Below are positions 1 to 63,884 of a DNA stretch of 63,884 nt, in pieces. The notes below the pieces were generated by a model. The model did not search any database and was not told the origin of the DNA. It saw nothing but the letters and a program-made list of their open reading frames with translations. The position numbers and the translations under genes are program-made. Where the stretch lies: the IMG/VR virus record IMGVR_UViG_3300045988_069167; one strand, 5' to 3'. The number at the start of each line of letters is the position of its first letter. The first letter of the stretch is position 1. The DNA comes from a virus.

Positions 1-24
1 AAAGGTTTCTCTGTAAAAAGTCCA
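1..24. repeat. Terminal direct repeat, copy 1 (aaaggtttctctgtaaaaagtcca)
   Basis: Exact 24/24 match to 63861-63884. Consistent with the overlap of a circular assembly or with att core copies. Confidence 0.95.
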
Positions 25-47
25 TTATGTCCTTTTATTAATTGCAA

Positions 48-96
48 GTTACTGATAATCAGTTAACTGTGATTTATCTTATTAGTAACGAGTAAC
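48..96. repeat. AGTAAC hexamer cluster (candidate integrase arm-type sites), right of the 24-nt core
   Basis: gttact at 48-53 (inverted); agtaac at 84-89 and 91-96. Confidence 0.5.
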
Positions 97-290
97 AAAA
101 TAGCAACTTTGAATTGTTAATCTTTGCAAACTCGTTTGCTATGCTTGGCGCAAAGATACAAATTATACTTTGTTCACAATCAATCCATAAAAACACTTTA
201 ACTTAGATTAACACTAATACCTATTATATACCCATTGTATAACTACTAATACCTATTTTCGATTTCTCTTACATTCAACACTTTTTTACA

Positions 291-322
291 TTTGGTAGTT
301 TCAAAAATTGCTTCTATCTTTG
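291..322 (+). promoter_or_regulatory. Consensus Bacteroides-type promoter (-33 TTTG, -7 TATCTTTG)
   Basis: TTTG at 291-294 and TATCTTTG at 315-322, with a 20-nt spacer. It fires into an ORF-free 470-nt leader upstream of the gene at 792. Confidence 0.6.
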
Positions 323-791
323 CATCGTTAATGTTGCAGATTGACAGACTAAAGTAGTCCTCCTTTCAGGCTTTTTTTTATAAGCCTACAAGATATGAGT
401 TCCTTAGTTCTTGCTGCAACCAAGACTTTGGGACTCTTTTTTATCCCAGAGTTTTTGACAAGACATACGAGGTTCAATCCGTGCAGTCCTCTTCGGAGTT
501 ATCGACCGATATATAAAACTGCTCAGTCTAATAGAATATATCCATGTAGGTAAACCCTGCTCTGTCCCATCCATTGACAACAGGTGCCCATCTGCCGAAA
601 GGCACTACCCCTACATAGATGAACCAAACAAAGTGGGTAACTTTGTTCTATGTAGGCTTTAGTAAGGAATAATCTACTGCTTATAGTAGTTGATAATTAA
701 ATAAAGATTTTCCTTGCTGCTGCCCTCTCCCTTATGGGGATGGGCAAAGAATGGATAGTATATATTGTTGAACTAATAAAATTTTAAGATT

Positions 792-1163
792 ATGAGTGAA
801 TTATATTGGTTAGGTGTTTTGGGCAACCTGTGTGATTTTGGTGTGTGTATTGTGGCTCTTTCAGTTTTAGTAATGCTTTTTTTGGCGTTTATACTTGTTA
901 CTAATACTTTGGAAGGTTACGATAAACCTCCTATTTGCTTAAAACTTTTAAAGTTAAGTGCAGTTTCTACATTAATAGGATTTCTTATGTGTGTGTTCAT
1001 CCCTTCGACAAAGAGCCTGCTTATCATCTATGGGGTAGGCGGTACTATTGATTATGTTAAAGAGAACAAGGTTGCAAATAAGATTCCAGATAAGTGCATT
1101 AAGGCTCTTGACAAGTATCTGGATGATGCGTTGAAGGAAGATAAAGACAAAAATAAAGAGTAA
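792..1163 (+). CDS. Hypothetical membrane protein (2-3 TM helices, Lys/Asp-rich tail)
   Basis: 123-aa ORF with an ATG start. Hydrophobic segments CIVALSVLVMLFLAFILV and AVSTLIGFLMCVFI. Confidence 0.7.
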   Translation: MSELYWLGVLGNLCDFGVCIVALSVLVMLFLAFILVTNTLEGYDKPPICLKLLKLSAVSTLIGFLMCVFIPSTKSLLIIYGVGGTIDYVKENKVANKIPDKCIKALDKYLDDALKEDKDKNKE

Positions 1164-1165
1164 TT

Positions 1166-1444
1166 ATGGTTTCAGAATCAGCTAAATATTATCACGATCA
1201 TCCTTTAGCACGTGAGCGCAAAAAGCGTTATGACACTCGTTTTGAATCTTCTCCTGCTCAGAAGGCTAAGCGTAGGGAATTGGCTCGTCACAACGCTGCA
1301 CACGATAAGAAGTATGGGGCAGCTTCTCGCAAGGGTATGGATGCCTCACACACCAAGTCAGGTATCAGGTACAAGCCATCATCTGTCAATCGTGGTTCCA
1401 AGACAGACATGGCTGGAGATAGAAGGGCAAGAGGTGGTCGCTGA
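1166..1444 (+). CDS. Hypothetical highly basic protein
   Basis: 92-aa ORF starting 2 nt after the preceding stop. Arg/Lys-rich throughout. Confidence 0.65.
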   Translation: MVSESAKYYHDHPLARERKKRYDTRFESSPAQKAKRRELARHNAAHDKKYGAASRKGMDASHTKSGIRYKPSSVNRGSKTDMAGDRRARGGR

Positions 1445-1450
1445 TATTGA

Positions 1451-1483
1451 TAAAAAAATAGGGAGTGCTCACGCATTCCCTAT
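1451..1483. terminator. Hairpin terminator between convergent genes
   Basis: ataggga(12 nt)tccctat stem at 1458-1483, preceded by an A7 run (a T7 run on the minus strand). Lies between the + gene ending at 1444 and the - gene ending at 1561. Confidence 0.6.
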
Positions 1484-1560
1484 TGTCGTCCTGATAATCT
1501 TTTAACCTTAATCAAAAACCTATAACTCAAAAACTTATGAAATGTATTTAAAGCACAACA

Positions 1561-1875
1561 CTAACCTTCTTCTTCTGACATCTGTTTTAACTTCTCGGTG
1601 AGAGCATTGTGAACCTCACGCTTATCATCAAGAGTGACAGTCTGTAGCTTAGGGCAGTTGAACTCCAATATCTTGATGAATGATGTGACCTTATCCTTCG
1701 GCTCACATTTATTCCAAGCAATCAGGAAGTCTTCCCAAGCCTCTCTTGTAAAGTCAGCACACAACTCACGAAACTCCTTCGTAATAGGAGACTCGTAACC
1801 TTTCTGTTTTCCGCCAGTCTTTGCTCGACCTTTCTCGAACTGACCTTTAGTATTTCTGCCTGCTGCCATTTCCAA
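1561..1875 (-). CDS. Hypothetical protein with basic Gly/Lys N-terminus (possible small-terminase-like DNA-binding protein)
   Basis: 104-aa ORF. The N-terminal GRNTKGQFEKGRAKTGGKQKG resembles basic N-termini seen in some small terminase-like phage proteins. The assignment is weak. Confidence 0.55.
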   Translation of the reverse strand: MEMAAGRNTKGQFEKGRAKTGGKQKGYESPITKEFRELCADFTREAWEDFLIAWNKCEPKDKVTSFIKILEFNCPKLQTVTLDDKREVHNALTEKLKQMSEEEG

Positions 1876-1888
1876 AACTATTTGGTTG

Positions 1889-1896
1889 CAAAGATA
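1889..1896 (-). promoter_or_regulatory. -7 box TATCTTTG (minus strand)
   Basis: caaagata on the + strand, 14 nt upstream of the ATG at 1875. Confidence 0.45.
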
Positions 1897-1991
1897 GCTA
1901 TATCCTGATATGTGCTAACCTTATCCATTAACTTTGTGGAATTGCAGACACCTTAATTAATAGATAAGGTTTCTATAATATAAGGTATGAT

Positions 1992-1999
1992 TATCTTTG
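1992..1999 (+). promoter_or_regulatory. -7 box TATCTTTG
   Basis: 32 nt upstream of the ATG at 2031, in an AT-rich intergenic region. Confidence 0.5.
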
Positions 2000-2030
2000 T
2001 ATCATTATTAATAATTTTAATTTCATATAT

Positions 2031-2693
2031 ATGATAGGTGCATTAATAGGTGCTGGACTTGGACTTGCAAGCAGTATCGCTAGCGGTATAGCTAACCGCA
2101 AGGCGAGACGTAAGCAGGAGCAGATGCTTGCCCAGCAGCAGAGAGAAAATCAGGCATGGTATGACAGGAAATATAATGAAGACCCTACCAAACGTGCCGA
2201 TACAGTAAGGTTGCTCACTCAGATGCAGGAGCAGATTAAGAACAGAAACAGAGCAGCTAAGGGCAGACAAGCCGTGATGGGCGGTACGGAAGACTCCACT
2301 ACTGCGGTAAAGGAGGCGAACAACAAGACTCTTGCTGATACGACCTCTCAGATTGTAGCTGCAAACGAAGCTCGCAAGGATGCTATCGAACAGCAGTATC
2401 AGCAGAATAAGCGTTCTATTCAGGGGCAACAGATGCAGATGGAAGCCGAGAAGTCTGCTGATACCGCTAACGTTGTAGCTGGTGTTGCTGGTACTGCTGC
2501 CAACATCGCTGCTACACTTGATAGTGGTGGCGGTAGTAGCAAGGCTCCTAAGCGTCCTGACGTGGTACAGCCTTCCGATGCGGATATGGCTAAGTTGGAT
2601 GCCAAGGTTGGTGCTGCTCCTACCCAGCATCAGGTAGCGAGTGACTTGAATAATATGGTTGGTGACAATGCACCAAAGAAGATTAAAGCATAG
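2031..2693 (+). CDS. Putative internal virion / ejection protein (Gly/Ala-rich hydrophobic N-terminus, Gln-rich coiled coil)
   Basis: 220-aa ORF. Starts MIGALIGAGLGLASSIASGIA, followed by a Q/K/R-rich helical region. First gene of an operon that ends in the giant ORF. Confidence 0.6.
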   Translation: MIGALIGAGLGLASSIASGIANRKARRKQEQMLAQQQRENQAWYDRKYNEDPTKRADTVRLLTQMQEQIKNRNRAAKGRQAVMGGTEDSTTAVKEANNKTLADTTSQIVAANEARKDAIEQQYQQNKRSIQGQQMQMEAEKSADTANVVAGVAGTAANIAATLDSGGGSSKAPKRPDVVQPSDADMAKLDAKVGAAPTQHQVASDLNNMVGDNAPKKIKA

Positions 2694-2696
2694 CCT

Positions 2697-3842
2697 ATGA
2701 AAGCATCAGATATGTTACGTAACAACAATGGCTTGAAAACTACACAGAGTATACTCAACAAGCAACAGAGTGGTGTGGATGCTGCCCAAAAGGCGAGTCC
2801 TGAGCAGATGAATATGAACACCTCACAAGCTATGTTGCAAGGGAAAGGGGAACAACTTACTCCTCCCAAGGATGCGCACGAACAGGCTGCAAGGATGAAC
2901 CAGCAGACTGCTGAGGGTATGCCTAATGGCTCTATTCCTACAGACGAGCCTTCCGTTCCTATCGTGAAGAAGGATGAGCCTCAGCCTAAGCAACTATCTT
3001 ATGCGGACATGTATAAGATGCTGAATCCCGAGCGTGAGGAGACTGCCGAACAGAAGGCGAATAGAGAGAAGAAGGAACGCACAAAGGCTCGTATCGCTGC
3101 TCTGGGTGATGGTCTCCGTGCGCTCTCTAATATCTACTTTTCGACTAAGGGAGCCAAGGTGGTACACAATCCTGAGTCGGATATGACTCAGGTTGTGAAC
3201 AAACGCAAGGCTTATATGGATGCTCAGAGAGAAAGGAATCGGGCGGCATGGCTGGCTGGTTATCAGAGGGCGATGGCTCTTGATGAGGAAGCTCGAAAGA
3301 ACGACCTGACCCTTGCTGAACAAATCAGGTATCACGATATGCAGAACGACATCAACAAGGTGAAGGCTGACCAAGGGCAGCAGAGAATTGATCAGGGCAA
3401 CAGAAGACTTGACTTGTCGAAGTTGAAATATACCAATGATGCTGAGTATAAGGATAATCAGTTGAAGATTAAGAAGATGCTTGCAGATGGGCAGATTAGT
3501 CATTGGGCAGCTCAGGATGCGCTCGCTAGACTCCGTGAAGGAAGAATTGCTAACAAGGCTCAGAAATCTTCGGGCGGTAACAAAACTACTGCTGGATATT
3601 GGTATGAGTACTACGACCTGATGGACACTCCTGAGGGACAGAAGAAGATTAATGAACTTAAAAGAAGGTTGAGAATCAAGAATGTTACTCAGACTAACGT
3701 GAGATATATCATGGATAGATTGAAAGGTAGAAGTAGTTCTGCTGGAGGTGGTACTTCATCTGGTGGCGGCAAGCATACAACACATAAGGCTGGCGGTTCT
3801 TCTTCGTCTGGTGGCAAGAAGAAGACTGGCGTAAAATGGTAA
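2697..3842 (+). CDS. Putative internal virion / ejection protein (low complexity, basic, Gly/Ser-rich C-terminus)
   Basis: 381-aa ORF starting 4 nt after the previous stop. Q/K/R-rich, with a GGGTSSGGGKHTTHKAGGSSSSGGKKK tail. Confidence 0.6.
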   Translation: MKASDMLRNNNGLKTTQSILNKQQSGVDAAQKASPEQMNMNTSQAMLQGKGEQLTPPKDAHEQAARMNQQTAEGMPNGSIPTDEPSVPIVKKDEPQPKQLSYADMYKMLNPEREETAEQKANREKKERTKARIAALGDGLRALSNIYFSTKGAKVVHNPESDMTQVVNKRKAYMDAQRERNRAAWLAGYQRAMALDEEARKNDLTLAEQIRYHDMQNDINKVKADQGQQRIDQGNRRLDLSKLKYTNDAEYKDNQLKIKKMLADGQISHWAAQDALARLREGRIANKAQKSSGGNKTTAGYWYEYYDLMDTPEGQKKINELKRRLRIKNVTQTNVRYIMDRLKGRSSSAGGGTSSGGGKHTTHKAGGSSSSGGKKKTGVKW

Positions 3843-3872
3843 CAGAATTGGTAACAAACAAATACATATATC

Positions 3873-6800
3873 ATGGCAGAAAGACCATTATACACTTTAT
3901 ACAAGAATCTGAAAGCGCAGAACTATGATGTGCCTAACGATTACAATAAGTTTGAAAGTGCCCTGACAAGAGACGGAAAGAGCGGTGCAGATAACAGACA
4001 CGCTATCTATGAGAACTTGAAGGCTCAGAACTTTGATGTTCCTGATACCTATGAGCGTTTCTACTCTGCACTTTTTGAACCTCGTAGTAAGACTTCATCT
4101 AGAGCGAAGGGCGGTAGTGTTCCTATGAGTGCTGCTGACCGTGCTCGTTTCTCGGCTGGGGCAGCAGCTATCTCGGCTAGTGCTCAGCAGACAATGAACA
4201 ATGTCGGAAGATACAACAGACTAAAACAACGCAAGCAGAAGCAGCAAAAGGATTTCGGTCGTGTGAACTTGGGTACACATAAGACTGCTTTTGGTGGTGA
4301 TGCAAACAATGTGGTGAAGGATGATTTCGCTTACAATCCTGAGACTGGCAAGGCTGGCGCATACGTAACATCTGACAATGAGAATGTTTATTCTCAGAAT
4401 GATGCTGAGCAGAAACAGAACCTATTGGATAAGTATGGGGAAGAATGGAACAATGCAGTTGATATGGGTGTTGTTCCTTCTGAGTTGGATAAGGCTGACC
4501 CTGATTTGTCTGACACAGATGTTGCTATGCGACAAATGGAGAGAAGACAAGAGTGGCTTGACGAGAATCAAAATAGACGTTCTAAGGAATTGAATGAGTC
4601 TATGCACTTGCAGGGCTCTCCTTTTGTTGCGTCTGGTGGAGCAGTTGCACCTTCTTCGTTTAATACGGCTATAAGCAATGAGGCAAACCGCTTGTCTGAT
4701 GTAGAGTATGGTGCTTATAATACCGCCAAGGCTTATAATCAGATGTTGCGTACTACTCTGCTTCAGGAGTTGAAGGAACAAAAGCAGAGAAATGAAAATG
4801 CTGGTTGGTGGAAAGATAAGTGGAACGATGTTTCCAATTATTTCGGTGCGATGTTTAATACCATGCTTGACCCGAAGTTATATTCTCAGGGTATTATGGA
4901 CGCAGCTATAGCAAACAATTTGCTCCAAGTAAAGAAGGGCATGGAAGATGGAACAATCAAGAAAGGTTCCAATGCAGGAAATGCAGCACAAGCTATGCTT
5001 GGTGCTATTCAGCAGCAACAAGGAGAAGCTGCTAAACAGCAGCAGTATGGAACAAAGGCTTATCAGTATGGAGACATGAGCGGTCGCTCCTTGAAGTTTA
5101 TGGCAGATTTTGCGTTAAGCGGATGGAGAAATGTTATGACTACTGGTTTTACTAAGACAGGAGAAAAGGTTGGAGAGAAAATGGCTCTCGGTGCTCTTGG
5201 TAAATGGTTTACTAAGAATACTGGTCGTGTGCTTGGTGATATAGCTGGTAGTGCAGCATTAGCGGCAACCAATCAACTTGGCTCTACATATAATAATGTT
5301 ATAGAGCGTTATGTTGGAATGAACAACGAGAATGGTGGTGTGACCCAAGACAAGAATGGCGATTTGAAGTTCAATGAAGGTGTCAGTCTTGGTAGGGCTA
5401 TCAAGGATGGCTTTGGCTCAGCTACAATAGAGAACTTCTCGGAAATGTTCGGTGAATATCTACCAGGAGCATCTAAGTTGTTGTCAAAGTTAGGGCTTTC
5501 CAAGGTATCTTCTTTTTTTGAAAAGATAGGCAATAATGCTTACTATAAATGGTTGAGTAACGCAACTAACAAATCTGGAATCCAAGGTGTGATGGCTGAG
5601 ATTTCAGAAGAGGAGTTTGGTACTGCCCTTCATGCAGCTTGGGGTGATGGAGACGGAAGTTGGAGTGACTTCAATGTTTTCACGAATCCTGATGCCAGAG
5701 AAAAGCAGATTGATACTTGCCTTGGAATGTTCTATTCTGTTGGTTTCATGCAGGCTCCTCGAACTGCTGTTGGTGCTATAAATGCTGTGCGGTATTTCAA
5801 CATCAAACATCAGGTTACCAAGGCAGACAAGTTTGGTCAGATGATGTTCAATGATAAGTGGGAGGAAATCAAAGACAAGATTGATGTGACAACGAATGCA
5901 GACTTGACTAAAACAGTCTTGGAAGCAACTCGCTCAGACTCCATGACTGCCAAGCAGAAAGGTGCGGTCATCAATTATGCTATGTTCCTTAGCAAGCTTC
6001 GAGGATTCAATCAGGCATCAGATGCTAAGACAAAAGATAAGGTTGAAGAAGGTGAAACGGCTCCAACATTATCCAACGACCTTGATGATGCTTACACAGA
6101 AGGTCACAATGCTGATGATACAGATAAGCACAATATCCAGTTGGAGCAGAACGACAAGGCGAATGAACTTGCAGCCATGTTGCATATTACTCCAGAGCAG
6201 CTACATGATATGGCAGACGAAGACTTGGAAGCTATGAATGGTCAGGATGATAAACTTGATCAAGCTATCTACGATTACCAAGTATCTACTGCCAAGTATC
6301 AGGGTGTGATGGATGGAGCACAAGACGAAGTTGATATGGCAGCACATCAGGCGGCTATGGAAACGGATAACATGACTGACCTGAGTCGTGGAACCGTCCG
6401 TAAGGCAACCATTAAAGCAACTGGTGGCTTGGAAGACTACGAGGTGTATATCATAAGTGGTAATATCGCCACTCATGATGATGGCTCTATTGACGTGGGT
6501 AATAGTGATGATATGATTATCTACTATGACCCGACAACTGGCAGAAAGGAACACGCTGATGCCATGATGTTTGCTGACCTCATCGAAGAACTCCCTGCTG
6601 CTGACGTGAAGGCTCAGGCTATTAATGATGCAAAGGAAAATGCTATCAAGAAGATTGCTGGCATCATTGATGGAACCGTTGAAGTTGGCTCCCAGTTCTC
6701 TGTTACTGATGCAGATGGAACAGAGCATACTTATGAGGTGCTCGCTGATAATGGTGATGGTACTGCCATGATTACTATTGATGGTAATGTACCTACAGAA

Positions 6801-9800
6801 CTTGTTAAGGGCGAAAATGTACAGATACCATATTCGTTTGCAGACTTGCAGCAGATGAAAGATATGGAAGACCAGAAGAGAATGGAAGCTGCCAAGGCTG
6901 AGCGTGAGCAGATGGAGAAAGAACGTGCTGAACAGCAGACTCAGGAGACAGAAGAGACTCAACCTTCATTTGATTTCAATCAGATTCTCAATGATGATGG
7001 CAACGTGGTGCTTACTGATGTACTCGGCAAGGATGGTAATACAAAATATCCAAACTCCCAGTTGTTTCTTATCCGTGATTCAGGTGCAAAAGCTAAGGTG
7101 ATGGAATTGAAGAGTGATGGCACTCTCGTTCCTCATGCGGTAAACAAGAAAGATGTGAGAACTGCTACTACTATGTCGCTCGATGAGTATAAGCAAGCAT
7201 TTGCTGCCTCCTCAATGATAGAGGATAATAGTGGAGAGAATAGAGGTGAGATAGAGGTGGAAGCTCCAACAATAGAGGGAGAGACTGCTGCTCCTGAATC
7301 TGCTGAGACTCCTGCAACAGAACAGACTCCTGCTGCTCCTGCTATTACTCTTGAAGATGGAACTATCGTACCTATGCTGGAGGATGGCAATCCTGACTTC
7401 TCAAAGCTGACTGCCGAACAGACTGCTGAGTTGTATGACTCTCAGTTTGGTGAGGATGCTGATAACGTAATTAGCGGATGGGTATCTGATGCAAAGAAGG
7501 TACTCGACAAGGCTAACAACATGACCGTGAAGGGTAAGAACTTCGTGGAACAGAAGGCTGCAAAGGATGCCAAGGAGAAGGCTATTGCTGATGCTCAGGC
7601 GGCTTATGACTCTGCTATTGCTATCCGTGATGCTTATAATGAGCGACAACTTGCCAAGGTGGAAGATACTGCTGATGGCAGAAAGAACCTTATTGAGAAG
7701 GCAAGAAGAAAGTTCGCTCGCTTGAAGAGTGCGGTGAAGGATGATGCTGAGGCGGTTGCTCAAATCTATAAGGAGACGGTTAGCTCTCTCCTTCATCGTC
7801 TGTATGATGGTACAGGCATTGATGTGACAGATACCAATCCGCTTACTGCTGAGGAGTATGTAGCAAGTAATCTCAGTGCTCACACTCTCAACTATGAGGG
7901 GACAGAAACAAGCAAGGGTGTTAAGCAGGAGACTGGATTGAGCAGAGAAGACTTTGCCAAGACCCAGTTGCTCGCTGCTGATGGCAAGGGTACTACTATT
8001 GACAACCTTGTGCATAGCTTGTGGGAAAATCGCCCATCCAACCTTGATTCGCTCAACACTCAGGATATTCGTAACGCACTTATCGGTGTACTCACAAGTG
8101 GGTTCAAGGCATCGGAAGCAAGAAGTTATGTTGAGAACATTCGTATCGCTCAGGCGGAAAAACTCATTGAAGAAGAAAGGACTGCTGCTGAGAATGCTAC
8201 ATATTACGAGCAACAGAAAGCTAAGGAGGAGGAAGAAAAGAAAAAGGCAGAACTGGAGAAGAAAGCAGAAGAGGAGAACAAAAAGGCTAAGGAAGAGAAG
8301 ACCGAGGATAATGAGCAGACAAAGTTCCCTGAAAAACTAAAGGAGGGGAGCAAGGCTATTGAAGCTCCTGGGGATGCAACGGATGAGAAGCCTTTTGGTG
8401 AACAACTTGATGAGGCTAACCTTCCTTTCTCTGCTAAGGAGAACGGCAAGAAGCAGACAACATCTGAGCGTGCTGCTGACGTGGAGAAGAATAAGGTGGA
8501 TGATATGAAGGTCGTTGACAACATCGTTGGCGAGAAGACTCGCAAGGCTTTCGCTAGACTGGCTAAGATGATGGGTGCCAACATTCAGTGGCAGTACTCC
8601 GACAAGTTGGGCAACGGCTGGATTCAGGAGACCAAGGATGCTGATGGCAACGTTCATCGTACAATCTTTATCACTCTTGACTCTTCCATCACGGAAGGTG
8701 CCCAGTTCATCTTCGGTCACGAAATGACTCACCAAATCAAGAACCTGAACCCTGCTGCATACAATGAGTTGACTCAGCTTGTGCTTGATACCTATGGCTC
8801 TGACGCCTTCGACAAGGCGGTAGATGAGACCATGAAGAGATATTCCGATGCTGGATTCTCTGGACGTGCTAGAGAATACTATGCTGAGGAGGTTGTTGCT
8901 GATGCGGTAGGTGAAATGATTCGTGACCTCAACTTGGCTCACACTCTCGCTATGAAGATGTCTCATCCTCTGCTCGCTGCTATCCATGAGATATTGCAGA
9001 AGATTAAGTTGGCATTCTTTGGCACAGAGTATAGCGATGTAACCAAGAACATCATCCGCTCTATCGAACAAGCCTACGTGAAGACTGCCAAAGGTGAGGT
9101 TACAAACTCCGAGACTGGTGAAGATGTTTCCTTCTCTCTCCGTCAAAAGCCTGAACCTAAGAAGAAGGGCATCGGCTACAAGGTGTTCGTATTGAAGGAT
9201 GGCAAACTCTATCCACCTATGGTAGCGAACCCTAATGGTGCTGCTACTCCTGTTGGTGTGTGGCTCGATGCTGATGCGGCTCCTATTGCAGGAGAAAGCA
9301 AAACTGGCAGACCTCAGGTTAAGCAGGGCGGTAGCGGTAAGTTAGCCTATAGACCAGGCTGGCATCTTGGTGTAGTGCCTTACGCTATCCAGTTCAACCG
9401 CAAGGATGCTGAGGGCAACAAGACTCTCTTCCCTAAGAACTTCGTCTTCGCTGAGGTGGAGTATGCTGCTGATGTAGATTATCAGGAGGAAGCTCGCCAA
9501 GAGGGTATCAATCCATCGGGCAAGTATCAGCACTCACTCGCTGGCTTGAAACATTTGCCTACTGATGGCTATTATATGTATCGTACCAACCCGAACCCTG
9601 AGACTGACCCTTGGATGATTACTGGTGCGATGAAGGTGAACCGTATCTTGACTAGAGCAGAGCAAGCAGACTTGGTAAGCAATGCTGGTCGTGAACCTCA
9701 GCAGATTCAGGAGGGTGATATTGTTACTGATGATGTTGTGAACAGCATCAATCAGGAGATAGCTGATGCTCCTAAGTTCTCGTTGAAGGTGTACCATGGT

Positions 9801-12800
9801 AGTGGTTCTGACTTCACTGATTTTGACTTCGACCACATGGGCGATGGTGCTGGCTCACAAGTATTCGGTTGGGGTGGCTATGTTACTTCATCCAAGAAGA
9901 TTGGCAAGAGTTATGCTACTCTGATGGATAATGACCCTTCTAAGGCATATTTTCGCATTCAGCGTTCTAATGGTACAAGGTTCGCTAAGAAATATCCTAC
10001 TCTAGAATCATTCCTGCATGGTGATAAGCAAATAGCCATGAATGACAAGTTTACAGAGCAGGAAAAGATTGACTACTACAATGAAATGAAGAAGTTGGCT
10101 GAGCCATACCACAATCTCTATGAGGTGGATATACCTGATGATAATGGCAGCAACTATCTGGATTGGGATAAGCCTTTGAGTAAAAAGCAGCAGGATTCCA
10201 TTCGTGAAGGGTTGGAGCATCTTGGTGTAGGTATTAAGACGTTAGAAAGCAAAGGTCAGTCTTTAGAGAGAACTGGAGAAAATGTTTACAATAGTACTCT
10301 GTATATTGGGTTAACTGGAACAGAGTATGATTTGCCTGAAAAAACTAAAGGGATAAGCAAGTTCCTATCTTCTGTTGGCTTTACTGGCATTAAGTATAAG
10401 GCTGGACGTAACTTTGGTGGTGCTAAAAAGGGCGATACCAACTATGTTATCTTTGAGCCAGAGGACATGAAGATTACTGAGCATACCAAGTTCTCTATCA
10501 AGACTTATCACGGTTCCCAATCATCATTTGACCACTTTGACCACTCCTTCATGGGTAGTGGTGAGGGTGCTCAGGCTTACGGCTGGGGAACCTATGTGAC
10601 CGAGGTGGAAGGTATTGCCAAGGCTTATGCTAAGCAGAATGCGGCAAAGCGGAATACTGAATACTCTTCTGCAAAGTTTGAGTATGACACAGCCAAGTCT
10701 TCTTATAACTTCGCAAAAGGTACTTACGACTTCCGTATGCAAGATATAGACAAGTTGAATAATACACTAAAATGGGCTAAGGAACAACTTGTCAAAGCTA
10801 AGGAAAGCAATCGCAAGAATTGGATTGATGAGTTCGAGGCGAGAGTGGCTGACACAGAAAGAGCTTTGAAAGAGAACCAAGATAAGTTGCAGGATGAAAA
10901 GGCTGAAATGGGTAAGGCGAAGAAAGAAATGGATGAGGCAAAGAAACGTCTTGATGCCATTCCTGAGCCTGAGCGTAATCTTTACACCGTTGAGATTCCT
11001 GACGATACTGGTAGTAACTATATTGAATGGGACGGAAAAGCACCAGACGGATTGAAGGAGAAGGTTCTTGATAGATTGTACAATGAGCGCAGAGAGGACT
11101 TCGTGGATAAAATGCGCAAAGCAGGATTTAACGATGATCAGATTAAGGAAGAGGCTGATTACACCGTCAACAAGGAGGAAATGGCTGACACATACCTTAA
11201 GCATTCCGCTACTGGTGGTGGTCTGTATCGGGATTTGTCTTATTACTTAGGAGAACAGAAGAAAGCTAGCCTATTCCTTAAGGATATGGGGATTGATGGT
11301 GTGAAGGTTATCGCCAAGCGCAACGCTGGTGGCAACAAGGAAGGCAAGATGAACTATGTTATCTTTGATGAGAACAACGCTCAGATTATTAGTCATACTA
11401 AGTTCTCTCTCCGTTTGAAGTCTGCCATTGACGAGACAGAAACCAATCCATCTGATGCGCAGAAGGAGAGTGGCAACTATAAGAAAGGACACATCAAGTT
11501 CGGTGGCTATGATTACACAATAGAAAACCCAAAAGGTTCGACTCGCTCAGGCAAGGATGCTAATGGCAAAGAGTGGAAAGTAACCATGCACGATACCTAT
11601 GGCTATATCCGTGGTAAGTTTGGTAAGGATGGCGACCATCTGGATATGTTTATTAACGACAAGGCAGACCTTGATAATTGGAATGGTGATGTGTTTGTCG
11701 TTGACCAAGTGAATCCTGATGGCTCGTTTGATGAGCATAAGGTAATGTATGGCTATGACTCCATGGATGATGCCAAAAAGTCTTATCTCGCCAACTATAG
11801 CGATGGTTGGCAAGGTCTTGGAAATATTACTGGAGCAAGTAAGGATGAGTTCGATAAGTGGCTTGATACGAGCAATCGTAAGTTAAAGCCATTTGCAGAC
11901 TATGCTAATGTAAAGTTCTCGTTGAAGGATAATCAGGGGAATCCTCTGAATCAGGATGGTACTTTGAAACTAGATAAGATTAAGTCCGTTGATGAATTGA
12001 CGGATGAAGACTTCTTGCATCCTACTAGAAATGTAGAATTGCCTAGCTTGCCAAATAAGATTGCTGATGCTATTGGAACAGAAGGAAAGCCAGTTGTTAT
12101 CAAGAAGAACATCTTTGAGCGTAATTATATGAGACATAAAGATGTTACTCCTGAATTGAGTAAAACAATCTTTAAGTCTGCTTTATACAATACTGATTTG
12201 TATGGTCAGAATCAAAAGAAAACTAGACCATATAATTGGGTACTTATCAACACAAAGGATGAGAAGGGCAATAATCGCACAGTATTATTAGAGGTAAATC
12301 CTAATAAAGATAATGTGGAAATCGTACATTGGCACTTCGTTGACGAAAGAGGATTGGAAAAAATAAAGAAGCAAGCTGACCGTGAGGACGGGCAACTCCT
12401 CATACTGCCTTCCGATAAGGAAGAGGTCGGTGCCCTTTCCGACCCTACGGTCAACTTGTCTGCTGCAAAGATAGACAATTCTTCTGAAACTGCCAAGGAA
12501 AATGGAGAAAAGTTTTCATTGAAGGATGATGAATATCTTAAAGCGGTGGAAAATGGCGACATGGAAAAGGCTCAGAAAATGGTGAATGAAGCTGCCGAGG
12601 CTGCTGGCTATTCTACCGATTCCAGCTATCAGGGCACTTCTGCCTTCAATGGTTCTGCACCTTGGGGCAATGGCTACTTCTTGACCAAGGAAGAGCGCAA
12701 GGAGGCGTGGGATAATGATGAATATGACGGAGACCAAACTTTGGGTGATTATATCCATCGTGGTATAGATGCGATGAATCTCGATTTCATAGCATTAGAC

Positions 12801-15800
12801 CCTCGTAATTATCGTGCAGCTGACCCTATGCGCAAGGAGGCTATTGATAACGTGCGTAACGCTATCCAGAAGAAGAGTGAGACTATTACCATGTATAGAA
12901 GTGTTCCTTCTGATGTTAAGGAAGGTTCTTTCAGAAATGGTGATTGGGTTACTCCAAGTCGTGCTTATGCGGTTGATAATGCTAAGGTTCATGGTTGGGG
13001 TGATAACTTCAATATTATTGAACAGAAAGTTCCTGTTGATGAAATATGGTGGGATGGTAACGATATAGCTGAATGGGGCTATGGTCGTGAGGAAGACTAT
13101 GTTAATGACACAGACTTCGCATATAAGAACACCAAGAACAACCGAAAGTTGCTTGATGCCGTTACCTATGATGATAATGGCAATGTGATTCCTTTGTCTC
13201 AGAGATTCAATGAGAATAATGCAGATGTACGCTATTCTTTGAAAGATGAGAAGACTATGTTTGGTATGCACAACATCAGTCTTGATAAGCTTCGCAAGGC
13301 TATCAAGCAAGGTGGCTTTGCCGCACCTTCCATGGGTGTGATTGACTCTAAGAATGGAATATATTCTGGCTATGGAGAGATAACCTTGATACCGAAGGCA
13401 GAGAAGATAGCAAAGAGGACTGGAAAGAACATCGGCACTTATGCCGCAGATGCATGGACTCCTATCTATCCTCCAGTAGAAAAGAAGTTTGGTGGCAATG
13501 GTGGTGATGTCGCTTACGACGACATAGAATCCGTTCCAAAGGAAATGCAAAGTCTCACAAGAAATGCCATCAACAGCTTCATGGATGGTCGTGATACAAA
13601 CAGTTTAGCTTATCTCTATTTGCATGAGAAAGGAAAAGCTCCTGAGTTGGTTCATGTTGAAGGCAAATATCCAAAGGAACTTCATGATGAGGTGAAGGGT
13701 ATCTTGGGAAAATTAAATGGTATCTATAATACTACGGATGAGCAAAAGGAGAAACTCCTTGACTTGTTTATTCGTGAGGTGTATGATGGCAATAAGGAAG
13801 AGTTTGACAATGACATCAAGAAATTCATTAAGAAAGACGAGGAGTTTATCAAGAAAAGACCTAACTCCAATATTTCCAAGGACAAACAACTTGATGTTGA
13901 TTGGATGAAGGAACATGGCTATGACTATGGGGCTTTGTCTCGTTTCGTTGATGGCATACTGCGTGATGCGGAGACTTCTGGTAAGGTGGATGAGAATGCA
14001 ACGATGAAAGCTGCACAACAATACATTCAGGACAAAGGCATGAAGGAAGACTTCGATTCATGGAAAGGAAAACTCAATGACCGCTACCAAGTGGAGGAGG
14101 TAATCTTTGCAGGATATAAGGATGATGGCAACCGCAAGTATTTGCCTAACACCGTTGAGAATGCGGTGAAGGTAATGAAACAAGATGGCAAGAATGCTTC
14201 CGTTGGTTCGGCTTCTTTCAGTCATTTCGTTGCATCTATATTGAAACCGATGGGGACTCTTGACCAAATCAGAAAGAAGAAGGGTAATCTCACAGGAAAC
14301 TATGAGGACGTTGAGAAGTTCCAAGAGAAATGGCAACCTGTATATGATGAGTTGGCTGACAAGATGCAACCTGATGCAGAACCATTTGAAAGCTATGGCA
14401 TGGACAGATTGGAAGATGCTGCCACACAGAAGAATCCAAAGAAATATGCCAAGGATGAGTATGGTGTGGACTTGACAGACGAGGACATCGACAAGTTGAA
14501 TGAACTTATTGATGCTGTAAAAAATGAGAAGCCTTCCATCTACTTTGAAACCAAGTTTATGCGCCCATACGGTCTTGACGAGTTTGAGAAGGCTATCGTT
14601 CCAAACGATACTCCAAGCGATGTGATAGATGCCTTGAAGATGGCAGGTATTGATGTGAGCAGCTATGAGCGTGGAAATGCCGAGGATAGACAGAAGGTTA
14701 CTATGGATGCTATCAATAGTAGCGACAATATTCGTTTCTCTCTGAAATCTATGATGGAGAAACCTGAGGGATGGAAACAAGCCAACAAGAAGACTATTCA
14801 TATTGCAGAAGCTATTGAGCGTGACCCTAAGTTTTCTTTGAAGAATCTTGATGGAACTCTCATTAAGGCTGGAACCTACTTTAGTGGTGGCGGTCTTGTT
14901 GAGGAAGGCTTGAAGGGTATCATCGACCCAGTGGTGGCAGTGGAGTATGACGAGAAGATAAGCGGTGTATATCGCAATAACTTCGGGCAGCACATCGTTA
15001 CTGCTGATGTTCGTGACGTTGACCCTAAAGAGTTGGTCAAGCAGATAGATGGTGAGGTGGAGTACTTCCATGCCAGCCCAGTCTGCAAGAACTACTCTCA
15101 GGCGAAGAGTAACCACGCTGAGGTGGAACTTGACAAGGAGACTGCTGCTAGTACTGCCGAGTTCATCAATGCTATTAAGCCAAAGGTGGTGACCATTGAG
15201 AATGTGAAGGGGTATAAGGATTCGGAAGCGATGAATATTATCACGGATGCTCTGGATGCCAACGGATATACTTGGGATGCAGATGTGTATAACGCTGCTG
15301 ACTATGGCGGCTACACCAACCGAGAGAGATTGATTGTCCGTGCGGTTCGTGATGGTAAACTTCCTGACAAGCCAAAGAAGATGGCACACAAGAGCGGATG
15401 GTATGAAGCTGTGGCTGATATTATCCCTACCTTGACCGAGAAGAAGAATGGTGTGGCTCCTTGGATGGATATTCGCTTGAAGGCTGATGGCATTGACTGG
15501 AGAAACATTGACAAGCCATTATATGTGATGGGTAGTGCCTATGCTGACGGAAAGGTTCCTCATGCCTTCGCTGATGAACTGCTGCCAACACTCCGAACAA
15601 AGAGCGGTGATGTGATTGTGATGCCTGACGGTAAGGTATATCGTGCCATGGGCAGAGTGCTCGCAAGAGTATCAGGAGTGAGCGATGATTACAAGATGCC
15701 ATTCTCCGAGAACCTGAGCCATACCATCATCGGCAACGGAATACCTACCCAGTTGACAGAACACGTTATTGCTCCTCTGCTTACTGGTTCTGACCCTAAA

Positions 15801-18800
15801 TTCAGTCTTAAAAAGACAAATAACGTTAAAGATTCTCGTATTATTCCTACAGATGTGGATAAAAGAGTATCTTCGCAGATAGAAAAGAAGTATGACTCTG
15901 CTATCAAGGAAGTAATGAATAAGGTTGCAGAACGTGATAAGAGACTTGTATCTAATTATATTGATCAAGACTTATCTGATTTCTCCAAGATGCGCAGAGA
16001 GGATATTAATCAAGAACTGAAAAGCAATGAGAACTGGAGACGGAAAAACTTACGAGAAGAGAATCGTGAGGGAAGTACTTATGGAATTACAGATGCGAGA
16101 CATCGAATTACCGAAGCTACAGCAGAACGAGAACTGGAGTATAGAGACGTTAGAGCAAAGTATCTCTCAGAAACTTATGGATTGCAGGGAGGAAGACAAA
16201 CCTCTCTTGATATGGTTGATAGAGCGTTTGAAGATACACTTGGAAACGAAACAAATAGAGGAGAATTACGTGAACTCTATGGAAAAGCGAGGAAGATTTT
16301 AGTTCAGGTTGGTGCTGAGTTTGGTGGTGTTGACAATGCTAAGCAAGAAGGTGACTTGGGTTTTGCAGGTACAGATAGAGATATATCTCTATTCATTGAC
16401 ACAATGACCAGAACATCTACACCACAATCAGAGTTGGCTCACACTATCCTTCACGAAATGATTCATCAAGCAACAATTGGTTCTATCAATCTCGTAAAGA
16501 AAGGTATGGCTGATGGTATGCTTACACCTAAGCAGATTGAAGCTGTGAATACCATCATTAATACTTATGATGCGTATAAGGCTGACCGAAGACTGGTTTG
16601 GGAAGAAGACAACTATCGTGATTATGGAGGTAAGGATGAGTATGAGTTTGCTGCTGAAATGGCTGATGCTAAGCAGAGAAGAATACTCAGCATTCCTTAT
16701 GGAGAAAGAATCCTGAATGCAGCTAATGAGTTGAAGAGGGTTGGTGATATTTCTTTATGGCAAGCTATCAAGAATGCTCTGAGAAGGCTCTTTGAGGTCT
16801 CAGACAAGTCAAAGATGGATAAGGCTCTCAGTGACATCATGGATGATTTCAATAAGAATATTGATTATATTTCCATGAACAATATCGAAGAGACGGATTT
16901 CGGTCTGAATGGTAATACTCGATTCTCCTTGCGCTATGACAAGTTTGAGCATGACCTGAACCAGTGGAAGAAGGATAATAATCTGCCTAAGGATGCCCAG
17001 CGACCAACCATCCCACAACGCAACGCTGGTGAGAGTGCCGTTGACTTCCTGAGGAGAGTGGACGAGTACCGCAAGCAGATGGCTCTGTGGAAGACTGCTC
17101 CAACCTACGAGCAGCATCTTCTGAGTGATGATACTGCCCTTGGAGAGTTCAACCGAGAGTTGCAGCGTGGTTCTGTGCTCAAACGTATCGCCTTCCAAGA
17201 TAGTATGCTGGCTATCCGTAAGGCTCAGGAAGCTATCATGAAGGAAGTGGGTGTTGACCGCCTGAACATGGCTGAGGATGCCTATACTGCCGAGAACCGA
17301 AGCCATGGCAAGGGCAAGAACGAGTTTGAGGAATACAACAACGAGTTCTTGCAGCCATTGAGAAAGGCTTATCATCAGATGAAGAAGGTGCTGGGTGATA
17401 GCTATGACAATGTACGTATCTACATGATGGCTAAGCATGGCTTGGAGCGTGATGCTCAGATGGCTTTCAAGAAGTCTTTGGAAGCTGACTATGAAGATGT
17501 GGCTCAGAGAAGTGCGGCATACAGGGCTTACAAGGGCGACATGAACCGAATGGGCAATGATAGCGGCTTTGAACTTGGCTACATAGACTTCAATACTTGG
17601 AGACAGAAAGATGATGCACTTAGGGCGAAATACTCTCCATCTTACATGAATTATCGCTATGATAAGGATGGAACCGCTTTTGATTATTCTGGCTTATCGG
17701 CTCTCTTCGGTGGCTCGGACTTTGAGGAAGCTGCAAGCAAACTGGTAAGGGATATTGAGAGTAGTCATGTTGTTGAGGTGCAAGACCTCTGGAATGCTAC
17801 GAATGCAGCTACCAAGAAGATTCTCCGTGATGGCTATAAGGCTGGCATGATGAGCAAAGATACTTATCAGTATGTGCGAGATATGTATAGCCATTATATT
17901 CCTCTCCGTGGCTGGGATGGCACTACTGCCGACCAAGTATGGGACTATATTGGTGGTGGAAAGGGTGCGTTCAATCAGATCTTGAAAACGGCACATGGAC
18001 GAACCTCTATCGCTGACGACCCTATCGCCTACATCGAGAATATGGCAGAAAGTGGAATCCTGCTGAACAACAAGAACTGGGTGAAGCAACATCTGATGCT
18101 CTTGGCTCAGAATCATCCTACCTCTCTTCTTACCCTGAGCAAGGCTTGGTACGTGAAGAGTGTGGATGATAACGGCAACGAGGAGTGGATTCCTGCTACA
18201 CCTCAGATTACTTCTCAGATGGATAGCAATCAGGTGAAGGCTGCAATTGATGCTTTCGAGCAGAAGATGGAGCAGATGGCCCAGACTGGCGATGCTACTC
18301 AGAAGAGAGACGGATTGAACATAGCCTATCCTCAGACTCACAGCGAGGAGAGAGAACATGAGGTAAGAGTGATGAAGGATGGCGAGGAGTACGTTATCTA
18401 TGTGAATGGTGACCCTCAGTTGGCTCAGGCGATGAACAATACAAGAGCACACCGAGTAAGAGAGATTCAGAGCGGCAAACTGGATAGGGCTGCTGCTTGG
18501 TTGGGCAGAAAGATGGCTGCTGCCTATACCAGTCTTTCACCTCTCTTCATTCCTTCCAACTACTTCCGAGACCTGACCATGACCCTTGCATCTACAGCTA
18601 TTCGTGAGGATGCAAAGTACAACTATCTGCTCAGAAAGAATCTCGCAACCTCTTGGAATCTCGGATTCATGCTGAAAGATTATCAGAACGGAAAGTTAAG
18701 GGAGAAGGTAAGCAACGGAAACGCTACTCCAAAAGAACAGATGTTCTATGACTTCATGATGAATGGTGGAGAGACTGGCTTTGTCTCTTCGCTTGATGTG

Positions 18801-20516
18801 GAAGACTTGAAGAAGAAATTCAAGAATGACTTGAAGGATTTGGATAGATGGAAGGCGAACCCAGTAAAGGTAGGGCACACCATCATGGATGGCATTGAGT
18901 TCCTGAACAGAATGATTGAGGATAGTAACCGATTTGCGGTTTACATGACCTCTATTCAGTATGGACGTTCCATTGATGAGGCTGTGAATGATGCCAAGGA
19001 CGTGACCCTGAACTTCAATCGCAAGGGTACTGGCGAATATGGCTGGCAGATGATTAGAAACCTCTATCTCTTCATCAACCCAGCAGTACAGAGTTTACAG
19101 ACCTTGGGTGCGCTTGTCAAACATCATCCTTTCAAGTTCACGGCTGTTACTGCATCATGGTTGGCGAGTGGTGTGCTGGTTCCTATCGTTAACGCTGCCC
19201 TGATGAGTCTGTTGGGCGGTGATGATGATAAGGATAAGTACTGGCAGTTCTCCAAGTGGGATAGACGGAACAACCTGATTATGTGGGTTCCTTTCACTCA
19301 TGAGTATGTGAAGATTCCGCTTGCTCAGGAGTTCCGTGCTTTCTACGGATTGGGAGATATGATTGCATCCAAGATGATGGGTGGCGAGTTGGCTGAGGAG
19401 AGTTGGAGTCAGTATGCAGAAGACTTGCTCGGTCAGGTAGTTGATATGCTTCCGCTCGACCCTACTGGATATGATGGCAATATTGCGGTCAGTCTGATGC
19501 CGAATGCTATTCGCCCAGTCTTTGAGTTGGCTTTCAATGTTGACTTCACTGGTAAGCCATTATTCAAGGAGACAGAGTATAATAAGTATGACCCTAACTT
19601 TACCAAGGCATACGTGGGCACTCCTGATTGGCTGGTACGTGCATCAAGGATGGTTAACTCAATCGGAAACGACTATCCTGATGTACAGCAGAATAGTATT
19701 GATGCTTTCGGTGACCCAAGATATAATCTGAATAACCCAGCGGTGGTTGATCACGTCTTGTCTTCCTATCTTGGTGGTGCATACACCATGGGTAGTCAGG
19801 TGCTTGGTTTGCTTACTAAGTCACTCAACGACCCGAAGGAAATCAAGGTGGCTGATATTCCATTATTCAGCAAGTTCGTCAGCAATCCTGATGATAGACC
19901 AGTTACTAAGAAACAAGGTGATGAGTTCTGGAATATGAAGGAGAACCACGACCGTGCAGCCAATACCCTGAGCAAGTTGAAGAAACAAGCCAAGGTGGAT
20001 GGCGATTACTCGATGCTGGAGCGGTTCTACGGATCTGAGGAGTATAAGCAGTACAAGCAGGATGATGTGAAGGTGAAGAAGTATGAGGAAGACAAGAAGA
20101 AGGAACGTGCTGAGGAGAGTGGAGAGGAGTATAGACCTCACAAGTTGAATGCCGAGGATATATATAAGGCTCACGCTACTCCGAAGGATGATTTCGAGGA
20201 CTTGAAGCTGAAACAACTCTACACTAAGTTGAACGGATATAAGTCTGCATACGACCTCTTGGTTGATACGGCTTCTAGTCAGAGCGATGGCTACTACAAC
20301 ACCAACAAGGCTGCCATTGATGCCATTGACGAGATTTCCCTTGATAAGCAGGAGATTTCCGAGTTAAAGAAAGGCTTCTTGGACGATGGCAAGGATGCCT
20401 ACAACGCTGAGGACATGAAACAGATTCGTGAACTGAGAAAGAAGATTCTTTCCGTGCTGGAGAGGGCTAACAAGGTAGTTGTGGCTAACCAGAAGGCGAA
20501 GGCTAAGAAAAAATAA
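3873..20516 (+). CDS. Giant multidomain polyvalent-type protein (5,547 aa), probably virion-packaged and ejected
   Basis: One uninterrupted 16,644-nt ORF. Contains HEMTH and HEMIH zincin motifs, a duplicated YHGS...GWG.Y module and a pyrophosphatase-like IENPKGS...DGDHLDMF motif. The C5-MTase motifs are complete (FSGGG, SPVCKNYS, ENV, TNRERL, GNGIP). There are 11 [KRS][FY]S[LI][KR] junction motifs and a C-terminal TM segment. Confidence 0.9.
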   Translation: MAERPLYTLYKNLKAQNYDVPNDYNKFESALTRDGKSGADNRHAIYENLKAQNFDVPDTYERFYSALFEPRSKTSSRAKGGSVPMSAADRARFSAGAAAISASAQQTMNNVGRYNRLKQRKQKQQKDFGRVNLGTHKTAFGGDANNVVKDDFAYNPETGKAGAYVTSDNENVYSQNDAEQKQNLLDKYGEEWNNAVDMGVVPSELDKADPDLSDTDVAMRQMERRQEWLDENQNRRSKELNESMHLQGSPFVASGGAVAPSSFNTAISNEANRLSDVEYGAYNTAKAYNQMLRTTLLQELKEQKQRNENAGWWKDKWNDVSNYFGAMFNTMLDPKLYSQGIMDAAIANNLLQVKKGMEDGTIKKGSNAGNAAQAMLGAIQQQQGEAAKQQQYGTKAYQYGDMSGRSLKFMADFALSGWRNVMTTGFTKTGEKVGEKMALGALGKWFTKNTGRVLGDIAGSAALAATNQLGSTYNNVIERYVGMNNENGGVTQDKNGDLKFNEGVSLGRAIKDGFGSATIENFSEMFGEYLPGASKLLSKLGLSKVSSFFEKIGNNAYYKWLSNATNKSGIQGVMAEISEEEFGTALHAAWGDGDGSWSDFNVFTNPDAREKQIDTCLGMFYSVGFMQAPRTAVGAINAVRYFNIKHQVTKADKFGQMMFNDKWEEIKDKIDVTTNADLTKTVLEATRSDSMTAKQKGAVINYAMFLSKLRGFNQASDAKTKDKVEEGETAPTLSNDLDDAYTEGHNADDTDKHNIQLEQNDKANELAAMLHITPEQLHDMADEDLEAMNGQDDKLDQAIYDYQVSTAKYQGVMDGAQDEVDMAAHQAAMETDNMTDLSRGTVRKATIKATGGLEDYEVYIISGNIATHDDGSIDVGNSDDMIIYYDPTTGRKEHADAMMFADLIEELPAADVKAQAINDAKENAIKKIAGIIDGTVEVGSQFSVTDADGTEHTYEVLADNGDGTAMITIDGNVPTELVKGENVQIPYSFADLQQMKDMEDQKRMEAAKAEREQMEKERAEQQTQETEETQPSFDFNQILNDDGNVVLTDVLGKDGNTKYPNSQLFLIRDSGAKAKVMELKSDGTLVPHAVNKKDVRTATTMSLDEYKQAFAASSMIEDNSGENRGEIEVEAPTIEGETAAPESAETPATEQTPAAPAITLEDGTIVPMLEDGNPDFSKLTAEQTAELYDSQFGEDADNVISGWVSDAKKVLDKANNMTVKGKNFVEQKAAKDAKEKAIADAQAAYDSAIAIRDAYNERQLAKVEDTADGRKNLIEKARRKFARLKSAVKDDAEAVAQIYKETVSSLLHRLYDGTGIDVTDTNPLTAEEYVASNLSAHTLNYEGTETSKGVKQETGLSREDFAKTQLLAADGKGTTIDNLVHSLWENRPSNLDSLNTQDIRNALIGVLTSGFKASEARSYVENIRIAQAEKLIEEERTAAENATYYEQQKAKEEEEKKKAELEKKAEEENKKAKEEKTEDNEQTKFPEKLKEGSKAIEAPGDATDEKPFGEQLDEANLPFSAKENGKKQTTSERAADVEKNKVDDMKVVDNIVGEKTRKAFARLAKMMGANIQWQYSDKLGNGWIQETKDADGNVHRTIFITLDSSITEGAQFIFGHEMTHQIKNLNPAAYNELTQLVLDTYGSDAFDKAVDETMKRYSDAGFSGRAREYYAEEVVADAVGEMIRDLNLAHTLAMKMSHPLLAAIHEILQKIKLAFFGTEYSDVTKNIIRSIEQAYVKTAKGEVTNSETGEDVSFSLRQKPEPKKKGIGYKVFVLKDGKLYPPMVANPNGAATPVGVWLDADAAPIAGESKTGRPQVKQGGSGKLAYRPGWHLGVVPYAIQFNRKDAEGNKTLFPKNFVFAEVEYAADVDYQEEARQEGINPSGKYQHSLAGLKHLPTDGYYMYRTNPNPETDPWMITGAMKVNRILTRAEQADLVSNAGREPQQIQEGDIVTDDVVNSINQEIADAPKFSLKVYHGSGSDFTDFDFDHMGDGAGSQVFGWGGYVTSSKKIGKSYATLMDNDPSKAYFRIQRSNGTRFAKKYPTLESFLHGDKQIAMNDKFTEQEKIDYYNEMKKLAEPYHNLYEVDIPDDNGSNYLDWDKPLSKKQQDSIREGLEHLGVGIKTLESKGQSLERTGENVYNSTLYIGLTGTEYDLPEKTKGISKFLSSVGFTGIKYKAGRNFGGAKKGDTNYVIFEPEDMKITEHTKFSIKTYHGSQSSFDHFDHSFMGSGEGAQAYGWGTYVTEVEGIAKAYAKQNAAKRNTEYSSAKFEYDTAKSSYNFAKGTYDFRMQDIDKLNNTLKWAKEQLVKAKESNRKNWIDEFEARVADTERALKENQDKLQDEKAEMGKAKKEMDEAKKRLDAIPEPERNLYTVEIPDDTGSNYIEWDGKAPDGLKEKVLDRLYNERREDFVDKMRKAGFNDDQIKEEADYTVNKEEMADTYLKHSATGGGLYRDLSYYLGEQKKASLFLKDMGIDGVKVIAKRNAGGNKEGKMNYVIFDENNAQIISHTKFSLRLKSAIDETETNPSDAQKESGNYKKGHIKFGGYDYTIENPKGSTRSGKDANGKEWKVTMHDTYGYIRGKFGKDGDHLDMFINDKADLDNWNGDVFVVDQVNPDGSFDEHKVMYGYDSMDDAKKSYLANYSDGWQGLGNITGASKDEFDKWLDTSNRKLKPFADYANVKFSLKDNQGNPLNQDGTLKLDKIKSVDELTDEDFLHPTRNVELPSLPNKIADAIGTEGKPVVIKKNIFERNYMRHKDVTPELSKTIFKSALYNTDLYGQNQKKTRPYNWVLINTKDEKGNNRTVLLEVNPNKDNVEIVHWHFVDERGLEKIKKQADREDGQLLILPSDKEEVGALSDPTVNLSAAKIDNSSETAKENGEKFSLKDDEYLKAVENGDMEKAQKMVNEAAEAAGYSTDSSYQGTSAFNGSAPWGNGYFLTKEERKEAWDNDEYDGDQTLGDYIHRGIDAMNLDFIALDPRNYRAADPMRKEAIDNVRNAIQKKSETITMYRSVPSDVKEGSFRNGDWVTPSRAYAVDNAKVHGWGDNFNIIEQKVPVDEIWWDGNDIAEWGYGREEDYVNDTDFAYKNTKNNRKLLDAVTYDDNGNVIPLSQRFNENNADVRYSLKDEKTMFGMHNISLDKLRKAIKQGGFAAPSMGVIDSKNGIYSGYGEITLIPKAEKIAKRTGKNIGTYAADAWTPIYPPVEKKFGGNGGDVAYDDIESVPKEMQSLTRNAINSFMDGRDTNSLAYLYLHEKGKAPELVHVEGKYPKELHDEVKGILGKLNGIYNTTDEQKEKLLDLFIREVYDGNKEEFDNDIKKFIKKDEEFIKKRPNSNISKDKQLDVDWMKEHGYDYGALSRFVDGILRDAETSGKVDENATMKAAQQYIQDKGMKEDFDSWKGKLNDRYQVEEVIFAGYKDDGNRKYLPNTVENAVKVMKQDGKNASVGSASFSHFVASILKPMGTLDQIRKKKGNLTGNYEDVEKFQEKWQPVYDELADKMQPDAEPFESYGMDRLEDAATQKNPKKYAKDEYGVDLTDEDIDKLNELIDAVKNEKPSIYFETKFMRPYGLDEFEKAIVPNDTPSDVIDALKMAGIDVSSYERGNAEDRQKVTMDAINSSDNIRFSLKSMMEKPEGWKQANKKTIHIAEAIERDPKFSLKNLDGTLIKAGTYFSGGGLVEEGLKGIIDPVVAVEYDEKISGVYRNNFGQHIVTADVRDVDPKELVKQIDGEVEYFHASPVCKNYSQAKSNHAEVELDKETAASTAEFINAIKPKVVTIENVKGYKDSEAMNIITDALDANGYTWDADVYNAADYGGYTNRERLIVRAVRDGKLPDKPKKMAHKSGWYEAVADIIPTLTEKKNGVAPWMDIRLKADGIDWRNIDKPLYVMGSAYADGKVPHAFADELLPTLRTKSGDVIVMPDGKVYRAMGRVLARVSGVSDDYKMPFSENLSHTIIGNGIPTQLTEHVIAPLLTGSDPKFSLKKTNNVKDSRIIPTDVDKRVSSQIEKKYDSAIKEVMNKVAERDKRLVSNYIDQDLSDFSKMRREDINQELKSNENWRRKNLREENREGSTYGITDARHRITEATAERELEYRDVRAKYLSETYGLQGGRQTSLDMVDRAFEDTLGNETNRGELRELYGKARKILVQVGAEFGGVDNAKQEGDLGFAGTDRDISLFIDTMTRTSTPQSELAHTILHEMIHQATIGSINLVKKGMADGMLTPKQIEAVNTIINTYDAYKADRRLVWEEDNYRDYGGKDEYEFAAEMADAKQRRILSIPYGERILNAANELKRVGDISLWQAIKNALRRLFEVSDKSKMDKALSDIMDDFNKNIDYISMNNIEETDFGLNGNTRFSLRYDKFEHDLNQWKKDNNLPKDAQRPTIPQRNAGESAVDFLRRVDEYRKQMALWKTAPTYEQHLLSDDTALGEFNRELQRGSVLKRIAFQDSMLAIRKAQEAIMKEVGVDRLNMAEDAYTAENRSHGKGKNEFEEYNNEFLQPLRKAYHQMKKVLGDSYDNVRIYMMAKHGLERDAQMAFKKSLEADYEDVAQRSAAYRAYKGDMNRMGNDSGFELGYIDFNTWRQKDDALRAKYSPSYMNYRYDKDGTAFDYSGLSALFGGSDFEEAASKLVRDIESSHVVEVQDLWNATNAATKKILRDGYKAGMMSKDTYQYVRDMYSHYIPLRGWDGTTADQVWDYIGGGKGAFNQILKTAHGRTSIADDPIAYIENMAESGILLNNKNWVKQHLMLLAQNHPTSLLTLSKAWYVKSVDDNGNEEWIPATPQITSQMDSNQVKAAIDAFEQKMEQMAQTGDATQKRDGLNIAYPQTHSEEREHEVRVMKDGEEYVIYVNGDPQLAQAMNNTRAHRVREIQSGKLDRAAAWLGRKMAAAYTSLSPLFIPSNYFRDLTMTLASTAIREDAKYNYLLRKNLATSWNLGFMLKDYQNGKLREKVSNGNATPKEQMFYDFMMNGGETGFVSSLDVEDLKKKFKNDLKDLDRWKANPVKVGHTIMDGIEFLNRMIEDSNRFAVYMTSIQYGRSIDEAVNDAKDVTLNFNRKGTGEYGWQMIRNLYLFINPAVQSLQTLGALVKHHPFKFTAVTASWLASGVLVPIVNAALMSLLGGDDDKDKYWQFSKWDRRNNLIMWVPFTHEYVKIPLAQEFRAFYGLGDMIASKMMGGELAEESWSQYAEDLLGQVVDMLPLDPTGYDGNIAVSLMPNAIRPVFELAFNVDFTGKPLFKETEYNKYDPNFTKAYVGTPDWLVRASRMVNSIGNDYPDVQQNSIDAFGDPRYNLNNPAVVDHVLSSYLGGAYTMGSQVLGLLTKSLNDPKEIKVADIPLFSKFVSNPDDRPVTKKQGDEFWNMKENHDRAANTLSKLKKQAKVDGDYSMLERFYGSEEYKQYKQDDVKVKKYEEDKKKERAEESGEEYRPHKLNAEDIYKAHATPKDDFEDLKLKQLYTKLNGYKSAYDLLVDTASSQSDGYYNTNKAAIDAIDEISLDKQEISELKKGFLDDGKDAYNAEDMKQIRELRKKILSVLERANKVVVANQKAKAKKK
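8580..8935 (+). other. Domain of giant ORF: zincin-like metallopeptidase module 1
   Basis: FIFGHEMTHQIKN, with HEMTH at 8718-8732 (aa 1616-1620). A downstream acidic helix reads YYAEEVVADAVGEM. Confidence 0.6.
9774..11399 (+). other. Domain of giant ORF: tandem duplicated module (aa 1968-2205 and 2206-2509)
   Basis: Both copies start KFS[LI]K.YHGS..F..FD...MG.G.G.Q..GWG.Y.T. Both contain NLY.V[ED]IPDD.GSNY..WD and end NYVIF[ED]......HTKFS. The second copy carries a coiled-coil insertion. Confidence 0.8.
11415..11912 (+). other. Domain of giant ORF: inorganic-pyrophosphatase-like module
   Basis: GNYKKGHIKFGGYDYTIENPKGSTRSG...YGYIRGKFGKDGDHLDMFIND. Matches 6 of the 7 positions of the family I PPase D-x-D-P-x-D-x signature, preceded by an E.PKG-like strand. 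Confidence 0.5.
14844..15797 (+). other. Domain of giant ORF: complete DNA (cytosine-5) methyltransferase
   Basis: Motif I YFSGGG, IV SPVCKNYS (catalytic Cys at 15084-15086), VI ENVKG, VIII TNRERLIV, IX RVLARVSGVSDDY, X GNGIPTQL. Bounded by KFSLK motifs at 14829 and 15798. Confidence 0.8.
16320..16740 (+). other. Domain of giant ORF: zincin-like metallopeptidase module 2
   Basis: AHTILHEMIHQATIGS, with HEMIH at 16452-16466 (aa 4194-4198). Confidence 0.6.
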
Positions 20517-20524
20517 ATATGGCT

Positions 20525-20562
20525 ATCCCCTGAAAGTATAAGGCTTTCGGGGGATATTTACT
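20525..20562 (+). terminator. Rho-independent terminator after the giant ORF
   Basis: atcccctgaaag / ctttcgggggat stem (one bulge) at 20525-20555, followed by a T-rich tail, 9 nt after the TAA stop. Confidence 0.7.
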
Positions 20563-20758
20563 TTCATTCTGAAACTTTTTGTCTCTTTAATTTGAGTAAA
20601 ACTTTCAATCTGTTAGTATTTGCAAAGTTTAATATTTAAAGTTTTATATAAATCAATATATTCCATTCCTTTTTTATTAGATTTGCCAAATCTAAGAACG
20701 TTTATAAATTCTATAATTTGAAAATTCTCAATCAAAAATAAACTAAAAATGAAGGCTT

Positions 20759-21238
20759 ATGAAACAAGATGATGATGAAGACCAACGGGTCAGGAAATTG
20801 ATAGGAGAGATAACTAAACTTCTCCCTGAACGCAGTAAAATAAAAACAGATTTACTTTACTTTAAGTATGCACCAATCTTGGTCATGCTTATCAGATGGT
20901 ATGGTGTATCTCAATTCTATGACAACAAGATGGAGATTACCCTTTGGTATGAAGAGAACGAAGAACCCGTCTGGTTCTTCTATTTCATCACTTATATCCT
21001 TTACCCTATTTCCCTTTGGAAAGGTCAGGTGTTACACAGATTGTGCGTGGAGTGGCGAATACCTCTCTTGTATATAGCAGGGGTCAATGTGATACACGTC
21101 ATGTTTGGCTCTGTTGTTGTCACTAACGATATGTATTATTGTGATATGTTCCTGATTACACTCATTCTAATTCTATATGCTTATGTCGCAATTAGTAAAT
21201 TACAGAATCATAGAGGCAGGACTTCGTGTTCTTGCTGA
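20759..21238 (+). CDS. Hypothetical integral membrane protein (about 4 TM helices)
   Basis: 159-aa ORF with several hydrophobic helices (YAPILVMLIRWYG, WFFYFITYILYPI, LLYIAGVNVIHVMFGSVVV, MFLITLILILYAYVAI). Confidence 0.65.
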   Translation: MKQDDDEDQRVRKLIGEITKLLPERSKIKTDLLYFKYAPILVMLIRWYGVSQFYDNKMEITLWYEENEEPVWFFYFITYILYPISLWKGQVLHRLCVEWRIPLLYIAGVNVIHVMFGSVVVTNDMYYCDMFLITLILILYAYVAISKLQNHRGRTSCSC

Positions 21239-21554
21239 TAAGGCGCATGAATCAGCAGTAGCGCAAGAAGAAGGCAAACCTATACCTTGTGGTCTGTCAG
21301 AAGGGGACTTGGAACTGGTAGCACTCCTTACTGCCATGATGAATGATACGCAAGCCAATAAGGGATGGTGTGCTCACGAAATGGGTAAGTCTATCTCGTC
21401 ATTCGAGAAGTATGTTCACGATGGCAAGATACCAGAAGGCATCCATGACCAGTTTGGGCATGAGAAAAAGTGGAATAAATCCCTTATCCGATTCTTTGCT
21501 AACAAGAAGGCTTTCTTCCGTAAGCAAGCAAAGAAGTATGGCATAAATATTTAG
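21177..21554 (+). CDS. Hypothetical protein, possible HTH
   Basis: 125-aa ORF overlapping the previous gene by 62 nt, so the start is uncertain. The segment MGKSISSFEKYVHDGKIPEG is HTH-like. Confidence 0.5.
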   Translation: MLMSQLVNYRIIEAGLRVLADKAHESAVAQEEGKPIPCGLSEGDLELVALLTAMMNDTQANKGWCAHEMGKSISSFEKYVHDGKIPEGIHDQFGHEKKWNKSLIRFFANKKAFFRKQAKKYGINI

Positions 21555-21695
21555 AAATAGCTAAACTGATACATATAGGAGAAACTAAATAGCCTCTCCT
21601 ATACTCTTATGACCTTTTCCGTAATCGCAAATCACTGCTATTCAAATACTTAAACAACCTTTTACGAGTTTATCAATACATATCCATATTATTCG

Positions 21696-21703
21696 TATCT
21701 TTG
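21696..21703 (+). promoter_or_regulatory. -7 box TATCTTTG
   Basis: In the 140-nt AT-rich gap, 60 nt upstream of the ATG at 21763. Confidence 0.5.
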
Positions 21704-21762
21704 TGTCCGTAACGTTACAGAGTGAGTATCATTTTATGTTTAACAAAAGATTTCAGGATAAT

Positions 21763-22710
21763 ATGGAAAGTAAAACGTATGTATTCGGAAACGAAGGCTC
21801 AACATCCAACAATGGGATGCTCGGTCTTCTTGCGCCTCTGCTCCAGAAGCAGGGTGTTGACCCAAATGTCCTCCTTGCCATGAAGGGTAACAATGGTTTC
21901 GGTGGTGAAGGTGGATGGTTCATGTGGGTAATCTTCCTTTTCTTCCTCATGGGCTGGGGAGGTAACGGCTGGGGAGGTTTCGGCAATAATGGTCGTGGTG
22001 GTCTCGCCAACGAGATTAACAATGACTATGGTCGTGGTCTCCTGATGGATGCCATCGGTGGCAACCGTAATGCACTCAGCAATTTGGCTACCCAGTTGAA
22101 CTGTACCGAAGGTCAGATTCAGAGTGCCATTTCCGCCTTGACCTCTCAGGTTCAGAGTGTAGGTAATCAGGTAGGTATGAGTGGTATGCAGACTATCAAC
22201 GCTTTGCAGCAGGGTAATATGCAGATTGCTCAGCAGATTGCTAACTGCTGCTGCGAGAACCGCTTGGCTATCTGCCAGCAGACTGGTACCTTGCAGAATG
22301 CCATCAACAATGTGGCTACTGGTCAGGAGCGTGGCTTCTCTAACGTAGCTTACGAGACTCAGCGACAGACTTGTGACTTGCACAACGCTATCAAGGAGAG
22401 TACTCAGACCATCGTTGATGGTCAGAAGCAAGCTGAAATGCGTGAAATGCAGAACAAGATTGATGCACTCCGTGAGGAGAATAGCACCTTTAAGTCTTCT
22501 GCAATGACCTCTCAGATTGTAGGTCAGGCGGTGGCTCCTATCAATGCGGTATTGGCTGGCTTGCAGAACGAGGTGGCTGGTATCAAGTGTAAGTTGCCTG
22601 AGACCGTGACCACTCCTTACAGCCCATTTACGGCAGTCCCTAACTGCGTGGCTTATCAGGCTGGTTTGTACGGACTGAATGCTGCCAACAATGCAGGATT
22701 CTGGGGTTAA
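21763..22710 (+). CDS. Hypothetical protein: Gly/Trp-rich TM segment plus Gln/Asn-rich coiled coil with Cys cluster
   Basis: ATG at 21763 (the tracked ORF starts at a GTG at 21703). Sequence features: GGWFMWVIFLFFLMGWGGNGWGGFGNNGRGG, then QIANCCCENRLAICQQ and heptad-like Q/N repeats. Confidence 0.7.
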   Translation: MESKTYVFGNEGSTSNNGMLGLLAPLLQKQGVDPNVLLAMKGNNGFGGEGGWFMWVIFLFFLMGWGGNGWGGFGNNGRGGLANEINNDYGRGLLMDAIGGNRNALSNLATQLNCTEGQIQSAISALTSQVQSVGNQVGMSGMQTINALQQGNMQIAQQIANCCCENRLAICQQTGTLQNAINNVATGQERGFSNVAYETQRQTCDLHNAIKESTQTIVDGQKQAEMREMQNKIDALREENSTFKSSAMTSQIVGQAVAPINAVLAGLQNEVAGIKCKLPETVTTPYSPFTAVPNCVAYQAGLYGLNAANNAGFWG

Positions 22711-22725
22711 AGAAAGGAGGCTGCT

Positions 22726-23070
22726 ATGTTATGGTTAAGACCTTACACATGGGTGAATCGTAATGGTTCGGCAGCTATCGCTTCTACGGGCGTGGTGGTG
22801 AACACCAACAATGTTGTTTTCTCGTTCAAAAACCACGCCTTCGTGAATGCCAGCTACAGAGGAACGATTTTCGTAAATCTGAATCAGGCTATTCCGACAG
22901 GAACGACTGGTACACTGCCTATCCTTTTCGAGACCAACGGAGTGACACAGGCTGTAACCAAGTTTAATGGTGAAGCATTGACGGTTGCAGACGTGCCTGG
23001 GACTGGAGTGTTTCAGCTCTGGTTTGAGAGAGATACTAACACCCTACAGATGATGTCGGGTATTGTTTAA
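22726..23070 (+). CDS. Hypothetical protein
   Basis: 114-aa ORF preceded by AAGGAGG with a 5-nt spacer. Confidence 0.7.
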   Translation: MLWLRPYTWVNRNGSAAIASTGVVVNTNNVVFSFKNHAFVNASYRGTIFVNLNQAIPTGTTGTLPILFETNGVTQAVTKFNGEALTVADVPGTGVFQLWFERDTNTLQMMSGIV

Positions 23071-23097
23071 CAAGAATAGATAATAGGAGATTACATT

Positions 23098-23598
23098 ATG
23101 TTTCAAGGTTTAAGAACTAATTCCTTATTTTATGTTCTCGACAAGGGTGAGAATCCTAACTTGCGAATCGGTCAGGTGGTTTCAGTCAGCAACCCTCAGA
23201 CAAAATATCCATCCTTCAACAACGGCTTCACACCTCAGCCTATGGAAACTGTGGTTGATGTGAAGGTGAAGCTGGGTGACGAGGAAGTGGATTTCAAGCA
23301 ACTGCCTGCTAACGGACAGATAGCCAACGACAAGAACCTTGTGGTTAGCGACAACAAGGATGCCATGAGTGCCGAGGTGGATGCCATGCTGAGACAATCC
23401 AAGGCGATACTGGAGAGCGTAGATTACAACAAGAGGGTAGTAGAATCTTGTGAGGGAATGCTACAGCAACTCAACCCCCAGATGGCCAAGGAGAAGGAAC
23501 AGACCGAGAAAATCAACAAGCTGGAAGGTAAGGTTTCGGGCATTGAGGGAAAGATTGACAAGATGATGGGATGGCTCCAGCAGACCATGAGCAAGTAA
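23098..23598 (+). CDS. Hypothetical protein with C-terminal coiled coil
   Basis: 166-aa ORF with GGAG upstream. C-terminus reads EKEQTEKINKLEGKVSGIEGKIDKMMGWLQQ. Confidence 0.7.
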   Translation: MFQGLRTNSLFYVLDKGENPNLRIGQVVSVSNPQTKYPSFNNGFTPQPMETVVDVKVKLGDEEVDFKQLPANGQIANDKNLVVSDNKDAMSAEVDAMLRQSKAILESVDYNKRVVESCEGMLQQLNPQMAKEKEQTEKINKLEGKVSGIEGKIDKMMGWLQQTMSK

Positions 23599-23629
23599 TC
23601 TCCTACCTATCTATTCACTTTAATATCTT

Positions 23630-23917
23630 ATGATTATGGTAATGATTGAGATTACAGAAGATAAGTTCGATGATTTGTATGACAACATCGAGTCTATGCT
23701 TGGTTTTGGCAGCAAGGCTATGTCTTGTCTGAAAAAGATGAAGCAGGAGCGTATGGGTGAACGTATGCCTGATTATCGTGACGATTGGAGAAGGGAGCGT
23801 GAGGAACGTGAAGAGCGTGAGAACAGACGCAGATTCAACAACGTGAACGATGATTGGAACTACCCGAACCGCTATGGCGAAAGAGGTGGTGGCGGCTACA
23901 ATGGTGGCGGTCGCTAA
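23630..23917 (+). CDS. Hypothetical Arg/Glu-rich protein with Gly-rich tail
   Basis: 95-aa ORF containing RREREEREERENRRRF...GERGGGGYNGGGR. Confidence 0.6.
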   Translation: MIMVMIEITEDKFDDLYDNIESMLGFGSKAMSCLKKMKQERMGERMPDYRDDWRREREEREERENRRRFNNVNDDWNYPNRYGERGGGGYNGGGR

Positions 23918-23984
23918 TGTTTAACTTGGGAGTTTTGGTATAGGCATTTATGTCGGGACCAGACTCCCTTTAATATTCAGCAAT

Positions 23985-24413
23985 ATGGGAAAATGCAGAA
24001 TGCCATTGGATATGTATGACCTCAAACCCGAGGCAATGGTTGCCTATCTTAGATACAATGGCTATCATTTCAGTAAGAAGATGTGCGAGTGGGCGGTTGG
24101 TCAGATGTATAAGTATGATCATTCCTCCAAGCGTGATGTAAGTATCTCGTTTTGGGATAAGGAGAAGGTGGATGCCTTGCTGCTTGGTCAGGGAATAGAG
24201 GTGAAGAACAAGATAGGCTACGACCATGTATATGTGGCGAATATGGCTAGGGCAGACTTCTATAAGTCTTCTATCAAGGATGAGGAGCAGCTTGCCCAGT
24301 TCATCAAGGATATGGTGGATGATGCCGACCAGAAGGATGGATTCATCTTCAACCGATTTTATGCCGACTGCTGCCACAATGGTGTGCCTATCCCTTGGGA
24401 AGATGTGTTATGA
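23985..24413 (+). CDS. Hypothetical protein
   Basis: 142-aa ORF. Its stop overlaps the next start (ATGATGA). Confidence 0.65.
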   Translation: MGKCRMPLDMYDLKPEAMVAYLRYNGYHFSKKMCEWAVGQMYKYDHSSKRDVSISFWDKEKVDALLLGQGIEVKNKIGYDHVYVANMARADFYKSSIKDEEQLAQFIKDMVDDADQKDGFIFNRFYADCCHNGVPIPWEDVL

Positions 24414-24793
24414 TGAGAAGAGTGATATACCTTCCGAAGCACAAATGGAGCATAGTATGTTTCATAGGTTATCAGTCACCCGATGCCGATGAGATATGCC
24501 ATGCTCTTTCTGATATAGGCTGCAACGGAAATCCGCTATCAGAGGCCTATGAGCATTTAATAAAGGAGAGTACGGATAGAGGTCTTACCTATTCCAATCT
24601 ATCAGGAAGAAGGAGTGTTCTTGCCATAGGAGAATGTAAATCTGATGGCAGTATCATCAATACAATCGGGCATGAGCTTCTTCATGTGGTAGCGCATATC
24701 TGTGAGCAGGACGGAATAGATATGATGAGCGAGGATCCATGCTATATCATGGGCAGTCTTTGCGAGCAGTTCTTTCAGGTAGTGCAACAATAA
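24410..24793 (+). CDS. Small HExxH-motif protein (possible minimal zinc metallopeptidase)
   Basis: ATG at 24410 overlaps the upstream TGA. Contains INTIGHELLHVVAHICEQDG. Confidence 0.6.
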   Translation: MMRRVIYLPKHKWSIVCFIGYQSPDADEICHALSDIGCNGNPLSEAYEHLIKESTDRGLTYSNLSGRRSVLAIGECKSDGSIINTIGHELLHVVAHICEQDGIDMMSEDPCYIMGSLCEQFFQVVQQ

Positions 24794-24831
24794 AAAAGAT
24801 AGGTAGATGAAATTTTACCTATCTTTTTTTT
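24792..24831. terminator. Bidirectional rho-independent terminator
   Basis: gataggta(11 nt)tacctatc stem flanked by an A5 run and a T8 run, between convergent genes. Confidence 0.8.
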
Positions 24832-24854
24832 ATCTGTAAAGCTATTTGCCATTA

Positions 24855-25082
24855 TTACTGCCCCAACAAAATACGAATAACAGAACCTACTATTATCACA
24901 AAAGAGTATCTGGTAATATCCTCCCACTCAAACCTTTCTAACTTGTAGTGTTTATACTGGTAATATTCCCTTACTACCATGATAGGCAAAGCAAGCAGAC
25001 CTATCAATATGCTGATAAGCAGCCAACAAGCCAAGCCTGCCAAGTCTCGCTTGTTGAATGCAAGTAATTTCTTCCAAGTCAT
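24855..25082 (-). CDS. Small membrane protein (2 TM helices)
   Basis: 75-aa ORF containing LAGLACWLLISILIGLLALPIMV and SFVIIVGSVIRILL. Confidence 0.6.
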   Translation of the reverse strand: MTWKKLLAFNKRDLAGLACWLLISILIGLLALPIMVVREYYQYKHYKLERFEWEDITRYSFVIIVGSVIRILLGQ

Positions 25083-25092
25083 AGTTTTCCTC

Positions 25093-25641
25093 CTAGTAAA
25101 TTATCCAATAAATAACGAACACATCAAGGAATGCCGATACCTCCAGCCAATACCAAGGTTTAGCCAGCCAATGCCTCTTCGAGATAGCTAACTCCTCGTA
25201 TAGATGGAATGCGTATGCCACATATAGGATATACAGAATAGCAATAATAGCCGTCACCCACCAGCACACAGACAAGCACCATCCAACGCACCCAGCAGCA
25301 GCCACTAAAGCCGCTATCTTATGTACCTTGGACTCGTCGCCTAGGTAGTTAGGAGCGCAGCCAACGAAAGCCAGTCCTCCACACCCGATGAAAGCCAAGC
25401 ACTGCAAACCTTTGTCTAGGTCTAGTATAGCCACCATCATAAGGAGTGCCACCAAGACCATCACCACAGAGAACACCCAGCCGAAGTTATGATTAACCTT
25501 ACCGCCAAGCACCTCACTACCTGTTGTGCCTTGAAGCTGATAGTAGGTATCTGACACCATATCTGGCACTTCAAATCTCATTGCTGATAGCAAGAGAAAT
25601 CCCCCAAGAAGGAGAAAGGAAATCAATGATAATAACCACAT
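25093..25641 (-). CDS. Integral membrane protein (5-6 TM helices)
   Basis: 182-aa ORF, hydrophobic throughout and Cys/Trp-rich. Confidence 0.65.
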   Translation of the reverse strand: MWLLSLISFLLLGGFLLLSAMRFEVPDMVSDTYYQLQGTTGSEVLGGKVNHNFGWVFSVVMVLVALLMMVAILDLDKGLQCLAFIGCGGLAFVGCAPNYLGDESKVHKIAALVAAAGCVGWCLSVCWWVTAIIAILYILYVAYAFHLYEELAISKRHWLAKPWYWLEVSAFLDVFVIYWIIY

Positions 25642-25664
25642 AATCTTTTACTTTTTTAATCGTT

Positions 25665-26282
25665 CTACAACTTCATTACAAGTTGCTGAGGATAGTCGGC
25701 AGTAACATCGAATGCCTCCACCTCCTTGATGGTCTTCATCTCAGACACGGCGGCCTTGTTGGCGGCAGTGACATTGAAGCAACTCATTGCATACATCTCC
25801 AAGGCATCAAGCAACTTTAAAGCTTTGTCGCAATCAATATCAATCTTCATGTCACCCAACCAAAGCGTTGTGCTTTCCAAGCCTGCATTCTTTGCAATTT
25901 CGGTAGAATTTCTTACACTCATTCTTGTGTTGCGATTGAGAGAAGATTTCTCCCCATCGCTCCACGGAATCAGAATCCCATTGATGTAAACGCCATTCAC
26001 GTTTGGAGACTTATCGTAAGCCTCAATCTCAGCAACCTTGGAACGGATGGCATAGGCTAGCTCTGCTGCATCGTGCTTGGTCTTCCAATCTGCATACTCC
26101 GCCTTCACTTCCTCGGCATTGTAATCAGCCACAGACACTGAGCACTCAACACACTCATAGGCGTTCACACCTTCCTTCTCGGTTGGGTCGAAGTGGATAA
26201 GGTAGATGCCACCTTCCACTTTCTCCTTCTCCTTATAATCGCTCTTTGCAATAATAGTCTTAACAAAAGAAATCTTGCTCAT
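25665..26282 (-). CDS. Hypothetical protein, possibly tail-fibre-associated (chaperone or assembly)
   Basis: 205-aa ORF immediately downstream of the tail-fibre gene. The function is inferred from position only. Confidence 0.6.
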   Translation of the reverse strand: MSKISFVKTIIAKSDYKEKEKVEGGIYLIHFDPTEKEGVNAYECVECSVSVADYNAEEVKAEYADWKTKHDAAELAYAIRSKVAEIEAYDKSPNVNGVYINGILIPWSDGEKSSLNRNTRMSVRNSTEIAKNAGLESTTLWLGDMKIDIDCDKALKLLDALEMYAMSCFNVTAANKAAVSEMKTIKEVEAFDVTADYPQQLVMKL

Positions 26283-26381
26283 ACTTATAATTATTTATGG
26301 TTCAAATGTTTGCGCTCCTTGCTTCATCCTCCTTTCCTCCTTGCTTGCGTGGAGAGATAAAGAGATGAAGAGATAAAGAGG

Positions 26382-28331
26382 TCAGCAAGCGAAAACTGGC
26401 AGAACATAGAAGCTGTTGTTCTTGTAGCTGTTGTACGCCTGAGAATTGCAGCACCAAGCGTACGGAGCATTGTTCTGCGTACTAGTCCACCTAGTCTGAC
26501 CATTCACGAACTTATAGTAAGCGTCTGCCACGCTATCCCCAAAGAGCGTTCTCAACACCTCTCGGATGGTGCCAGCATTACTGATATGTACGTACTCCTG
26601 ACCTACAGACATAAGGAAGCCATTCAACTTCTCACCGCCAATCTCTAGGCTCTGACCATAGGCGAAGGCGAATGCAGGTACACTAAGACTTCGCTCCTCA
26701 GCCTCTTGTCGAACCAAGAAGGACGATTGCTCTCCGTTCCGATAGTTAGGGTCAGACGAGGTATTGCCATTAAGGGCGATGGAGGTAAATTGCAGAATCT
26801 GTGTACACCACTGATATTTTTGCAACTTCGTCATATCCTTTAGGTCGTTACAGCGGATAACGAAAGTACCTCTGTTAAGACGAAGGTTCTGGTCTGCCAC
26901 CTTGATGGCGATAGCTTCCTCTGCGGTCTTTCCAGCAGCCACCCAGTCATCAATGTAGTACTCGGTTGCATCAGAATCAAGCACATAGATGCCAGTTTTG
27001 AATTGGTACATGTTTACTTGTATAAGTCGCTGGGCTACTCTTGAAGTATAAGTTCGGGAGTTCTTGTTAAAGCGGACGTAGTAGCCATCCTCATCATCAA
27101 CCCTCACGGTGTACTCTTTCAAGTATGGGACGTAGATGGTCGCCTGACCCTTCTCATCGGTTGTGTAGGTTGTTGCCTTATTGTCGATGGTAACGATAAC
27201 TTCCTTGCCTTCCCAAGGTGTGCCATTGCCATCAGCGTACTTAGTGACTGTCACGATAACCTTCTCGCTTGTCTCCTCATCATAAGGCTCGTAGTTGAAG
27301 GTGATGGTCTTGCTTACACCAACGGAAGTAAAGCCTATTGGAGACAAAGGCTGAGCGTTGGCATACTCAGGGACGGCTACCTGATAGTACACTCCTCGGC
27401 TGACCTTGAAGGTGGTCTTACCCTCCGAGTCGGTGGTGTAAGTCTGAGGTGTCTTGCCATTGTTGAAGAACACATTCACCTTCAAGCCAGCGACACTGAT
27501 GCTCTCAACAGAGGAAGTGATTACAACGGTAACAACCTCCTCGGTATTAACCACCTCGGTCTCCTGCTTCTCTCCTTCTCGGTTAGTGACGATAATCTTT
27601 GTTCCCTCCAGCGTGACATTGCACCTTTCAGCCCCAGCAGTGGCGGTCTCGCACTTTCTGATTGCCTCGTTGGTGTTGTCAGCTGCGGTGTTGGCGTTGG
27701 AGATAGATTGAGATAGGGCGGTTGTGTCTATTTGGTCTAGCTTATACTTATCACCACCAGACATAACTCCATCTCTGTAAACCCAATTACCAGCAGGTTT
27801 GGAGCGTGCAGTTATATCTGGCTCTATGGGAAAATGAAGTTCGTATTTTGCCGAAGCTAGCGGAATAACAGCTTCCTCCGTATTTCCGTCAGCCAATGTA
27901 TAGATAACCCTACAGCCTTCTGCTTGGCTAAATTTCATAGAGGAAACTACCTCTCCCTTCTTGGCATATTCCTTCAGGTCAAACGTAGGCACAAAGTCAC
28001 CAAGTTTCTCCCACTTGGTAGAATCATACTCACCATCAACATCACCTGTGTAGATAAACTCATCATAGGTATCTTGTTTACCTTCCTTATTGTTCTTAAT
28101 AAGGTAGATGTGCTTCTTGATGTCCTTTGTAGGAAGTTCTTGCACTGCTTCAAAGAAGTTCATGTCGAGATTGCCAAGTTGAGCAAGAGGAACAAAGCCC
28201 TTGCCATCCAAAGAGGCAATACCATTAGGTCTTCCCTTTGTTGCTTTCAGCTCACCAACATTTCTCTCTATCTGATTCTTCACTCCTCGCAACACTCGAA
28301 GGAGACCAGACTTATCTAAATAATTTGCCAT
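26382..28331 (-). CDS. Tail fibre / receptor-binding protein
   Basis: 649-aa ORF. The N-terminal MANYLDKSGLLRVLRGVKNQIE is typical of a fibre attachment region. Two carboxypeptidase-regulatory-like beta-sandwich repeats are present (VVTVVITSS...GKTTFKVSRGVYYQVAV and VIVTVTKY...GQATIYVPYLKEYTVRV). Confidence 0.7.
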   Translation of the reverse strand: MANYLDKSGLLRVLRGVKNQIERNVGELKATKGRPNGIASLDGKGFVPLAQLGNLDMNFFEAVQELPTKDIKKHIYLIKNNKEGKQDTYDEFIYTGDVDGEYDSTKWEKLGDFVPTFDLKEYAKKGEVVSSMKFSQAEGCRVIYTLADGNTEEAVIPLASAKYELHFPIEPDITARSKPAGNWVYRDGVMSGGDKYKLDQIDTTALSQSISNANTAADNTNEAIRKCETATAGAERCNVTLEGTKIIVTNREGEKQETEVVNTEEVVTVVITSSVESISVAGLKVNVFFNNGKTPQTYTTDSEGKTTFKVSRGVYYQVAVPEYANAQPLSPIGFTSVGVSKTITFNYEPYDEETSEKVIVTVTKYADGNGTPWEGKEVIVTIDNKATTYTTDEKGQATIYVPYLKEYTVRVDDEDGYYVRFNKNSRTYTSRVAQRLIQVNMYQFKTGIYVLDSDATEYYIDDWVAAGKTAEEAIAIKVADQNLRLNRGTFVIRCNDLKDMTKLQKYQWCTQILQFTSIALNGNTSSDPNYRNGEQSSFLVRQEAEERSLSVPAFAFAYGQSLEIGGEKLNGFLMSVGQEYVHISNAGTIREVLRTLFGDSVADAYYKFVNGQTRWTSTQNNAPYAWCCNSQAYNSYKNNSFYVLPVFAC

Positions 28332-28338
28332 ATTTATT

Positions 28339-28905
28339 TTATCCTATTACAGTTTGAAATACTTGTTGAAATAATCCGTCGATGTCAGAGTCAGTCATAG
28401 CAAGACCAACAGAACCATCGTTGACAAGCAAGCCTATGTTGGTGCGGTCTGTGGTCTTGTAGCCTTTGGATGATACTTTACCATCTGGAAAAGAGACCTC
28501 TCCATATTGAAAATCGGCAAGTATTCTGTGATAAGGTTCTTCGCTGCCATTAACTTCTATTGTCTTTAATATAATTTCGTCAGAATTACTAAGAGATATG
28601 ACTGCACCAAGCTGACTGTCATTTTGAAAAATATCTCTTACGGCGCTTATAGTATTTCCGTTAAGAAACAAATGCCCCTTCATAGAATTTGTTCCATCAA
28701 GCCTCAGATACTCATTTTTGAGTTTATCCCAAACAGCCTGAGCAATCTGATTAATCTCTATCTTATCAGTGGTACTAATCTTTTCATCAAGAGACTCTTT
28801 GACGGATTTACCAGACTCCTCGTCCTTGATATACCTCGAATATGTCAGAGTCTCGTCTTTGCGTCCGCTAACAAGAATGCTATTGTACTTTTTATTTTCT
28901 GCCAT
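28339..28905 (-). CDS. Putative tail-associated structural protein
   Basis: ATG at 28905 (MAENKKY) lies directly after the upstream stop at 28907-28909. The longer tracked ORF start was rejected. Confidence 0.6.
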   Translation of the reverse strand: MAENKKYNSILVSGRKDETLTYSRYIKDEESGKSVKESLDEKISTTDKIEINQIAQAVWDKLKNEYLRLDGTNSMKGHLFLNGNTISAVRDIFQNDSQLGAVISLSNSDEIILKTIEVNGSEEPYHRILADFQYGEVSFPDGKVSSKGYKTTDRTNIGLLVNDGSVGLAMTDSDIDGLFQQVFQTVIG

Positions 28906-28906
28906 A

Positions 28907-29881
28907 TTATTCTTTAAGTTTAATTTGATATTCATTGTCGTCACCAGCTACAAGTTCGTCTGACCAATAGTAGTAGAGGTCGCCCAACTTGTTGGTATTT
29001 AAAGAAGCTTCGAAACCACATTGACTAAAGATAAGTGGCTGTCGGCTTGCGAACCAGATGTATGGTTTTTCTTCCGTTGTTGCGATGGTTAGAGTCTGTC
29101 CGACAAGTGTACCTTCGTACATTGTGAGGTCTGACATGTTTAACTCGCCCATATTCTTGGCTGATGATGCGCCATAATAGCTTGCCTTTACAGTTCCGCT
29201 TGCCGTGATGGTAACATAACCCGATACGGCAGGAATGAATACCTTGTGAGTAGTACTATTGTAATACTCGTCAGTAACATCTTTGCCATCCATAATAATT
29301 TTTACCTGACCGATACTGAAGCCTTCTATAGGTATGAACTCAGCTTCCAGTTTCTTCCCGTTGCTGATAGTTCCGTTAACCACATAGTTCTCTTGGTTAT
29401 CCGCCATTTGAGTTTCGTCATTGATGGTGTAGCTGAACTTGACGTTGTCAACGATGAACGATACTGGGCAAGTTGACTGATTGCTGGTCACGATGTAGTA
29501 GCGAAGATTGAATAAGCCAGTATGCTCACCTTCTGTAACACCGATAGGAACATTACTCATAGAGTTGTGTTCTACGATCCTCAGAAGATTACGCTCTATG
29601 CTGACCATTTCACTATCTTCATACTTCCATGATACCCTGACATTGTAATTACCGTAATCAAGGAAAGAAGGAATGTCACATATCAACACATTTCCTTGGA
29701 TTCCTGCTACTTGTACTGGAACGGAAATCGTGTTACAGAAACAGCCTGACAACTCAACCTTGATGTCGGTAGCCTGACTCATATCGAAGTCAACGAGTCG
29801 CTGAAACTCTCTCGATACATCCATCTTTCGCACCAAGATGTGTAGTTTGAAACTATTTCCTTGTACTATTTTATAAATCAT
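28907..29881 (-). CDS. Putative tail / fibre structural protein (beta-rich)
   Basis: ATG at 29881 (MIYKIVQG) lies about 30 nt downstream of a TATCTTTG box. The tracked TTG start sits inside the promoter. Confidence 0.6.
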   Translation of the reverse strand: MIYKIVQGNSFKLHILVRKMDVSREFQRLVDFDMSQATDIKVELSGCFCNTISVPVQVAGIQGNVLICDIPSFLDYGNYNVRVSWKYEDSEMVSIERNLLRIVEHNSMSNVPIGVTEGEHTGLFNLRYYIVTSNQSTCPVSFIVDNVKFSYTINDETQMADNQENYVVNGTISNGKKLEAEFIPIEGFSIGQVKIIMDGKDVTDEYYNSTTHKVFIPAVSGYVTITASGTVKASYYGASSAKNMGELNMSDLTMYEGTLVGQTLTIATTEEKPYIWFASRQPLIFSQCGFEASLNTNKLGDLYYYWSDELVAGDDNEYQIKLKE

Positions 29882-29908
29882 ATTTTGATACACATTATTA
29901 ATAATAGG

Positions 29909-29916
29909 CAAAGATA
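29909..29916 (-). promoter_or_regulatory. -7 box TATCTTTG (minus strand), overlapping a 7-bp hairpin
   Basis: caaagata on the + strand. An adjacent agatagg(14 nt)cctatct hairpin may terminate the upstream gene. Confidence 0.45.
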
Positions 29917-29954
29917 GGCAGAATATACTCTACCTATCTCTTATCCGTTAACTT

Positions 29955-30260
29955 CTAAATCAAGCCTTTCCATCTGAGGAACTTACGCTTGCGGCTCGCC
30001 TTGCCCTTCTTGCTCTTGCAGTTGGTATGATAGACACAATCTCTGAACAGGTCTCTAACCTTCATGTCGTTGTCAACCAGTTTTGTTCTCTTGAACGTCT
30101 CGAATAGTGAGCGGTTCATGATCATCAGGTTACCCTTCTGTGTAGGAAGAACATAGAAAATTTCTCCATTGTTCTTCTTGGATGCGTAGTCTGCCTTAGC
30201 CGTAGCTTGGCGGTACATGATTTCGCACTTGATGCGCTTGAAAATCTTTGTTACTTTCAT
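29955..30260 (-). CDS. Hypothetical basic protein
   Basis: 101-aa ORF downstream of terL with a Lys/Arg-rich C-terminus. Confidence 0.6.
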   Translation of the reverse strand: MKVTKIFKRIKCEIMYRQATAKADYASKKNNGEIFYVLPTQKGNLMIMNRSLFETFKRTKLVDNDMKVRDLFRDCVYHTNCKSKKGKASRKRKFLRWKGLI

Positions 30261-30282
30261 AATCGTAATTATTTAGTTTGAA

Positions 30283-32427
30283 CTATATGATGGTTGCTGC
30301 CGAAACAGAAACCTTTCTTGTCATTACTCTTGTCTTATACTCTATCATCTTAGGCATTTCCATTTCATTGAAACAGATGTGGAGTCCGATGGCTCTGGTC
30401 ATGAGCAAATCATCGTGTTTTCCGTCTGCCGCCTCATAAACCGTTCCGTTCTTTTCGTAGGTGAGATATTCGTCTAAACATCTGCCGTCTCGCTCTACAT
30501 AGAGTTGCTCACGGATAACCTGAACCAATACAGAGATAACCATAGGCTTGGTAGCTACGTTGGTATGGAATCCATATTTTACTGGAACCTTATTCTTGAT
30601 GTCTGATTCACTCTGCTTTCGTGCATAGAGGTTATCATATACGTCCTTGATTTGGTTCAAGATGAACTCAGATTGGTCTCCACCTTCCAATATATGTTCC
30701 TTGTCTTTTGTTTCCAAGGTGTTTGACTCAATAACCAGTAGGGCATCGTTGTAGAATTTGGCTATCTGAGCAGCCTTCCATGCCAGCAAGTCCATATCAA
30801 TATGACCATACCATTGTGCTACCACGTAAGGTTTGCCTCCTTCCATCATCCAGTAGCGGTCGAATACGCAGATAACAGACCAGTCGGCATTCTTGCTACG
30901 TCCACCAATATCCACTACAACCAGATAGCGGTTGGTTACCTTACAATCATCAAAAGTCTCAGGCTTGCTCCATATCCACAACTGACCTTGCTTGTCTTCA
31001 CAGAATCGCACATTCTGCATACACTTCTTGCCCTTATATCCGTCACCATAAACATCACCGATGAACTTAGGTGCTCGGCATCCTTTTCTGAACTTGTCAA
31101 CCTTGTCTTCGGCAAACACCTTGGCTCCTGAATGCTTGAATGCCTCAATATCATCGGTAGGGTAGCCAGCAGCCATATCGGCATGGTCGGTGAACTTCTT
31201 GCGCTCGGCAATATACCAGTTGATGGCTTCGAGTGGGGCACCAAGATTCCATAGTTTCCAAAGATAGGTGCCTGGCTCTTCTCGGTCGGACATCGTGTTG
31301 GTGTTATTGCGGTTCTCGTATAGCCATTTGGCAAACTCTACCTTCTGTTTCTTGCTTTCAAATTCAAGATGATACATATCGTATATCTCGTACCAAGGAA
31401 CAAAGAATGGTTCGAATTGGGATTCTCCCTTGACTGCTGCAAGCCACTCCTTGTGGAAGAAGTTGCCAGTACCATTGGCGGTGGATTCATAGGCAATCAT
31501 AGTGTATGGTCGGTACAAGATACCATTAGTAGCATTCTGCACCACCTCTTCTGGAGACTTTCCGTCCGTCTTTTTCCACAATCCAACCTCGGAAAGGTGA
31601 ACCAAGTTGTAATCTTCACCATTGGCTGACAGCGGTCGCTCCATTGAACCCACCTTAATCTTGCAGAATCGCTGAGGAACCTTCTTGACGTTTCCTGATG
31701 TTCCGACACCCACAAACTTCGGATCGTTCTCAGAATACGCTTCTCCCATTTCGTAGAGGAACTTGGTAGGAAAGTTTTTCAGAGCTTCCTCGAACATTCC
31801 TCGGATGGTTTCAGCCGTGTCCTTCACCTGAGCAACAATCAGCGAGTTGAGACCCTTCTGCCACATGAGTTGCAGCCAGAGGAAGTACATCTGAATAACC
31901 GTTGAACCTCCCCATTGTCTTGCTTTTAGCAGGATGAGACGGATAGGGCGATTCTTCTTTCTTCGCTCTTCCAGCCATCTGAGAAGTCTTCTCTGCGGTC
32001 TTCTCAGTACAAAACGGAAGGGGAGACCTCCACCTTTCGGTTTGATATATATGAACGTGGCAAAGAAGAAGAATGGGTCATGTTTCATTCTGATGCGAGT
32101 GAACTGCTCCACCAGTTGCTCCATTTCTTCCTCTAGGTTGTACGGCTCGTCTATATCCTTGTGCAGTTCCTCGATTACCGCCTTGCAGCTACCCAACTCG
32201 ATGAGCATCTTGACGAGCGGAATCTTCTTCATCGAAATTGGAAGCTGCTGCTTCTGAATCGGGAAATCAGGAAGAACAAGCGCAAATCGCTTGTCTCCAC
32301 ACCCTTCACCCTTGATGGGGTTGAATGGTGTGTTGATTTCCTTGATGCGTTTCTCGTTTTCCTTCAGAATGCCCAATACGTGTTTGTCGAGTGCATCAGT
32401 CAGTTTGGCGGTTACTTGTCTTGGCAT
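30283..32427 (-). CDS. terL: Terminase large subunit
   Basis: Walker A-like LLKARQWGGSTV, Walker B-like YNLVHLSEVG and the nuclease region VVVDIGGRSKNADWSVICVFD. The start is taken at MPRQVTAK (32427), because the upstream extension lies inside the rhomboid gene. Confidence 0.9.
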   Translation of the reverse strand: MPRQVTAKLTDALDKHVLGILKENEKRIKEINTPFNPIKGEGCGDKRFALVLPDFPIQKQQLPISMKKIPLVKMLIELGSCKAVIEELHKDIDEPYNLEEEMEQLVEQFTRIRMKHDPFFFFATFIYIKPKGGGLPFRFVLRRPQRRLLRWLEERRKKNRPIRLILLKARQWGGSTVIQMYFLWLQLMWQKGLNSLIVAQVKDTAETIRGMFEEALKNFPTKFLYEMGEAYSENDPKFVGVGTSGNVKKVPQRFCKIKVGSMERPLSANGEDYNLVHLSEVGLWKKTDGKSPEEVVQNATNGILYRPYTMIAYESTANGTGNFFHKEWLAAVKGESQFEPFFVPWYEIYDMYHLEFESKKQKVEFAKWLYENRNNTNTMSDREEPGTYLWKLWNLGAPLEAINWYIAERKKFTDHADMAAGYPTDDIEAFKHSGAKVFAEDKVDKFRKGCRAPKFIGDVYGDGYKGKKCMQNVRFCEDKQGQLWIWSKPETFDDCKVTNRYLVVVDIGGRSKNADWSVICVFDRYWMMEGGKPYVVAQWYGHIDMDLLAWKAAQIAKFYNDALLVIESNTLETKDKEHILEGGDQSEFILNQIKDVYDNLYARKQSESDIKNKVPVKYGFHTNVATKPMVISVLVQVIREQLYVERDGRCLDEYLTYEKNGTVYEAADGKHDDLLMTRAIGLHICFNEMEMPKMIEYKTRVMTRKVSVSAATII

Positions 32428-32891
32428 AGCGGTGCATTTAGATAACCCCACAACAGACCAAGTACATAGCAATAGATGTGGACTCCAACCGCCATGCAAG
32501 GGAAAAAGATTCCAACACAGATATATAGGAGAATTGTGAGATTGTATCTTACCTTATTCTCCACGTAGGGGGCGATAAAGCCCATGTAAGCATATATAAA
32601 TCCGCTGAGACCGATGATTGGTGCGGATGATGCAAAAGGATAGCTTACGGCTATGATATAGAATGCTACCATGTGACCGATACCGCAAGGGATTGCTCGG
32701 TAACATTGGTGAAAAACATAGAGGTTGATGGCTACATGAAAGATGTTCTGATGAAAGAAAGGGTAGCTTAGTCGGTTCTGAATAGAGCAACCTTCAAAGA
32801 GACCCATGCCATCATATCCTATGAGCGTGATACATATTATTATAATGTACCCTGAATAAAACGCAATCTTCTCTGACGAAGTTCGTAGCAT
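32412..32891 (-). CDS. Rhomboid-family intramembrane serine protease (minimal 6-TM core, 159 aa)
   Basis: FFHQNIFHVAINL (H-x4-H-x3-N), IGLSGFIYAYMG (GxSG) and GVHIYCYVLGLLWG (His plus GxxxG) appear in the order of TM2, TM4 and TM6. GAAGGAGGAG lies 9 nt upstream of the ATG at 32891. The ORF fills the only gap between its neighbours. Confidence 0.8.
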   Translation of the reverse strand: MLRTSSEKIAFYSGYIIIICITLIGYDGMGLFEGCSIQNRLSYPFFHQNIFHVAINLYVFHQCYRAIPCGIGHMVAFYIIAVSYPFASSAPIIGLSGFIYAYMGFIAPYVENKVRYNLTILLYICVGIFFPCMAVGVHIYCYVLGLLWGYLNAPLCQDK

Positions 32892-33295
32892 CTTTTCTTC
32901 TCCTCCTTCCTCACCCGATGAAGTATGACGTGCATGGATTTTGGAGTGAGATAGAAACTCGGTGCTTCCTGATTGCACACATGCCAAATGGCATCCATCT
33001 TGGTGAGAGAAGGATGCTCCTTGGAATAAATCTTGTATCTTCGGAAAATCTCCTGAAACATTGCTCTTTTCTGTGGATTCATGCTGCTGATGGATTTACC
33101 ATTGAGCATATTGAGAATGACATTGTATGCTCGGTCGGAAGAAACCCAAAAACGTTTGCTTGGAGATTGCAATAGTCTTCGCTCAATCTCCAAGATGCCT
33201 ATATTGTCTCTTACTGATATAATCTTCTTGTAAGCCCTCAATATGTCAGCGTCACGTTCCTTTGTAAAGTCACATCGTGAGCCTTTATGTTTCAT
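32840..33295 (-). CDS. Hypothetical DNA-binding-like protein upstream of terL (possible small terminase)
   Basis: 151 aa counted from MKHKGSRCDF. The ATG at 33295 lies 10 nt downstream of a TATCTTTG box, so the longer tracked start falls inside the promoter. The function is positional only. Confidence 0.6.
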   Translation of the reverse strand: MKHKGSRCDFTKERDADILRAYKKIISVRDNIGILEIERRLLQSPSKRFWVSSDRAYNVILNMLNGKSISSMNPQKRAMFQEIFRRYKIYSKEHPSLTKMDAIWHVCNQEAPSFYLTPKSMHVILHRVRKEEKKRCYELRQRRLRFIQGTL

Positions 33296-33305
33296 ATATA
33301 TAAGG

Positions 33306-33313
33306 CAAAGATA
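33306..33313 (-). promoter_or_regulatory. -7 box TATCTTTG (minus strand), leftward packaging operon
   Basis: caaagata on the + strand. Divergent from the box at 33396. Confidence 0.5.
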
Positions 33314-33395
33314 CACAAATGTATTGAAATAACCAAATTAATTGGATACAATTAAGTATAGTTAACGGATAAGATTAATAATAAGTTGAAAAGCG

Positions 33396-33403
33396 TTATT
33401 TTT
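33396..33403 (+). promoter_or_regulatory. -7 box TATTTTTG, rightward head operon
   Basis: 32 nt upstream of the ATG at 33436. Confidence 0.5.
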
Positions 33404-33435
33404 GTGCATTGATTTATAAATTTATACATATATAT

Positions 33436-34251
33436 ATGAACAAAAATATAAATACAGAGCAGAATGCTGGTGCTGCTAAACAACAAGATACAAAGACCAA
33501 GAGAGACTTGGCTTTGGAACGCTTGAAGACCAGACATCCCGACACCGAGTATGCAGACGATGAGTCTATCTATGGAGCCATCAATGACGATTATGATGCC
33601 GACCAGAAGGCTTTGCAGGGTTACAAGGATAACGAGAAGGCTATGGGCGATTGGCTGGGTAGTGACCCTGAGGCGGCTACCTTCCTTCAGGCGATGAAGG
33701 CTGGCAAGAGTCCTTACGCTGAGTTGATTCGCACGCATGGCGAGGATGCTATTGACTACTATTCAGACCCTGACAATGCGGACGAGATTGCATCGGCTCA
33801 GTCTGAGTTCTTGCAGAATGCTGCCAACGGCAAGAAATTGCAGGATGAGTATGACAAGAATATGCCATCCAGCTATGAAGTCTTCGACAAATTGGAAGAG
33901 AAGTATGGCGAGGAAGCGGTGAACAATGCTATTGACCAATGCTTTCAGACTATGCGCAATGTGGTGACGGGCAAGTTTACAGAGGAAATGATTACTGCGT
34001 TCATCAAGGCTAAGAACCATGATACCGATGTGGCTGATGCTGCCCATGAGGGTGAAGTTCGTGGCAAGAACAGCAAGCACGTAAAGAACTTGGAGCTTCG
34101 CAAGAAGGGTGATGGTACTGCTGACCTTGATTCTGCCAATGCAGAAACTAAGCAGACAGATAACCAGCCTGACCTTGGTGCGCTTGGTAGGGTATCACGT
34201 AGAGGTAACATCTGGGAGCGTGGGCACGAGAAAAGAACACGTATTCGATAA
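33436..34251 (+). CDS. Putative scaffolding protein
   Basis: 271-aa acidic helical protein immediately upstream of the capsid gene, with a basic C-terminal tail GRVSRRGNIWERGHEKRTRIR. Confidence 0.6.
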   Translation: MNKNINTEQNAGAAKQQDTKTKRDLALERLKTRHPDTEYADDESIYGAINDDYDADQKALQGYKDNEKAMGDWLGSDPEAATFLQAMKAGKSPYAELIRTHGEDAIDYYSDPDNADEIASAQSEFLQNAANGKKLQDEYDKNMPSSYEVFDKLEEKYGEEAVNNAIDQCFQTMRNVVTGKFTEEMITAFIKAKNHDTDVADAAHEGEVRGKNSKHVKNLELRKKGDGTADLDSANAETKQTDNQPDLGALGRVSRRGNIWERGHEKRTRIR

Positions 34252-34303
34252 TGTGATAAGGTAAAAAGATAATTTATATGTTTAATTAATATTCAGAATA
34301 ACA

Positions 34304-35842
34304 ATGAAGAAAAGTAAATTTAATCGGCTGCTTTCCATTTTTCTGATGGTTATGGCGGTTATTTTTGGTGTGAATGGTCAGGTCGTTATGGCTGAGGCGG
34401 CTCTGCCTGATGGCGGTACGTCCGAAAGTGGCCATGCTGCTGAGGCTGGCGGTGCTACCGCTGCCGATGATGCTGGCAATGGTGGCGCAGCCCGTCAGAA
34501 TGATGGTATCGCTACTGAGGGAAAAGGTCGTGAGCACTTTAACGAGAATGGCACGGAGTTCTATGAGAACGACATCAACGACAAGATTACTAAGATTCGT
34601 CCGATGGCTACTCCTGTTGACCAGATTTCACGCTATGCGACAACCAAGTCTGCCAGTTCATTTGTAGTTGAGTATTGGAGTATCGGTACACGTCCTATCA
34701 AGACTACCGTCAAGGAAACAACTGTTGAGAGTACTGGTACATCTATGGTATTGAAGGTAGAAGACCCTGAAATGTTTACGCTGGATGATACCATCCGAGT
34801 TGTAGGTGTTAAGGCGATTACCAACTACAAGAATCAGGCTTATGCAGACCTTACCGATGAACCTACTCCTGATTTGGAACTTTGTGTGTGCGGAAAGGAT
34901 AATGAGGGTTATCCTATTGTGTATGCAGTAAATGGTAAATTGGTTAAGAAACAGCCTATTGGCGTTCCAGCCTTACAGAAGGGTCAGAAGCTCATTCGTA
35001 TGGCGAAGAGTTGCGGTGAGTTGGACGTACAGACAGGTCGTTTCAACAACCTTCCTGCTTCTGAGACTCAGTTCTGCCAGAACTTCATGATTCAGATTGA
35101 GGAGAGTACCTTCAATAAGATTGCTGCTAAGCGAGTAGATTGGGACTTCTCTGATATTGAGGAGGATAGTATCTACGATATGCGTCTTGCTATGGAGGGT
35201 ACTTATCTCTTCGGTGATATGGCTTGTATCAAACATACCACCAAGAACAACTCTGCCCAGTGGTTTACAAAGGGTATCTGGTGGATGGCTGGAAAGGATA
35301 TTGAGGTAGGTCATGTTGCTACTGCCGATGATATAAAGAAGGGTTACAACAAGAACGAGCGAGTGATTACCGATTTGGAGTTGGTTGACATTTCTAAGGA
35401 TTTGTTCGTTGGTACTGGTATCGGCAACAAGCGCAAGGTGATTATCGCTGGCTCAGACTTCGTGAGCGCATTCAGTAAGATTAATTCTGATAAATTCCGC
35501 TTGAAGGACACCGTTGAGGTTTGGGACTTGAAGTTCAAGAGTTGGGAGACCGACTTTGGTGAGGTGCTGATGATTCACTCTGAGTTATTTGACCTCTTTG
35601 ATATGAGTGACTGCGGCTTCGCTCTTGACCCAGAGTTCTTGGTTAAGCGAGTACACTTGTCTTGGACACGTAACGTACTCGACTTGAAGAAGGCTGGCAT
35701 CCGTAACACCGATGCAGTAGTTATTCAGGAGGTAGCTTGTCTGTACTTGAAGTACCCTAAGGCACACGCTCGTATGCGCCTTGCTGCGGTTCCTGCAACA
35801 GATAGCATGTCTGAAACTGGCGAGACAAAGGCTGCTGCCTAA
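34304..35842 (+). CDS. Major capsid protein (HK97-fold-like) with unusual signal-peptide-like N-terminus and about 95-aa low-complexity pro-region
   Basis: 512-aa ORF between the scaffold and portal genes, followed by a strong terminator. Contains ITKIRPMATPVDQISRY and a beta-rich core. The N-terminus reads MKKSKFNRLLSIFLMVMAVIFGVNGQVVMAEA. Confidence 0.75.
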   Translation: MKKSKFNRLLSIFLMVMAVIFGVNGQVVMAEAALPDGGTSESGHAAEAGGATAADDAGNGGAARQNDGIATEGKGREHFNENGTEFYENDINDKITKIRPMATPVDQISRYATTKSASSFVVEYWSIGTRPIKTTVKETTVESTGTSMVLKVEDPEMFTLDDTIRVVGVKAITNYKNQAYADLTDEPTPDLELCVCGKDNEGYPIVYAVNGKLVKKQPIGVPALQKGQKLIRMAKSCGELDVQTGRFNNLPASETQFCQNFMIQIEESTFNKIAAKRVDWDFSDIEEDSIYDMRLAMEGTYLFGDMACIKHTTKNNSAQWFTKGIWWMAGKDIEVGHVATADDIKKGYNKNERVITDLELVDISKDLFVGTGIGNKRKVIIAGSDFVSAFSKINSDKFRLKDTVEVWDLKFKSWETDFGEVLMIHSELFDLFDMSDCGFALDPEFLVKRVHLSWTRNVLDLKKAGIRNTDAVVIQEVACLYLKYPKAHARMRLAAVPATDSMSETGETKAAA

Positions 35843-35880
35843 CAGCAAGTAGAATTGCAAATTTATTCATCAAATAGTGA

Positions 35881-35911
35881 GGGGTGTGGGCACTTGCCCC
35901 ATCCCTTTTTT
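35881..35911 (+). terminator. Rho-independent terminator after the capsid gene
   Basis: GC-rich hairpin ggggtgtgggcacttgccccatccc followed by T6. Confidence 0.8.
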
Positions 35912-35943
35912 AGTAACACATATATATATAATAAGGTATAATC

Positions 35944-36351
35944 ATGTTTAATAAATATCAAGCAGGTACTGATTTGGCATTCAGCGTTATGGTAGGTAAC
36001 GAGCGGATGCGTATTAATTTCGAGGGTAAAACAATGGGTAGTAGCATCTATATAACAAGAGACCCAAAGGTACAGAAGGCTATCGAGTCACATTATTGGT
36101 TCAACGACAAGTTCTTCTTGGTGGAGAGTATTGACGAGAAGAAGGAAGCTGCGGAAGCCAAGAAGAAGGCTGCTGCCAAGGCAAAGAAGAAGGTGGCTGA
36201 CGAGAAGAAGACCCACGTAGTGACAGACGTTGAGGATGCCAAGGACTATCTGGCTGAGACCTATGGTGTGAGCCGTTCAAAGATGAAGACCAAGGAAGAC
36301 ATCTTGGCTATTGCAAATGAAAAGGGTGTTGAACTAGAAGGCTTAGAGTAA
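35944..36351 (+). CDS. Hypothetical head-associated protein (Lys/Ala-rich linker)
   Basis: 135-aa ORF containing EKKEAAEAKKKAAAKAKKKVADEKK. Confidence 0.65.
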   Translation: MFNKYQAGTDLAFSVMVGNERMRINFEGKTMGSSIYITRDPKVQKAIESHYWFNDKFFLVESIDEKKEAAEAKKKAAAKAKKKVADEKKTHVVTDVEDAKDYLAETYGVSRSKMKTKEDILAIANEKGVELEGLE

Positions 36352-37010
36352 TGGTAGAATATGCTGTATCTGATTTAGTGAAAGAGGTGAAGGTGCTCTT
36401 GGATAGAAACCAAGAGTCTGCTGGCTTGCTGGCTCCTAGTGATTCTGATACACTCTCGCAAGCAGAACTTATTGAGAGTAAAATCGTAGATGCAGCAAGA
36501 ATCATTCTTTCGGATGCTCCTGAGGATATGGTGGAAGGTACTTCGTGTGCGAATGATGTAACGTGGGCGGATAGCAACGGCTATTACGTGGGTAATATGG
36601 TTTTGCCTACCGATATGCTGAGAATCCTTTCTGTGAAGGCAGAAGGCTGGAACCGTCCTGCCGAAATCATTTCAGAGAGTGATGATGCCTACAAGTATCA
36701 GAACTGCAAATATGGAGTCAGGGGAAATCCTGAGCGACCGATTGCGGCTATCGTGCATACGGCTAACGGCAAGAGTATCGAACTATATACTAGTAAAAAG
36801 CAGGATGCTACATTGGCATTCATCTACGTTCAGGTTCCATCTATCACTGACGAACAGAAAATAAGTTTGCCTTCCGTCCTGAAAGATTCTATTCTTTACA
36901 TGGCTGGCTATCTGACGTGCATCAGCCTTGGAGATACAGATACTGCAAGCGGATTCCTCGGTGTAGCGAGAAAGTTGGCACATATTGTTGAACCTACAGA
37001 AACATCATAA
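36351..37010 (+). CDS. Hypothetical head / connector protein
   Basis: 219-aa ORF with an overlapping stop/start with the upstream gene, lying between the capsid and portal genes. Confidence 0.6.
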   Translation: MVEYAVSDLVKEVKVLLDRNQESAGLLAPSDSDTLSQAELIESKIVDAARIILSDAPEDMVEGTSCANDVTWADSNGYYVGNMVLPTDMLRILSVKAEGWNRPAEIISESDDAYKYQNCKYGVRGNPERPIAAIVHTANGKSIELYTSKKQDATLAFIYVQVPSITDEQKISLPSVLKDSILYMAGYLTCISLGDTDTASGFLGVARKLAHIVEPTETS

Positions 37011-37013
37011 ACT

Positions 37014-39050
37014 ATGGCGAAGAAGAAAGAAGAAACCAAACTGCTATCGTTGAGCAGGGTGCTTGACAAGGAAGAACTGGATAGCGTGAAGGCATCCAAG
37101 AACCGATTTGACAAGCCTTATGAGCGTGCCTTCTCTATCTTGCTGGAGGCTCAGCGATATTACAATAACATGGATAACTTCCGAAAGCGAAGACAGAGAA
37201 ACAAGCGATATTGCTATGGAGACCAGTGGGGAGATACCATTGAGTTCAAAAGCAAGTGTGGCTTTAAAAAGCGTATCAAGGAGGAAGACTATATCCGTGA
37301 GCAGGGTAGCGAACCATTGAAGAACAACCTTATCCGTAGATTGGTGAAGAATGTACTGGGTGTATATCGCTCACAGAGCAAGGAACCTACGTGCAATGCT
37401 AGAGATAAGGATGAGAAACGATATGGTGAGACCATGAGCGTGGTGCTGCAATGTAACCGACAACTGAACCGAGAGACGGAACTGGATGCACGAACCATGG
37501 AAGAGTTCCTGATAAGCGGTGCTGCTATCTATAAGAAAAAGTATGGATGGCGAAGAGGTAGGTTGGATTGCTGGACGGACTACGTGAACCCGAACAATTT
37601 CTTCATAGACAACAATATGAGGGATTTCCGTGGTTGGGACGTGAGTTGCTTGGGTGAGGTGCATGACATTACCATCGGCAACGTACTGAGAGAGTTTGCC
37701 AAGTCTCCTGCTGAGGCTCGTAAGTTGAAGGAGATATACCGGTTGGCGGCTAACCGAGATTTCGTGATTGCAGACTGCACTCAGCGATTCGGTGAGTTCG
37801 ACCCTAAGACCATCGACTTTATGAATCCTGCCAACCCTTCGCTCTGCCGAGTGATTGAGGTCTGGCGCAAGGAGAGTAAACCGAGATACCGATGTCATGA
37901 CTACAACAATGGTGACGATTTCAAGATTGATATTGAGGATAAGGCTGATATTGTAGATGCAGAGAACAAAGACAGAATCAGGCGAGGAATGGCTGCTGGC
38001 ATGCTGGAAGAGGATATTCCTCTGATTGATGCCGAGTGGTTTGTGGATGATTACTGGCATTTCTACTACCTTTCTCCTTTTGGTGATATTCTGAGAGAAG
38101 GCGAGACCCCTTATGCTCATGGTGAGCATCCATACTGCTTTAAGTTCTATCCGTTTATTGATGGCGAGATTCACAGCTTCGTGGAAGATGTGATTGACCA
38201 GCAGAGATACGTGAACCGACTTATCACGATGTATGACTTCATCATGCGTGCGAGTGCCAAGGGTGTGCTGCTCTGTCCTGAGGATTGTCTTCCTGATGAT
38301 ATGAGTTGGGATGATTTCTGCGATGAGTGGAGTAGGTTCAATGGTGTGGTGAGATACAAGCCAAACAAGAGCGGTCAGGTTCCTCAGCAAGTGGCGAACA
38401 ATTCTACGAATATCGGTATCGGTGATTTGCTCAGTTATCAGTTGAAGTTCTTCGAGGATATATCGGGAGTGAATGGTGCGCTGCAAGGGAAACCAGGAGT
38501 ATCAGGTACGAGCGGTTCGCTTTATGCCCAGCAGACACAGAATGCTACCATGTCGCTGCTTGATATTTTGGAGACTTTCAGCCAGTTTATCATTGATGGT
38601 GCTTACAAGACCGTGAAGAATATGCAGCAGTACTACGATGTGGCTCGCAACTTCAATATCGTGGGTAGGGCAGGACAGATTGTGCGCTATGACCCTAAGA
38701 AGATTAGAGACGTGGAGTTTGACATCAATATAACGGAAAGTACGGCTACTCCTGTTTATAGACAGATGGCAAATGAGTTCCTTATGACCTTGTGGCAGAA
38801 TCAGGCTATCACGCTGGAGCAGTTGCTGCAAGTAGGAGATTTCCCATTTGGAGAGGAGTTGCTGCAATCGGTTGCATCCAACCAGCAAGCCATTCAGAAT
38901 GGTGAGACTCCACAAGGATTCTCTCCTCAGTTGCAAGCACAAGTGGATCAGGCATCACAGAGCAACCCAAAGGCTCAGGCGATGTTGCAGCAGATGATGA
39001 GCGGTCAGGGGGTGAGTCCTGACGGACAGACCCCACCGCTTGCTGCTTAA
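37014..39050 (+). CDS. Portal protein
   Basis: 678 aa. Contains the N-terminal motif NFRKRRQRNKRYCYGDQWGD, a large alpha/beta core and a Gln-rich C-terminal tail. Confidence 0.8.
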   Translation: MAKKKEETKLLSLSRVLDKEELDSVKASKNRFDKPYERAFSILLEAQRYYNNMDNFRKRRQRNKRYCYGDQWGDTIEFKSKCGFKKRIKEEDYIREQGSEPLKNNLIRRLVKNVLGVYRSQSKEPTCNARDKDEKRYGETMSVVLQCNRQLNRETELDARTMEEFLISGAAIYKKKYGWRRGRLDCWTDYVNPNNFFIDNNMRDFRGWDVSCLGEVHDITIGNVLREFAKSPAEARKLKEIYRLAANRDFVIADCTQRFGEFDPKTIDFMNPANPSLCRVIEVWRKESKPRYRCHDYNNGDDFKIDIEDKADIVDAENKDRIRRGMAAGMLEEDIPLIDAEWFVDDYWHFYYLSPFGDILREGETPYAHGEHPYCFKFYPFIDGEIHSFVEDVIDQQRYVNRLITMYDFIMRASAKGVLLCPEDCLPDDMSWDDFCDEWSRFNGVVRYKPNKSGQVPQQVANNSTNIGIGDLLSYQLKFFEDISGVNGALQGKPGVSGTSGSLYAQQTQNATMSLLDILETFSQFIIDGAYKTVKNMQQYYDVARNFNIVGRAGQIVRYDPKKIRDVEFDINITESTATPVYRQMANEFLMTLWQNQAITLEQLLQVGDFPFGEELLQSVASNQQAIQNGETPQGFSPQLQAQVDQASQSNPKAQAMLQQMMSGQGVSPDGQTPPLAA

Positions 39051-39078
39051 TTTAGTTATTAATTTAATAAATAATAGT

Positions 39079-39300
39079 ATGATTGCAGATAAACCAAGCG
39101 ACAAGGAATGGTATGGCAACGGAAAACCCGATACCAGCCAAGGTAGCAATCCCAATAATGGTATAGCTACGGAGACTAAAGGTAGGGAAGATAAGCCCGA
39201 ACTTTACGAGAATGATGTACTCGGCAAGGTGTCGAAACGCAAGAAAAACGACATCTGGGCGAGGGGCAAAGAGAAACGAACCAAATATAAGGACGAATAA
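39079..39300 (+). CDS. Small protein combining a capsid pro-region-like motif and a scaffold C-terminus-like motif
   Basis: ATG at 39079. NNGIATETKGRE..LYENDV matches the capsid segment NDGIATEGKGRE..FYENDI. NDIWARGKEKRTK matches the scaffold segment GNIWERGHEKRTR. Confidence 0.6.
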   Translation: MIADKPSDKEWYGNGKPDTSQGSNPNNGIATETKGREDKPELYENDVLGKVSKRKKNDIWARGKEKRTKYKDE

Positions 39301-39395
39301 AGAAAGGAGGTGTTTTTATCGTAACTGTATTTGTTTGATACTCAGATAGCTACAGGGATATTTGCGAGTTTATGGTGCTGCGTTGAAGATATTCT

Positions 39396-39403
39396 TATCT
39401 TTG
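39396..39403 (+). promoter_or_regulatory. -7 box TATCTTTG
   Basis: 31 nt upstream of the ATG at 39434. Confidence 0.5.
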
Positions 39404-39433
39404 CAGCATCATAAACTTTTAAATTTTATAGGT

Positions 39434-39919
39434 ATGAATTTCGTAGAGTTTGTCGAAAAGTATCAGCGGGATATGACTCCTGAACAGATGTTGAGTATAG
39501 CTAAGGCTATCGGTAAGTATCTTTCGTACAGGTTGAGCGATGTAGAGGTGCATCATCTTTGTGCGATGGTGCATGGTGTTTTGAGTGAAGAACATTTTGA
39601 CAAGTACTTTGCTGATGATGCTATCAGTAAGATGTGGTATGAGGACGCTGACGGAACCAAGCACATGGCTCCTTTCTTCACGGATGAAGAGATAAAGGAG
39701 ATTTTCGATAAACATAAGGATGATATATCAGACTATACCATCCATGATTTGGCGGTAACTATGAATTTACTGAGGAGTGACCATCATGTTCTGCTGGAGC
39801 GATATAGTGGGGATGCAGAGGAGTTGAAGGGAATGGTAGTGTTGATGGCGATAGAATACCTTCAAGACCCAGACTGTTTGCATCCAACGAGCAAGATATG
39901 GCATAACATTAACGGATAA
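39434..39919 (+). CDS. Hypothetical protein
   Basis: 161 aa counted from MNFVEFVEKYQRDM. The tracked upstream start lies inside the promoter. Confidence 0.65.
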   Translation: MNFVEFVEKYQRDMTPEQMLSIAKAIGKYLSYRLSDVEVHHLCAMVHGVLSEEHFDKYFADDAISKMWYEDADGTKHMAPFFTDEEIKEIFDKHKDDISDYTIHDLAVTMNLLRSDHHVLLERYSGDAEELKGMVVLMAIEYLQDPDCLHPTSKIWHNING

Positions 39920-39936
39920 GATGATGAATTGAAAGG

Positions 39937-39986
39937 CATAACTTATCTTTGCGTATTATTAATATTTTAAAAAAAGATAAGTTATG
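39937..39986 (+). promoter_or_regulatory. Perfect 14-bp inverted repeat enclosing a -7 box and ending on the holin start codon
   Basis: cataacttatcttt (39937-39950) pairs with aaagataagttatg (39973-39986). TATCTTTG lies at 39944-39951. The ATG at 39984-39986 is inside the right arm. Confidence 0.6.
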
Positions 39987-40247
39987 TCTCCAAACGTGCG
40001 TGAAGGATTGCAATATAGTGCAGCTATAGGAATGCTTTTGAGCGGTGTTGTACTCACATTCCTATCATTCTTTCTCAACAATTATGTAGTGTCGGATGGT
40101 GTGCTTTGGTACGTCAGCCAGACTTTGGTTTACTCTGGGGCGATATTCGGGGTAAACGTTTATTTCAAAACAAAATTGGGCAACTTTGAAAGCAGGGTTA
40201 AAAGTGAACTTGCGAGTATAATGAAACAGGTAAAGGAGGGTAAGTAA
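39984..40247 (+). CDS. Holin-like protein (2 TM helices)
   Basis: 87 aa, with two hydrophobic helices and a charged C-terminus, immediately upstream of the endolysin gene. Confidence 0.65.
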   Translation: MSPNVREGLQYSAAIGMLLSGVVLTFLSFFLNNYVVSDGVLWYVSQTLVYSGAIFGVNVYFKTKLGNFESRVKSELASIMKQVKEGK

Positions 40248-40801
40248 TGAAGGTAACAAGAGAACAGATTTTGGCGATTATGCCGAATGCAAAAGATAAG
40301 GTGGACGCTTTTTTGCCTTACATCAATGGTTATGCTGAGGTGTTTCATATTGATACTCCTAAGCGTATGGCTCATTTCTTGGCTCAGATTGCTCATGAGA
40401 GTGGCGAACTGAGATACACTAAGGAACTCGGCAATAAGAACTACTTTCACAAGTATGATGTAGGCGAGTTGAAAAATATGCTCGGGAACCTGAAAGATGG
40501 TGATGGGTATAAGTATCGTGGTAGAGGATTGATACAGATTACTGGCAGGGCAAACTATCAGGCATTTCAGAACAGCAAATATTGCTCTGATGATATTATG
40601 GAAAACCCTCAGTTGTTAGAGCTTCCCCTGTTGGCAACCAAGAGTGCGATGTGGTGGTGGTGGAAACACGACCTGAACAAACTGGCTGATAGTGATAGTT
40701 TCGTGGCTATTACCAAGACCATCAATGGTGGAACTAACGGCTTGGAATCAAGGCGAAAGTTCCTAACAAGAGCAAAGAAGGCTTTCAAAATTCGTCTATG
40801 A
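40247..40801 (+). CDS. Endolysin, glycoside hydrolase family 19 (chitinase-like lysozyme)
   Basis: MAHFLAQIAHESGELRYTKELG and YRGRGLIQITGRANY are hallmark GH19 motifs. Confidence 0.85.
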   Translation: MKVTREQILAIMPNAKDKVDAFLPYINGYAEVFHIDTPKRMAHFLAQIAHESGELRYTKELGNKNYFHKYDVGELKNMLGNLKDGDGYKYRGRGLIQITGRANYQAFQNSKYCSDDIMENPQLLELPLLATKSAMWWWWKHDLNKLADSDSFVAITKTINGGTNGLESRRKFLTRAKKAFKIRL

Positions 40802-41265
40802 AAACAAACTGGTATGATACTTATTTTTGGCAAGTAGCACTCTACGTGATAAGCCTCTTGCTGGTGGCATTTCTTCTGTCTGGATGCAAAACAAAGTACA
40901 TTCCGATGGAAAAAATTGTATATCAGAATGTGATAAAACACGATACGCTGCATACTTCTGACAGCGTTTTCGTACGTGATTCAATCTTCCTCAGACAGAA
41001 GGGAGATACTTGCTTTCTTGACCGATGGCATGAGAAGACCGTCTATAAGAATGTGTATAAGGTGAAGGTGGATTCCTTCTTGAAAAGAGATTCTATCCCA
41101 GTACCCTATCCAGTAGAAAAACAACTCTCAAAGTGGGAGCGGATTCGGTTGAAGTATGCAGTGTGGTCGTTTGGCGCACTCTGTATGCTGCTCATCATAT
41201 TAGGTTATAAACTCTATAAAAAGATAAAGAATGGCAGATTTCACATTGACAATCAAGAAAAATGA
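40798..41265 (+). CDS. Unimolecular spanin candidate (N-terminal lipoprotein signal plus C-terminal TM helix)
   Basis: Lipobox LLSGC after a hydrophobic signal. C-terminal helix YAVWSFGALCMLLIILGY. The gene overlaps the endolysin stop. Confidence 0.6.
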   Translation: MKTNWYDTYFWQVALYVISLLLVAFLLSGCKTKYIPMEKIVYQNVIKHDTLHTSDSVFVRDSIFLRQKGDTCFLDRWHEKTVYKNVYKVKVDSFLKRDSIPVPYPVEKQLSKWERIRLKYAVWSFGALCMLLIILGYKLYKKIKNGRFHIDNQEK

Positions 41266-41689
41266 CATCTATGAAGAGGTGGCGAAGACCACTGCCTACA
41301 TAGGCAAGAAGACAACCGTAGAGGATGGCAAATCGGCTTTTGATCAGATATTCGTGACGGAAGCAGACTTGGCAATGATAGAGCGGTTCTTCAACGAGTC
41401 GTTAGATGCGCTAAGAAATGTTCTGAAACGATTTATCTCAGGTGGCTCAGGAGTAGATGGAACCATCAACTGGGAACTAGAGATGCCAAGCAGATTCGAT
41501 GGCAACCTACTCAGTTCCATCAACTCGTCAGCCAACTCGTTCTTGGTAAACAGCATTATCGGAAAATGGTGCGAGATTGCCGCAAACGACAAGGTAAAGG
41601 AATATGCAGATAACGCTGCTGCATTATTGCTCGACATTAAGGATAAAGCGTTCTACAAAAAGAAACCGACACGAACAAAAATATCATAG
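41231..41689 (+). CDS. Hypothetical (structural?) protein
   Basis: 152-aa ORF with an ATG start, overlapping the previous gene by 35 nt. Confidence 0.6.
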   Translation: MADFTLTIKKNDIYEEVAKTTAYIGKKTTVEDGKSAFDQIFVTEADLAMIERFFNESLDALRNVLKRFISGGSGVDGTINWELEMPSRFDGNLLSSINSSANSFLVNSIIGKWCEIAANDKVKEYADNAAALLLDIKDKAFYKKKPTRTKIS

Positions 41690-41690
41690 T

Positions 41691-42194
41691 ATGGCAAGAA
41701 AGAGTTTAACGATTACGTTGTATATGAGTGAACTCATTTACGACTTTCAGAATAAGGCGTTCCTTACAGGACGCAGTAGAAGAGCTGCCAGTATGGATGC
41801 TGAGGCGGCAAGTAATATTCAGGCGAGCGATGATGACGAAGACAAGAACCAGGCATTGCGTAGCATTCAGAATGCGTACAGTCAACTGCTTGTTGAGTTG
41901 AGTGAGTCAGTTCAAACAGACACAGGTACTACTGCGTCTAACGAGTTGATAAGTAGCGATACCAATATCACCATCAACCTCTCCCTTCCGTCTAACTATC
42001 CACTCGCCTTGAAGGATGCGCTTACCAGTTCCATCCATGACTACATTACCAACAAGGCATTGATGGACTGGTTTATCATTACCAACCCCAACGAGTCGAA
42101 GACTTATTCAGAACTGTCGATAGCTGCTATCAAGAATCTGCATGAGACCTTTAACAGACGTGAGAGGCCCAGCAGGACAGCTCCAAACGTATAA
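41691..42194 (+). CDS. Hypothetical (structural?) protein
   Basis: ATG at 41691 (MARKSLTITL) lies 1 nt after the upstream TAG. Confidence 0.6.
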   Translation: MARKSLTITLYMSELIYDFQNKAFLTGRSRRAASMDAEAASNIQASDDDEDKNQALRSIQNAYSQLLVELSESVQTDTGTTASNELISSDTNITINLSLPSNYPLALKDALTSSIHDYITNKALMDWFIITNPNESKTYSELSIAAIKNLHETFNRRERPSRTAPNV

Positions 42195-42763
42195 TGAAGG
42201 AGGTTATCATGAAAGAATGCAGAGTATGCAACCTTGGGTACAAGGTGATGATAGAGCTTCAGAAGAAAGAGTTGGTTTTTGACATCAAGAATACTGCTGC
42301 CGTTTACGCAGATTCCATCTCCAGTTCGGTGGAGGATTCCCATTCTATCCATAATATCTATGATGTGGGCGAGGACGGAAATCGGGATAAACTGGCAAGG
42401 ATTCTTGACTCAGCAGTAGAAGACTGCAACGAAATGCTTTTCAGATATACCAAGATGGAAATGCTTGGTGGCGGCTTTGATTCTAATGAGTGGGAAGAAT
42501 GTATAGGTTCGCCTACAAACGAGGAAGAAGCCTACTACTTGGCGATGAGGATGCCACAAGGTTTCTCGAAGACAAGTGTGCATACCATGACGGTATATAT
42601 TCATGATTACATTGTGAACCAATGTTTATATGAGTGGCTGATGATTGTTTATCCTGATGGTGCTGATAGGTTCTGGGCACTCGCTGAGGAGAAGAAACAG
42701 AAGATTAAGGAAGCAAGCAATCGGTCGGCTGGTAGGGCAAGAATTGCTTTGCATCCATTTTAG
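42194..42763 (+). CDS. Hypothetical protein
   Basis: TAATG overlap with the upstream gene. An alternative ATG at 42209 is preceded by AAGGAGG. Confidence 0.6.
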   Translation: MKEVIMKECRVCNLGYKVMIELQKKELVFDIKNTAAVYADSISSSVEDSHSIHNIYDVGEDGNRDKLARILDSAVEDCNEMLFRYTKMEMLGGGFDSNEWEECIGSPTNEEEAYYLAMRMPQGFSKTSVHTMTVYIHDYIVNQCLYEWLMIVYPDGADRFWALAEEKKQKIKEASNRSAGRARIALHPF

Positions 42764-42771
42764 AATTAAAC

Positions 42772-42812
42772 AAGGGTAGCTATCCATCACGGACTGCTAC
42801 CCTTTATTTTTT
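42772..42812. terminator. Bidirectional rho-independent terminator
   Basis: aagggtagc(15 nt)gctaccctt 9-bp stem followed by tatttttt, between convergent genes. Confidence 0.8.
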
Positions 42813-42831
42813 ATAATGAAAAAGAAAATTA

Positions 42832-45402
42832 TTATCTAAGTTTATTCTGTAATCTTTCTTGGAACTTAGCAGATAGACCGCTTATAGATTCGTTTGGGGC
42901 AAGTTTGCCAATAAGCGCAATCCTGAAATATTTGTATGGAGAGCCTACAAGGCTTCTGAGAAATATATCAACAGAAGAACTAATGTAATACCAATTAACA
43001 AGGTCGTTACTCCCGAACAGAACCATTCCGCATTTCCATTCCCGAATGCTGCTGAAATATCCTCTTGTGATGCAATCGAACATAGTCTTATAGACCTCTT
43101 GCCCAAGCGTTAAAGGACGGCTGCAAAGAAAGAACGGAACGCTTTCCGTTGGCTCCTTCACGTACACATCAAGAATTTTTCCAGCCTTGTCTGTAGCGTA
43201 TGACTCAGGATATATATTCACTCGCTTGTTGAAGACATTGTGCATGGTTCCCCACATCTTACTTTTCAATGAGTAAACGTAAGCATAAGTATAGTTCGGG
43301 TTGAAGACGATGATACGACTATCGTAATAGTCGTAAATCATATTAGCTTCTTCGAGATACTTGCGAAAATGGACATACTTCACGTCTGACTCAGGAATTT
43401 TACCTAGCGCAAGGAGTTTATTCGGATAGGTCTTGTCCTTTGTTGAGTGTGAGTAGATAGATAGAAAATCGAAAGGATAATCATTCAGTGCGTCTGTTAT
43501 ACACTCAGATTCTCGTCCTCGCTGCATCATAATACCTCGCTCGGTAGAGAATAGGACGGCATCGTCTATCTGTAGTATTCCTTTTGGGTTGGAACAAATC
43601 TCACGGTTGGCAGGCTGGCGAGCATCGTATGTTCCTTCACCATTTGTCATAAGTACCCATACTCCTTCATCCGTGAAAGCGTAGAGTGGTGCCTCTCCAA
43701 ACTGTCCTTCGCTGATAGGTCTGGTATTCGCTGACAGAGCATTGATGATTGATGAGCCTACTTGAACAGTATTCTTGACAGGGAAAACAAGAGGGTTCTC
43801 AGCTTCGCTGACCTTGACAATGTTTTGTGAAATGTTCAATCCTTCATCTTTGTTCTCGTTATATTTGTCGTAAATTGATTGCCATGTGGATTTAGTTATT
43901 TTTTGAAAATCCGATTCGTCTATATAGTCATTTTTAGAAATACTTATGCTTAAATTGTGATTTTCAACATTACTAAATGTTGGGTTGTAACTATAATAGG
44001 TATTGCTATCTTTTTTTATATAGAATATGGCACTTGCATTTGAAAGAGGAATAGAAATAACTCGATTGCATCTTATTGGGAATCCTGTATTGATATATAT
44101 ATTTTTTTGTCCGTAATTTTCCTGTTTGCTAATAATAGCAATGCAATCATAATATTTATAATTGTTATAAGCTTCATTATACTTTATAAGGTATATAGGA
44201 TTGAGTCTTTGTTTTACGTTTCCTAAGTGCAATCTATTGTTATATACTAATGCTGTTTTTGCTCCATAAGTATATTGTAAGCTTGCTAACGATATTGTTT
44301 CTTCTGTTTTTAGAGGTCTGATTATGTCTTTATATTTTCCAAGGTCACTTTTTTCTAGAGATAGAACTTTATATAAAACAGTTTCGTCTATTGCTTTTGC
44401 AAAGGATGAAGTTGTTTTCTTAGTCAATGTAATAGTACCTGACTGTCCAGTATAGTAAGTGTCTTCTCCATATTGGTCAATTTTATATTCTTTATCAAGT
44501 ATTACATCAGGAATACCTTCGGACAAGAAAATGTCTATACTTTGAACCAAATTCAAAATATTGCTATTACTAACATACGCTGTTGCAGACATTTTAAAAA
44601 AACTGAATGTTCCTTCTATAGAAGGAACTCCGTCACCAGCACTGTTTGTATGGAATGATAGAACATTGGGAGTAACACCGCTTCCAATAGTAAATAGGCT
44701 GGAGGCACGAATGTATGTGCCATCATACAGCTTAATTGCAGCTACCCCAAAAACTGTATATTTAAACCAATTAGTTCCTAATGTTTCTAATTTTTTGTTA
44801 GCTGCTGCATCTAGGGCATAGAAAAGTTTGCTAGTTCCATTGTTGTTTGTTTTTGTAAAATATAGACTATCACCTTTGGCTGCATTGTAGAAACAATTAA
44901 TAAAATCTTCTTTATCCATTGTTCCTTTGTATGTGTCATTTAAAGTAGTATCATTACCATATAAATGAAATTGAAAAGAAAAATCATTAGAATTGAAAAT
45001 GGTGTATGTAGTGCCATTCCAAAATGCATATATGATGAAATTTTCATTTATAAAGCAAAGTAAATTACCTATAGAGCATACGCTGTTAATCTTATCTGTT
45101 GTTAATGATAGGTAATGTTCTTCGGCATCTATATTTTTTTCTATCCAGTACCAAGTATCATCTGATTTACGGATGATGTAGTGAGAGTGAATCGCTTCAT
45201 CGTGTGTTACCTTATGTACCAGTTCGATGGTGTCGTCTGCATCAAGCGTGATATTTTGCTCAGCTACCACAGGCTGATGAATAGGGTGTAGTGCCCCATC
45301 CTCGTTGATGAGGTTGAGGCAGGTTGCCAACTCCCCATCCTGGCAATCATAATCGGATGGTGAGTTGGCGAGTCCTTTGAAAATTACTTCTTGTCTTGCC
45401 AT
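42832..45402 (-). CDS. Large putative virion structural protein (tail / adaptor, beta-rich)
   Basis: 856-aa ORF with an Asn/Tyr/Ser-rich beta-type composition. No enzymatic motif was seen. Confidence 0.6.
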   Translation of the reverse strand: MARQEVIFKGLANSPSDYDCQDGELATCLNLINEDGALHPIHQPVVAEQNITLDADDTIELVHKVTHDEAIHSHYIIRKSDDTWYWIEKNIDAEEHYLSLTTDKINSVCSIGNLLCFINENFIIYAFWNGTTYTIFNSNDFSFQFHLYGNDTTLNDTYKGTMDKEDFINCFYNAAKGDSLYFTKTNNNGTSKLFYALDAAANKKLETLGTNWFKYTVFGVAAIKLYDGTYIRASSLFTIGSGVTPNVLSFHTNSAGDGVPSIEGTFSFFKMSATAYVSNSNILNLVQSIDIFLSEGIPDVILDKEYKIDQYGEDTYYTGQSGTITLTKKTTSSFAKAIDETVLYKVLSLEKSDLGKYKDIIRPLKTEETISLASLQYTYGAKTALVYNNRLHLGNVKQRLNPIYLIKYNEAYNNYKYYDCIAIISKQENYGQKNIYINTGFPIRCNRVISIPLSNASAIFYIKKDSNTYYSYNPTFSNVENHNLSISISKNDYIDESDFQKITKSTWQSIYDKYNENKDEGLNISQNIVKVSEAENPLVFPVKNTVQVGSSIINALSANTRPISEGQFGEAPLYAFTDEGVWVLMTNGEGTYDARQPANREICSNPKGILQIDDAVLFSTERGIMMQRGRESECITDALNDYPFDFLSIYSHSTKDKTYPNKLLALGKIPESDVKYVHFRKYLEEANMIYDYYDSRIIVFNPNYTYAYVYSLKSKMWGTMHNVFNKRVNIYPESYATDKAGKILDVYVKEPTESVPFFLCSRPLTLGQEVYKTMFDCITRGYFSSIREWKCGMVLFGSNDLVNWYYISSSVDIFLRSLVGSPYKYFRIALIGKLAPNESISGLSAKFQERLQNKLR

Positions 45403-45824
45403 GTGCTTGAATTTAAGTTTGGTCGAATGATTTCGTAGTATGGCTCGCCTTTGCCTGACTTGCGTGGAATACAGGTCAGGCGAACCATTCTGTTGAGCGG
45501 AAGATTGTACTCGTCAAGGATGGCGGTGATGGAAGGTAGGTCACTTCGGAATCCCACCTTCTTATGCTCCTGATTGAATTGAAGCTGAGTGAAGGCGGTG
45601 TTTGCCTTGCAAAGTTCTTCCCAGTCCTCACGCATACAGAATCCGTATGTTCCTCTGTCTGATAACCTGAACACGAAGACGGAATGGTCTGTACGTTCCT
45701 TCTGCATGATATGATCGTAGATACCCTTGGAGAGTGTGACAGAGTTCGCTCTTCCGTCCAGTATCACAAAATTGTTGCGATGTCTGAAACCATTGACTTT
45801 ATCTATTATATATTTGAATTTCAT
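45384..45824 (-). CDS. Hypothetical protein
   Basis: 146-aa ORF that overlaps the downstream gene by 19 nt. Confidence 0.6.
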   Translation of the reverse strand: MKFKYIIDKVNGFRHRNNFVILDGRANSVTLSKGIYDHIMQKERTDHSVFVFRLSDRGTYGFCMREDWEELCKANTAFTQLQFNQEHKKVGFRSDLPSITAILDEYNLPLNRMVRLTCIPRKSGKGEPYYEIIRPNLNSSTWQDKK

Positions 45825-45885
45825 AGCACAAATATAATAAGTAAATTGATGATATATATATTATCTATTAACTTTATCTTCGATA

Positions 45886-46182
45886 CTACTTATTTGCTAG
45901 TTCTTTCGCTTCTTCAAGTGATACTGGCTTTCCGCTAAGAGGAATACGAAAATCGAACTTAGAACGGAAAGAGTAGTAGCCTACGAAATCGAAGCTCTGC
46001 TTCATTCTCTCATCTGTGGTGATGTACTTCTTGTAAGCCTTCACTTCCTTTTCTGAGCGATAGATGGTAGAGTTGACGAAGTAAGAACTGGTTCCCTTGT
46101 TTGCGATAACTGCAATAAAGAACTGCTTGCCAAGGAATTTCTCCTTGATACGTTGGATAATTGAGATTTTCTTTGTATTCAT
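45886..46182 (-). CDS. Hypothetical protein
   Basis: 98-aa ORF. Confidence 0.55.
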   Translation of the reverse strand: MNTKKISIIQRIKEKFLGKQFFIAVIANKGTSSYFVNSTIYRSEKEVKAYKKYITTDERMKQSFDFVGYYSFRSKFDFRIPLSGKPVSLEEAKELANK

Positions 46183-46227
46183 ACTGTAAATCTGATTAAT
46201 TATTATGATGAGTGCAGATAGGCTGCA

Positions 46228-46419
46228 CTATTCTATTCCGCAAGATACGATACAATCTTCTGTGTTGATACCACGATAGTATTCACATCGCTGGCAAGCA
46301 AGGCTGCCAACCGTCAGGATTTCGTGAGTGTATCTGCCTTGTATGGCGAAAGGGCATGGAGTGGTGTACTCGAAGTGCCCTCCTATAAATTCGTTGACGT
46401 TATATTTTGGATATTTCAT
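46228..46419 (-). CDS. Small Cys-rich (zinc-ribbon-like) protein
   Basis: 63 aa with CPFA...CQRC...CIVSC. Confidence 0.55.
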   Translation of the reverse strand: MKYPKYNVNEFIGGHFEYTTPCPFAIQGRYTHEILTVGSLACQRCEYYRGINTEDCIVSCGIE

Positions 46420-46421
46420 AT

Positions 46422-46766
46422 CTACATTGTCTTATTTACGATTTCTCTGATAAGTGAGATAGTGCAAGAAGGTTTGAACCACATTGATTCTAGACGTTCA
46501 GTGGCTTCGATAGCTAGATTACTGATAGAGCTAAATTTTTCTCTAGCACGTCTTTTTAGCTCAGCGTTTTCTGCTCTAACCTTGTCTCTTTCCGCTTTGA
46601 GATTCTTGATTTCATTTCCAAACTTTTCGTCTAGCTTACCCTTCTTCTCCTCGTACTCTTGTTCGAGTTTGCTCTTCTTTTCAGAATACTCGCTTTCAAG
46701 AGAATTTACCTTCCTGCTGTAGTTGTCAGCTTGCTCATTATGGAAACGAATAGATGCCTCTATAGT
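46422..46766 (-). CDS. Coiled-coil ORF without a canonical start codon
   Basis: 114 sense codons (IEASIRFHNEQADNYSRKVNSLESEYSEKKSKLEQEYEEKKGKLDEKF...) open from the TAA at 46767-46769. There is no ATG, GTG or TTG until codon 92. Confidence 0.4.
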   Translation of the reverse strand, partial: TIEASIRFHNEQADNYSRKVNSLESEYSEKKSKLEQEYEEKKGKLDEKFGNEIKNLKAERDKVRAENAELKRRAREKFSSISNLAIEATERLESMWFKPSCTISLIREIVNKTM

Positions 46767-46909
46767 TTAATCTCTTTGTAAATAAATCCTTCCCTACAAG
46801 GAATATCTATATCTAAGGTGCAACCATCTTTATTAAAGCAACACCCAACGCAATCTCCATGTTCGGCATCAACTACATCGTACTTCTTGCCTTTTTCAAA
46901 TCCTGCCAT
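46760..46909 (-). CDS. Small Cys-rich protein (49 aa)
   Basis: MAGFEKGKKYDVVDAEHGDCVGCCFNKDGCTLDIDIPCREGFIYKEIKL. The ATG lies 2 nt after the upstream TAG. Confidence 0.45.
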   Translation of the reverse strand: MAGFEKGKKYDVVDAEHGDCVGCCFNKDGCTLDIDIPCREGFIYKEIKL

Positions 46910-46911
46910 AT

Positions 46912-47073
46912 CTAAAACACAATTTTAAAATCCTTACCTTTCAAAGTTGGTCTCTTTTTGTGGACGAACTTTATTAAATCTTCAAAATCTATCGGAAAGA
47001 GTGAGCAGTACTTATACTTTAATGTACAGATGAATCTTCCGTTGAGCATAATATCAAATACAAATGTTTTCAT
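46912..47073 (-). CDS. Small hypothetical protein (53 aa)
   Basis: ATGA start/stop overlap with the upstream gene. GGAGGT lies 5 nt upstream of the ATG. Confidence 0.45.
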   Translation of the reverse strand: MKTFVFDIMLNGRFICTLKYKYCSLFPIDFEDLIKFVHKKRPTLKGKDFKIVF

Positions 47074-47417
47074 TGCTCACCTCCTTCATGCTTTGGCAGT
47101 ATATCAGACAAATAAGCCCACTTGATGATTTGGCATCTGCTAATCGAATGTCTCCAAGATTCCTCATTCCAAAGAATGGATTCTTTAAACTGTAGATAAG
47201 CATCGTTATCAAAACCAAGGGTAATAATATCGCTCTTGCTCTTATCTGGCTCTTCTGTATTTGGATGCCATAAATTCTTAATAAACTCATTGATAGCCCA
47301 GCGAGCACCATCCTTGAAATCTTCAATACTTCTAAGCTGAAAATATGAAGTTTCGTTGATATGCTTGCTGAGTGCTTGTGCCCTTGCAGCAATATCAATC
47401 TCATTTTCGTCTATCAT
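47070..47417 (-). CDS. Hypothetical protein, paralogue of 47631-47975
   Basis: 115 aa. Shares the MID.N start, a G..W......LWH...E.P core and a C-terminal I.KW.Y..D.L motif with its paralogue. Confidence 0.65.
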   Translation of the reverse strand: MIDENEIDIAARAQALSKHINETSYFQLRSIEDFKDGARWAINEFIKNLWHPNTEEPDKSKSDIITLGFDNDAYLQFKESILWNEESWRHSISRCQIIKWAYLSDILPKHEGGEQ

Positions 47418-47551
47418 AATCTACCCTTTCTTTTTCTAAGTTGATTCTTTCTACGCATTCTTCTTTGCGTCTTACCATCTTGTATGTCTTCACACTTAAT
47501 GTGTGGTTGACAATACCAAGGTATGCAATTCATTAAATCCTCATTACCCAT
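47414..47551 (-). CDS. Small Cys-rich basic protein (45 aa)
   Basis: MGNEDLMNCIPWYCQPHIKCED...RRMRRKNQLRKRKGRL. ATGA overlap with the next gene. Confidence 0.4.
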   Translation of the reverse strand: MGNEDLMNCIPWYCQPHIKCEDIQDGKTQRRMRRKNQLRKRKGRL

Positions 47552-47630
47552 AATTAGCCCTCCACGTTATCTTCAATTACAATAAATTTTCTTCCACAGT
47601 AATTGAAGCATTCTCCAACTTTAAGTTCTT

Positions 47631-47975
47631 TCACCTATCACCTCCTTTCAGCAAATCTTCAATGTAAAACCACTTTTTGATTTGATGAGTTTTAACAATA
47701 CCCTTCCAAAGACACTCATAGTCGCCTTCCCCTTCTGAATTATCCATAAGGTCATTCATATCTAGGATAGTTGGCAAGGCTTGGTTATTTCCCCTGATAA
47801 GGACTACTTGGCTATAGTCATTTCTAGGGATTTCGTTATATCTATGCAAGAGGTTACCTAAGAACCAGTTGATGCCTGCTATAAAAGCTTGATATGCAGC
47901 ATAATTTTCTTCTTCACTACAATTATGGTAAGCATAATCTTCTGCATACTTTTCTATCATATTTTTGTCTATCAT
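47631..47975 (-). CDS. Hypothetical protein, paralogue of 47070-47417
   Basis: The ATG at 47975 overlaps the upstream TGA (ATGA). The tracked ORF begins 6 nt further upstream. Confidence 0.65.
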   Translation of the reverse strand: MIDKNMIEKYAEDYAYHNCSEEENYAAYQAFIAGINWFLGNLLHRYNEIPRNDYSQVVLIRGNNQALPTILDMNDLMDNSEGEGDYECLWKGIVKTHQIKKWFYIEDLLKGGDR

Positions 47976-48091
47976 AACCATCCAATTAATTTACACATTA
48001 ATAGATATACATTATAAGTTTCTTTATTATAAGGAACTCGGTTGCAATAACAACCAAGTTCACTTGTCTTAGACATTAGCCATGCTTTCAT
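47972..48091 (-). CDS. Small hypothetical protein (39 aa)
   Basis: MKAWLMSKTSELGCYCNRVPYNKETYNVYLLMCKLIGWL. GGAGGTGAGGG lies immediately upstream of the ATG. Confidence 0.4.
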   Translation of the reverse strand: MKAWLMSKTSELGCYCNRVPYNKETYNVYLLMCKLIGWL

Positions 48092-48112
48092 CCCTCACCT
48101 CCTTTTCGTCTA

Positions 48113-48235
48113 TCATTTCTTGTGTTTGTTGAATGTTTTATAAAATTCATTATTTAGTCGCAAAACAAAAACAAAAATTCCTAGGAGTACAAATATTCCA
48201 AGTATCGTTTCAATCAATTCAAGATATAGTATCAT
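48113..48235 (-). CDS. Small single-TM protein (40 aa)
   Basis: MILYLELIETILGIFVLLGIFVFVLRLNNEF... ATGA overlap with the upstream gene. GGAGGTGAGGG lies immediately upstream of the ATG. Confidence 0.45.
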   Translation of the reverse strand: MILYLELIETILGIFVLLGIFVFVLRLNNEFYKTFNKHKK

Positions 48236-49245
48236 CCCTCACCTCCTTTCCACTCATCAGCTGTACCTAAGAGGTGCTTGGTCTCCTCGTTGTAAGGGAT
48301 GCAGTGGGTAACTCGTCCATACCCTATACATACATAAGGCAATTGTTCATCGTTCTCATCGTAATGTCTAAAGAAGTCTGCTGTCCATGTACGACCTGCT
48401 ATCTTTGCAAGCACCTTGTCAAATGGCTTAAGCTCATATTTCTTAGGCAAGTCCTCAATTTGTTTGGTATCTGGATTCCAACGCTTGCCTTCCTTAGCCA
48501 AGGCATCAAAGAGCTGCTGCTTCTCCTCTTCTGTAGCAGGGCGATAAATCCCCCCATCCACCCAATCATCATCAGAATAATTTAAATAGGGAGTATATGC
48601 ATTTGTATGGTAATACACATAATTAGAAATATAAACTTCATTATGTTCTTCATATAAACTTTTAAATATTCCGATTTTGATAGCTCTGTAAGTTTTACAA
48701 AAATATATATCTCCATCTTTTAATGGAATTGTTTCTAAAGTTTCCAAGTTTAATCCAGCTTTTAATATACAAGCTTCAGCAGTAAGTATATGTTTCTTGA
48801 TGTTTTCTTTGTTTTCCTCTAAAGAGTAATTCTTAGTAAAAAGAGTTTCTTCTTTTTCAGAAAAGCATCTATAAGCAGGAACATCTTCACCCCAAACGTA
48901 CTTACCAAAAAATTTAGTATAAGTATCATCGGTAAATCTATTAAAAAATATAGTTTCCTTGCCATCATTGCTAACCAGCACATCTCCTTTCTTCCAAGCG
49001 AACTTTGACCAGTCTTGCATTTGCTTGGATGGGAAAAGGCAGACTTCACCTGCCAGCGTGTACTGTCCAGTCTTAAAGAAAGACTTTTCTTCTGTTGAAG
49101 TAAATCCGTTGTGGATAGGGAAAACTCTTATACCACTTTCTGATGATAAACGACTAAATTTACAATCTCCAAAGATAGGAGACCACAATTTTGTACCTTT
49201 TGGCTTATCCTTTAGGATAGCCGCTATGTTAAGTTCTTTTTTCAT
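48232..49245 (-). CDS. Hypothetical protein
   Basis: 337-aa ORF with no recognised motif. Confidence 0.7.
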   Translation of the reverse strand: MKKELNIAAILKDKPKGTKLWSPIFGDCKFSRLSSESGIRVFPIHNGFTSTEEKSFFKTGQYTLAGEVCLFPSKQMQDWSKFAWKKGDVLVSNDGKETIFFNRFTDDTYTKFFGKYVWGEDVPAYRCFSEKEETLFTKNYSLEENKENIKKHILTAEACILKAGLNLETLETIPLKDGDIYFCKTYRAIKIGIFKSLYEEHNEVYISNYVYYHTNAYTPYLNYSDDDWVDGGIYRPATEEEKQQLFDALAKEGKRWNPDTKQIEDLPKKYELKPFDKVLAKIAGRTWTADFFRHYDENDEQLPYVCIGYGRVTHCIPYNEETKHLLGTADEWKGGEG

Positions 49246-49247
49246 AA

Positions 49248-49475
49248 TTAACCTTTCTTATCAACAATACGTTTATAATTATCATACTCAGTTTCACTAA
49301 CCTCTGCAAAGAAAGTAATTACAACATTTGTGGGTGATATTCCTCTTTGTTCTGCAAGGAACCGCATTTGTTCTGCTACAGGGAAGTGCTCATCTTTCGT
49401 AGAGAGAACCCCATCAATTACACCGCTAGGATTGCTATCAAAGATGGTAGCTACATAGTAATAACACTTCTTCAT
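49248..49475 (-). CDS. Hypothetical protein
   Basis: 75-aa ORF, tightly packed against its neighbours. Confidence 0.55.
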   Translation of the reverse strand: MKKCYYYVATIFDSNPSGVIDGVLSTKDEHFPVAEQMRFLAEQRGISPTNVVITFFAEVSETEYDNYKRIVDKKG

Positions 49476-49476
49476 A

Positions 49477-49677
49477 CTAATTTCTCATTATGTGACACTT
49501 AATAACCTTGTTTTTCGCAAGATGTAGTGAGTTGTTGATGTTCTTGATAAACTCTCGTTCCATCTGCTCAGGAAAGATGGGTTTGGTCGGCTTTGGGATG
49601 GTGATGGTAGCCTGAATCTTGCTACCATCACTCAAAGTCATTAAGCATCTTCTTGTAATCTGTTCTATCCCAAACAT
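49477..49677 (-). CDS. Hypothetical protein
   Basis: 66-aa ORF. Confidence 0.5.
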   Translation of the reverse strand: MFGIEQITRRCLMTLSDGSKIQATITIPKPTKPIFPEQMEREFIKNINNSLHLAKNKVIKCHIMRN

Positions 49678-49688
49678 ATTCTGTCCTC

Positions 49689-50300
49689 CTAATATTTATA
49701 TCCGTGTAGGTACGGACGGGTTTCGTTGTACTTCATTTTCAACCTGATATGTTCCATCGGGTTGATATTGTTTCTGTGGGCAATCGCAAAGATGTCTATT
49801 AGCATTTCCTGAAGATGTTTGGCGAGATACCAGTTTGGGGAATCATTCAAGTCACAGACTCCCATCTTTTCGATTTGTCTGTATAGGTCTTCTACTATAT
49901 TACGCCCAAAGATAAATTTAGCCAATGCGTATTCATCTTTTATGTCTTTATCTCCCATGAGTTCGATTTTTTCGCTATCCATGATACTACCCAAGAGTGA
50001 TAGAATACGAATAGCGATGTCGGCAAACTCAGACTCTACTGTGCCTTCCAATGTGTTTCGGTAGGCGGTCGGAATGTCCCTGCCCATTTCAATCTCGCTT
50101 TCATAGTCTTCGATTGAGCCATGTCTGTCCTTTCTGTCGGCTTGTAAAGCTTCGCTCATTTCTACAATGATGAACATCAGGTAGAATGTAGTATCAATAC
50201 CAGTATCAGAGTAGAAGCCCTTGCTCTTTGCAGACTCATAGGCTTGTTTAGATAAGACCTCCAAGTCTTCCTTTGTAATTATTCCTAACTTTTCTTCCAT
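49689..50300 (-). CDS. MazG-like all-alpha nucleoside triphosphate pyrophosphohydrolase
   Basis: 203 aa. IIVEMSEALQADRKDRH and EFADIAIRILSLLG are typical MazG-type acidic helices. Confidence 0.6.
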   Translation of the reverse strand: MEEKLGIITKEDLEVLSKQAYESAKSKGFYSDTGIDTTFYLMFIIVEMSEALQADRKDRHGSIEDYESEIEMGRDIPTAYRNTLEGTVESEFADIAIRILSLLGSIMDSEKIELMGDKDIKDEYALAKFIFGRNIVEDLYRQIEKMGVCDLNDSPNWYLAKHLQEMLIDIFAIAHRNNINPMEHIRLKMKYNETRPYLHGYKY

Positions 50301-50359
50301 ATTGATTTTGATTTATAAATTTTTGATAGTATTTATTTGTTTCAATCCACATAGCTTTG

Positions 50360-50572
50360 CTATGACTTGATAGTGAATGCCGTATCGTTGAGCGTTCTGC
50401 ACCATTCTATCTTTCCTTCTGCACATAATTCGTTGAGGGCTTGCTGCGGTTGATGGAATCCTCGGTTGATGATTTCTGCGGCAAGAACATGATTTGGAAC
50501 GATGTGCGCTGCCTTACGCTCTTCCTGAATCTCAGCGATGATGGCTAAGATTTGTTCTTTTTCTGTCTTCAT
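50360..50572 (-). CDS. Hypothetical protein
   Basis: 70-aa ORF. Confidence 0.5.
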   Translation of the reverse strand: MKTEKEQILAIIAEIQEERKAAHIVPNHVLAAEIINRGFHQPQQALNELCAEGKIEWCRTLNDTAFTIKS

Positions 50573-50789
50573 TTGGTGGGGAAGGTAAGAATGATACGTG
50601 AGTTACTTGTTGCTGGAACATTAATTGCTCCCAATTTCCGTTCATGTCTTGCTGGTACCACAAACCATCGTGCATTGTCCCGATGATTGGGTTGCCTTTG
50701 TACCATAGTACCATGGTCTTGTGGGCAAAGAGGGCTTTATGCGCTTTGCTGATGCGCTTGCCTATCTTGATATATCCGAAAATATCCAT
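50532..50789 (-). CDS. Hypothetical protein
   Basis: 85-aa ORF that overlaps the next gene by 41 nt. Confidence 0.5.
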   Translation of the reverse strand: MDIFGYIKIGKRISKAHKALFAHKTMVLWYKGNPIIGTMHDGLWYQQDMNGNWEQLMFQQQVTHVSFLPSPPNEDRKRTNLSHHR

Positions 50790-51176
50790 AAGCTAAAAGA
50801 GTGATAGCTGACCGCTCTTGTCGTGATAGTAATTCCCTGATGGAAATATCAGTTCCTCGAACATGGCAGTCAGGCAGTTGGTGACTATTGAGTTTCCTGC
50901 AAGTGCGTAGAGTTTGCTCTTACAGATAATGAGTTGACCAGACTTCTCCTTGCTCAGGAGTTTATCTATGTCAGCTTCATGCACTCCCATCAGGCGGAAA
51001 CAATCTCTTGGAGTGTACTTCCTAATTTGGATGGAGTATTTCTTTCCGTTGGGAGCGGTGTGAATTATTTCTTTGTTCATGATGGTTACGAATGTCATGT
51101 TGGACGTATCGACGGTTGTCTTGATGGTAGGGGAGATTCCTTGCAAAACAGATTGGTTATAGAGGTCTAAGACTTG

Positions 51177-51184
51177 CCCCCCCC
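51177..51184 (-). repeat. G8 homopolymer (C8 on + strand) at a frame change inside the methyltransferase gene
   Basis: G8 to G7 would fuse ...SGKVNPDMGG to QVLDLYNQSVLQGISPTIK... Confidence 0.9.
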
Positions 51185-51568
51185 ATATCAGGATTGACCT
51201 TCCCTGATAGGAGTAGGGATTTCATACGTTTTCCTCCAGTTATCATATCTCTTTGACTATTAAGAATAATGGAATGCAGCCACCTCCGTGACCCATAGCA
51301 GAATTGAGAGTAGGGGAGATACCCTTGGTGGAATAGACTCTGGTCTGCTGCTCTATCCTGCCTTTGATTTGGAGATTTGCCAGCTTTATAATTTTGTCGC
51401 ACATTATAATTTCTTGATGATTAAGACTGCGTTGGCTGCTCTGCCATCTTTTTATGTATATAGTTGGCAAAACCAGCCTTATAATAACCTTTACGGATGG
51501 TTCTACTTAAACCATCTACGTCTGAGTTGATGAGTAGTTTCATGCTTGTAACTTTTTGATTATCAATA

Positions 51569-51576
51569 CCCCCCCC
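51569..51576 (-). repeat. G8 homopolymer (C8 on + strand) at a frame change inside the methyltransferase gene
   Basis: G8 to G9 would fuse ...GVDHFPKGG to GIDNQKVTSMKLLINSDVDGLSRTIRKGYYKAGF... Confidence 0.9.
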
Positions 51577-52417
51577 TTAGGGAAATGGTCAACACCAAGA
51601 AGATTGGCTATGCTGATTCCTGCACCAAACGATGATGTGATGGTCGGGGAGCATCCATCAGCAGTTTTCGGTATTGCTATCTTCGGGGTAGAGTTTTTCG
51701 ATTGATTCATTGATGTCTGCTTTTGTGAGATACTTTTCGAGAAGAGGCTGGGATAGGAAATATTCGGGAGATACATCATCTTCCAATATGTCCTCAACCG
51801 TTGTCTCTAACTTGATAGGCGAAGGGAAGTGATACTCAGGGTTCGGCTCGTCTTCTGTTCTTAGGATGGAGATTACGAAGATACGTTCACGATTCTGTGG
51901 AATCCCATAGTCCTTAGAATTAAGAACCTTGTAAAATGACGTGTAGCCGAAAAAGTCTAAGTCTCTGAGATATTGGAAGAAGTACTTTCTCATCTTCTCT
52001 GACAGGAGTCCTTTCACGTTCTCCAACATCACATATTTCGGTTTCTTGACTGCCAGCATTCTCTTCTCCTGAAAGATGAGGGATGAACGTGTGCCGCTCC
52101 CTTCCTCGCCACCTTGCCTGAGACCTGCATTTGAGAAGTCTTGGCATGGAGAAGACCAACTGATGAAATCGAAGTCGGGAACCTCGTTCCAGTCAATTCT
52201 TGTCACGTCTCCGAAGTTAGGAATATCCCACCCATGCAAAAGTCTGTAGGCTTGAATAGCAGAAGGTTCTATCTCCGAATATCCTACTACCTTGAAGTCA
52301 AACTCAGGATGGTTCTCTTGAAGGTACTTGAAGGCGAGACTCTGGCTGCCATATCCAGCAAATGCCTCGAATACTCTGAGAGGATGCTGCTTGTTGTATT
52401 TGCTGATTGCTATCATC

Positions 52418-52963
52418 TTATTTATGTTTGCTGTTCCATTCTATACCCAAACGCTCCAACGTACCATTGTCACGATATATCTCCAACTGAGATTTACAGA
52501 AGCTCTTTGGATTATTTTCAAGGATTTCTATCATGCCAAAGATGCGTTGTCGAAGGGCTTGGTTCTTTACTTCGTCCGTATTCCGCTCCTGTTCTGCCCT
52601 TGTTTTGGAGATAAGTTGGCTTATCTCAGATGGTTGCTCGTTGATAACTGCTGGCGGTGGTGTCGCTCCGATAAGTTCGTCTTCCCATCCTCGCTGGTTG
52701 AGGAAAGTTTGGAAGTTCTTGCGATATTGCTTGTCGGATTTGGAGAGTACATAGAGAGGAATATACTCTATAGCTGCCTTGCGGTCTTTCTGGCTCATGG
52801 AGTTCCACTTCTTTTCGAGTTTTTCTTTGCAGCCTACCTTCTTGTCGTACAAGTTCCATGCTCGCTCAAAGGTGTATTCGTCTTTGACTTCCTTGGGAGG
52901 AGCCGTAACCTTGTAACCGTTTTCTTTAAGAAGTTGGATGGCTTGTCTGATTTCTTCTGTCAT
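52418..52963 (-). CDS. Conserved-looking phage replication/recombination-module protein, function unknown
   Basis: 181-aa ORF containing FERAWNLYDKKVGCKEKLEKKW...YRKNFQTFLNQRGWEDE. Confidence 0.65.
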   Translation of the reverse strand: MTEEIRQAIQLLKENGYKVTAPPKEVKDEYTFERAWNLYDKKVGCKEKLEKKWNSMSQKDRKAAIEYIPLYVLSKSDKQYRKNFQTFLNQRGWEDELIGATPPPAVINEQPSEISQLISKTRAEQERNTDEVKNQALRQRIFGMIEILENNPKSFCKSQLEIYRDNGTLERLGIEWNSKHK

Positions 52964-53379
52964 AGTTCACCATTTAGATAATTGTCGATAGCTTCCATAA
53001 ATTCGTCTATAGAACGGATGATGATGTACTTTCCTCCGTGCCGCTCCGCTTCACACTGAAACACCTTCTGTTCTGGCTCTTGTCTGCCTTTCGGTGTCTT
53101 GTTTTCAATGCAGAGGAATCCATACTGAGAGGTGCGCTTCAGGAGCAGCATATCAGAAACTCCTGCCTTCATGCCTTCTTCTTTCAGCCATGCGGCTTGT
53201 CGTGAGGTTCGCTTGCCGCCATTTGGAACGGCAAAGAAGACACCTTCAAGGTCAGGATATACCCCACGGATATACCTGACCTCTGCGGCTTGCAAGTTGT
53301 GCTCATCATAGGATGAACGCTTGCGTATTTTCTTGCCTTCCTCTTCTAACTTTGCCTTGATTTCAGCGTATGATGTCAT
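52960..53379 (-). CDS. VRR-NUC domain nuclease
   Basis: GVSDMLLL...FLCIENKTPKGRQEPEQKVF...GGKYIIIRSIDEF shows the PD-(D/E)XK D...ExK pattern typical of VRR-NUC. Confidence 0.7.
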   Translation of the reverse strand: MTSYAEIKAKLEEEGKKIRKRSSYDEHNLQAAEVRYIRGVYPDLEGVFFAVPNGGKRTSRQAAWLKEEGMKAGVSDMLLLKRTSQYGFLCIENKTPKGRQEPEQKVFQCEAERHGGKYIIIRSIDEFMEAIDNYLNGEL

Positions 53380-54122
53380 TACCAGTCTTCGTTGAAAAGG
53401 TCGTTGAGAGAAGCTTCACCCATCAGGCGGATGGCTTCCCTTGCAAGTTCTTCCGTCTTGAAATAGATTGCTCCTGCTTGGTATTTGTCATTGGCAAGAA
53501 AACAATACTCACCAGTACAATCCTTGCAAATTGTATAATGACTTGAGTAAGTAAAGTCAGGTTTCCATCCCTTGTTGAGATACTTGGCGATGTTCTGCAA
53601 CTTATTGAAAGCGACCATACGTTTACACTGAGCTTCGGATGCGCAGTTGTTTATGTCGTTGTAGCTATTTTCATTTGTTATCGCATATAAGATACGGGTA
53701 CCACCAACCCAATATGCAGTCTTTCCATAGCAGAGTTCTTTGAGAACATCATCATAAGTGATAGGCTTGTCTTCCTTGTCATCAGGAGCAGTCTCATGTT
53801 CCGTCTTCTTGCGAACCATCAACTTGCAATCCTCATCGAAGAAGAACTGGAGGTTATCAGGGGTAGGAACCTCGGTGGCTGTTCCGTCATTTTTGACGAT
53901 AACAGAAGACTCTACATGGTTGCCAACCTTTTTGATTCCTGTGTGTGGCTCGTCATTTGGGTGGTCATTCTTTGCCGCCTTATCCATCAAGACACTGGCA
54001 ATCATATCAGCACCCTTGCCAAGGAGTGCTCCAAAAATCATTTGAGCGAATGGAGATACCTCTGAATTGTTGTTGCGCTGACGATTATGTCTGTTGTTGC
54101 GCTTGTCGTTTCTACGTGTCAT
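53379..54122 (-). CDS. Hypothetical protein
   Basis: ATG at 54122 (MTRRNDKRNN) lies 1 nt after the upstream TGA. Basic N-terminus. Confidence 0.6.
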   Translation of the reverse strand: MTRRNDKRNNRHNRQRNNNSEVSPFAQMIFGALLGKGADMIASVLMDKAAKNDHPNDEPHTGIKKVGNHVESSVIVKNDGTATEVPTPDNLQFFFDEDCKLMVRKKTEHETAPDDKEDKPITYDDVLKELCYGKTAYWVGGTRILYAITNENSYNDINNCASEAQCKRMVAFNKLQNIAKYLNKGWKPDFTYSSHYTICKDCTGEYCFLANDKYQAGAIYFKTEELAREAIRLMGEASLNDLFNEDW

Positions 54123-54123
54123 A

Positions 54124-54561
54124 TCAACTATAATTTTGTAAAATGTTATTAAACTCGTCTTCTGTAACACCATTTGCTACCATGATGGTAAGAATGGTGT
54201 CTAATACCTTGGAATATACATCGTTAAAGGCTGGCTCATCCATCTTGGCGAATGAGATAGACTTGGCTCTCTCCAAGAACTTCTGTCCGTTGAGGTCGTA
54301 GAGCGGTTCGCTGAATCCTGATGTTATCAGAAGCTGCTCACGGAATGTGTCTATTGAGCGTAGGTTGGTGCGCTGCTGCTCTGTAAGACAATCCCATGCC
54401 GCACGGATAAGAGCGAAGAACTTGCGATGAAATTTGATGTTCCTTGGTCGGACGATATTCGCCTTGACGATGGAACCAACCTTTATCTTTTTCATTTCCT
54501 CGTAATCATCATCCGAGTATGGACGAAGACCAGTGGTTGTTCGTACAAGATGGATTTCCAT
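54124..54561 (-). CDS. Conserved phage protein (resembles the DUF1367 family)
   Basis: 145 aa with NIVRPRNIKFHRKFFALIRAAWD. The family assignment is from memory and unverified. Confidence 0.6.
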   Translation of the reverse strand: MEIHLVRTTTGLRPYSDDDYEEMKKIKVGSIVKANIVRPRNIKFHRKFFALIRAAWDCLTEQQRTNLRSIDTFREQLLITSGFSEPLYDLNGQKFLERAKSISFAKMDEPAFNDVYSKVLDTILTIMVANGVTEDEFNNILQNYS

Positions 54562-54571
54562 ACCTTATTTA

Positions 54572-55021
54572 TTAACGTTGAGGGAATGGGATATTTCCTT
54601 GCTGACGTCCTGAATATAGAACACCCTGCTGAGTAGCTTGACCGCTCGCATTAACCTGTGGGGGAAATTGTTGCTGAGGTGGTGCGTAATATCCACCCTG
54701 CTGCTGAGGGTTCTGAGAAACCTGACCTTGCGGTTGAGTGCTTGGTCGGTCAACTTTCCAGCAGTCTAACTGATTGAACCAGCGTCCTTCCTTAGACTGA
54801 CGTGCTTTCAGTCCGATGTGAGCGGTGATGATTTCGCCTAACTGGATATTGAACTGCTGCAACTTGTCAGAGCCATACACTTGGATAACGGCTCTTGAAG
54901 GGTATTGCTCGTTTAACTCCTCAATCGTGTATTCACACGAACTCCATTGAGTTCCGTTTTGGGAAGTTCCCGTTTGAACTTGCCCTGCTGCAATAATCTT
55001 GCCTGTAAACTTTACATTCAT
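54572..55021 (-). CDS. ssb: Single-stranded DNA-binding protein (Bacteroidota DUF3127-like OB fold)
   Basis: N-terminal MNVKFTGKIIAAGQVQTGTSQNGTQWSSCEYTIEE...YPSRAVIQVYGSDK, followed by a Gln/Pro-rich tail ending in IPF-like residues. Confidence 0.65.
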   Translation of the reverse strand: MNVKFTGKIIAAGQVQTGTSQNGTQWSSCEYTIEELNEQYPSRAVIQVYGSDKLQQFNIQLGEIITAHIGLKARQSKEGRWFNQLDCWKVDRPSTQPQGQVSQNPQQQGGYYAPPQQQFPPQVNASGQATQQGVLYSGRQQGNIPFPQR

Positions 55022-55029
55022 ATTGTTAC

Positions 55030-55950
55030 TTAATTAAGTTTGATTCTTAATGACGGCTTGGTTGTCGTATCTTTCAGATAGTACTCGTAGTGCTCTGGCT
55101 CCGTATCTTTGAAAAGCTTCATGTCAAAGGTTTTCTTGGTGGTAGCCGCCACATAAGAGTAAGAGGCGATATTAGTCTTGATGGATTTCTGCTTGTTGTC
55201 CTCCATCATCTTCATTATCTTTTCCTTCAAGCCGTCCTGCACAATCTTCATTGCATCAATACGAGCGGTTATCAGGCGATATTCCTGCTCCAATGACGAG
55301 AACTGTTCAGGTACTTCTACCTTATACTGATAGTCTGCATCGTCTGTGAGATAAGCGTTGATTAACTCATCTATCTGCTCATCTGATACTCTTGGTAGCG
55401 GCTGGAACTTGCTCTGTCCGTTCTTGAACCACATACAAACAATCTCCTTCACTTTCAGGTCGGGGTTCTGTTCCTCGAACCATTTAGCATAGATGGATAA
55501 CTGGAGAGATACGTTGTCGTAGTGCAGGGTGGCGGTGGTCTTGTAGTCAACAAGATAGATATTGCCTTCATCGTCCGCAAAGATACCATCTATGGCTGAT
55601 GCAAAGTTTTCTCCATCCGTTACAAGATACTCGGATGCGACATAGTGCAATCCGTATGAGACTAACATATCGGAGAAGGCTTGAAGCTCCTCTGTAGGAT
55701 TTGGGTACTTCTTGATGTCTGCATCGAAGATGGAGCAGAAGGTTTCAAAGGTGTTGTGGATGAGACCTCCACGCTCTGCTGCCTTCATCAGTACGGATTC
55801 TGGAATATTCTTGTAGGTGTCAGGGAACGCTTTCTTGATGAGCGTTCCTGTTACACCTTTCAGTTCCTTCTTGCCGAGGAAGTACTGATGAGATTCTTCA
55901 ATGAATGTAACCTTCGGTTCGTTTAACGTGATTTTCTTTACTTCTGTCAT
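55030..55950 (-). CDS. PD-(D/E)XK family recombination exonuclease
   Basis: 306 aa with IDGIFADDEGNIYLVDYKTT (D...D/E-x-K). Adjacent to the ERF annealase gene. Confidence 0.65.
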   Translation of the reverse strand: MTEVKKITLNEPKVTFIEESHQYFLGKKELKGVTGTLIKKAFPDTYKNIPESVLMKAAERGGLIHNTFETFCSIFDADIKKYPNPTEELQAFSDMLVSYGLHYVASEYLVTDGENFASAIDGIFADDEGNIYLVDYKTTATLHYDNVSLQLSIYAKWFEEQNPDLKVKEIVCMWFKNGQSKFQPLPRVSDEQIDELINAYLTDDADYQYKVEVPEQFSSLEQEYRLITARIDAMKIVQDGLKEKIMKMMEDNKQKSIKTNIASYSYVAATTKKTFDMKLFKDTEPEHYEYYLKDTTTKPSLRIKLN

Positions 55951-56567
55951 TATTGTATTCCTAATTGTTTTTTCTTAGCTGATACTGCTTGCATGAACTG
56001 AGGGTTGGCGGTAAGCGGCTTGTAAGTTTGGACTACCCATATCAGGTTGTCCTTATTAACACATCTACTCAGATACTCCATGCCTTCATTCAGGTCGTTT
56101 GGGTGATACTGGGGTGTTGCTGGCTGCTGGGTAGGTTGAGCGGCTTGTGCTTGTGGGCTTGCTTGCTGCTGCGCTGCCTGATGCTGACCATCGTTGGTCG
56201 TATCGGAATCTGCATTATCGTCAATAGCCAAGAGTCCGTTGAGGGCATACTTCCTTGCATAGGATGATGAAGCTCCAGTAATCTGACTGCCGTCCATACC
56301 CTTCTTGGTTTCCTCTTCTCTTGCCCATCCAGTAGATGTCTCGTACTCGCCCTTCTCATTCTTGATAGTAGCGGTAGCCTTCACGTAGATGCGGCTGCCA
56401 ACCATTACAATATCATCTGTAATGATGAGGGTACATTTCTGCTTTGCTAGCAATGGCTTGACGGATTCAAGAATGTCCTCTGCCTTGCGATACTTGTAGC
56501 CACCGAATTTATTGTATTGTGTCTTCGGGGCTTTCAGTTCAGACTGAATTGTAATTAATTCCTTCAT
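55950..56567 (-). CDS. erf: ERF-family single-strand annealing protein
   Basis: NKFGGYKYRKAEDILESVKPLL...IYVKATATI...GASSSYARKYALNGLLAIDD. Confidence 0.8.
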   Translation of the reverse strand: MKELITIQSELKAPKTQYNKFGGYKYRKAEDILESVKPLLAKQKCTLIITDDIVMVGSRIYVKATATIKNEKGEYETSTGWAREEETKKGMDGSQITGASSSYARKYALNGLLAIDDNADSDTTNDGQHQAAQQQASPQAQAAQPTQQPATPQYHPNDLNEGMEYLSRCVNKDNLIWVVQTYKPLTANPQFMQAVSAKKKQLGIQ

Positions 56568-56730
56568 ATCTAATTATGTATTAAGTTTATCAACCATGTC
56601 TCCACTCCCAATACTTACAGGAATAATCTGTCCTTGGGTCTGCCTTTGGATCCTTGCATGAGCCATACAGCATGCAATCATGGCATCCCCTAGCTCTGAA
56701 TGTTACCATAATCGTATTTTTTTAGAAATT

Positions 56731-56763
56731 AAAAAAGCCCGACTATTCTCACGAACCATCGGG
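56731..56763 (-). terminator. Rho-independent terminator (minus strand)
   Basis: Minus strand reads CCCGA(16 nt)TCGGG C TTTTTT. Confidence 0.55.
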
Positions 56764-56830
56764 ATAAGTTATCAACTATAAAAATATGGTTTAAAAATGC
56801 AATCTATAATGTAGTTATGTACTTTCCATT

Positions 56831-56878
56831 GAAAATGGCGGTGGTGTCCGAGGCACTTAGTTCCACTTCACCACCGCC
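56831..56878 (-). terminator. GC-rich 10-bp hairpin followed by ATTTTC (minus strand): possible 3' end of the ncRNA/tRNA transcript
   Basis: ggcggtggtg (56837-56846) pairs with caccaccgcc (56869-56878). Confidence 0.45.
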
Positions 56879-57283
56879 CCTAGTGAGCCGAGCCACGCTT
56901 TCGCCTAAGGACATCAACTAGGTTCCACTCTGCATTTATGGAGGCTTGTGACTCCCAGCACTAATTTCCGCACATATATAACAAAATTAAATATATGGGT
57001 TGCGAATTGCATCATCTATTCCAGATCGTGCTGGCTGCATTAGAACCGAATTGTAGTTGTGCGCTCCTACCTTTCTGCTACATTATCTTTAATGGTCACG
57101 GCATAAGGTCTGCATCCTCACAAGTGAACTCCAAGACGTTCCCATATCCACCTATAGTGTAGGTAATAGCCTTGCCACATCCTCGTCTAATCGTATGTTG
57201 TGGTTGCATACGCTGCTTTTGGCTGCGAGTACCTCTTTAGGAAGGTTTATCCTATCCGATACGAAGCCTTGGAATCAGGCTAT
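56879..57283 (-). ncRNA. Candidate large structured non-coding RNA immediately 3' of the tRNA
   Basis: No ORF of 60 aa or more in any frame from 56568 to 57613. G+C is unusually high for an intergenic region (30 of 60 in 56881-56940). Several local hairpins are present (57264-57280, 57149-57163, 56969-57004). The region is bounded by the tRNA and by terminator-like hairpins. Confidence 0.3.
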
Positions 57284-57363
57284 TGGGACGCAAGGTGGGA
57301 CTTGAACCCACGACACATGAAGGCTATGAACCTTCCTGTTCTGACCATCTGAGCTACTTGCGT
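57284..57363 (-). tRNA. tRNA-like gene, anticodon CAT (Met/Ile2-type), encoded CCA, non-canonical details
   Basis: Minus strand reads ACGCAAG-TA-GCTCAGATGGTCAGAAC-AG-GAAGG-TTCATAG-CCTTC-ATGTGTC-GTGGG-TTCAAGT-CCCAC-CTTGCGT-C-CCA. Good acceptor, anticodon and T arms. The D stem has a C.A mismatch, there is an extra junction nucleotide and the variable loop is 7 nt. Confidence 0.7.
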
Positions 57364-57613
57364 CAATAACAACTATTACAAAACATTCCTGGCTGGTGGT
57401 GAGTGGAAGTAGTGAACTTCAAAAAACCTCCACTATAACAAACAATATCAACAACGCTAATTATATTTTTTATCTATTATGAACTTTATTTGAGGTTCAC
57501 TCACCATATTTTATTTGCCCCATTCCTTGAATGAGCGGTAAATCTCATTTGTCATTACGCAAAAAGCGAAAATTGACAATAATAACATGACTGTTTGGAA
57601 CATATTTATACTT

Positions 57614-57895
57614 TTAATGGGTTGCACAATAGGCTGCTGCCTCTGATTCTATCTCTGTCATACTCTTCGAGCGGTTCTGCATCATCCAGCCTTCCAACTC
57701 GCTCTTCTTGAAGTAGAGTCGGTTGACGTTCGGCTTGTAGCAAGGTAGGATGTGGTTCCTGACATTCATCCTGACTCCTTCTACGGTCATGCCGAGTATA
57801 AATGCAGCTTCCTTGATGTTGAGCATTGACTTAGCCGCTATCATCGAATACTGCTCGATGCGGTCTAACTGCTCTTTTATCTCTTGTTCTATCAT
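57614..57895 (-). CDS. Excisionase-family (MerR-like) HTH DNA-binding protein
   Basis: LNIKEAAFILGMTVEGVRMNVRNHILPCYKPNVNRLYFKKSELEGWM. The ATG at 57895 is preferred over the tracked GTG. Confidence 0.7.
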   Translation of the reverse strand: MIEQEIKEQLDRIEQYSMIAAKSMLNIKEAAFILGMTVEGVRMNVRNHILPCYKPNVNRLYFKKSELEGWMMQNRSKSMTEIESEAAAYCATH

Positions 57896-57914
57896 ATCAG
57901 TTGAATTTGATGGT

Positions 57915-58790
57915 TTACTGACAGGCACCAGTTGTCTTTGGCGACTCTGTTCTACCAGTGCCCTTACTGCTGGGAGTACATTCCTGCTCTATTAAGGGGA
58001 GAATGCCCTTCGATTTGAGTGCATCATAAAGGAATATTCTTCCCTTGGTTGTCCACTCGGTGTTGTACTTCACGTCATGCCTTCCGTCTGAACGGATGAT
58101 GTCAACTGCCCTGCTATGAACGTAGCCGCCAGTAAGGAACTGTCCGTACAATATCCACTGACCTCGAACCTTATGCTGAATCTTCATCGCTTCCAGTTCC
58201 TTGTTCATCTTGATGGCACTCATACCGTAGTCCTGCGCTATCTGGGTGATGGTCATGGTGGCATTGCTCTGCAAGATTTTGTCGTAATAGCTAACCTTTG
58301 GCAGCATATCGGTAATCTTGTTGCCAAGTTCCATGTTCACCTTGCTGATAGTGAGGATGGTTGCTTGCTGCTGCTTGTTCTCCAAGGCTAGCTGCTCACG
58401 CTCTTCTTCTGCCTTGACCAGAGATTTGAGGGCTTCGAGATAGTTCTGAGGGACGGATGGCTTAGATTGCTCAATCTGTCTCTTCATAGCGTTGAAGGCT
58501 TCGATGTATTTCAGTTTGAACTCCATCGCCTTCTTGCCGTTGAATCCCATCGCCAGCAGAGTGAAACCATCTTGGTTCATGATGAACATTGGATAACTCT
58601 GTTTATTCTGCTCATTGATGTAGGTCGTTTCCTCAAACATCGGGGTCTGCTCATTTTTGAGCACACCCCCTTCGATGAGGTTTTTAATGTCTCTTACAAC
58701 ATTGCGGTGCTCTTTGCCAAAGACCTCAGCAACCAGTTTGCTATTTGTTAGAGGTTGGTTGCTTTCACCTCTGTAAACGATTTCATTCAT
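57915..58790 (-). CDS. Phage antirepressor / regulatory protein (Rha-like N-terminus, KilAC-like C-terminus)
   Basis: N-terminus LTNSKLVAEVFGKEHRNVVRDIKNLIE. C-terminus MTITQIAQDYGMSAIKMNKELEAMKIQHKVRGQWILY. Confidence 0.75.
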   Translation of the reverse strand: MNEIVYRGESNQPLTNSKLVAEVFGKEHRNVVRDIKNLIEGGVLKNEQTPMFEETTYINEQNKQSYPMFIMNQDGFTLLAMGFNGKKAMEFKLKYIEAFNAMKRQIEQSKPSVPQNYLEALKSLVKAEEEREQLALENKQQQATILTISKVNMELGNKITDMLPKVSYYDKILQSNATMTITQIAQDYGMSAIKMNKELEAMKIQHKVRGQWILYGQFLTGGYVHSRAVDIIRSDGRHDVKYNTEWTTKGRIFLYDALKSKGILPLIEQECTPSSKGTGRTESPKTTGACQ

Positions 58791-58900
58791 AAGTTTCCTC
58801 CAGTTTTAAAATCGGGCGGTAGTGTATGAAACAGAAAGTGACAAATTTTCATTTTATACATTATTATATCTACCGTTGCCCGATTGTAATTTTTATTTTG

Positions 58901-58908
58901 TACCTTTG
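58901..58908 (+). promoter_or_regulatory. -7 box TACCTTTG
   Basis: 40 nt upstream of the ATG at 58948. Confidence 0.45.
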
Positions 58909-58947
58909 CGGTTGACAAATTTTTATTTTAACTTAATTCAATTTCGT

Positions 58948-59163
58948 ATGAAACAGAAAATCGTACATCTACATTCTAAAGTAAACGAGAATGGTACTCT
59001 CGTAGATTTTGACCTTGATGAAGAAATCAAGAAGTTGGGAAGAGACAACTATGTTGTTAAGCAAATCACTTCATCTTCTTCATGTCAGTATTATCCAAAC
59101 AAGCCAACAGAAACATTTGTTCATGTTTTCTTACTTGTGGAAAATAACCTCGAAGCTCTTTAG
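58948..59163 (+). CDS. Hypothetical small protein
   Basis: 71 aa counted from MKQKIVHLHSK. The tracked upstream start lies across the promoter. Confidence 0.5.
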   Translation: MKQKIVHLHSKVNENGTLVDFDLDEEIKKLGRDNYVVKQITSSSSCQYYPNKPTETFVHVFLLVENNLEAL

Positions 59164-59343
59164 TTTCTCGATTTCTACAGAGTTGTTCTTTAGATAATAA
59201 GTACATAAGTAAACTCTGTATTTCCATTCTATTATTGGCGAGTTATATACCCAGTTGAAGCATTCTTCAAAGTTGGTACATGATTCGCCAAGAATATAGA
59301 ACATCTTAATCCTCAGCCATGTTCTGAATAATCTCTTAATCAT
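59131..59343 (-). CDS. Hypothetical small protein
   Basis: 70 aa counted from MIKRLFRTW. GGAGGT lies 4 nt upstream. The 3' end overlaps the convergent gene by 33 nt. Confidence 0.5.
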   Translation of the reverse strand: MIKRLFRTWLRIKMFYILGESCTNFEECFNWVYNSPIIEWKYRVYLCTYYLKNNSVEIEKLKSFEVIFHK

Positions 59344-59356
59344 ACTCACCTCCTTC

Positions 59357-59554
59357 CTAATAGAACACGACCTTTTCGGTCTCTACTCCTCCGAAGTCAT
59401 TCAAAGCATCTTGCCTGATGTCCTCGGACTGCTTGCTCTGACTCCGAAACGCAAGAGCGTTGAAGATTGTCTCTCTGCAACAACCATATCGCTCGGCAAG
59501 TTTTTTTCGTCCTTCAAGCGGAACTTTGATAATTTTTATCTTTTTTGTTTGCAT
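59357..59554 (-). CDS. Cro-like small HTH regulator
   Basis: 65 aa with GRKKLAERYGCCRETIFNAL. Divergent from the CI-like repressor gene. Confidence 0.6.
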   Translation of the reverse strand: MQTKKIKIIKVPLEGRKKLAERYGCCRETIFNALAFRSQSKQSEDIRQDALNDFGGVETEKVVFY

Positions 59555-59571
59555 AACTTAATTTTTTGTTG

Positions 59572-59579
59572 TACTTTTG
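59572..59579 (+). promoter_or_regulatory. -7 box TACTTTTG with TTTG 20 nt upstream (rightward, repressor side)
   Basis: TTTG at 59548-59551 and TACTTTTG at 59572-59579. Confidence 0.5.
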
Positions 59580-59613
59580 CTTTTAATAATTAAGCACTTA
59601 TTGTTTACGAGTG

Positions 59614-59621
59614 CAAAGGTA
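59614..59621 (-). promoter_or_regulatory. -7 box TACCTTTG (minus strand; leftward, Cro side)
   Basis: caaaggta on the + strand, 60 nt upstream of the ATG at 59554. Confidence 0.45.
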
Positions 59622-59639
59622 GTAAAGATTTTCGGAAAC

Positions 59640-59666
59640 GCAAAACTTTTTCGGGAAAAGTTTTGC
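59640..59666. promoter_or_regulatory. Candidate operator: perfect 11-bp palindrome with 5-nt spacer
   Basis: gcaaaactttt tcggg aaaagttttgc, in the divergent CI/Cro intergenic region. Confidence 0.5.
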
Positions 59667-59707
59667 AGATTCGCAATATTTAATTATGGTTTAAAAATGT
59701 AAAAGGT

Positions 59708-60067
59708 ATGGAAATGACTGTATTGCAGAGAGTTAACTATGTAATAGATAACTTTGGGAAGACTAAAAACTATTTCGCAAACGAAATAGGTATGAGTGGT
59801 ACTACAGTTTGGAGGCAATTGAAAGGTGAGCAAGCTTTGTCCTCTAAGCTAATAGAAGGTGTATTAACTGCTTATCCAGAAGTTTCTGCTGAATGGCTTT
59901 TACGTGGAACTGGGGATATACGATTAGAAAAAGAAACTGATATTGCGGAAACGCAAAACAATAAGGCAGATTCTGTATGGAAGGCGAAGTACGAGGAGTT
60001 AGAAAAACGCTATGACCAGCTACTATCCATCTTGGGCGGTGGTATGAGACAAGCAAATGTTGGATAA
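59708..60067 (+). CDS. CI-like repressor (HTH, phage CI repressor type)
   Basis: NYFANEIGMSGTTVWRQLKGEQALSSKLIEGVLTAYPEVSAEWLLRGTGD. Confidence 0.75.
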   Translation: MEMTVLQRVNYVIDNFGKTKNYFANEIGMSGTTVWRQLKGEQALSSKLIEGVLTAYPEVSAEWLLRGTGDIRLEKETDIAETQNNKADSVWKAKYEELEKRYDQLLSILGGGMRQANVG

Positions 60068-60083
60068 TTAAAATGTGGTAGGT

Positions 60084-60593
60084 ATGAAAAGATTATTTTT
60101 AGCTAGTTTTATGTTACTCTGTACATTTGTTGTATATGCACAGAGTTCTATTTGTGGTGTCGTGTTTGGCAGTGATTATGATTTTTCTAAAACACAGCTA
60201 GAAAACAAGTTTGGTGATAGCTATTTTGCCGATGAAAATGATATAATATATAAAGGAAAGGAATATGCTGGTTTTTACTTTTCTACTATATTGTTTGGAT
60301 TTCAACGTACTCTAAATGAAAGCTACTTTAATAAATGTATCTTTGTTATAGAGTGTTCTTCTGTGCAAGAAGCAAAAACTACAAGAGATTATTTGAAAAA
60401 TAAATTTGAAAAGAAATATGGAGAATTAGATACGTACAAAGATACCAAAGGATTTTTATATTATCAAGGTGGTGAATCTCCTTTGAATAGTGATTATTAT
60501 GGGTTTTGTATTGATGTCTTTAAATATGATAGAGGGGTATATGCTGCAAGAATAACGTATGGTCCATATAATTATTTAAATGAAGAGTTTTAA
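60084..60593 (+). CDS. Secreted hypothetical protein (moron)
   Basis: The ATG at 60084 gives the signal peptide MKRLFLASFMLLCTFVVYAQS. Confidence 0.65.
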   Translation: MKRLFLASFMLLCTFVVYAQSSICGVVFGSDYDFSKTQLENKFGDSYFADENDIIYKGKEYAGFYFSTILFGFQRTLNESYFNKCIFVIECSSVQEAKTTRDYLKNKFEKKYGELDTYKDTKGFLYYQGGESPLNSDYYGFCIDVFKYDRGVYAARITYGPYNYLNEEF

Positions 60594-60595
60594 TT

Positions 60596-60871
60596 ATGAA
60601 ACATATAGTATTACTTTTCGCCATCATCCTGATGGCATCATGCAGCAGTTCTTCCAAGAAGTCTGCTGATGTAGAACCTGAGAAGAAGGAGTCTGCCGTA
60701 AAGTCGGCTGGCTCTAGTGATAATGTTTTCATCTGTACTGGCAGTTCATCCAAGCGTTACCATTGTGACAGAGATTGCAAAGGTCTCTCTCGCTGCTCAG
60801 GAGAAATAGAAGAGTTAAGTGAAGAGGAAGCTGAGGATATGGGCAGAACTCCTTGCAAGATATGTTATTAA
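60596..60871 (+). CDS. Small lipoprotein with C-terminal Cys/His zinc-binding-like motif (moron)
   Basis: MKHIVLLFAIILMASCSSS lipobox-like signal. C-terminus KRYHCDRDCKGLSRC...RTPCKICY. Confidence 0.65.
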   Translation: MKHIVLLFAIILMASCSSSSKKSADVEPEKKESAVKSAGSSDNVFICTGSSSKRYHCDRDCKGLSRCSGEIEELSEEEAEDMGRTPCKICY

Positions 60872-60887
60872 TTTAAATGTGGTAGAT

Positions 60888-61331
60888 ATGAAAAGATTAT
60901 TATTTGTAATTATATGTGTTCTATCCTCAATGGTTGTTAGCGCACAGACTATTTCTGCAAAAGAAAAGGCTGTTGTAAGACAGCAGTTTATCAATTTTTG
61001 TAAAGACATGAATCAGCAGCTTCCTGCTCAGGTTGATGAAATAACCACGTTAAATTCGATAGCTTTTATCAATTGGACAATGACATCAACTTATACCGTA
61101 GATATGGATGCTAGTGATGTTTCAGCGGAGGATATGGCTTTGTTTAAAAGTTGTATGCACGATGGTCTTAAAGAAATGGCTCAAAAGATGCTTGCTAGTG
61201 GTTCATATCAGTTGACACGTTCAAAATTTAGAGCATTTATGAAAGTTGTCGGATTGAAGTTCAGGGCAACATATAAGGATATTTATAGTAACTTCATGTT
61301 TTCGGTTTTGTTAGATTATACAGATTTTTAA
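60888..61331 (+). CDS. Secreted hypothetical protein (moron)
   Basis: The ATG at 60888 gives the signal peptide MKRLLFVIICVLSSMVVSAQT. Its 5' region is duplicated from the gene at 60084. Confidence 0.65.
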   Translation: MKRLLFVIICVLSSMVVSAQTISAKEKAVVRQQFINFCKDMNQQLPAQVDEITTLNSIAFINWTMTSTYTVDMDASDVSAEDMALFKSCMHDGLKEMAQKMLASGSYQLTRSKFRAFMKVVGLKFRATYKDIYSNFMFSVLLDYTDF

Positions 61332-61341
61332 AATATAAATT

Positions 61342-61818
61342 ATGGAACAGAAAGTTAATGAAACAAAGAATGTAGAAGGACAGAAGTTTTCTACAGATTG
61401 GTACGAAAAGCAGAATCCAACCAATAAGGATGGTAATGAGTTGAACGGCTTTACGTCTATATTGTTGTGGCTATGCGCTGTCTGTCAGATTTTTCGCTCA
61501 TTCATGGGGATTGCAACAGGCTTTATAATGATGGGCTTGGATTCTAATGCTGGAGCATTGAAGATTTTAGGTAGCGTGTTGAGTGTTTTGATTGCTGTAG
61601 CTATCATTTTGATAGTTAACAAGAAAAAGTATGGAATCTACGCCTTCTTCGCTATTGAAATCATCTATGTTATCCTAGGTGGTGTCATTGGCGGTGGAAC
61701 AGCGTATGTTTTAGGACAATATGCTTTTGCTGCCTTGTTCCAAACAATATTGTTGTCTATTCTCCTTTGTTTTAAAAAGAACGGAAAGACTGGATGGAAG
61801 GTTGTTCTTGGGAAGTAG
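61342..61818 (+). CDS. Integral membrane protein (about 4 TM helices)
   Basis: 158-aa ORF with hydrophobic helices after a polar N-terminus. Confidence 0.65.
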   Translation: MEQKVNETKNVEGQKFSTDWYEKQNPTNKDGNELNGFTSILLWLCAVCQIFRSFMGIATGFIMMGLDSNAGALKILGSVLSVLIAVAIILIVNKKKYGIYAFFAIEIIYVILGGVIGGGTAYVLGQYAFAALFQTILLSILLCFKKNGKTGWKVVLGK

Positions 61819-61873
61819 TATGTTTTTATTTTCCCAACTAAGAAAAAAATATTTTCCCAACTGGAAAAATAAA

Positions 61874-62287
61874 ATGGCTGAGATAACTAACGAACAGAAG
61901 TTGTATGTGCTGCTGGACAATATTCGAGATAAGTCCGAGTATGAGCAGGAGGTATGGGGTATTATTTACGACCACGTATCTCCTGATGATGCTTGGAAAG
62001 AGGGTGTTGCAGAACTATTGGTGAAGAGCGAATACCTCAACCGAGGGTATGCCTATAGTAACCAAGAATCCAGGGTGGTGTATAGTGTTACCAAGCAGGG
62101 CAGGAGCCAGATACCAATCCTTTGGAATGGCAGTACGTTGAAGAAAGAGCATGAGGAGGAAGTGAAGGCTCTAAAAGAAGAATCGAAGTTTAAAAATAGA
62201 CACGAAAATATTGCCGAGATTATCAAGCTAATCTTGGCGGCTTGTGTCGGTGCTTTGATTCAAAAGATTGCTGATTTATTATTTTAA
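61874..62287 (+). CDS. Hypothetical protein with C-terminal TM anchor
   Basis: 137 aa counted from MAEITNEQKLY. C-terminus IIKLILAACVGALIQKIADLLF. Confidence 0.55.
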   Translation: MAEITNEQKLYVLLDNIRDKSEYEQEVWGIIYDHVSPDDAWKEGVAELLVKSEYLNRGYAYSNQESRVVYSVTKQGRSQIPILWNGSTLKKEHEEEVKALKEESKFKNRHENIAEIIKLILAACVGALIQKIADLLF

Positions 62288-62437
62288 AATAATTCGGCTA
62301 TTATAAATCCAAGCAAGAAGCATACAACAAGCTCGAAAGGGTCTGTATCTTTGAATATATCGAATATCTCCATGGAGGCAAAGTTACGACTTTTTCCTGA
62401 ATAGTCATGTATGATTTACAGAGTTTAACACAATAAG

Positions 62438-62464
62438 AGGCATCGAGTGTAATTCCCGATGCCT
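62438..62464. terminator. Hairpin terminator between convergent genes
   Basis: aggcatcg(11 nt)cgatgcct followed by ttatt. Lies just downstream of the integrase stop. Confidence 0.6.
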
Positions 62465-62470
62465 TTATTG

Positions 62471-63634
62471 TCATTTATCGAAGAACTTATCAATGAGTCC
62501 TACGGCTTCATCCTTCTTCTTATCTATAATCTTAGCGTATATCTCGGTGGTGGAAATGTCTGTATGACCCAGCAGCTTGCTTGTCGTGTAGATGTCGGCT
62601 CCCAGTGTAAGCATCATCGTTGCAAAGGTATGTCTGGCACAATGGAAGGTAATCTTCTTCTTGATGCCAGCAGCTTCCACCCATTCCTTAACCGTATAGC
62701 ATAGGCAGGAGTGCTGAACCAATCCCTTGAATATCACATCATCCTCTCCCTTCTCAGGCAGCCACTTCATGGCTTCCTTGGAGAGATTGTAGGTGATGTT
62801 CTTCTTGGTCTTTGTCATTCTGAGGGTGAGTCTATGCTTTTCTTCTCCATCTTCCGTATAAGTCTCAATCTGAGACCATCTTAACTTCCTGATGTCGGAG
62901 ATTCTGAGACCACAGAAACAAGAGAACATGAAGGCATTCTTGACAAGAGGAAATCGGCATTTCGTCTCAGCCAGCAGCTTCACTTCATCAATGCTCAAAA
63001 ATTCCCGTTCGGTTTCAATACCCTTAGGTAAATCATCTTTAGATATATCCTGAGCAGGGTTGTGCTTGATGATGCCTTCTTCCACTGCAACCTTCAAGAC
63101 CTTACAAAGGTACTTGTAGTATGTAATGCGGGAGTTAATATGAAGGTGCTCCTGGCTTTGTCTTCTCATCCTGTAGTTCCTGAGGTGCTGCATGAATCCC
63201 TTGCAGAAGTTCTTATCAATATCCTTCATCTGCACTTGGTCACCCTTGTAGAGTAGGAGGTGATTTTTCAGGATTTTCAGGATTCTGTTAGGGTCGCTGT
63301 CTGATGTTGATGTCTTCGCCTTCTTCTCTGCAAAGATGTCGATCACATCAAAGAGTTTCATCTTGCTTTTGTTGGTTTCAAGTCCAGCCAATCCGTTCTT
63401 GATGTCGAGCACACGCTGTGCCTTGATTACATTCACTACTGCCATAGTCTCTGCATTCTTTCTTCTCGCCTCAGTTCTGTCTCTTCCCTTTTCGGGCACA
63501 AGATATAGTTTGAGGAACTCATACTTGCGCTTTCCATCTTGGTAAATATCAAGATAGATGCTCTGGTTTCCGTTTGCCAGTTCCTTGAATCTGATAGTGA
63601 CTGGCTCTTTTTCGATTGTTTTCTTCCTTCCCAT
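62471..63634 (-). CDS. int: Tyrosine site-specific integrase (Bacteroidota type with N-terminal arm-binding domain)
   Basis: The N-terminal VTIRFKELANGNQSIYLDIYQDGKRKYEFLKLYL is typical of Bacteroidota integrases. Catalytic region CARHTFATMML...LLGHTDISTTEIYAKI. Start taken at MGRKKTIEK (63634). Confidence 0.9.
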   Translation of the reverse strand: MGRKKTIEKEPVTIRFKELANGNQSIYLDIYQDGKRKYEFLKLYLVPEKGRDRTEARRKNAETMAVVNVIKAQRVLDIKNGLAGLETNKSKMKLFDVIDIFAEKKAKTSTSDSDPNRILKILKNHLLLYKGDQVQMKDIDKNFCKGFMQHLRNYRMRRQSQEHLHINSRITYYKYLCKVLKVAVEEGIIKHNPAQDISKDDLPKGIETEREFLSIDEVKLLAETKCRFPLVKNAFMFSCFCGLRISDIRKLRWSQIETYTEDGEEKHRLTLRMTKTKKNITYNLSKEAMKWLPEKGEDDVIFKGLVQHSCLCYTVKEWVEAAGIKKKITFHCARHTFATMMLTLGADIYTTSKLLGHTDISTTEIYAKIIDKKKDEAVGLIDKFFDK

Positions 63635-63657
63635 AAGCCTACAATTTAAATCTGCCG

Positions 63658-63665
63658 CAAAGATA
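63658..63665 (-). promoter_or_regulatory. -7 box TATCTTTG (minus strand) for int
   Basis: caaagata on the + strand, 24 nt upstream of the ATG at 63634. Confidence 0.5.
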
Positions 63666-63677
63666 AGGAATATTTTT

Positions 63678-63854
63678 GTTACTGCCAAGGTTTTCAGTAA
63701 CAAATGAGTAACAAACGAGTAACAAAACTGCTATATATCTACTATATACCTACTAATATCTACTTGTTAAATAATTTGTATTTTTAAATTCTAAAATGCT
63801 GATATTCAGTTATTTACATATATAGTAGATGTATAATGGGTAGTAGTTGTTACT
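63678..63854. repeat. AGTAAC hexamer cluster (candidate arm-type sites), between int and the 24-nt core
   Basis: gttact at 63678-63683 and 63849-63854 (inverted). Three tandem AGTAACAAA units at 63696, 63707 and 63718, i.e. an exact 11-nt period. Confidence 0.55.
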
Positions 63855-63860
63855 TAGTAG

Positions 63861-63884
63861 AAAGGTTTCTCTGTAAAAAGTCCA
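63861..63884. repeat. Terminal direct repeat, copy 2
   Basis: Exact 24/24 match to 1-24. Confidence 0.95.

Follow-up and report, generated by a model that had tools for sequence, protein, structure and literature searches.

The window, a 63,884-nucleotide stretch of phage DNA, carries a giant gene (3873-20516, + strand) that takes up a quarter of the phage genome and encodes a protein of 5,547 aa. The protein is built in three zones: constant ends, about 1,750 aa long at the N-terminus and about 1,200 aa (all-helical) at the C-terminus, enclose a variable array of ten cassettes. Each cassette is an independent module that opens with the joint [KR]|F-S-L-[KR]. Giant proteins of such a kind are already known; what differs here is that the modules are joined by KFSLK and that the module sets are nearly strain-specific, and the eleven-copy joint at exact module boundaries appears to be a previously undescribed feature. 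On balance, we favour the reading that this giant is an effector polyprotein of the LPD38-ended class that would be carried in the virion, injected and cleaved at its joints, with its cassettes shuffled among strains. The phage is temperate and probably short-tailed, infecting gut Prevotella/Segatella.

Constant ends and cassette array of the giant protein

We found that the reading frame runs from an ATG at 3873 to a stop codon at 20516 with no internal stop, as the first-pass annotation had reported, and each motif listed in that annotation was found again in the translation. Its proposal that the architecture is polyvalent, as Iyer et al. (2017, PMC5512222) use the term, is supported by the sequence: matches were obtained to six Pfam families, of which five belong to the polyvalent class and the sixth is the C5 methylase. 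The domain-wise Pfam check that it suggested gave enzymatic and polyvalent families above their cut-offs without any structural family, and neither Pfam nor PHROG searches assigned the protein to a single structural protein devoid of enzymatic matches. No lytic transglycosylase was found in the giant protein, helicase and N6-methylase families were not found there by Pfam, and the NCBIfam scan gave a dcm match below threshold and nothing else. Homologue searches with the giant protein were run as three sub-queries; a near-identity DNA search with 50 kb of the window against GenBank phages identified no relatives, only a 50-nt chance match. A terminator-like hairpin with a 14-bp stem and a T-run (20524-20556, + strand), called by consensus scan only, lies 8 nt past the stop codon.

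The N-terminal constant region (aa 1-1753; 3873-9131, + strand) is present in 39 of 39 full-length homologues and occurs in two allelic types, at least 86% or about 45% identical. No known domain was found in the first ~1,500 aa, and aa 1-1300 had no match in Pfam, PHROG or NCBIfam. The region starts with two copies of a tandem motif, LYxNLKAQNxDVPxxYxxFxSAL, read from the translation (3897-4073, + strand; aa 9-31 at nt 3897-3965 and aa 45-67 at nt 4005-4073), and the extreme N-terminus is near-identical among relatives, even where the first 700 aa are only about 45% identical. The acidic stretch described earlier was recovered as well, with D+E at about 0.20 across aa 750-1500. At the end of the region lies a constant zincin domain (approximately aa 1530-1753; 8460-9131, + strand), with HEMTH at aa 1616 (nt 8718-8732) and EEVVAD about 45 residues downstream. 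HEMTH stands just ahead of the cassette array in 39 of 39 full-length homologues, in 38 of them 137-138 aa before the first junction, and FGHEMTH and EExxAD are unchanged in 7 divergent alleles (34-66% identity to the copy in the window). No significant metallopeptidase match was found in Pfam or in PDB, the weak matches being to M13 peptidases only, and the AF2 model placed a three-stranded sheet ahead of the HExxH helix (pLDDT 70-80). Judging from its motifs and this medium-confidence model, the domain is probably a catalytically intact gluzincin. M13 enzymes cleave on the amino side of hydrophobic residues, so K|F cleavage would fit this domain.

All ten cassettes lie on the + strand. Cassette 1, the YRPGWH module (aa 1754-1968; 9132-9776; YRPGWH at aa 1826), matched phrog_30118 (E 3.8e-35) and no Pfam family; it is present in 70 of 81 sequences and is 91-96% identical in 69 of the 80 related loci. 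Cassettes 2 (aa 1969-2206; 9777-10490) and 3 (aa 2207-2510; 10491-11402) are ART-like, with YHGS at aa 1974 and 2212 and GWG at aa 1999 and 2237. The former matched Pfam ART-PolyVal over aa 1971-2072 at 33.2 bits (cut-off 31.2); the latter, a second copy with a long helical insert, gave a DUF3990-like match below the cut-off at aa 2210-2279, and AF2 predicted a helical hairpin in it (pLDDT above 90). The AF2 model of aa 1481-2680 was poor (pLDDT 60.5) and Foldseek against PDB returned coiled-coil look-alikes only, so no fold was assigned to the YRPGWH or ART-like cassettes. Cassette 4, which is type I pyrophosphatase-like (aa 2511-2681; 11403-11915), matched Pfam InPase at aa 2528-2664 (1.6e-51); this domain is also C-terminal in PDB 9b41_L, 'gp19 Portal' (8.6e-26), that is, fused to a portal in a solved structure. 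Cassette 5 (aa 2682-2880; 11916-12512) matched Pfam LPD13 at aa 2694-2835 (1.3e-49), and cassette 6 (aa 2881-3120; 12513-13232), with no assigned function, matched phrog_2579 only (aa 2982-3074) and no Pfam family.

Cassette 7 (aa 3121-3621; 13233-14735) consists of a PBECR5 predicted RNase (Pfam 1.3e-17 at aa 3125-3335) and a further C-terminal part. Cassette 8 (aa 3622-3653; 14736-14831) is a 32-aa mini-cassette with a junction motif on either side; 30 of the 80 related loci carry it, or 31 of 81 sequences once the window is counted. Cassette 9 (aa 3654-3976; 14832-15800) matched Pfam DNA_methylase at aa 3670-3966 (3.3e-30), over profile positions 7-319 of 324, and FSGGG, PVC, ENV, RER and GNGIP are all readable as the full C5 motif set (FxGxG, PC, ENV, RxR, GNxxP), confirming the earlier call of a complete C5 DNA methyltransferase. 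Its PDB matches were M.HhaI (chain residues 35-314) and M.HaeIII. A separate, stand-alone C5 methylase gene is present elsewhere in the phage genome. Cassette 10 (aa 3977-4350; 15801-16922) is an optional, putative second zincin, with HEMIH at aa 4194 (nt 16452-16466) and a weak SprT-like match (E 0.013), found in only 4 of 80 related loci.

The C-terminal constant region (aa 4351-5547; 16923-20513, + strand) is all-alpha and carries YIPLRGW (aa 4675; nt 17895-17915), a TM-like hydrophobic segment (aa 5097-5115; nt 19161-19217; Kyte-Doolittle 1.89) and LPD38 (aa 5121-5331; nt 19233-19865; Pfam 3.7e-23). It is 89-96% identical among relatives (best 80 of 210 confirmed in IMG/VR) and matched phrog_14770 (2.5e-135); phrog_10089 matched both the InPase part and the C-terminal part, the latter at 1.3e-12. 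The AF2 model of the region (pLDDT 78.7, pTM 0.65) matched the C-terminal parts of many giant phage proteins in BFVD (E 2.4e-48 to 1e-20, TM 0.4-0.6); against PDB the best Foldseek E was 0.69.

The KFSLK joint and cassette shuffling

The junction motifs to which the annotation had alluded proved to be a strong signal. The pattern [FY]S[LI][KR] occurs 11 times in the giant protein against 0.38 expected (maximum 4 over 2,000 shuffles), every copy falls on a module boundary, and KFSL, FSLK and KFSLK are the commonest repeated 4- and 5-mers of the protein. At -1, a position that the pattern leaves unconstrained, 88% of 228 distinct contexts have K or R. Close relatives carry 6-11 copies of the joint and one more distant relative carries 16; it was not found in the two other sets searched, BKO1-TP3 gp55 and the distant LPD38 proteins. 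Among the joint codons, third positions vary freely and Leu/Ile is written TTG, CTG, CTC, CTT, CTA, TTA or ATC, but synonymous codons that are two steps away (AGY Ser, AGR Arg) hardly occur, indicating selection on the joint peptide. The junctions were also considered as DNA repeats, which was rejected because codons differ between copies. In both AF2 models the joint lies in low-confidence, linker-like stretches. At the ART-like cassettes it leads without a break into the opening strand (FSLKVYHGS; AF2 strand at model residues 490-494), where, going by the model, it could be structural.

A survey of related phages for module gain and loss, as had been recommended, was made on 81 sequences, comprising the window and the best 80 of 210 relatives confirmed in IMG/VR. 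We identified 74 different cassette orders among them, with the cassettes collinear, a count that mis-assembly of duplicated ART cassettes could inflate, the relatives being mostly metagenome assemblies. Over 20 types of cassette, in at least 74 arrangements, were seen among these otherwise close relatives, whose cassettes add PBECR1, canonical ART-PolyVal, LPD23 and LPD3. In the complete genome record of S. copri HDE04, the chromosome carries the same joint with yet another cassette order. We found that the upstream tail moves with the upstream cassette and the +3 K/R with the downstream one, indicating that the breakpoints lie inside the joint. As cassettes are gained, lost and swapped within the joint, almost every strain has its own effector set.

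A possible but doubtful extension of the favoured reading is that KFSLK is a dedicated cleavage site of the constant gluzincin, which would make the giant a self-processing, capsid-delivered polyprotein with plug-in joints, a phage counterpart of MARTX. It seems unlikely that the protein is packaged and injected but stays uncut, with KFSLK serving as an inter-module connector (strand or linker) and the zincins as effectors against host proteins. Such a connector would agree with the extension of the joint into the first strand of the ART-like cassettes, and N4 virion RNA polymerase, ArdC and TraC1 are transferred full-length despite their metallopeptidase domains (Iyer et al. 2017, PMC5512222). 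Moreover, the 5,553-aa homologue BKO1-TP3 gp55 works without a repeated joint, indicating that the joint is not required for such giants. However, unrelated folds (OB-fold InPase, Rossmann-fold methylase, zincin, RNase) have no structural need for four common N-terminal residues, the basic -1 residue is conserved although it is part of the upstream cassette, and the sole constant enzyme directly ahead of the array is a peptidase.

We consider it quite improbable that the joint matters at the DNA level alone, as a microhomology or dedicated recombination site that lets cassettes be exchanged in frame, comparable to VENN and DPxGL, with a functionless peptide. The cassette breakpoints within the joint would suit such a role, as would the over-representation of TTC and TCN codons at joints relative to the remaining gene and the identical 12-mers common to some unrelated junctions (W1 and W4; W3a and W5). 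However, given the variable third positions and Leu/Ile codons, the exact common DNA is often only about 5 nt, and free synonymous change with scarce two-step codon change is the product of purifying selection on amino acids. The two roles are compatible, because a functional peptide supplies the only microhomology between unrelated cassettes.

Ejection-gene setting and giant homologues

The giant gene is preceded by a 220-aa gene (2031-2693, + strand) and a 381-aa low-complexity gene (2697-3842, + strand), the latter lying 3 nt behind the former and 30 nt ahead of the giant ORF. This upstream order is kept in 74 of 79 related loci, and downstream synteny in 74 of 80. The 220-aa protein resembles the T7 gp14 internal virion (ejection) protein, with a borderline match to Pfam T7_gp14 (E 2.3e-6; 28.1 bits, cut-off 27; profile positions 1-176 of 187) and an N-terminal hydrophobic segment (aa 2-20, Kyte-Doolittle 1.69), which places the giant gene in a virion/ejection-protein context. 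A PDB sequence search with this protein gave nothing significant; a Pfam scan of its relatives gave no match, the queries being incomplete tblastn fragments without the N-terminus, and the syntenic 159-aa gene of BKO1-TP3 scored 23.4 bits against T7_gp14. The 381-aa protein, in the gp15 position, had no match in Pfam, PHROG, NCBIfam or PDB.

Together with the giant, these genes form a tight unit laid out like T7 gp14-gp15-gp16, likewise three consecutive genes growing in size, with the giant in the gp16 slot. The likeness to the T7 core extends to the gp14-matching first gene with its N-terminal hydrophobic segment and to the hydrophobic segment near the C-terminus of the giant. However, the giant is four times the size of T7 gp16, and neither sequence nor structure linked the 381-aa protein to gp15 or the giant to gp16. 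No solved ejection protein, T7 gp15 and gp16 included, was matched by the 381-aa protein or by the giant's C-terminal region. The idea of that region as a gp16 homologue is unsupported, with no profile match against PDB and the Foldseek result given above.

A tblastn search with the C-terminal region identified a homologue in 337 GenBank phage records, and the giant LPD38-ended ('DarB-like') class is found in temperate, mostly short-tailed phages. The 'DarB-like' giants of Bcep22-like/Lessievirus, Ralstonia, Vibrio and Stx/933W-like phages (e.g. JC1 gp69, Bcep22 gp75) have a homologous C-terminal region including LPD38, belong to phages of about 60 kb in which one ORF takes up about 22-26% of the genome, and, as here, follow two small virion-protein genes of like orientation. 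The Burkholderia phages characterised in this group are temperate podoviruses. Among the latter, Bcep22-like phages of 61-64 kb carry homologues of 4,500-4,600 aa, 22% of the genome (PMC9144972). The likeness of JC1 gp69 to the window's giant is confined to the C-terminal region (tblastn E 2e-25 over 60% of the 1,197-aa query, about 24% identity; LPD38 at 4.8e-34), and no detectable resemblance connects JC1 gp67 and gp68 with the pair of genes upstream of the giant here, nor do they have a Pfam match in common. Membership in 'DarB' proper was rejected: Pfam found no helicase or N6-methylase, the methylase being of C5 type only. As the N6-adenine methyltransferase and DExH helicase of P1 DarB are absent here, 'DarB-like' is a carried-over annotation name.

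A further giant, gp55 (5,553 aa), was identified in Bacteroides phage BKO1-TP3 (PQ571269), a cultured temperate Bacteroidales phage of 64,956 bp with the same gene order: integrase, small genes, a 159-aa gp14-like gene, a 371-aa gene and then the giant. Gp55 has LPD38 at its end and a similar tandem acidic-aromatic motif at its start, but it is 31% identical over the C-terminal region only, has a single HExxH and lacks a repeated joint; the gp55 gene is not discussed in the BKO1-TP3 paper (Gut Microbes 2025, PMC12694917). The two genes ahead of the giant, of 220 and 381 aa here, 196 and 510 aa in JC1 and 159 and 371 aa in BKO1-TP3, are alike in position. The earlier view that the size and position of the giant are unusual for a 64-kb temperate phage was wrong, the 61-64 kb Bcep22-like phages and BKO1-TP3 being comparable. 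Nor does the giant gene replace tail tube or tape measure genes, as had been supposed; the capsid protein is of the podovirus SU10 type (Pfam SU10 MCP; a portal gene is also in the genome) and the C-terminal-region relatives are short-tailed, so neither a tail tube nor a tape measure is expected.

JC1 gp69 (4,515 aa) and its two upstream gene products were found to be virion-associated by mass spectrometry (PMC9144972), from which we infer that the giant of the window may be packaged too, the homology being confined to the C-terminal region. A link to the virion is also suggested by the gp14-like neighbour, the SU10-type capsid protein with its portal gene, the fusion of InPase to a portal and the BFVD matches of the C-terminal model. 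That it is instead a non-virion protein made in the infected cell or lysogen, for host takeover, superinfection exclusion or defence against other mobile elements, seems very improbable. Some room for this is left by the indirect route to packaging through homologues and by the stand-alone C5 methylase gene, which indicates that not all such functions need injection. However, the giant gene sits in the structural block in a tight unit with the gp14-like gene, LPD38-ended homologues occur in virions, and LPD38 and InPase, both present here, are confined to phage-type, capsid-packaged polyvalent proteins (Iyer et al. 2017, PMC5512222). A purely structural giant (tape measure, tail fibre or decoration protein) can be dismissed for all its great length, acidic and helical stretches and morphogenesis-gene neighbourhood, given six enzymatic or polyvalent-specific Pfam domains and no structural, tape-measure or tail family in Pfam/PHROG, C-terminal-region relatives that are short-tailed and without a tape measure, and a cassette content that varies freely while other genes are conserved, a freedom incompatible with a length-determining or structural role.

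Known modular systems and biological meaning

As in the polyvalent proteins of Iyer et al. (2017, PMC5512222), which have 2 to 15 domains, many unrelated effector domains are combined in one phage polypeptide. The vocabulary is common to both, namely ART-PolyVal, InPase, PBECR, LPDs and zincins, the last putative here, with two HExxH sites and no Pfam metallopeptidase family reaching significance. That study, too, predicts that such proteins enter with the DNA and are processed by their own metallopeptidase; LPD13, PBECR5 and the word 'linker' are absent from its main text, and we found neither a standard junction peptide nor cassette shuffling between strains described in it.

In the injected polyprotein that we favour, the constant ends would build the giant protein into the capsid, and it would be ejected ahead of or with the DNA, forming a channel jointly with the two upstream proteins. 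The built-in zincin would then cleave the K|FSLK joints and free the effectors, of which the methylase would protect the incoming DNA, and the ART, RNase and pyrophosphatase may disable host defence or physiology. The exchange of cassettes would proceed by recombination within the joint, and strain-specific effector sets are what might be expected from an arms race with Segatella/Prevotella defence systems.

The MARTX toxins of Vibrio, of up to 5,208 aa, offer an analogy, as conserved ends surround a strain-variable central effector array and a built-in protease cuts between effectors after delivery (PMC5218395, PMC6315884). Their own features are glycine-rich repeats, an InsP6-activated cysteine protease, type I secretion and eukaryotic targets, whereas here a phage capsid would be the carrier, a bacterium the target and a putative zincin the candidate protease. 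Neither MARTX-type glycine-rich RTX repeats nor a cysteine protease domain was found in the giant by Pfam or NCBIfam, and there is no sequence relationship. In polymorphic toxins, VENN (CdiA) and DPxGL (Rhs) mark the module swap point at one junction, before a single C-terminal toxin; here, too, a short conserved peptide marks the exact swap point, but it is repeated many times.

Giant polyvalent proteins are regarded as the first weapons of a phage to reach the cell interior, and this lineage allows the delivery and activation of a 600-kDa chain of unrelated enzymes to be approached in concrete, testable terms. Because a joint stands at every boundary and one invariant peptidase adjoins the array, the exact cleavage products are predicted. 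If KFSLK is indeed cleaved, any joint-headed cassette could be inserted in frame and released in the host, which would explain the near strain-specific effector sets of this Segatella/Prevotella phage. Segatella copri is among the major bacteria of the human gut, and genetic tools for it are few. The natural cassette library, including YRPGWH, cassette 6, c13 and c15 without known function, may be mined for new anti-defence activities in this species, and the standard joint could serve the engineering of phage-delivered protein cargo.

Domain content and genomic setting of the giant ORF

The giant ORF (window 3873-20516, + strand) encodes 5,547 aa in a single reading frame with no internal stops, and sequence reading together with a motif scan found every motif named in the first-pass annotation at its position. 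A Pfam scan of the protein in overlapping pieces of 1,300 aa identified ART-PolyVal (aa 1971-2072), a second, DUF3990-like ART copy (aa 2210-2279), InPase (aa 2528-2664, E 1.6e-51), LPD13 (aa 2694-2835, E 1.3e-49), PBECR5 (aa 3125-3335, E 1.3e-17), a C5 DNA_methylase (aa 3670-3966, E 3.3e-30) and LPD38 (aa 5121-5331, E 3.7e-23). Iyer et al. 2017 (PMC5512222) described the polyvalent proteins on which the definition of five of the six matched families is based, and list InPase and LPD38 as confined to the phage-type ones, which they regard as packaged in the capsid; the annotation was therefore right to classify the product as a polyvalent protein. The label 'DarB' was dropped, because Pfam identified neither a helicase nor an N6-methylase in the giant protein.

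We found the same 24 nt (AAAGGTTTCTCTGTAAAAAGTCCA) at window 1-24 and 63861-63884, indicating that the assembly was closed into a circle and represents a complete phage genome of about 63.86 kb. It also encodes an SU10-type capsid protein (Pfam SU10_MCP, E 7e-28), a portal, a large terminase, an endolysin and a tyrosine integrase. Ahead of the giant ORF lie a 220-aa gene with an N-terminal hydrophobic segment, which matched Pfam T7_gp14 at 28.1 bits (cut-off 27), and then a 381-aa low-complexity gene that had no match in any search, Pfam and PDB included. The two genes are 3 nt apart, the second ends 30 nt before the giant ORF, and a terminator-like 14-bp hairpin follows the stop codon of the latter. 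The T7 gp14-gp15-gp16 ejection cassette has the same three-gene layout, with the giant ORF at the gp16 position. Searches by sequence and by fold found nothing to link the giant protein with gp16 or the 381-aa protein with gp15, and the comparison with T7 concerns a possible mode of action, not family membership. Nor does the ORF replace tail tube or tape measure genes, as had been suggested, since such genes are not expected in a phage with an SU10-type capsid and a T7-like ejection layout.

Elsewhere in the genome, the early/regulatory region contains a stand-alone C5 DNA methylase gene (51658-52416, - strand; Pfam E 2.8e-52), giving the phage two C5 methylases, one as a free gene and one within the giant protein. 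The match of the free gene spans only profile positions 2-227 of 324, and this gene may be truncated or split. A single tRNA-Met (CAT; 57284-57363, - strand) lies in the regulatory region beside a Rha/KilAC antirepressor gene (57915-58790). Downstream of the endolysin, two adjacent + strand genes match phrog_19255 (41604-42194, 2.9e-38; 42194-42763, 4.8e-29) and form a tandem duplication.

Homologous giants in other phages

The giant protein is homologous to virion-borne giants. Burkholderia phage JC1, a 61-kb Bcep22-like podovirus, encodes the 4,515-aa 'DarB-like' gp69, which takes up 22.1% of its genome and was detected by mass spectrometry of purified virions together with the products of both adjoining upstream genes (PMC9144972). 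As in the giant protein here, LPD38 lies at the C-terminus of gp69. The cultured Bacteroides phage BKO1-TP3 (64,956 bp) encodes the 5,553-aa gp55 after a 159-aa gene (T7_gp14 23.4 bits, under the cut-off) and a 371-aa gene. Given these precedents, a giant polyvalent ORF that fills a quarter of a roughly 64-kb genome counts as an established configuration in temperate phages of this kind, and the rarity claimed for it lacks support.

Relatives of the C-terminal 1,197 aa are encoded by 210 IMG/VR loci, the best 80 of which are 89-96% identical, and prophage copies were found in Prevotella MAGs and the complete Segatella copri HDE04 chromosome. More distant homologues were identified by tblastn with this region in 337 GenBank phage records, from Stx-converting, Escherichia, Shigella, Vibrio, Ralstonia and Burkholderia phages to three cultured Bacteroides temperate phages. 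As modelled by AF2, the region is all-helical (pLDDT 78.7, pTM 0.65); the model had no match in a fold search of the PDB, but in BFVD it matched the C-terminal portions of numerous giant phage proteins (E 2.4e-48 to 1e-20, TM 0.4-0.6). The longest homologue in the protein database has about 2,100 aa, whereas open frames in DNA exceed 4,500 aa. Public gene calls for this family are fragments, and protein-level surveys will therefore understate its size. In the HDE04 locus (L087, 575-13870; chromosome record NZ_CP152346.1), the giant ORF has only 3,342 aa and ends after about 200 aa of the C-terminal constant region, at which point an opposite-strand 1,340-aa ORF without a Pfam match is found; this prophage may be rearranged or decaying.

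At the other end, the first 700 aa (window 3873-5972), compared with loci L088-L166, fall into two allelic types: about 16 loci share 86% or more identity with the window, and about 60 share only 44-46%. Both types occur in phages that are 89-96% identical in their C-terminal regions. The first ~40 residues, including the tandem motif, are near-identical across both types. Because the distant gp55 of BKO1-TP3 (locus L167, 2267-2450) also opens with a tandem motif of comparable style (LYDTFVSDGYDMESEEDF... followed by YDALVKEGYEMEPFEEF...), the doubled motif may serve as a conserved signal, perhaps one for capsid incorporation.

A peptide joint and cassette exchange

An unbiased k-mer count identified KFSL, FSLK and KFSLK as the top repeated words in the giant protein. 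The pattern [FY]S[LI][KR] was observed 11 times against 0.38 expected, and 2,000 shuffles gave at most 4. The copies of this joint motif lie at aa 1754, 1969, 2207, 2511, 2682, 2881, 3121, 3622, 3654, 3977 and 4351, each 2-17 residues ahead of where a Pfam domain begins or at a boundary guessed in the first-pass annotation. Across the family, the -1 position, which the pattern leaves unconstrained, is K or R in 88% of 228 distinct junction contexts. Codons differ between the joint copies of the giant ORF. Among 241 distinct DNA sequences of junctions, third codon positions are free to vary, while AGY serine and AGR arginine codons are nearly missing, which argues for long-standing purifying selection on the joint peptide and not for a conserved DNA site; in the rest of the gene, AGY makes up 38% of serine codons and AGR 42% of arginine codons.

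The motif is lineage-specific. It was found in homologues with a C-terminal identity of at least 56%, including one at 72% (L002) with 16 copies; it was absent from BKO1-TP3 gp55 and from 81 more distant LPD38 proteins, save one chance-level match in each of two. No description of the motif was found in Iyer et al. 2017 or by a full-text literature search for KFSLK.

We then split 80 related ORFs and that of the window at the joint motif and clustered the pieces. The 81 sequences showed 74 different orders of cassettes, between constant ends. The more than 20 cassette types are arranged in collinear order: YRPGWH; one or two ART-like copies; InPase; LPD13 or PBECR1; unknown cassettes; PBECR5; ART-PolyVal, or LPD23 with a zincin; a 32-aa or 73-aa mini-cassette; the C5 methylase; and an ART-like cassette or the HEMIH zincin before the C-terminal region. 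Some slots are filled by divergent alleles only 28-60% identical. Genes flanking the giant ORF are conserved among relatives, and 39 homologues rebuilt end to end had 4,540-5,684 aa (median 5,248). The relatives are mostly metagenome assemblies, in which the duplicated ART cassette could produce some mis-joins; the complete HDE04 genome record carries the same joint motif and yet another cassette order.

Cassettes are exchanged at the joint. In a table of junctions, the upstream tail always stays with the upstream cassette, and one such tail, QEIADAPK|, precedes at least five different downstream cassette types. Since the F/Y moves with the upstream cassette and the +3 K/R with the downstream one, exchange points fall inside the four-residue motif.

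Several loci depart from the general pattern. In L002 (1-15502), one in-frame TAA, either a real stop or a sequencing error, splits the giant gene into one ORF of 3,309 aa or more (its gene call reaches 4,929 aa, past the locus end) and another of 1,839 aa. Its 16 joints, counted across the ORF pair, include five consecutive cassettes each starting GEKYSLKEVN, a tandem cassette amplification. In L043, L048 and L074 (cassettes c30, c31 and c35), in-frame internal deletions cut ART-like cassettes to 15-33 aa (e.g. FSLKVYHGSGAMQITEHTK); either recombination between the two ART copies left such remnants, or the assembly collapsed there. Four homologues (P0123, P0126, P0135 and P0145) that share about 70-79% identity with the window over aa 1481-2680 carry ...NGERLSAKQKRALE... 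after the constant zincin in place of ...DVSFSLRQKPEP, so that their first joint or their first cassette may differ.

The constant zincin and a possible processing route

An intact zincin, as judged by its motifs, adjoins the array. HEMTH was found in all 39 full-length homologues, 137-138 aa ahead of the first joint in 38 of them, and FGHEMTH and a downstream EExxAD are invariant in seven alleles 34-66% identical to the window's copy, which is the arrangement of gluzincins. The HEMIH zincin is an optional cassette (4 of 80 relatives). Matches of the constant zincin were sub-threshold only, all to M13 peptidases: four of the seven alleles matched Pfam Peptidase_M13 (best E 0.0038), and endothelin-converting enzyme aligned its HExxH and ExxAD with those of the zincin at E 1. 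M13 peptidases cleave N-terminal to hydrophobic residues. An M13-type specificity would fit a K|F cut by the constant zincin, which is suggestive.

We propose that the giant protein is packaged in the virion, which its homologues make probable, and would be ejected with or before the DNA. The ejection channel would consist of the two upstream proteins and the giant protein's own hydrophobic C-terminal segment. Cleavage of the giant protein at K|FSLK by the constant zincin is a more tentative step, to which we give somewhat less than an even chance; the released effectors would methylate the DNA on its entry and act against host defence or host physiology. MARTX toxins, although without sequence relationship to the giant protein, are the nearest working analogue, with translocation by constant ends, a strain-variable central effector array and a built-in protease. 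The main rival to cleavage is that the polypeptide stays uncut and the joint is a mere connector, for which N4 vRNAP, a polyvalent protein left unprocessed, is a precedent (Iyer et al. 2017, PMC5512222). Altogether, the giant protein, from a phage that infects Prevotella/Segatella, is a new member of a class already known, to which it adds a standardised joint, near strain-specific cassette sets and a constant zincin, and it gives a clear experimental test of polyvalent-protein processing.

Follow-up and report, generated by a model that had tools for sequence, protein, structure and literature searches.

The central part of a giant phage protein was found to be punctuated by a short peptide, [KR][FY]S[LI][KR], which flanks each effector cassette of its domain array. 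We infer, with a probability of roughly 45%, that this peptide is a sequence-specific endoproteolysis site in an ejected protein, and that the candidate reader in this protein is a conserved HExxH zincin domain. The protein is encoded on a stretch of viral DNA of 63,884 nucleotides (IMG/VR record IMGVR_UViG_3300045988_069167), here called the window.

The giant ORF (3873..20516, + strand; 5,547 aa) was delimited from the ORF list, Pfam matches and coverage by 120 homologues. Two conserved ends, an N-terminal part (aa 1-1752) and a C-terminal region (aa 4355-5547), enclose the cassette array (aa 1753-4354). InPase, LPD13, PBECR5, DNA_methylase and LPD38 scored above the Pfam cut-offs, the last of these in the conserved C-terminal region, and ART-PolyVal and DUF3990 scored just under the cut-off. 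The product is a phage "polyvalent protein". [quoted passage not shown] The domains in common with that class are ART-PolyVal, InPase, LPD13, PBECR5, LPD38, a methylase and a putative HExxH metallopeptidase. The window also encodes TerL, MCP, portal, an integrase and a gp14-like protein, and a 95% identical prophage segment is present in Segatella copri HDE04.

The gene for the T7 gp14-like internal virion protein (2031..2693, + strand; 220 aa, no Cys) gave a full-length match to Pfam T7_gp14 (E 2.3e-6, 28.1 bits, cut-off 27). It is the first gene of a putative ejection-protein operon, and the same order is found in the homologous prophage L002. The second gene (2697..3842, + strand; 381 aa, no Cys) had no match in the family scan; it occupies the position equivalent to T7 gp15 and is kept as a neighbour in L002 and L003. 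The gp14-like gene, the 381-aa ORF and the giant ORF thus follow each other in a T7-like core-gene order, although T7 gp16 is devoid of a cassette array. Since the giant ORF lies downstream of the gp14-like gene, its product is, by analogy, probably an ejection protein packaged in the virion of a temperate Segatella/Prevotella gut phage. Two giant LPD38/DarB-like relatives, phi24B gp47 (bioRxiv 10.64898/2026.04.10.717836) and JC1 gp69 (PMC9144972), were found in virion proteomes. Both were detected in podovirus virions. In Bcep22 gp75, which is grouped with JC1 gp69, no clear repeated junction motif was seen. The window protein has two Cys in its 5,547 aa, one at aa 616 and the other, at aa 3738, within the PC motif of the methylase, and this near-absence of Cys is consistent with unfolded transit.

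All eleven pentapeptides that the earlier note had listed were recovered, in frame within the giant ORF and on the + strand. The first, SFSLR (9129..9143; aa 1753), lies in a linker of low AF2 confidence behind the zincin domain. KFSLK (9774..9788; aa 1968) and KFSIK (10488..10502; aa 2206) are placed directly N-terminal of the ART-PolyVal cassette and of a second ART-like (DUF3990) cassette, respectively. The next four copies precede the InPase cassette (KFSLR, 11400..11414; aa 2510), the LPD13 cassette (KFSLK, 11913..11927; aa 2681), a cassette of 235 aa (KFSLK, 12510..12524; aa 2880) and the 496-aa PBECR5 cassette (RYSLK, 13230..13244; aa 3120). The eighth copy, RFSLK (14733..14747; aa 3621), is followed by a mini-cassette of 27 aa, the ninth, KFSLK (14829..14843; aa 3653), by the C5 DNA methylase cassette and the tenth, KFSLK (15798..15812; aa 3976), in which Ser is encoded by AGT, by a rare cassette containing HEMIH. 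The last copy, RFSLR (16920..16934; aa 4350), opens the conserved C-terminal region. As had been noticed before, the methylase (Pfam aa 3670-3966) is enclosed by the copies at aa 3653 and 3976, and a copy also stands on either side of each of the two ART-like paralogues (modules at aa 1973-2205 and aa 2211-2509). HT precedes the copies at aa 2206 and 2510, and DP those at aa 3653 and 3976.

The giant protein contains ten strict copies against 0.05 expected, an enrichment of about 200-fold, and none of 5,000 shuffled sequences held more than two; with SFSLR included, 11 copies were observed against 0.07 expected. Looser regexes added no copies, so the motif is sharp. It was not found in any other real ORF of the window, capsid and portal included. 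Within the giant protein it is restricted to aa 1753-4350 and absent from the conserved N-terminal 1,752 aa and C-terminal 1,193 aa. In the N-terminal part, at least one domain boundary is clear and yet lacks the motif, namely at the acidic linker ahead of the zincin domain (~aa 1540). The claim that the motif marks every module boundary therefore does not hold: a uniform short junction motif, as known from polyproteins, was found for the central array only.

The motif is present in all 120 close homologues, with 4-10 copies each (mean 6.8, compared to 0.036 expected), and it is kept at equivalent boundaries, as the earlier note would predict. Homology breakpoints (HSP ends) coincide with the motif. 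In total, 32 different upstream tails and 32 downstream starts are joined in 83 distinct junction pairs that meet exactly at the motif, and the 121 proteins display 87 architectures. Covariation was seen between position 1 of the motif and the upstream module (z 10.2) and between position 5 and the downstream module (z 11.7), while Ser is invariant in 96 of 96 unique junctions. Remnants of 13 aa from which the domain has been deleted still bear both flanking motifs, and the 27-aa peptide of the window protein is likewise flanked on both sides. The sequence comparison shows gain, loss and swapping of cassettes, with breakpoints within the motif. At the DNA level, 21 copies comprised 17 different 15-mers, with a longest near-invariant run of ~5-8 nt. 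Ser codons were drawn from both the TCN and the AGY families and third codon positions carried 0.2-0.5 bit. This variability of the codons indicates selection on the peptide and not on the DNA, and the conservation of the motif is shown to be at the peptide level.

In distant relatives the same junctions are occupied by IRFRE, RFSV, xFSKE or TMFKT, with a single flavour within each protein and (h)-[RK]-[FY]-[SRK]-x as the signature common to these lineages. For instance, RYSLK, IRFSIV, IRFRTT, RFSKE or others come after one and the same module tail, VIPLSERFNxxxxD-, and their flavour in each case agrees with that of the remaining junctions in the protein concerned. Uniformity within a protein combined with differences between lineages points to concerted change, as expected from co-evolution with one reader. 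The pattern fits a site recognised by a partner specific to each lineage, for which a protease is the most plausible candidate. The nearest cultured relative is gp68 of Bacteroides phage BF1-TP2 (PQ571263), whose ART-PolyVal, InPase, PBECR5 and LPD38 cassettes are 43-60% identical to those of the window protein and whose junctions align with it. In contrast to the window protein, it uses [IV]RFR[ES] (4 copies), so that DIRFRE aligns with RYSLK at aa 3120 and GVRFRS with RFSLK at aa 3621, and it lacks HExxH. No HExxH was found in P0259 (7,091 aa, 9 junction copies), P0142 or P0223 either, all of which have junction motifs, and the two HExxH-less relatives that were scanned contained no Pfam peptidase. 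Hence a zincin acting in cis is not the general reader.

In the window protein, the zincin-like metallopeptidase domain (8490..9107, + strand; aa ~1540-1745) contains HEMTH at aa 1616-1620 (nt 8718-8732) and ends about 14 residues ahead of the first motif copy. The pattern G-HExxH...E(x3)D is invariant across homologues; G1615, H1616, E1617, H1620, E1673, D1677 and G1680 did not vary in 24 sequences of 19-92% identity. AF2 modelled the domain with a pLDDT of 76 as a helix, three strands and the HExxH helix, a zincin-like topology. The domain had no Pfam match, its model gave no significant fold match in the PDB, and docking of the first copy in the cleft was not seen in the AF2 model. From its conserved residues, the domain is apparently catalytically intact. 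Of the two zincin proteases in the earlier note, this one is supported by its invariant residues and modelled topology; the second, HEMIH at aa 4194, gave only a sub-threshold SprT-like match, and 3 of the 120 homologues have it. The conserved zincin type was found in 10 of 10 long representatives with at least three strict copies, compared to none of 68 zincin-less ones reaching that count, an association that is confounded by shared ancestry. In addition, a divergent zincin variant carries an extra KFSLR in place of TLAMK at the C-terminal end of the domain. Neither a prohead protease nor another peptidase family was detected in the ~30 ORFs scanned, a scan of limited sensitivity, in agreement with the earlier note as far as a prohead protease is concerned.

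At all four modelled copies of the motif the pLDDT was below 50, though one of the models was poor overall: the model containing three copies had an overall pLDDT of 52, and disorder there is only suggestive. In this same low-confidence model, DSSP gave the first of its three copies a short strand and the second two strand residues. The residues upstream of the motif are polar, in short stretches. Some copies adjoin the first strand of the following domain (KFSLK-VYHGSG), which may limit access to the motif.

The motif could instead be a short linear binding motif in the linkers that stays uncleaved and serves a phage or host partner, a reading that we consider possible although rather unlikely. 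Candidate partners would be an Hsp70/DnaK-type chaperone that ratchets and refolds the unfolded chain on entry or else, while the protein is packaged or ejected, the portal, the core or the ejectosome. With its basic-hydrophobic-basic pattern, the motif is similar to peptides bound by chaperones such as DnaK. Location of the copies in low-confidence linkers, occurrence of junction motifs in HExxH-less proteins and the gene for a DnaJ-like protein that adjoins the giant gene in BF1-TP2 would also agree with binding, as would passage of the Cys-depleted chain in an unfolded state through a narrow channel (PMC8402733). However, a degenerate binder like DnaK would impose neither the invariant Ser nor the use of a single flavour throughout each protein, with other flavours in other lineages on related hosts, and no partner of this kind was found. 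Improbable, in our view, is a passive role as linker or capping strand, in which an amphipathic beta-strand (V-K-F-S-L-K) packs on neighbouring domains or on the next bead. The hydrophobic/polar alternation, the DSSP strand residues and the position next to beta1 of the ART domains speak for it; the neighbouring domains are nevertheless unrelated in fold (32 x 32 contexts), the motif also flanks the 27-aa peptide and the 13-aa remnants, pLDDT is low at each modelled copy and the flavour of each lineage is left unexplained. Similarly small credence is given to a mere recombination joint, kept by cassette exchange at shared sequence and functionless in the mature protein. Mosaicism with breakpoints within the motif and the 87 architectures in 121 proteins speak for it, whereas the poor conservation of the DNA, the conservation of the amino acids and the retention of both flanking motifs by domain-deleted remnants argue against it.

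Cleavage by a prohead (capsid maturation) protease, as at the sites of T4 gp21 or phiKZ gp175, is very unlikely. T4-like and phiKZ-like phages have their internal head proteins cleaved at short consensus motifs (PMC10052503 and PMC5694885). In the window, however, none of the ~30 ORFs scanned gave a match to a protease family, the motif is missing from capsid, portal and every other ORF, and the gp14-like context suggests T7-type assembly. T7 is not known to have a prohead protease. The least probable role is that of a host-hub motif whose array targets or poisons the host replisome by binding the beta-clamp. Ten of the 11 copies do fit the APIM (AlkB homologue 2 PCNA-interacting motif) pattern [KR][FYW][LIVAST][LIVA][KR], and RFSLK itself has served as an APIM peptide in experiments. 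In E. coli, RFSLK peptides suppressed growth and mutagenesis; the authors put this down to binding of the beta-clamp, for which their direct measurement was made on a related APIM peptide, RWLVK (PMC7261172). Yet the same junctions read IRFRE, xFSKE and TMFKT in relatives, sequences outside APIM despite the high conservation of the clamp, and placement at every cassette joint is left unexplained; APIM is a clamp binder and not a mark of domain junctions.

If the motif is a cleavage site, the single polypeptide would be cut there either once packaged or once ejected into the host. The products would be separate enzymes, among them ARTs, a pyrophosphatase, an RNase-like PBECR5 and the C5 methylase. 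The best candidate protease in this lineage would be the HExxH zincin domain ending just ahead of the first copy, with the motif flavour of each lineage tracking its own protease. Cleavage at all 11 sites would give 12 pieces, namely the 1,752-aa N-terminal and 1,193-aa C-terminal parts, nine cassettes of 166-496 aa and the 27-aa peptide, and not about 11 effectors. The reading in the earlier note, which offered a processing site or a docking strand, is supported in part, by conservation at the junctions, the absence of a prohead protease match among the ORFs scanned and the upstream zincin; it is weakened by the boundary that lacks the motif, the HExxH-less relatives and the second zincin, which turned out to be a rare cassette.

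In MARTX and large clostridial toxins, a swappable effector array in one chain is cut at short inter-domain sites by an internal protease. This enzyme belongs to the cysteine proteases, is activated by InsP6 and cleaves after Leu. In contrast, no cysteine protease domain of this type was found in the giant protein, which has two Cys and one of these in the methylase; the candidate protease is a zincin, delivery would be by phage ejection and cleavage is putative. As in polyproteins processed by picornavirus 3C or potyvirus NIa, each junction carries a uniform short motif that co-varies with the virus lineage, and P-side residues follow the upstream unit and P'-side residues the downstream unit. 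Unlike in those viruses, the motif occurs in a tailed phage with a dsDNA genome, punctuation is restricted to the middle third of the protein and the candidate protease belongs to a different class. A zincin-like metallopeptidase domain is common but not obligatory in polyvalent proteins, and zincin-mediated processing was already proposed for them with the cleavage site left undefined (PMC5512222). A search of the full text of that study for boundary, junction and linker terms revealed no cleavage site or junction motif, and no description of the junction motif was found in the literature searched. N4 vRNAP, ArdC and TraC1 have zincin domains and are yet delivered uncleaved (PMC5512222), which for N4 vRNAP differs from the cleavage favoured for the window protein. 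Beyond the published account of polyvalent proteins, the present analysis defines a sharp peptide that recurs at the junctions in a flavour specific to each lineage. If our reading is true, one chain would give rise to separate enzymes in a manner resembling viral polyproteins or MARTX toxins, and a junction tag as the probable cutting site would render the old zincin-processing hypothesis testable.

All eleven junction pentapeptides that the earlier note had listed (window 9129–16934) were recovered at the coordinates given, in frame within the giant ORF (window 3873–20516, plus strand; 16.6 kb). The strict pattern [KR][FY]S[LI][KR] occurs 10 times in the protein, compared to 0.05 copies expected from shuffled composition and at most 2 in any of 5,000 shuffles. 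With the variant SFSLR counted, there are 11 copies versus 0.07 expected. Relaxed patterns yielded zero additional copies in the giant protein, indicating that the motif is sharp and not the tip of a fuzzy family, and a six-frame scan of the window found it in no other real ORF. Across the 11 copies, serine is encoded by TCT, TCG, TCA, TCC and AGT, and leucine by TTG, CTC, CTG and CTT. In the window gene and one homologous gene together, 21 copies correspond to 17 distinct 15-mers, and third codon positions carry next to no information. This codon variation places the conservation at the level of the peptide and not of the DNA, and a DNA-level repeat or recombination box was rejected on this ground. 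A mild extended preference was seen in the flanks, [DEN][DGN][TPIV]-motif-[DN].

The giant protein is a polyvalent protein as defined by Iyer et al. in 2017 (PMC5512222). Pfam located ART-PolyVal (aa ~1971–2072), the ART-like DUF3990 (aa 2210–2280), InPase (aa 2528–2664), LPD13 (aa 2694–2835), PBECR5 (aa 3125–3335), a C5 DNA methylase (aa 3670–3966) and LPD38 (aa 5121–5331), and searching the PDB with the sequences of the N- and C-terminal regions gave no match. At 5,547 aa the giant protein exceeds Pavtok gp27 (5,007 aa), described in 2021 as the longest phage protein then known (PMC8402733); relatives from metagenomes are longer still (P0259, 7,091 aa; P0241, 7,483 aa). The motif is limited to aa 1753–4350, and the layout is common to the 120 close homologues: a variable centre is enclosed by a conserved N-terminal region of ~1,750 aa and a conserved C-terminal region of ~1,200 aa, both without the motif. 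Each central copy lies 0–17 residues before the next Pfam domain begins and only a short way past the end of the preceding one; in the methylase, for example, the last helix (...HVIAPLL) is followed by TGSDP-KFSLK. The earlier claim that the motif marks every module boundary thus holds for the cassette joints of the centre, but not for the boundary before the zincin domain, an acidic low-complexity linker without the motif (aa ~1460–1535).

In AF2 models, the four copies modelled fall in stretches with pLDDT below 50; the first of these models, which covers the InPase-LPD13 fragment, was poor overall (pLDDT 52) owing to a shallow alignment. The N-terminal edge of the Pfam PBECR5 model seems to cover the motif, with profile position 4 aligned to the F of IRFRE in Bacteroides phage BF1-TP2. 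A mini-cassette of 27 aa, SMMEKPEGWKQANKKAIHIAEAIERDP (window 14748–14828, aa 3626–3652), lies between two copies and occurs 86 times among 121 proteins. It keeps flanking copies on both sides, and would be released as a free peptide if both sites were cut.

Conservation of the motif in homologues, as proposed earlier, was borne out: all 120 close homologues carry 4–10 copies, with a mean of 6.8 compared to 0.036 expected. After removal of redundancy, 32 upstream tails and 32 downstream starts were combined into 83 distinct pairs. Through the motif, a single tail (e.g. ...KPFADYAKV) connects to six different cassettes, and as many as eight different tails precede a single cassette start. Since the flanks are unrelated, the repetition of the motif is not a by-product of tandem duplication. 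Position 1 of the motif covaries with the upstream unit (z 10.2 versus 4.3) and position 5 with the downstream unit (z 11.7 versus 4.6), while the serine at position 3 is present in 96 of 96 unique junctions. Splitting the proteins at the motif resulted in 43 segment families, of which about 15 recur, arranged in 87 architectures among 121 proteins, and the ends of BLAST HSPs coincide with the motif.

Remnants from which a domain has been deleted are also found among the close homologues (P0001–P0120). In KFSLK-VYHGSGADFTEHT-KFSLR, an ART start is joined to an ART end with both flanking copies kept, and in KFSLK-DGSLIKAGGNT-RFSLR the same is seen for the start and end of the methylase. Degenerate joints occur as well, e.g. 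KFSQAQSVAEP-RYSLK. Gene fission at the motif was considered for the prophage encoding P0045 and rejected, because the gene is split within an ART cassette, by an in-frame TAG. This single codon (L002, the locus of that prophage, 22859–22861) separates ORFs of 4,286 and 1,287 aa in the same frame, and could be explained by a nonsense mutation, by read-through or by recoding of TAG.

With the PBECR5 cassette as query, an exhaustive HMMER search collected 150 representatives (33–98% identity), many of 4,000–7,500 aa. At least three strict copies were found in only about 16 representatives, and none in 111 of 147. Junctions homologous to those of the window carry related peptides, with a single flavour, that is, one junction-peptide variant, across all junctions of each protein: xFSKE in P0244, [IVT]RFS.. 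in P0259 and [VIT]RFS[VIA] in P0153 (9 copies each), TMFKT or IRFKT in P0170 (~9 copies), [IT]RFR[TA] in P0142 (7 copies), RYSLK in P0254 (5 copies) and [IV]RFR[ES] in BF1-TP2 gp68 (4 copies). Of the BF1-TP2 copies, two can be aligned position by position with the window copies at aa 3120 and 3621. What follows the module tail VIPLSERFNxxxxD depends on the lineage: RYSLK, RYSVK, IRFSIV, IRFRTT, IRFSIK or RFSKE. The core common to the flavours is (h)-[RK]-[FY]-[SRK]. As the loose tripeptide [KR][FY][SR] is enriched only 1.2-fold in distant relatives, the claim across lineages rests on the lineage-specific 4–5-mers. No clear junction motif was found in Bcep22 gp75, nor any motif near the N-terminus of the stand-alone InPase of Vibrio phage 150E35-1. 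The junction feature is a property of one subclass of polyvalent proteins, whose members end in LPD38 and carry cassettes of the ART, InPase and PBECR types.

Selection at the peptide level, a linker position at every cassette joint, residues travelling with their neighbouring units and lineage-specific flavours together favour a sequence-specific proteolytic site, to which we assign a probability of roughly 0.45. Polyprotein cleavage sites resemble the motif in all these respects, including the concerted change of flavour; in such a site, the residues moving with the upstream unit would be the P side and those moving with the downstream unit the P' side. A passive linker, a DNA recombination box or a universal host target would account poorly for the pattern. 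The earlier reading of the ORF as a cleaved polyprotein is supported in part. Processing by zincins had already been proposed by Iyer et al. with no site defined, and the same authors cite N4 vRNAP, ArdC and TraC1 as uncleaved examples (PMC5512222). A serious rival is a binding motif that stays uncleaved and is recognised by a chaperone or by the ejection machinery. Bearing on this, a gene for a DnaJ-like chaperone (BF1-TP2 gp67, 19531–20163) lies directly downstream of the giant polyvalent gene of BF1-TP2.

Another reading starts from the window copy RFSLK, whose sequence is exactly that of an APIM-variant peptide. This peptide inhibits growth and mutagenesis in bacteria, which has been ascribed to binding of the beta-clamp (PMC7261172). 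We disfavour this reading because the flavours of related phages do not fit APIM, and the identity is probably a coincidence. Self-cleavage of the HF/S type (Nup98/PIDD-like) was rejected: the sequences ahead of the motif are unrelated to one another and probably unfolded, and a nucleophile is missing from the RFR flavours. A PKC-like phosphosite was unsupported, with no kinase found, and so was an ADP-ribosyl acceptor, many architectures being without ART cassettes.

If the motif is a proteolytic site, the best candidate for the protease in the window lineage is the upstream zincin-like domain (aa ~1540–1745, HEMTH at aa 1616), an assignment we regard as doubtful. It lies directly upstream of copy 1, and G-H-E-x-x-H, E1673, D1677 and G1680 are invariant among 24 sequences of 19–92% identity. 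Of the two zincins named in the earlier note, this one is the better supported, whereas the second HExxH (aa 4194) is in a rare cassette (3 of 120 homologues) with only a sub-threshold SprT-like match. The AF2 model of the first (pLDDT 76) contains a helix, a three-stranded sheet, the HExxH helix and a terminal helix (fragment residues 185–205), after which SFSLR follows in a disordered linker and is not docked into the active site. Foldseek against the PDB gave no significant neighbour for this model, and a Pfam scan of the domain no match. In nearly all members a junction peptide (RFSLK, RLSLR, RNSLP, KHSLI or RYSIK) is found 110–130 residues past HExxH. A divergent variant has AQKFSLRLNHP aligned to AHTLAMKMSHP of the window (aa ~1700, nt ~8970), KFSLR replacing TLAMK at the C-terminal helical end of the domain; this extra copy could be a self-cleavage or pseudo-substrate site.

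Among representatives of at least 3,000 aa, this zincin type is present in 10 of 10 with at least three strict copies, while 0 of 68 without it have as many (Fisher 7e-8, an association confounded by common descent). However, P0259, P0142, P0223 and BF1-TP2 gp68 have junction motifs and no HExxH, which counts against a general cis-zincin model, and a Pfam scan of BF1-TP2 gp68 and P0142 detected no peptidase. Outside the window lineage, another partner would recognise the motif. Consistent with the earlier view that no separate prohead protease gene is visible, zero peptidase families were detected in the other window ORFs scanned.

A nearly complete temperate phage appears to be present in the window, which encodes a large terminase, major capsid protein, portal and GH19 lysin, together with an integrase, Rha/Ant, ERF and PD-(D/E)XK nuclease set (window 62471–63703, 57915–58790, 55950–56567; all minus strand). 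A second, stand-alone C5 cytosine DNA methylase gene (51658–52416, minus strand; Pfam E 3e-52) is located in the early region, separate from the methylase cassette. Two genes upstream of the giant ORF lies a T7_gp14-like gene (2031–2693, plus strand; full-length Pfam match, 28.1 bits with a cut-off of 27), a family of internal virion proteins. The order gp14-like, ~390-aa and giant gene recurs in a homologous prophage adjoining host genes. Among its 5,547 residues the giant protein has two cysteines, one at aa 616 and the other, at aa 3738, within the methylase PC motif, and the two upstream operon proteins (2031–2693, 2697–3842) have none, compared to a mean of 13.7 per 1,000 aa in eleven other phage ORFs; homologues of the giant protein are similarly poor (0.6–1.0 per 1,000 aa). 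This extreme depletion fits proteins that cross the envelope unfolded. Related giant LPD38 or DarB-like proteins, such as phi24B gp47 (bioRxiv 10.64898/2026.04.10.717836) and JC1 gp69 (PMC9144972), were detected in podovirus virions by proteomics, and by analogy we infer that the window protein is packaged in the virion and ejected.

The nearest cultured phages are the Bacteroides phages BF1-TP2, BS-TP4 and BKO1-TP3, and nucleotide comparison with known phages gave no match. The complete Segatella copri HDE04 chromosome (NZ_CP152346.1, ~1.484–1.490 Mb) contains a 95% identical segment of the giant gene, as do Prevotella MAGs. The HDE04 segment points to the host of the phage, and this cultured strain makes a test of processing feasible.

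The class of giant proteins is already known; no description of the junction motif or of its flavours appears to exist in the literature searched, where queries for the pentapeptides in a phage context returned only the APIM paper (PMC7261172) and those on processing of polyvalent proteins no defined site. These proteins are among the largest and most widespread weapons of phages and plasmids, and it has been a matter of conjecture since 2017 whether they are processed, at which sites and by which agent. The junction peptide provides exact sites for mutation and for searching mass spectra, and a rule to parse thousands of unannotated giant proteins into cassettes, several of them without a known family. 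It also suggests how cassettes can be swapped at will while the protein stays intact. More tentatively than for the cleavage site itself, tailed dsDNA phages, of gut Bacteroidales as well as of many other lineages, might deliver true polyproteins, in which up to ~10 anti-host enzymes are packed in the capsid as a single chain with a lineage-specific junction code, (h)-[RK]-[FY]-[SRK]-x, cut by a co-evolving dedicated protease. The same code would make cassettes plug-compatible and, if true, would account for the extreme combinatorial shuffling.

Follow-up and report, generated by a model that had tools for sequence, protein, structure and literature searches.

The temperate phages of Bacteroidales include a large family in which a gene for a small rhomboid is a fixed constituent, overlapping both an upstream ORF of ~150 amino acids and the gene of the large terminase subunit (terL). 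In the stretch analyzed here, the 63,884-nucleotide IMG/VR record IMGVR_UViG_3300045988_069167 (hereafter the window), the product of this gene is very probably, as judged from its sequence and a structural model, an active rhomboid protease with a predicted Ser96-His138 dyad. The presence of this gene together with a signal-peptide-like start of the major capsid protein (MCP) suggests that capsid formation includes a membrane step not described so far. To the reading as a whole, namely, that an active mini-rhomboid is produced late in infection and processes the capsid presequence, we assign a probability of roughly 40%.

The rhomboid gene and its neighborhood

The rhomboid ORF comprises 159 codons on the minus strand, with an ATG at 32891 and a stop at 32412-32414 (Table 1). 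Its translation bears out a preliminary description of this DNA, which had placed a 159-aa ORF between an upstream gene and terL: 52 nt are shared with the upstream 158-aa ORF (32840-33316) and 16 nt with terL, whose ATG is taken as 32427. All three rhomboid motifs cited in that description are found in the translation as well, at residues 45-57 (FFHQNIFHVAINL), 93-104 (IGLSGFIYAYMG), and 136-149 (GVHIYCYVLGLLWG). Its proposal of a ribosome-binding sequence stands with a small correction, since GAAGGAGGAG is present but separated from the ATG by 8 nt instead of 9. As a general feature of the family, a Shine-Dalgarno sequence was rejected, because GGAGG before the ATG occurs in 55 of 108 distinct upstream regions and only in the Prevotella-type clade. 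From the gene overlaps, we infer late, low-level production of the rhomboid alongside the terminase.

Table 1. Positions of the rhomboid gene, its motifs, neighboring genes, and candidate substrates in the window
Feature	Position	Strand	Remarks
Mini-rhomboid intramembrane serine protease gene (predicted)	32412..32891	-	159 aa; 6 TM helices and a short L1 helix
TM2 motif H47-x4-H52-x3-N56	32724..32753	-	Aligned to E. coli GlpG H145/H150/N154
Putative catalytic serine motif G94-L-S96-G97, start of TM4	32601..32612	-	S96 codon 32604-32606
TM6 segment with putative catalytic H138 and G145-x3-G149	32445..32480	-	H138 codon 32478-32480
GAAGGAGGAG, Shine-Dalgarno-like sequence	32900..32909	-	Within the upstream gene, 8 nt before the rhomboid ATG
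Upstream ORF, ~150 aa	32840..33316	-	phrog_27246, unknown function, E=1e-35; invariably before the rhomboid and overlapping it
Large terminase subunit gene terL	30283..32427	-	phrog_2, E=2.8e-17; follows the rhomboid in every relative
Scaffold-like acidic protein	33409..34251	+	phrog_22323, E=2e-68, unknown function; precedes the capsid gene
Major capsid protein, SU10/DUF5309 type	34304..35842	+	PF17236, E=7e-28; phrog_26635, E=6e-205
Capsid presequence and LPDGG motif	34304..34417	+	Residues 1-32: MKKSKFNR, hydrophobic core, G-x-N-G, V-V-M-A-E-A
T7 gp14-like internal virion protein, alternative candidate substrate	2031..2693	+	PF24072, E=2.3e-6, 28.1 bits against a cut-off of 27
Holin-like protein, candidate substrate	39984-40247		87 aa
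u-spanin-like lipoprotein, candidate substrate	40798-41265

The ORF preceding the rhomboid had been described as a putative small terminase gene. Its position before terL stands, and it is the same in all related loci, but no terS family or structure supports the assignment: the ORF has no Pfam or NCBIfam match, and its best PDB match is a homeodomain at a nonsignificant E of 0.07. With phrog_27246 as its only family, it was rejected as a confirmed terS. The capsid gene is transcribed divergently, 1.4 kb from the rhomboid, and is adjoined in all loci by a gene whose position and whose product's composition point to a scaffold role. Neither Pfam nor PHROGs detected a prohead protease among the head-module ORFs tested, the rhomboid included.

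Homologues of the rhomboid are numerous and uniform. We found 67 at 48-89% identity, each of ~158 aa, and dN/dS is ~0.12 over 2794 pairs. Across 132 distinct homologues, H47 and H52 are invariant, N56 and H138 are kept in 131, and G94 and S96 likewise in 131, the lone exception for these two being an ORF cut by the contig end; G145 is present in 125 and is elsewhere Ala or Ser. The catalytic and oxyanion residues are retained down to ~25% identity. The even length of the homologues, the low dN/dS, and the invariant catalytic residues confirm, at the level of sequence comparison, that the ORF is real and did not arise by chance. The order small ORF-rhomboid-terL, divergent from the scaffold and MCP genes, recurs in every sufficiently complete related phage, in metagenome loci, and, at 30-36% identity, in the three isolated Bacteroides phages BS-TP4, BF1-TP2, and BKO1-TP3. 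Altogether, 160 of 171 sources examined carry the rhomboid, and the other 11 consist of seven contigs cut before its position and four loci whose capsid protein lacks the presequence (see below). The search for synteny that the preliminary description had called for thus finds the gene fixed beside terL, neither absent nor degenerate in relatives. The family, which counts more than 500 related IMG/VR contigs, is further characterized by a P22-type portal, an SU10-type capsid protein, and a giant polyvalent ejection protein, and its prophages occur in Prevotella/Segatella, Bacteroides, Phocaeicola, Alistipes, Muribaculaceae, and others.

Family assignment, fold, and predicted topology

Because searches with the single sequence against Pfam, NCBIfam, and PHROGs were weak or empty, the family assignment was settled by profiles only. 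The Pfam Rhomboid model gives the single sequence 13.7 bits (E=0.072), below the cut-off of 22.6, and no PHROGs family is matched. Within the family, PF01694 matches 50 of 54 members at E<0.1 (best E=1.6e-5), and more distant members (P0078-P0092) carry both PF01694 and an NCBI rhomboid name. A profile of the 54 homologues retrieves GlpG rhomboids only from the PDB (17 of 17 matches; 2nr9 at E=3.3e-7), with no non-rhomboid match at E≤1. The rhomboid identity claimed from the letters of the DNA is thereby upheld at the family level, though the single sequence is subthreshold. A rhombosortase was ruled out by TIGR03902, to which the single sequence scores 10.7 bits (E=0.39), far under the cut-off of 84.

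The six-TM fold anticipated in the preliminary description is reproduced by an AF2 model built on the diverse alignment A2 (pLDDT 91.6, pTM 0.87), which superseded a run on the shallow alignment A1 (pLDDT 60). The model has helices at residues 2-24, 50-66, 71-82, 96-109, 113-129, and 135-152 and an L1 helix at 37-45. In a Foldseek search with this model, the top 15 matches are GlpG (E from 3.9e-4, TM 0.52-0.63), followed by iRhom1/2, and Der1 is also among the fold matches. The serine and histidine fall on the catalytic positions of GlpG, as had been expected: S96 aligns to S201 and H138 to H254, with G94-L-S96-G97 on G199-L-S201-G202, Y100 on Y205, and G145 on G261. The likeness of the H-x4-H-x3-N motif to that of GlpG also holds, H47, H52, and N56 aligning to H145, H150, and N154. 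In the region of the WR motif, R40 is found in 113 of 132 sequences and lies one residue past GlpG R137 in the HMMER alignment; L, N, or Q stands in place of the Trp, and L1 has about half the GlpG length. The K+R bias between the two sets of loops (8.1 versus 1.6) argues for the topology of GlpG, so that the phage rhomboid is predicted to be N-in/C-in with its active site towards the periplasm. On the same positive-inside count, we rejected an inverted topology, which would suit an N-in substrate.

The capsid presequence and its co-occurrence with the rhomboid

The MCP begins with a segment that resembles a signal peptide. An in-frame stop lies just 5' of the capsid start, and divergent relatives have the same presequence architecture. 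The consensus of 110 distinct sequences consists of a basic n-region (net +3), a hydrophobic stretch, M-A-x-A, LPD[AG]G in 103-110 of the 110, and an acidic linker of ~50 aa; the C-terminal flank has a net charge of -6. Given this charge distribution, the presequence is predicted to be N-in/C-out, like a Sec signal peptide or a type II anchor. An internal capsid start at the conserved Met before A-x-A, which would omit the hydrophobic segment, was rejected, since several lineages (L133, L142, and L148) lack a Met at this position and at every other position preceding the KIRPM motif. A-x-A is the textbook site of host signal peptidase I. At the same time, the proposed cut site has a small P1, a hydrophobic P4, and Gly/Ser helix breakers just upstream, and small P1, hydrophobic P4, and helix breakers are the rhomboid substrate features reportedly described by Strisovsky and colleagues in 2009. 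Our literature searches for capsid proteins with signal peptides gave nothing relevant.

The hydrophobic N-terminal segment of the capsid protein had been named among several candidate substrates, and it gains comparative support from its co-occurrence with the rhomboid. In one survey, the presequence was found in every rhomboid-bearing locus with an intact capsid ORF (about 150 loci); in a second, the same held for all 120 such loci, 112 of which had an upstream flank of 3 kb or more. The exception, L145, has a capsid ORF broken by a run of N, and none of the loci surveyed, which span the head region only, combines a rhomboid with an intact presequence-less capsid protein. Moreover, the only four adequately flanked loci without a rhomboid (L144, L151, L153, and L168) are exactly those with a presequence-less MCP, which in L144 begins MSTTLPEAG, just past the proposed cut site. 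A neighbor-joining tree of the mature MCP domain places these four proteins at two separate positions among presequence-bearing ones, so that the joint loss of rhomboid and presequence amounts to two independent events only. All four reside in small elements that lack terL and differ in kind, and module exchange instead of functional coupling could therefore explain them. A strict two-way dependence was rejected on the strength of a distant contig, IMGVR_UViG_3300001598_000058, whose MCP (28% identical) has a hydrophobic N-terminus and in which no rhomboid was detected in bases 9002-58339 of 58339 (85% of its length). A second incomplete contig, L222, is similar. Another observation was that L265 has no rhomboid beside its capsid gene; this locus is rearranged and hence uninformative.

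Proposed function, rival explanations, and known systems

In the reading that we prefer, the rhomboid would act on the MCP of the phage itself, its substrate being the membrane-inserted presequence at the N-terminus, which would be cut at or near the conserved M-A-x-A, directly before LPDAG. The cut would serve either to detach the capsid protein from the membrane or to eliminate the presequence, and the rhomboid would be the de facto maturation protease in a head module without any recognizable prohead protease. That the function of the rhomboid is tied to the capsid presequence is a tentative conclusion from comparative sequence data, to which we give somewhat less than even odds. The more far-reaching version, in which an HK97-fold capsid protein is a membrane-inserted precursor freed by a phage rhomboid of a new maturation protease class, we regard as rather unlikely. 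Several observations argue against presequence processing by the rhomboid. Rhomboids classically cut N-out/C-in helices, and the predicted N-in/C-out orientation of the presequence runs against this preference, although the phage rhomboid may accept a helix of reversed orientation. With this orientation, the capsid domain would also end up outside the cytoplasm, a location difficult to square with tailed-phage assembly. Furthermore, M-A-x-A is a signal peptidase I site, so that a phage enzyme is not strictly needed, and the distant contig has a presequence and no detectable rhomboid.

In a rival explanation, host signal peptidase I would cut the presequence at A-x-A and the rhomboid, in a signal-peptide-peptidase or quality-control capacity, would clear the massive load of leftover signal peptides or trim mis-inserted precursor, protecting the membrane until lysis. 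The canonical n-h-c architecture and A-x-A site fit this idea, as does the abundance of the MCP, which exceeds that of any other late protein; it explains the co-occurrence of rhomboid and presequence equally well and accounts for the distant phage that has only the latter. We nonetheless consider it quite unlikely, since the remnant peptide, too, would be N-in and thus unusual for a rhomboid, bacteria already own SppA and RseP for such clearing, and the assembly of an exported capsid protein would still be a puzzle. Alternatively, the substrate could be another phage membrane protein in the usual rhomboid orientation, with a role in ejection-protein maturation or in the tuning of lysis timing, which we judge unlikely. 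Candidates are the gp14-like, holin-like, and u-spanin-like proteins (Table 1). The gp14-like protein has a Gly-zipper N-terminal helix that is followed by RKARRK and is therefore predicted to be N-out/C-in, as in TatA, the AarA substrate. The same N-terminus occurs in the homologues of BKO1-TP3 and BF1-TP2, and homologues in the presequence-less elements have a shorter hydrophobic start; it is, however, also found in the homologue of the distant phage without a detectable rhomboid (L308, 6673-7356). Single-pass lysis proteins are encoded in the window as well, but the rhomboid lies outside the lysis cassette.

A host target is decidedly improbable in our view. Late cleavage of an envelope, transport, or signaling protein could serve defense shutdown, superinfection exclusion, or envelope preparation, and bacterial rhomboids do act on TatA, MgtE, and orphan respiratory subunits. 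An accessory use by phages is exemplified by a "rhomboid membrane protein" that is listed, without further treatment, among the moron-like genes in the accessory region of Stenotrophomonas phages DLP5 and DLP3 (PMC5834331, PMC7326821). The gene studied here, in contrast, lies outside any moron or accessory region and is fixed in the head/packaging operon from Prevotella to Bacteroides, Alistipes, and Muribaculaceae. This pattern is more in keeping with a substrate from the phage itself than with one from the host, and a host target would leave the coupling to the capsid presequence unexplained. Finally, it is extremely improbable that the gene encodes no working protease, whether a pseudo-enzyme, a membrane anchor tethering the terminase or procapsid, or a spurious ORF. 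The subthreshold Pfam score of the single sequence and its lack of a PHROGs family would be compatible with this, and iRhom and Derlin are noncatalytic rhomboid folds, iRhom and Der1 being among the fold matches. Yet the invariance of catalytic and oxyanion residues over 132 distinct sequences is the opposite of what pseudoproteases display, and it is joined by strong purifying selection and a confidently modeled rhomboid fold.

The structure of rhomboids is well understood, and very few of their bacterial substrates are known. In the present phage group, which is very common in human and animal guts, a rhomboid gene belongs to the fixed core and is integrated into the terminase operon. If its link to the presequence is true, the capsid assembly of tailed phages would gain a membrane step and an unseen type of maturation protease, with the first intramembrane protease and the first membrane-tethered capsid precursor in tailed-phage head morphogenesis, and the two genes would constitute a defined, genetically linked enzyme-substrate pair. 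With ~159 residues, the protein would also be one of the smallest rhomboid cores, which makes it appealing for studies of structure and mechanism. The canonical Sec-type presequence on a capsid protein is noteworthy whatever the mechanism.

Rhomboid or GlpG-like labels are already attached to homologues in GenBank and UniProt, all of them automatic. They include "rhomboid domain-containing protein" in BS-TP4 and BF1-TP2 and "Protein glpG-like protein" (155-160 aa, TM-score 0.70 to our model) in Podoviridae sp. ctzXp5 and ctsfx1. The paper on BS-TP4, BF1-TP2, and BKO1-TP3 does not mention the gene, and our searches for phage or viral rhomboids gave nothing relevant beyond the two Stenotrophomonas phage listings; none of the literature found proposes a function, a substrate, or a capsid link for phage rhomboids. 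The searches agree with the earlier remark that rhomboids are unusual in phage head and packaging modules.

The best match in sequence and fold is GlpG of E. coli and H. influenzae (MEROPS S54, PF01694), with which the phage protein shares the six-TM core, the GxSG serine on TM4, the histidine on TM6, H-x4-H-x3-N on TM2, a Tyr four residues past the serine, and the predicted N-in/C-in topology. It differs from GlpG in its size (159 aa, compared with 192 to ~276 aa), its low identity (~18-20%), its lack of a cytoplasmic domain, its very short L5 cap, and its location in the head/packaging operon of a phage. The nearest functional analogy for processing of the capsid presequence, or of a gp14-like N-terminus, is AarA-TatA of Providencia stuartii, in which a rhomboid matures a protein by a cut at its N-terminal TM helix. 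AarA, a seven-TM cellular enzyme, removes a short N-terminal extension of TatA and thereby activates it; TatA is N-out/C-in, whereas the capsid presequence is predicted to be N-in/C-out. In the rhombosortase/GlyGly-CTERM system, a dedicated rhomboid is paired with a substrate signal composed of a motif, a TM helix, and basic residues. The capsid presequence is its mirror image, being N-terminal where GlyGly-CTERM is C-terminal. Prohead proteases (HK97 gp4, T4 gp21; S78/U35/U9) are likewise phage-encoded in head modules and remove N-terminal capsid segments, as proposed here for the rhomboid, but they are soluble, co-assembled inside the prohead, and of an unrelated fold. A six-TM enzyme cannot enter the prohead, so that any processing would take place at the membrane, before or during assembly; in T4, head assembly can begin on the inner membrane (prohead initiation, gp20-gp40). 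A role of the rhomboid as maturation protease would be an analogy to the prohead proteases and not membership in their families.

The rhomboid gene and its setting in the phage genome

At about 64 kb, the window has the appearance of a complete temperate phage, with prophages of Prevotella and Segatella copri as its closest genome matches (87-93% identity in the major capsid protein, MCP). The preliminary description had proposed a rhomboid protease gene overlapping two neighbors in the DNA-packaging operon; the open reading frame and both overlaps are confirmed by the sequence (see the table), and all three rhomboid motifs occur in the 159-aa translation. The start codon is preceded, 8 nt on its 5' side, by GAAGGAGGAG. 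The strong GGAGG found at 32892-32916 of the window was compared with the corresponding stretch in 108 relatives: it is confined to the Prevotella-type clade, and Bacteroides-type relatives carry an A-rich stretch in its place ahead of the rhomboid ATG. Given 67 homologues (48-89% identity) of near-constant length, 156-161 aa with few exceptions, and a median dN/dS of 0.12 over 2794 pairs of close relatives, the gene is genuine. The overlaps further suggest that its translation is coupled to that of the terminase genes and that it is expressed late and at a low level.

A small ORF, the rhomboid gene, and terL, in this order and divergent from the scaffold and MCP genes, recur in three Bacteroides phage isolates (BS-TP4, BKO1-TP3, and BF1-TP2), whose rhomboids are 30-36% identical to that of the window, and the same arrangement is present in metagenome contigs. 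A search for synteny in relatives, as had been proposed, covered 171 sources and placed the rhomboid beside terL in 160 of them; the other 11 comprise seven contigs that end before the rhomboid position and four loci whose MCP lacks the presequence described below. Because this order is so widely kept, the rhomboid is a hallmark of the phage family rather than a moron.

Elsewhere in the window, the gp14-like protein (PF24072) likely forms an ejection-protein trio with the 381-aa ORF product and a polyvalent protein of 5547 aa, whose domains are InPase, LPD13, PBECR5 nuclease, C5 DNA methylase, and LPD38. The lysis cassette encodes a holin-like protein (87 aa, one TM helix), a GH19 endolysin, and a u-spanin-like protein with a lipobox (LLSGC) and a C-terminal TM helix. 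Two small membrane-protein genes close the tail/structural operon downstream of terL. Beside the integrase, a series of small ORFs encode products with signal peptides, lipoboxes, or multiple TM helices, and the region resembles one of morons or lysogenic conversion.

Coordinates of the features discussed (window unless a related locus is named)
Feature	Position	Strand	Remarks
gp14-like protein, 381-aa ORF, polyvalent protein	2031-20516
T7 gp14-like internal virion protein	2031-2693
2-TM 75-aa protein	24855-25082	-	no family match
4-TM 182-aa protein	25093-25641	-	no family match
terL (large terminase)	ATG 32427	-	phrog_2, E=2.8e-17; 16-nt overlap with rhomboid ORF
Rhomboid ORF	ATG 32891, stop 32412-32414	-	159 codons
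Small ORF upstream of rhomboid	32840-33316	-	158 aa; 52-nt overlap with rhomboid ORF
SU10-type MCP	34304-35842
MCP presequence and LPDGG	34304-34417		same MCP region in related loci L001-L010, L091-L304
P22-type portal	37014-39050
Lysis cassette	39984-41265		follows portal gene
Holin-like protein	39984-40247
u-spanin-like protein	40798-41265
Run of small ORFs	60075-62287		adjoins integrase
Putative moron or conversion region	60075-63703
Tyrosine integrase	62471-63703
Presequence-less cluster, L144	7169-9192
Presequence-less cluster, L151	5575-9260
Presequence-less cluster, L153	2559-6472
Presequence-less cluster, L168	5626-9269
gp14-like homologue, L308	6673-7356

Family assignment, fold, and topology

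Taken singly, the rhomboid sequence gives a borderline match to Pfam PF01694 (E=0.072, 13.7 bits, cut-off 22.6), and its best PDB match is Haemophilus influenzae GlpG (E=0.023). At the level of the family, PF01694 is matched by 50 of 54 homologues, and all 17 PDB sequences that the family profile retrieves at E<=1 are GlpG (best E=3.3e-7), which upholds the rhomboid identity first read from motifs. A profile search of a large protein database also found relatives of 160-170 aa with PF01694, which NCBI names "rhomboid family intramembrane serine protease". In the alignment, the serine motif G94-L-S96-G corresponds to G199-L-S201-G of GlpG and Y100 to Y205, while H138 and G145 fall on H254 and G261, and H47, H52, and N56 on H145, H150, and N154; the Ser and His called for at the catalytic positions are therefore in place. 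These catalytic residues are invariant in 132 distinct homologues (about 300 loci), the sole exception being an ORF truncated where its contig ends.

The AlphaFold2 model suggested as a check, built from a diverse alignment, is confident (pLDDT 91.6, pTM 0.87) and comprises six TM helices and a short L1 helix; in a Foldseek search of the PDB its top 15 matches are GlpG, followed by iRhom1/2 and then Der1. Lysine and arginine are split 8.1 versus 1.6 over the loops, a distribution that predicts the topology of GlpG, with both termini inside (N-in/C-in) and an active site facing the periplasm. By sequence, modeled fold, and predicted catalytic residues, the 159-aa protein is thus assigned to the rhomboid protease family; it does not belong to the rhombosortases or to any prohead protease family. 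Its relatives number 1707 cluster representatives at E<=1e-3, the best 150 of which are almost all 155-180 aa long, and constitute a separate rhomboid subfamily of very small members.

The capsid presequence as a candidate substrate

The MCP of the window begins, shortly after an in-frame stop 5' of its ATG, with MKKSKFNR, LLSIFLMVMAVIFGV, NGQVVMAEA, and ALPDGG in that order, an architecture common to all relatives despite diverged sequence. The consensus of 110 distinct MCP sequences consists of an n-region of net charge +3, a hydrophobic core of about 14 residues, a G-x-S/N-G turn, a conserved M-A-x-A, and an LPD[A/G]G that hardly varies; some 50 residues of acidic linker then lead to the start of the capsid fold. 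This HK97-fold (SU10/DUF5309-type) protein carries a canonical signal-peptide-like presequence, for which we know of no precedent on a tailed-phage MCP. The segment resembles a classical N-in/C-out Sec signal, and its A-x-A matches a signal peptidase I site, yet export of the capsid protein makes no obvious sense in a tailed phage and presents a paradox.

The presequence is found in every rhomboid-bearing locus with an intact capsid ORF (in the exception, L145, that ORF is interrupted by a run of N), and a rhomboid together with an intact presequence-less MCP was not found at any locus examined. Conversely, L144, L151, L153, and L168, the only loci that lack a rhomboid despite sufficient flank, are exactly those with presequence-less MCPs. 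Since these four occupy two distinct positions among MCPs that carry the presequence in a tree of the mature domain, presequence and rhomboid would have been lost together twice, independently. Taken together with the lack of a detectable prohead protease in the head module, this co-occurrence and co-absence lead us to infer, with a probability of roughly 0.4, that the function of the rhomboid is tied to the capsid presequence, its candidate substrate.

Several observations weigh against this reading. The presequence-less clusters, located in Bacteroidales genomes, hold genes for a portal-like protein, a scaffold, and the MCP, plus a few others, between host genes, with no terL nearby, and may be satellites or cryptic remnants with a borrowed capsid module; being small, terL-less, and host-flanked, they count for less than four ordinary phages would. 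The distant phages L224, L305, L306, L308, and L222 have MCPs that are 28-30% identical with a hydrophobic start, and their terL stands directly after a small ORF or none; no rhomboid was detected in them (in L308, IMGVR_UViG_3300001598_000058, over bases 9002-58339 of 58339). Judging from L308, such MCPs do not universally require a rhomboid. Moreover, usual rhomboid substrates are N-out/C-in helices, with which the Sec-type N-in/C-out presequence clashes. An alternative substrate in the rhomboid-typical orientation is the gp14-like internal virion protein, whose N-terminal Gly-zipper helix and the basic cluster after it are kept in relatives; however, a homologue with the same Gly-zipper N-terminus occurs in L308, where no rhomboid was detected. 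The proposed link between a rhomboid and a signal-peptide-bearing capsid protein is new and only moderately supported.

Prior annotation and comparison with described phages

Orthologues already carry automatic rhomboid or GlpG-like labels in GenBank and UniProt. The GenBank entries for the three Bacteroides phage isolates (PQ571277.1, PQ571269.1, and PQ571263.1) label terL as "tail spike protein", the MCP as "DUF2951/DUF5309", and one rhomboid, wrongly, as "glycoside hydrolase"; the paper describing these phages does not mention the rhomboid gene. In keeping with the earlier view that rhomboids are unusual in phage head and packaging modules, full-text literature searches turned up no work devoted to phage rhomboids, and the sole mentions are in the gene lists of two genome papers on Stenotrophomonas phages (PMC5834331, PMC7326821). 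There, the rhomboid gene lies in an accessory region, whereas the minimal rhomboid of the window is fixed in the head/packaging operon.
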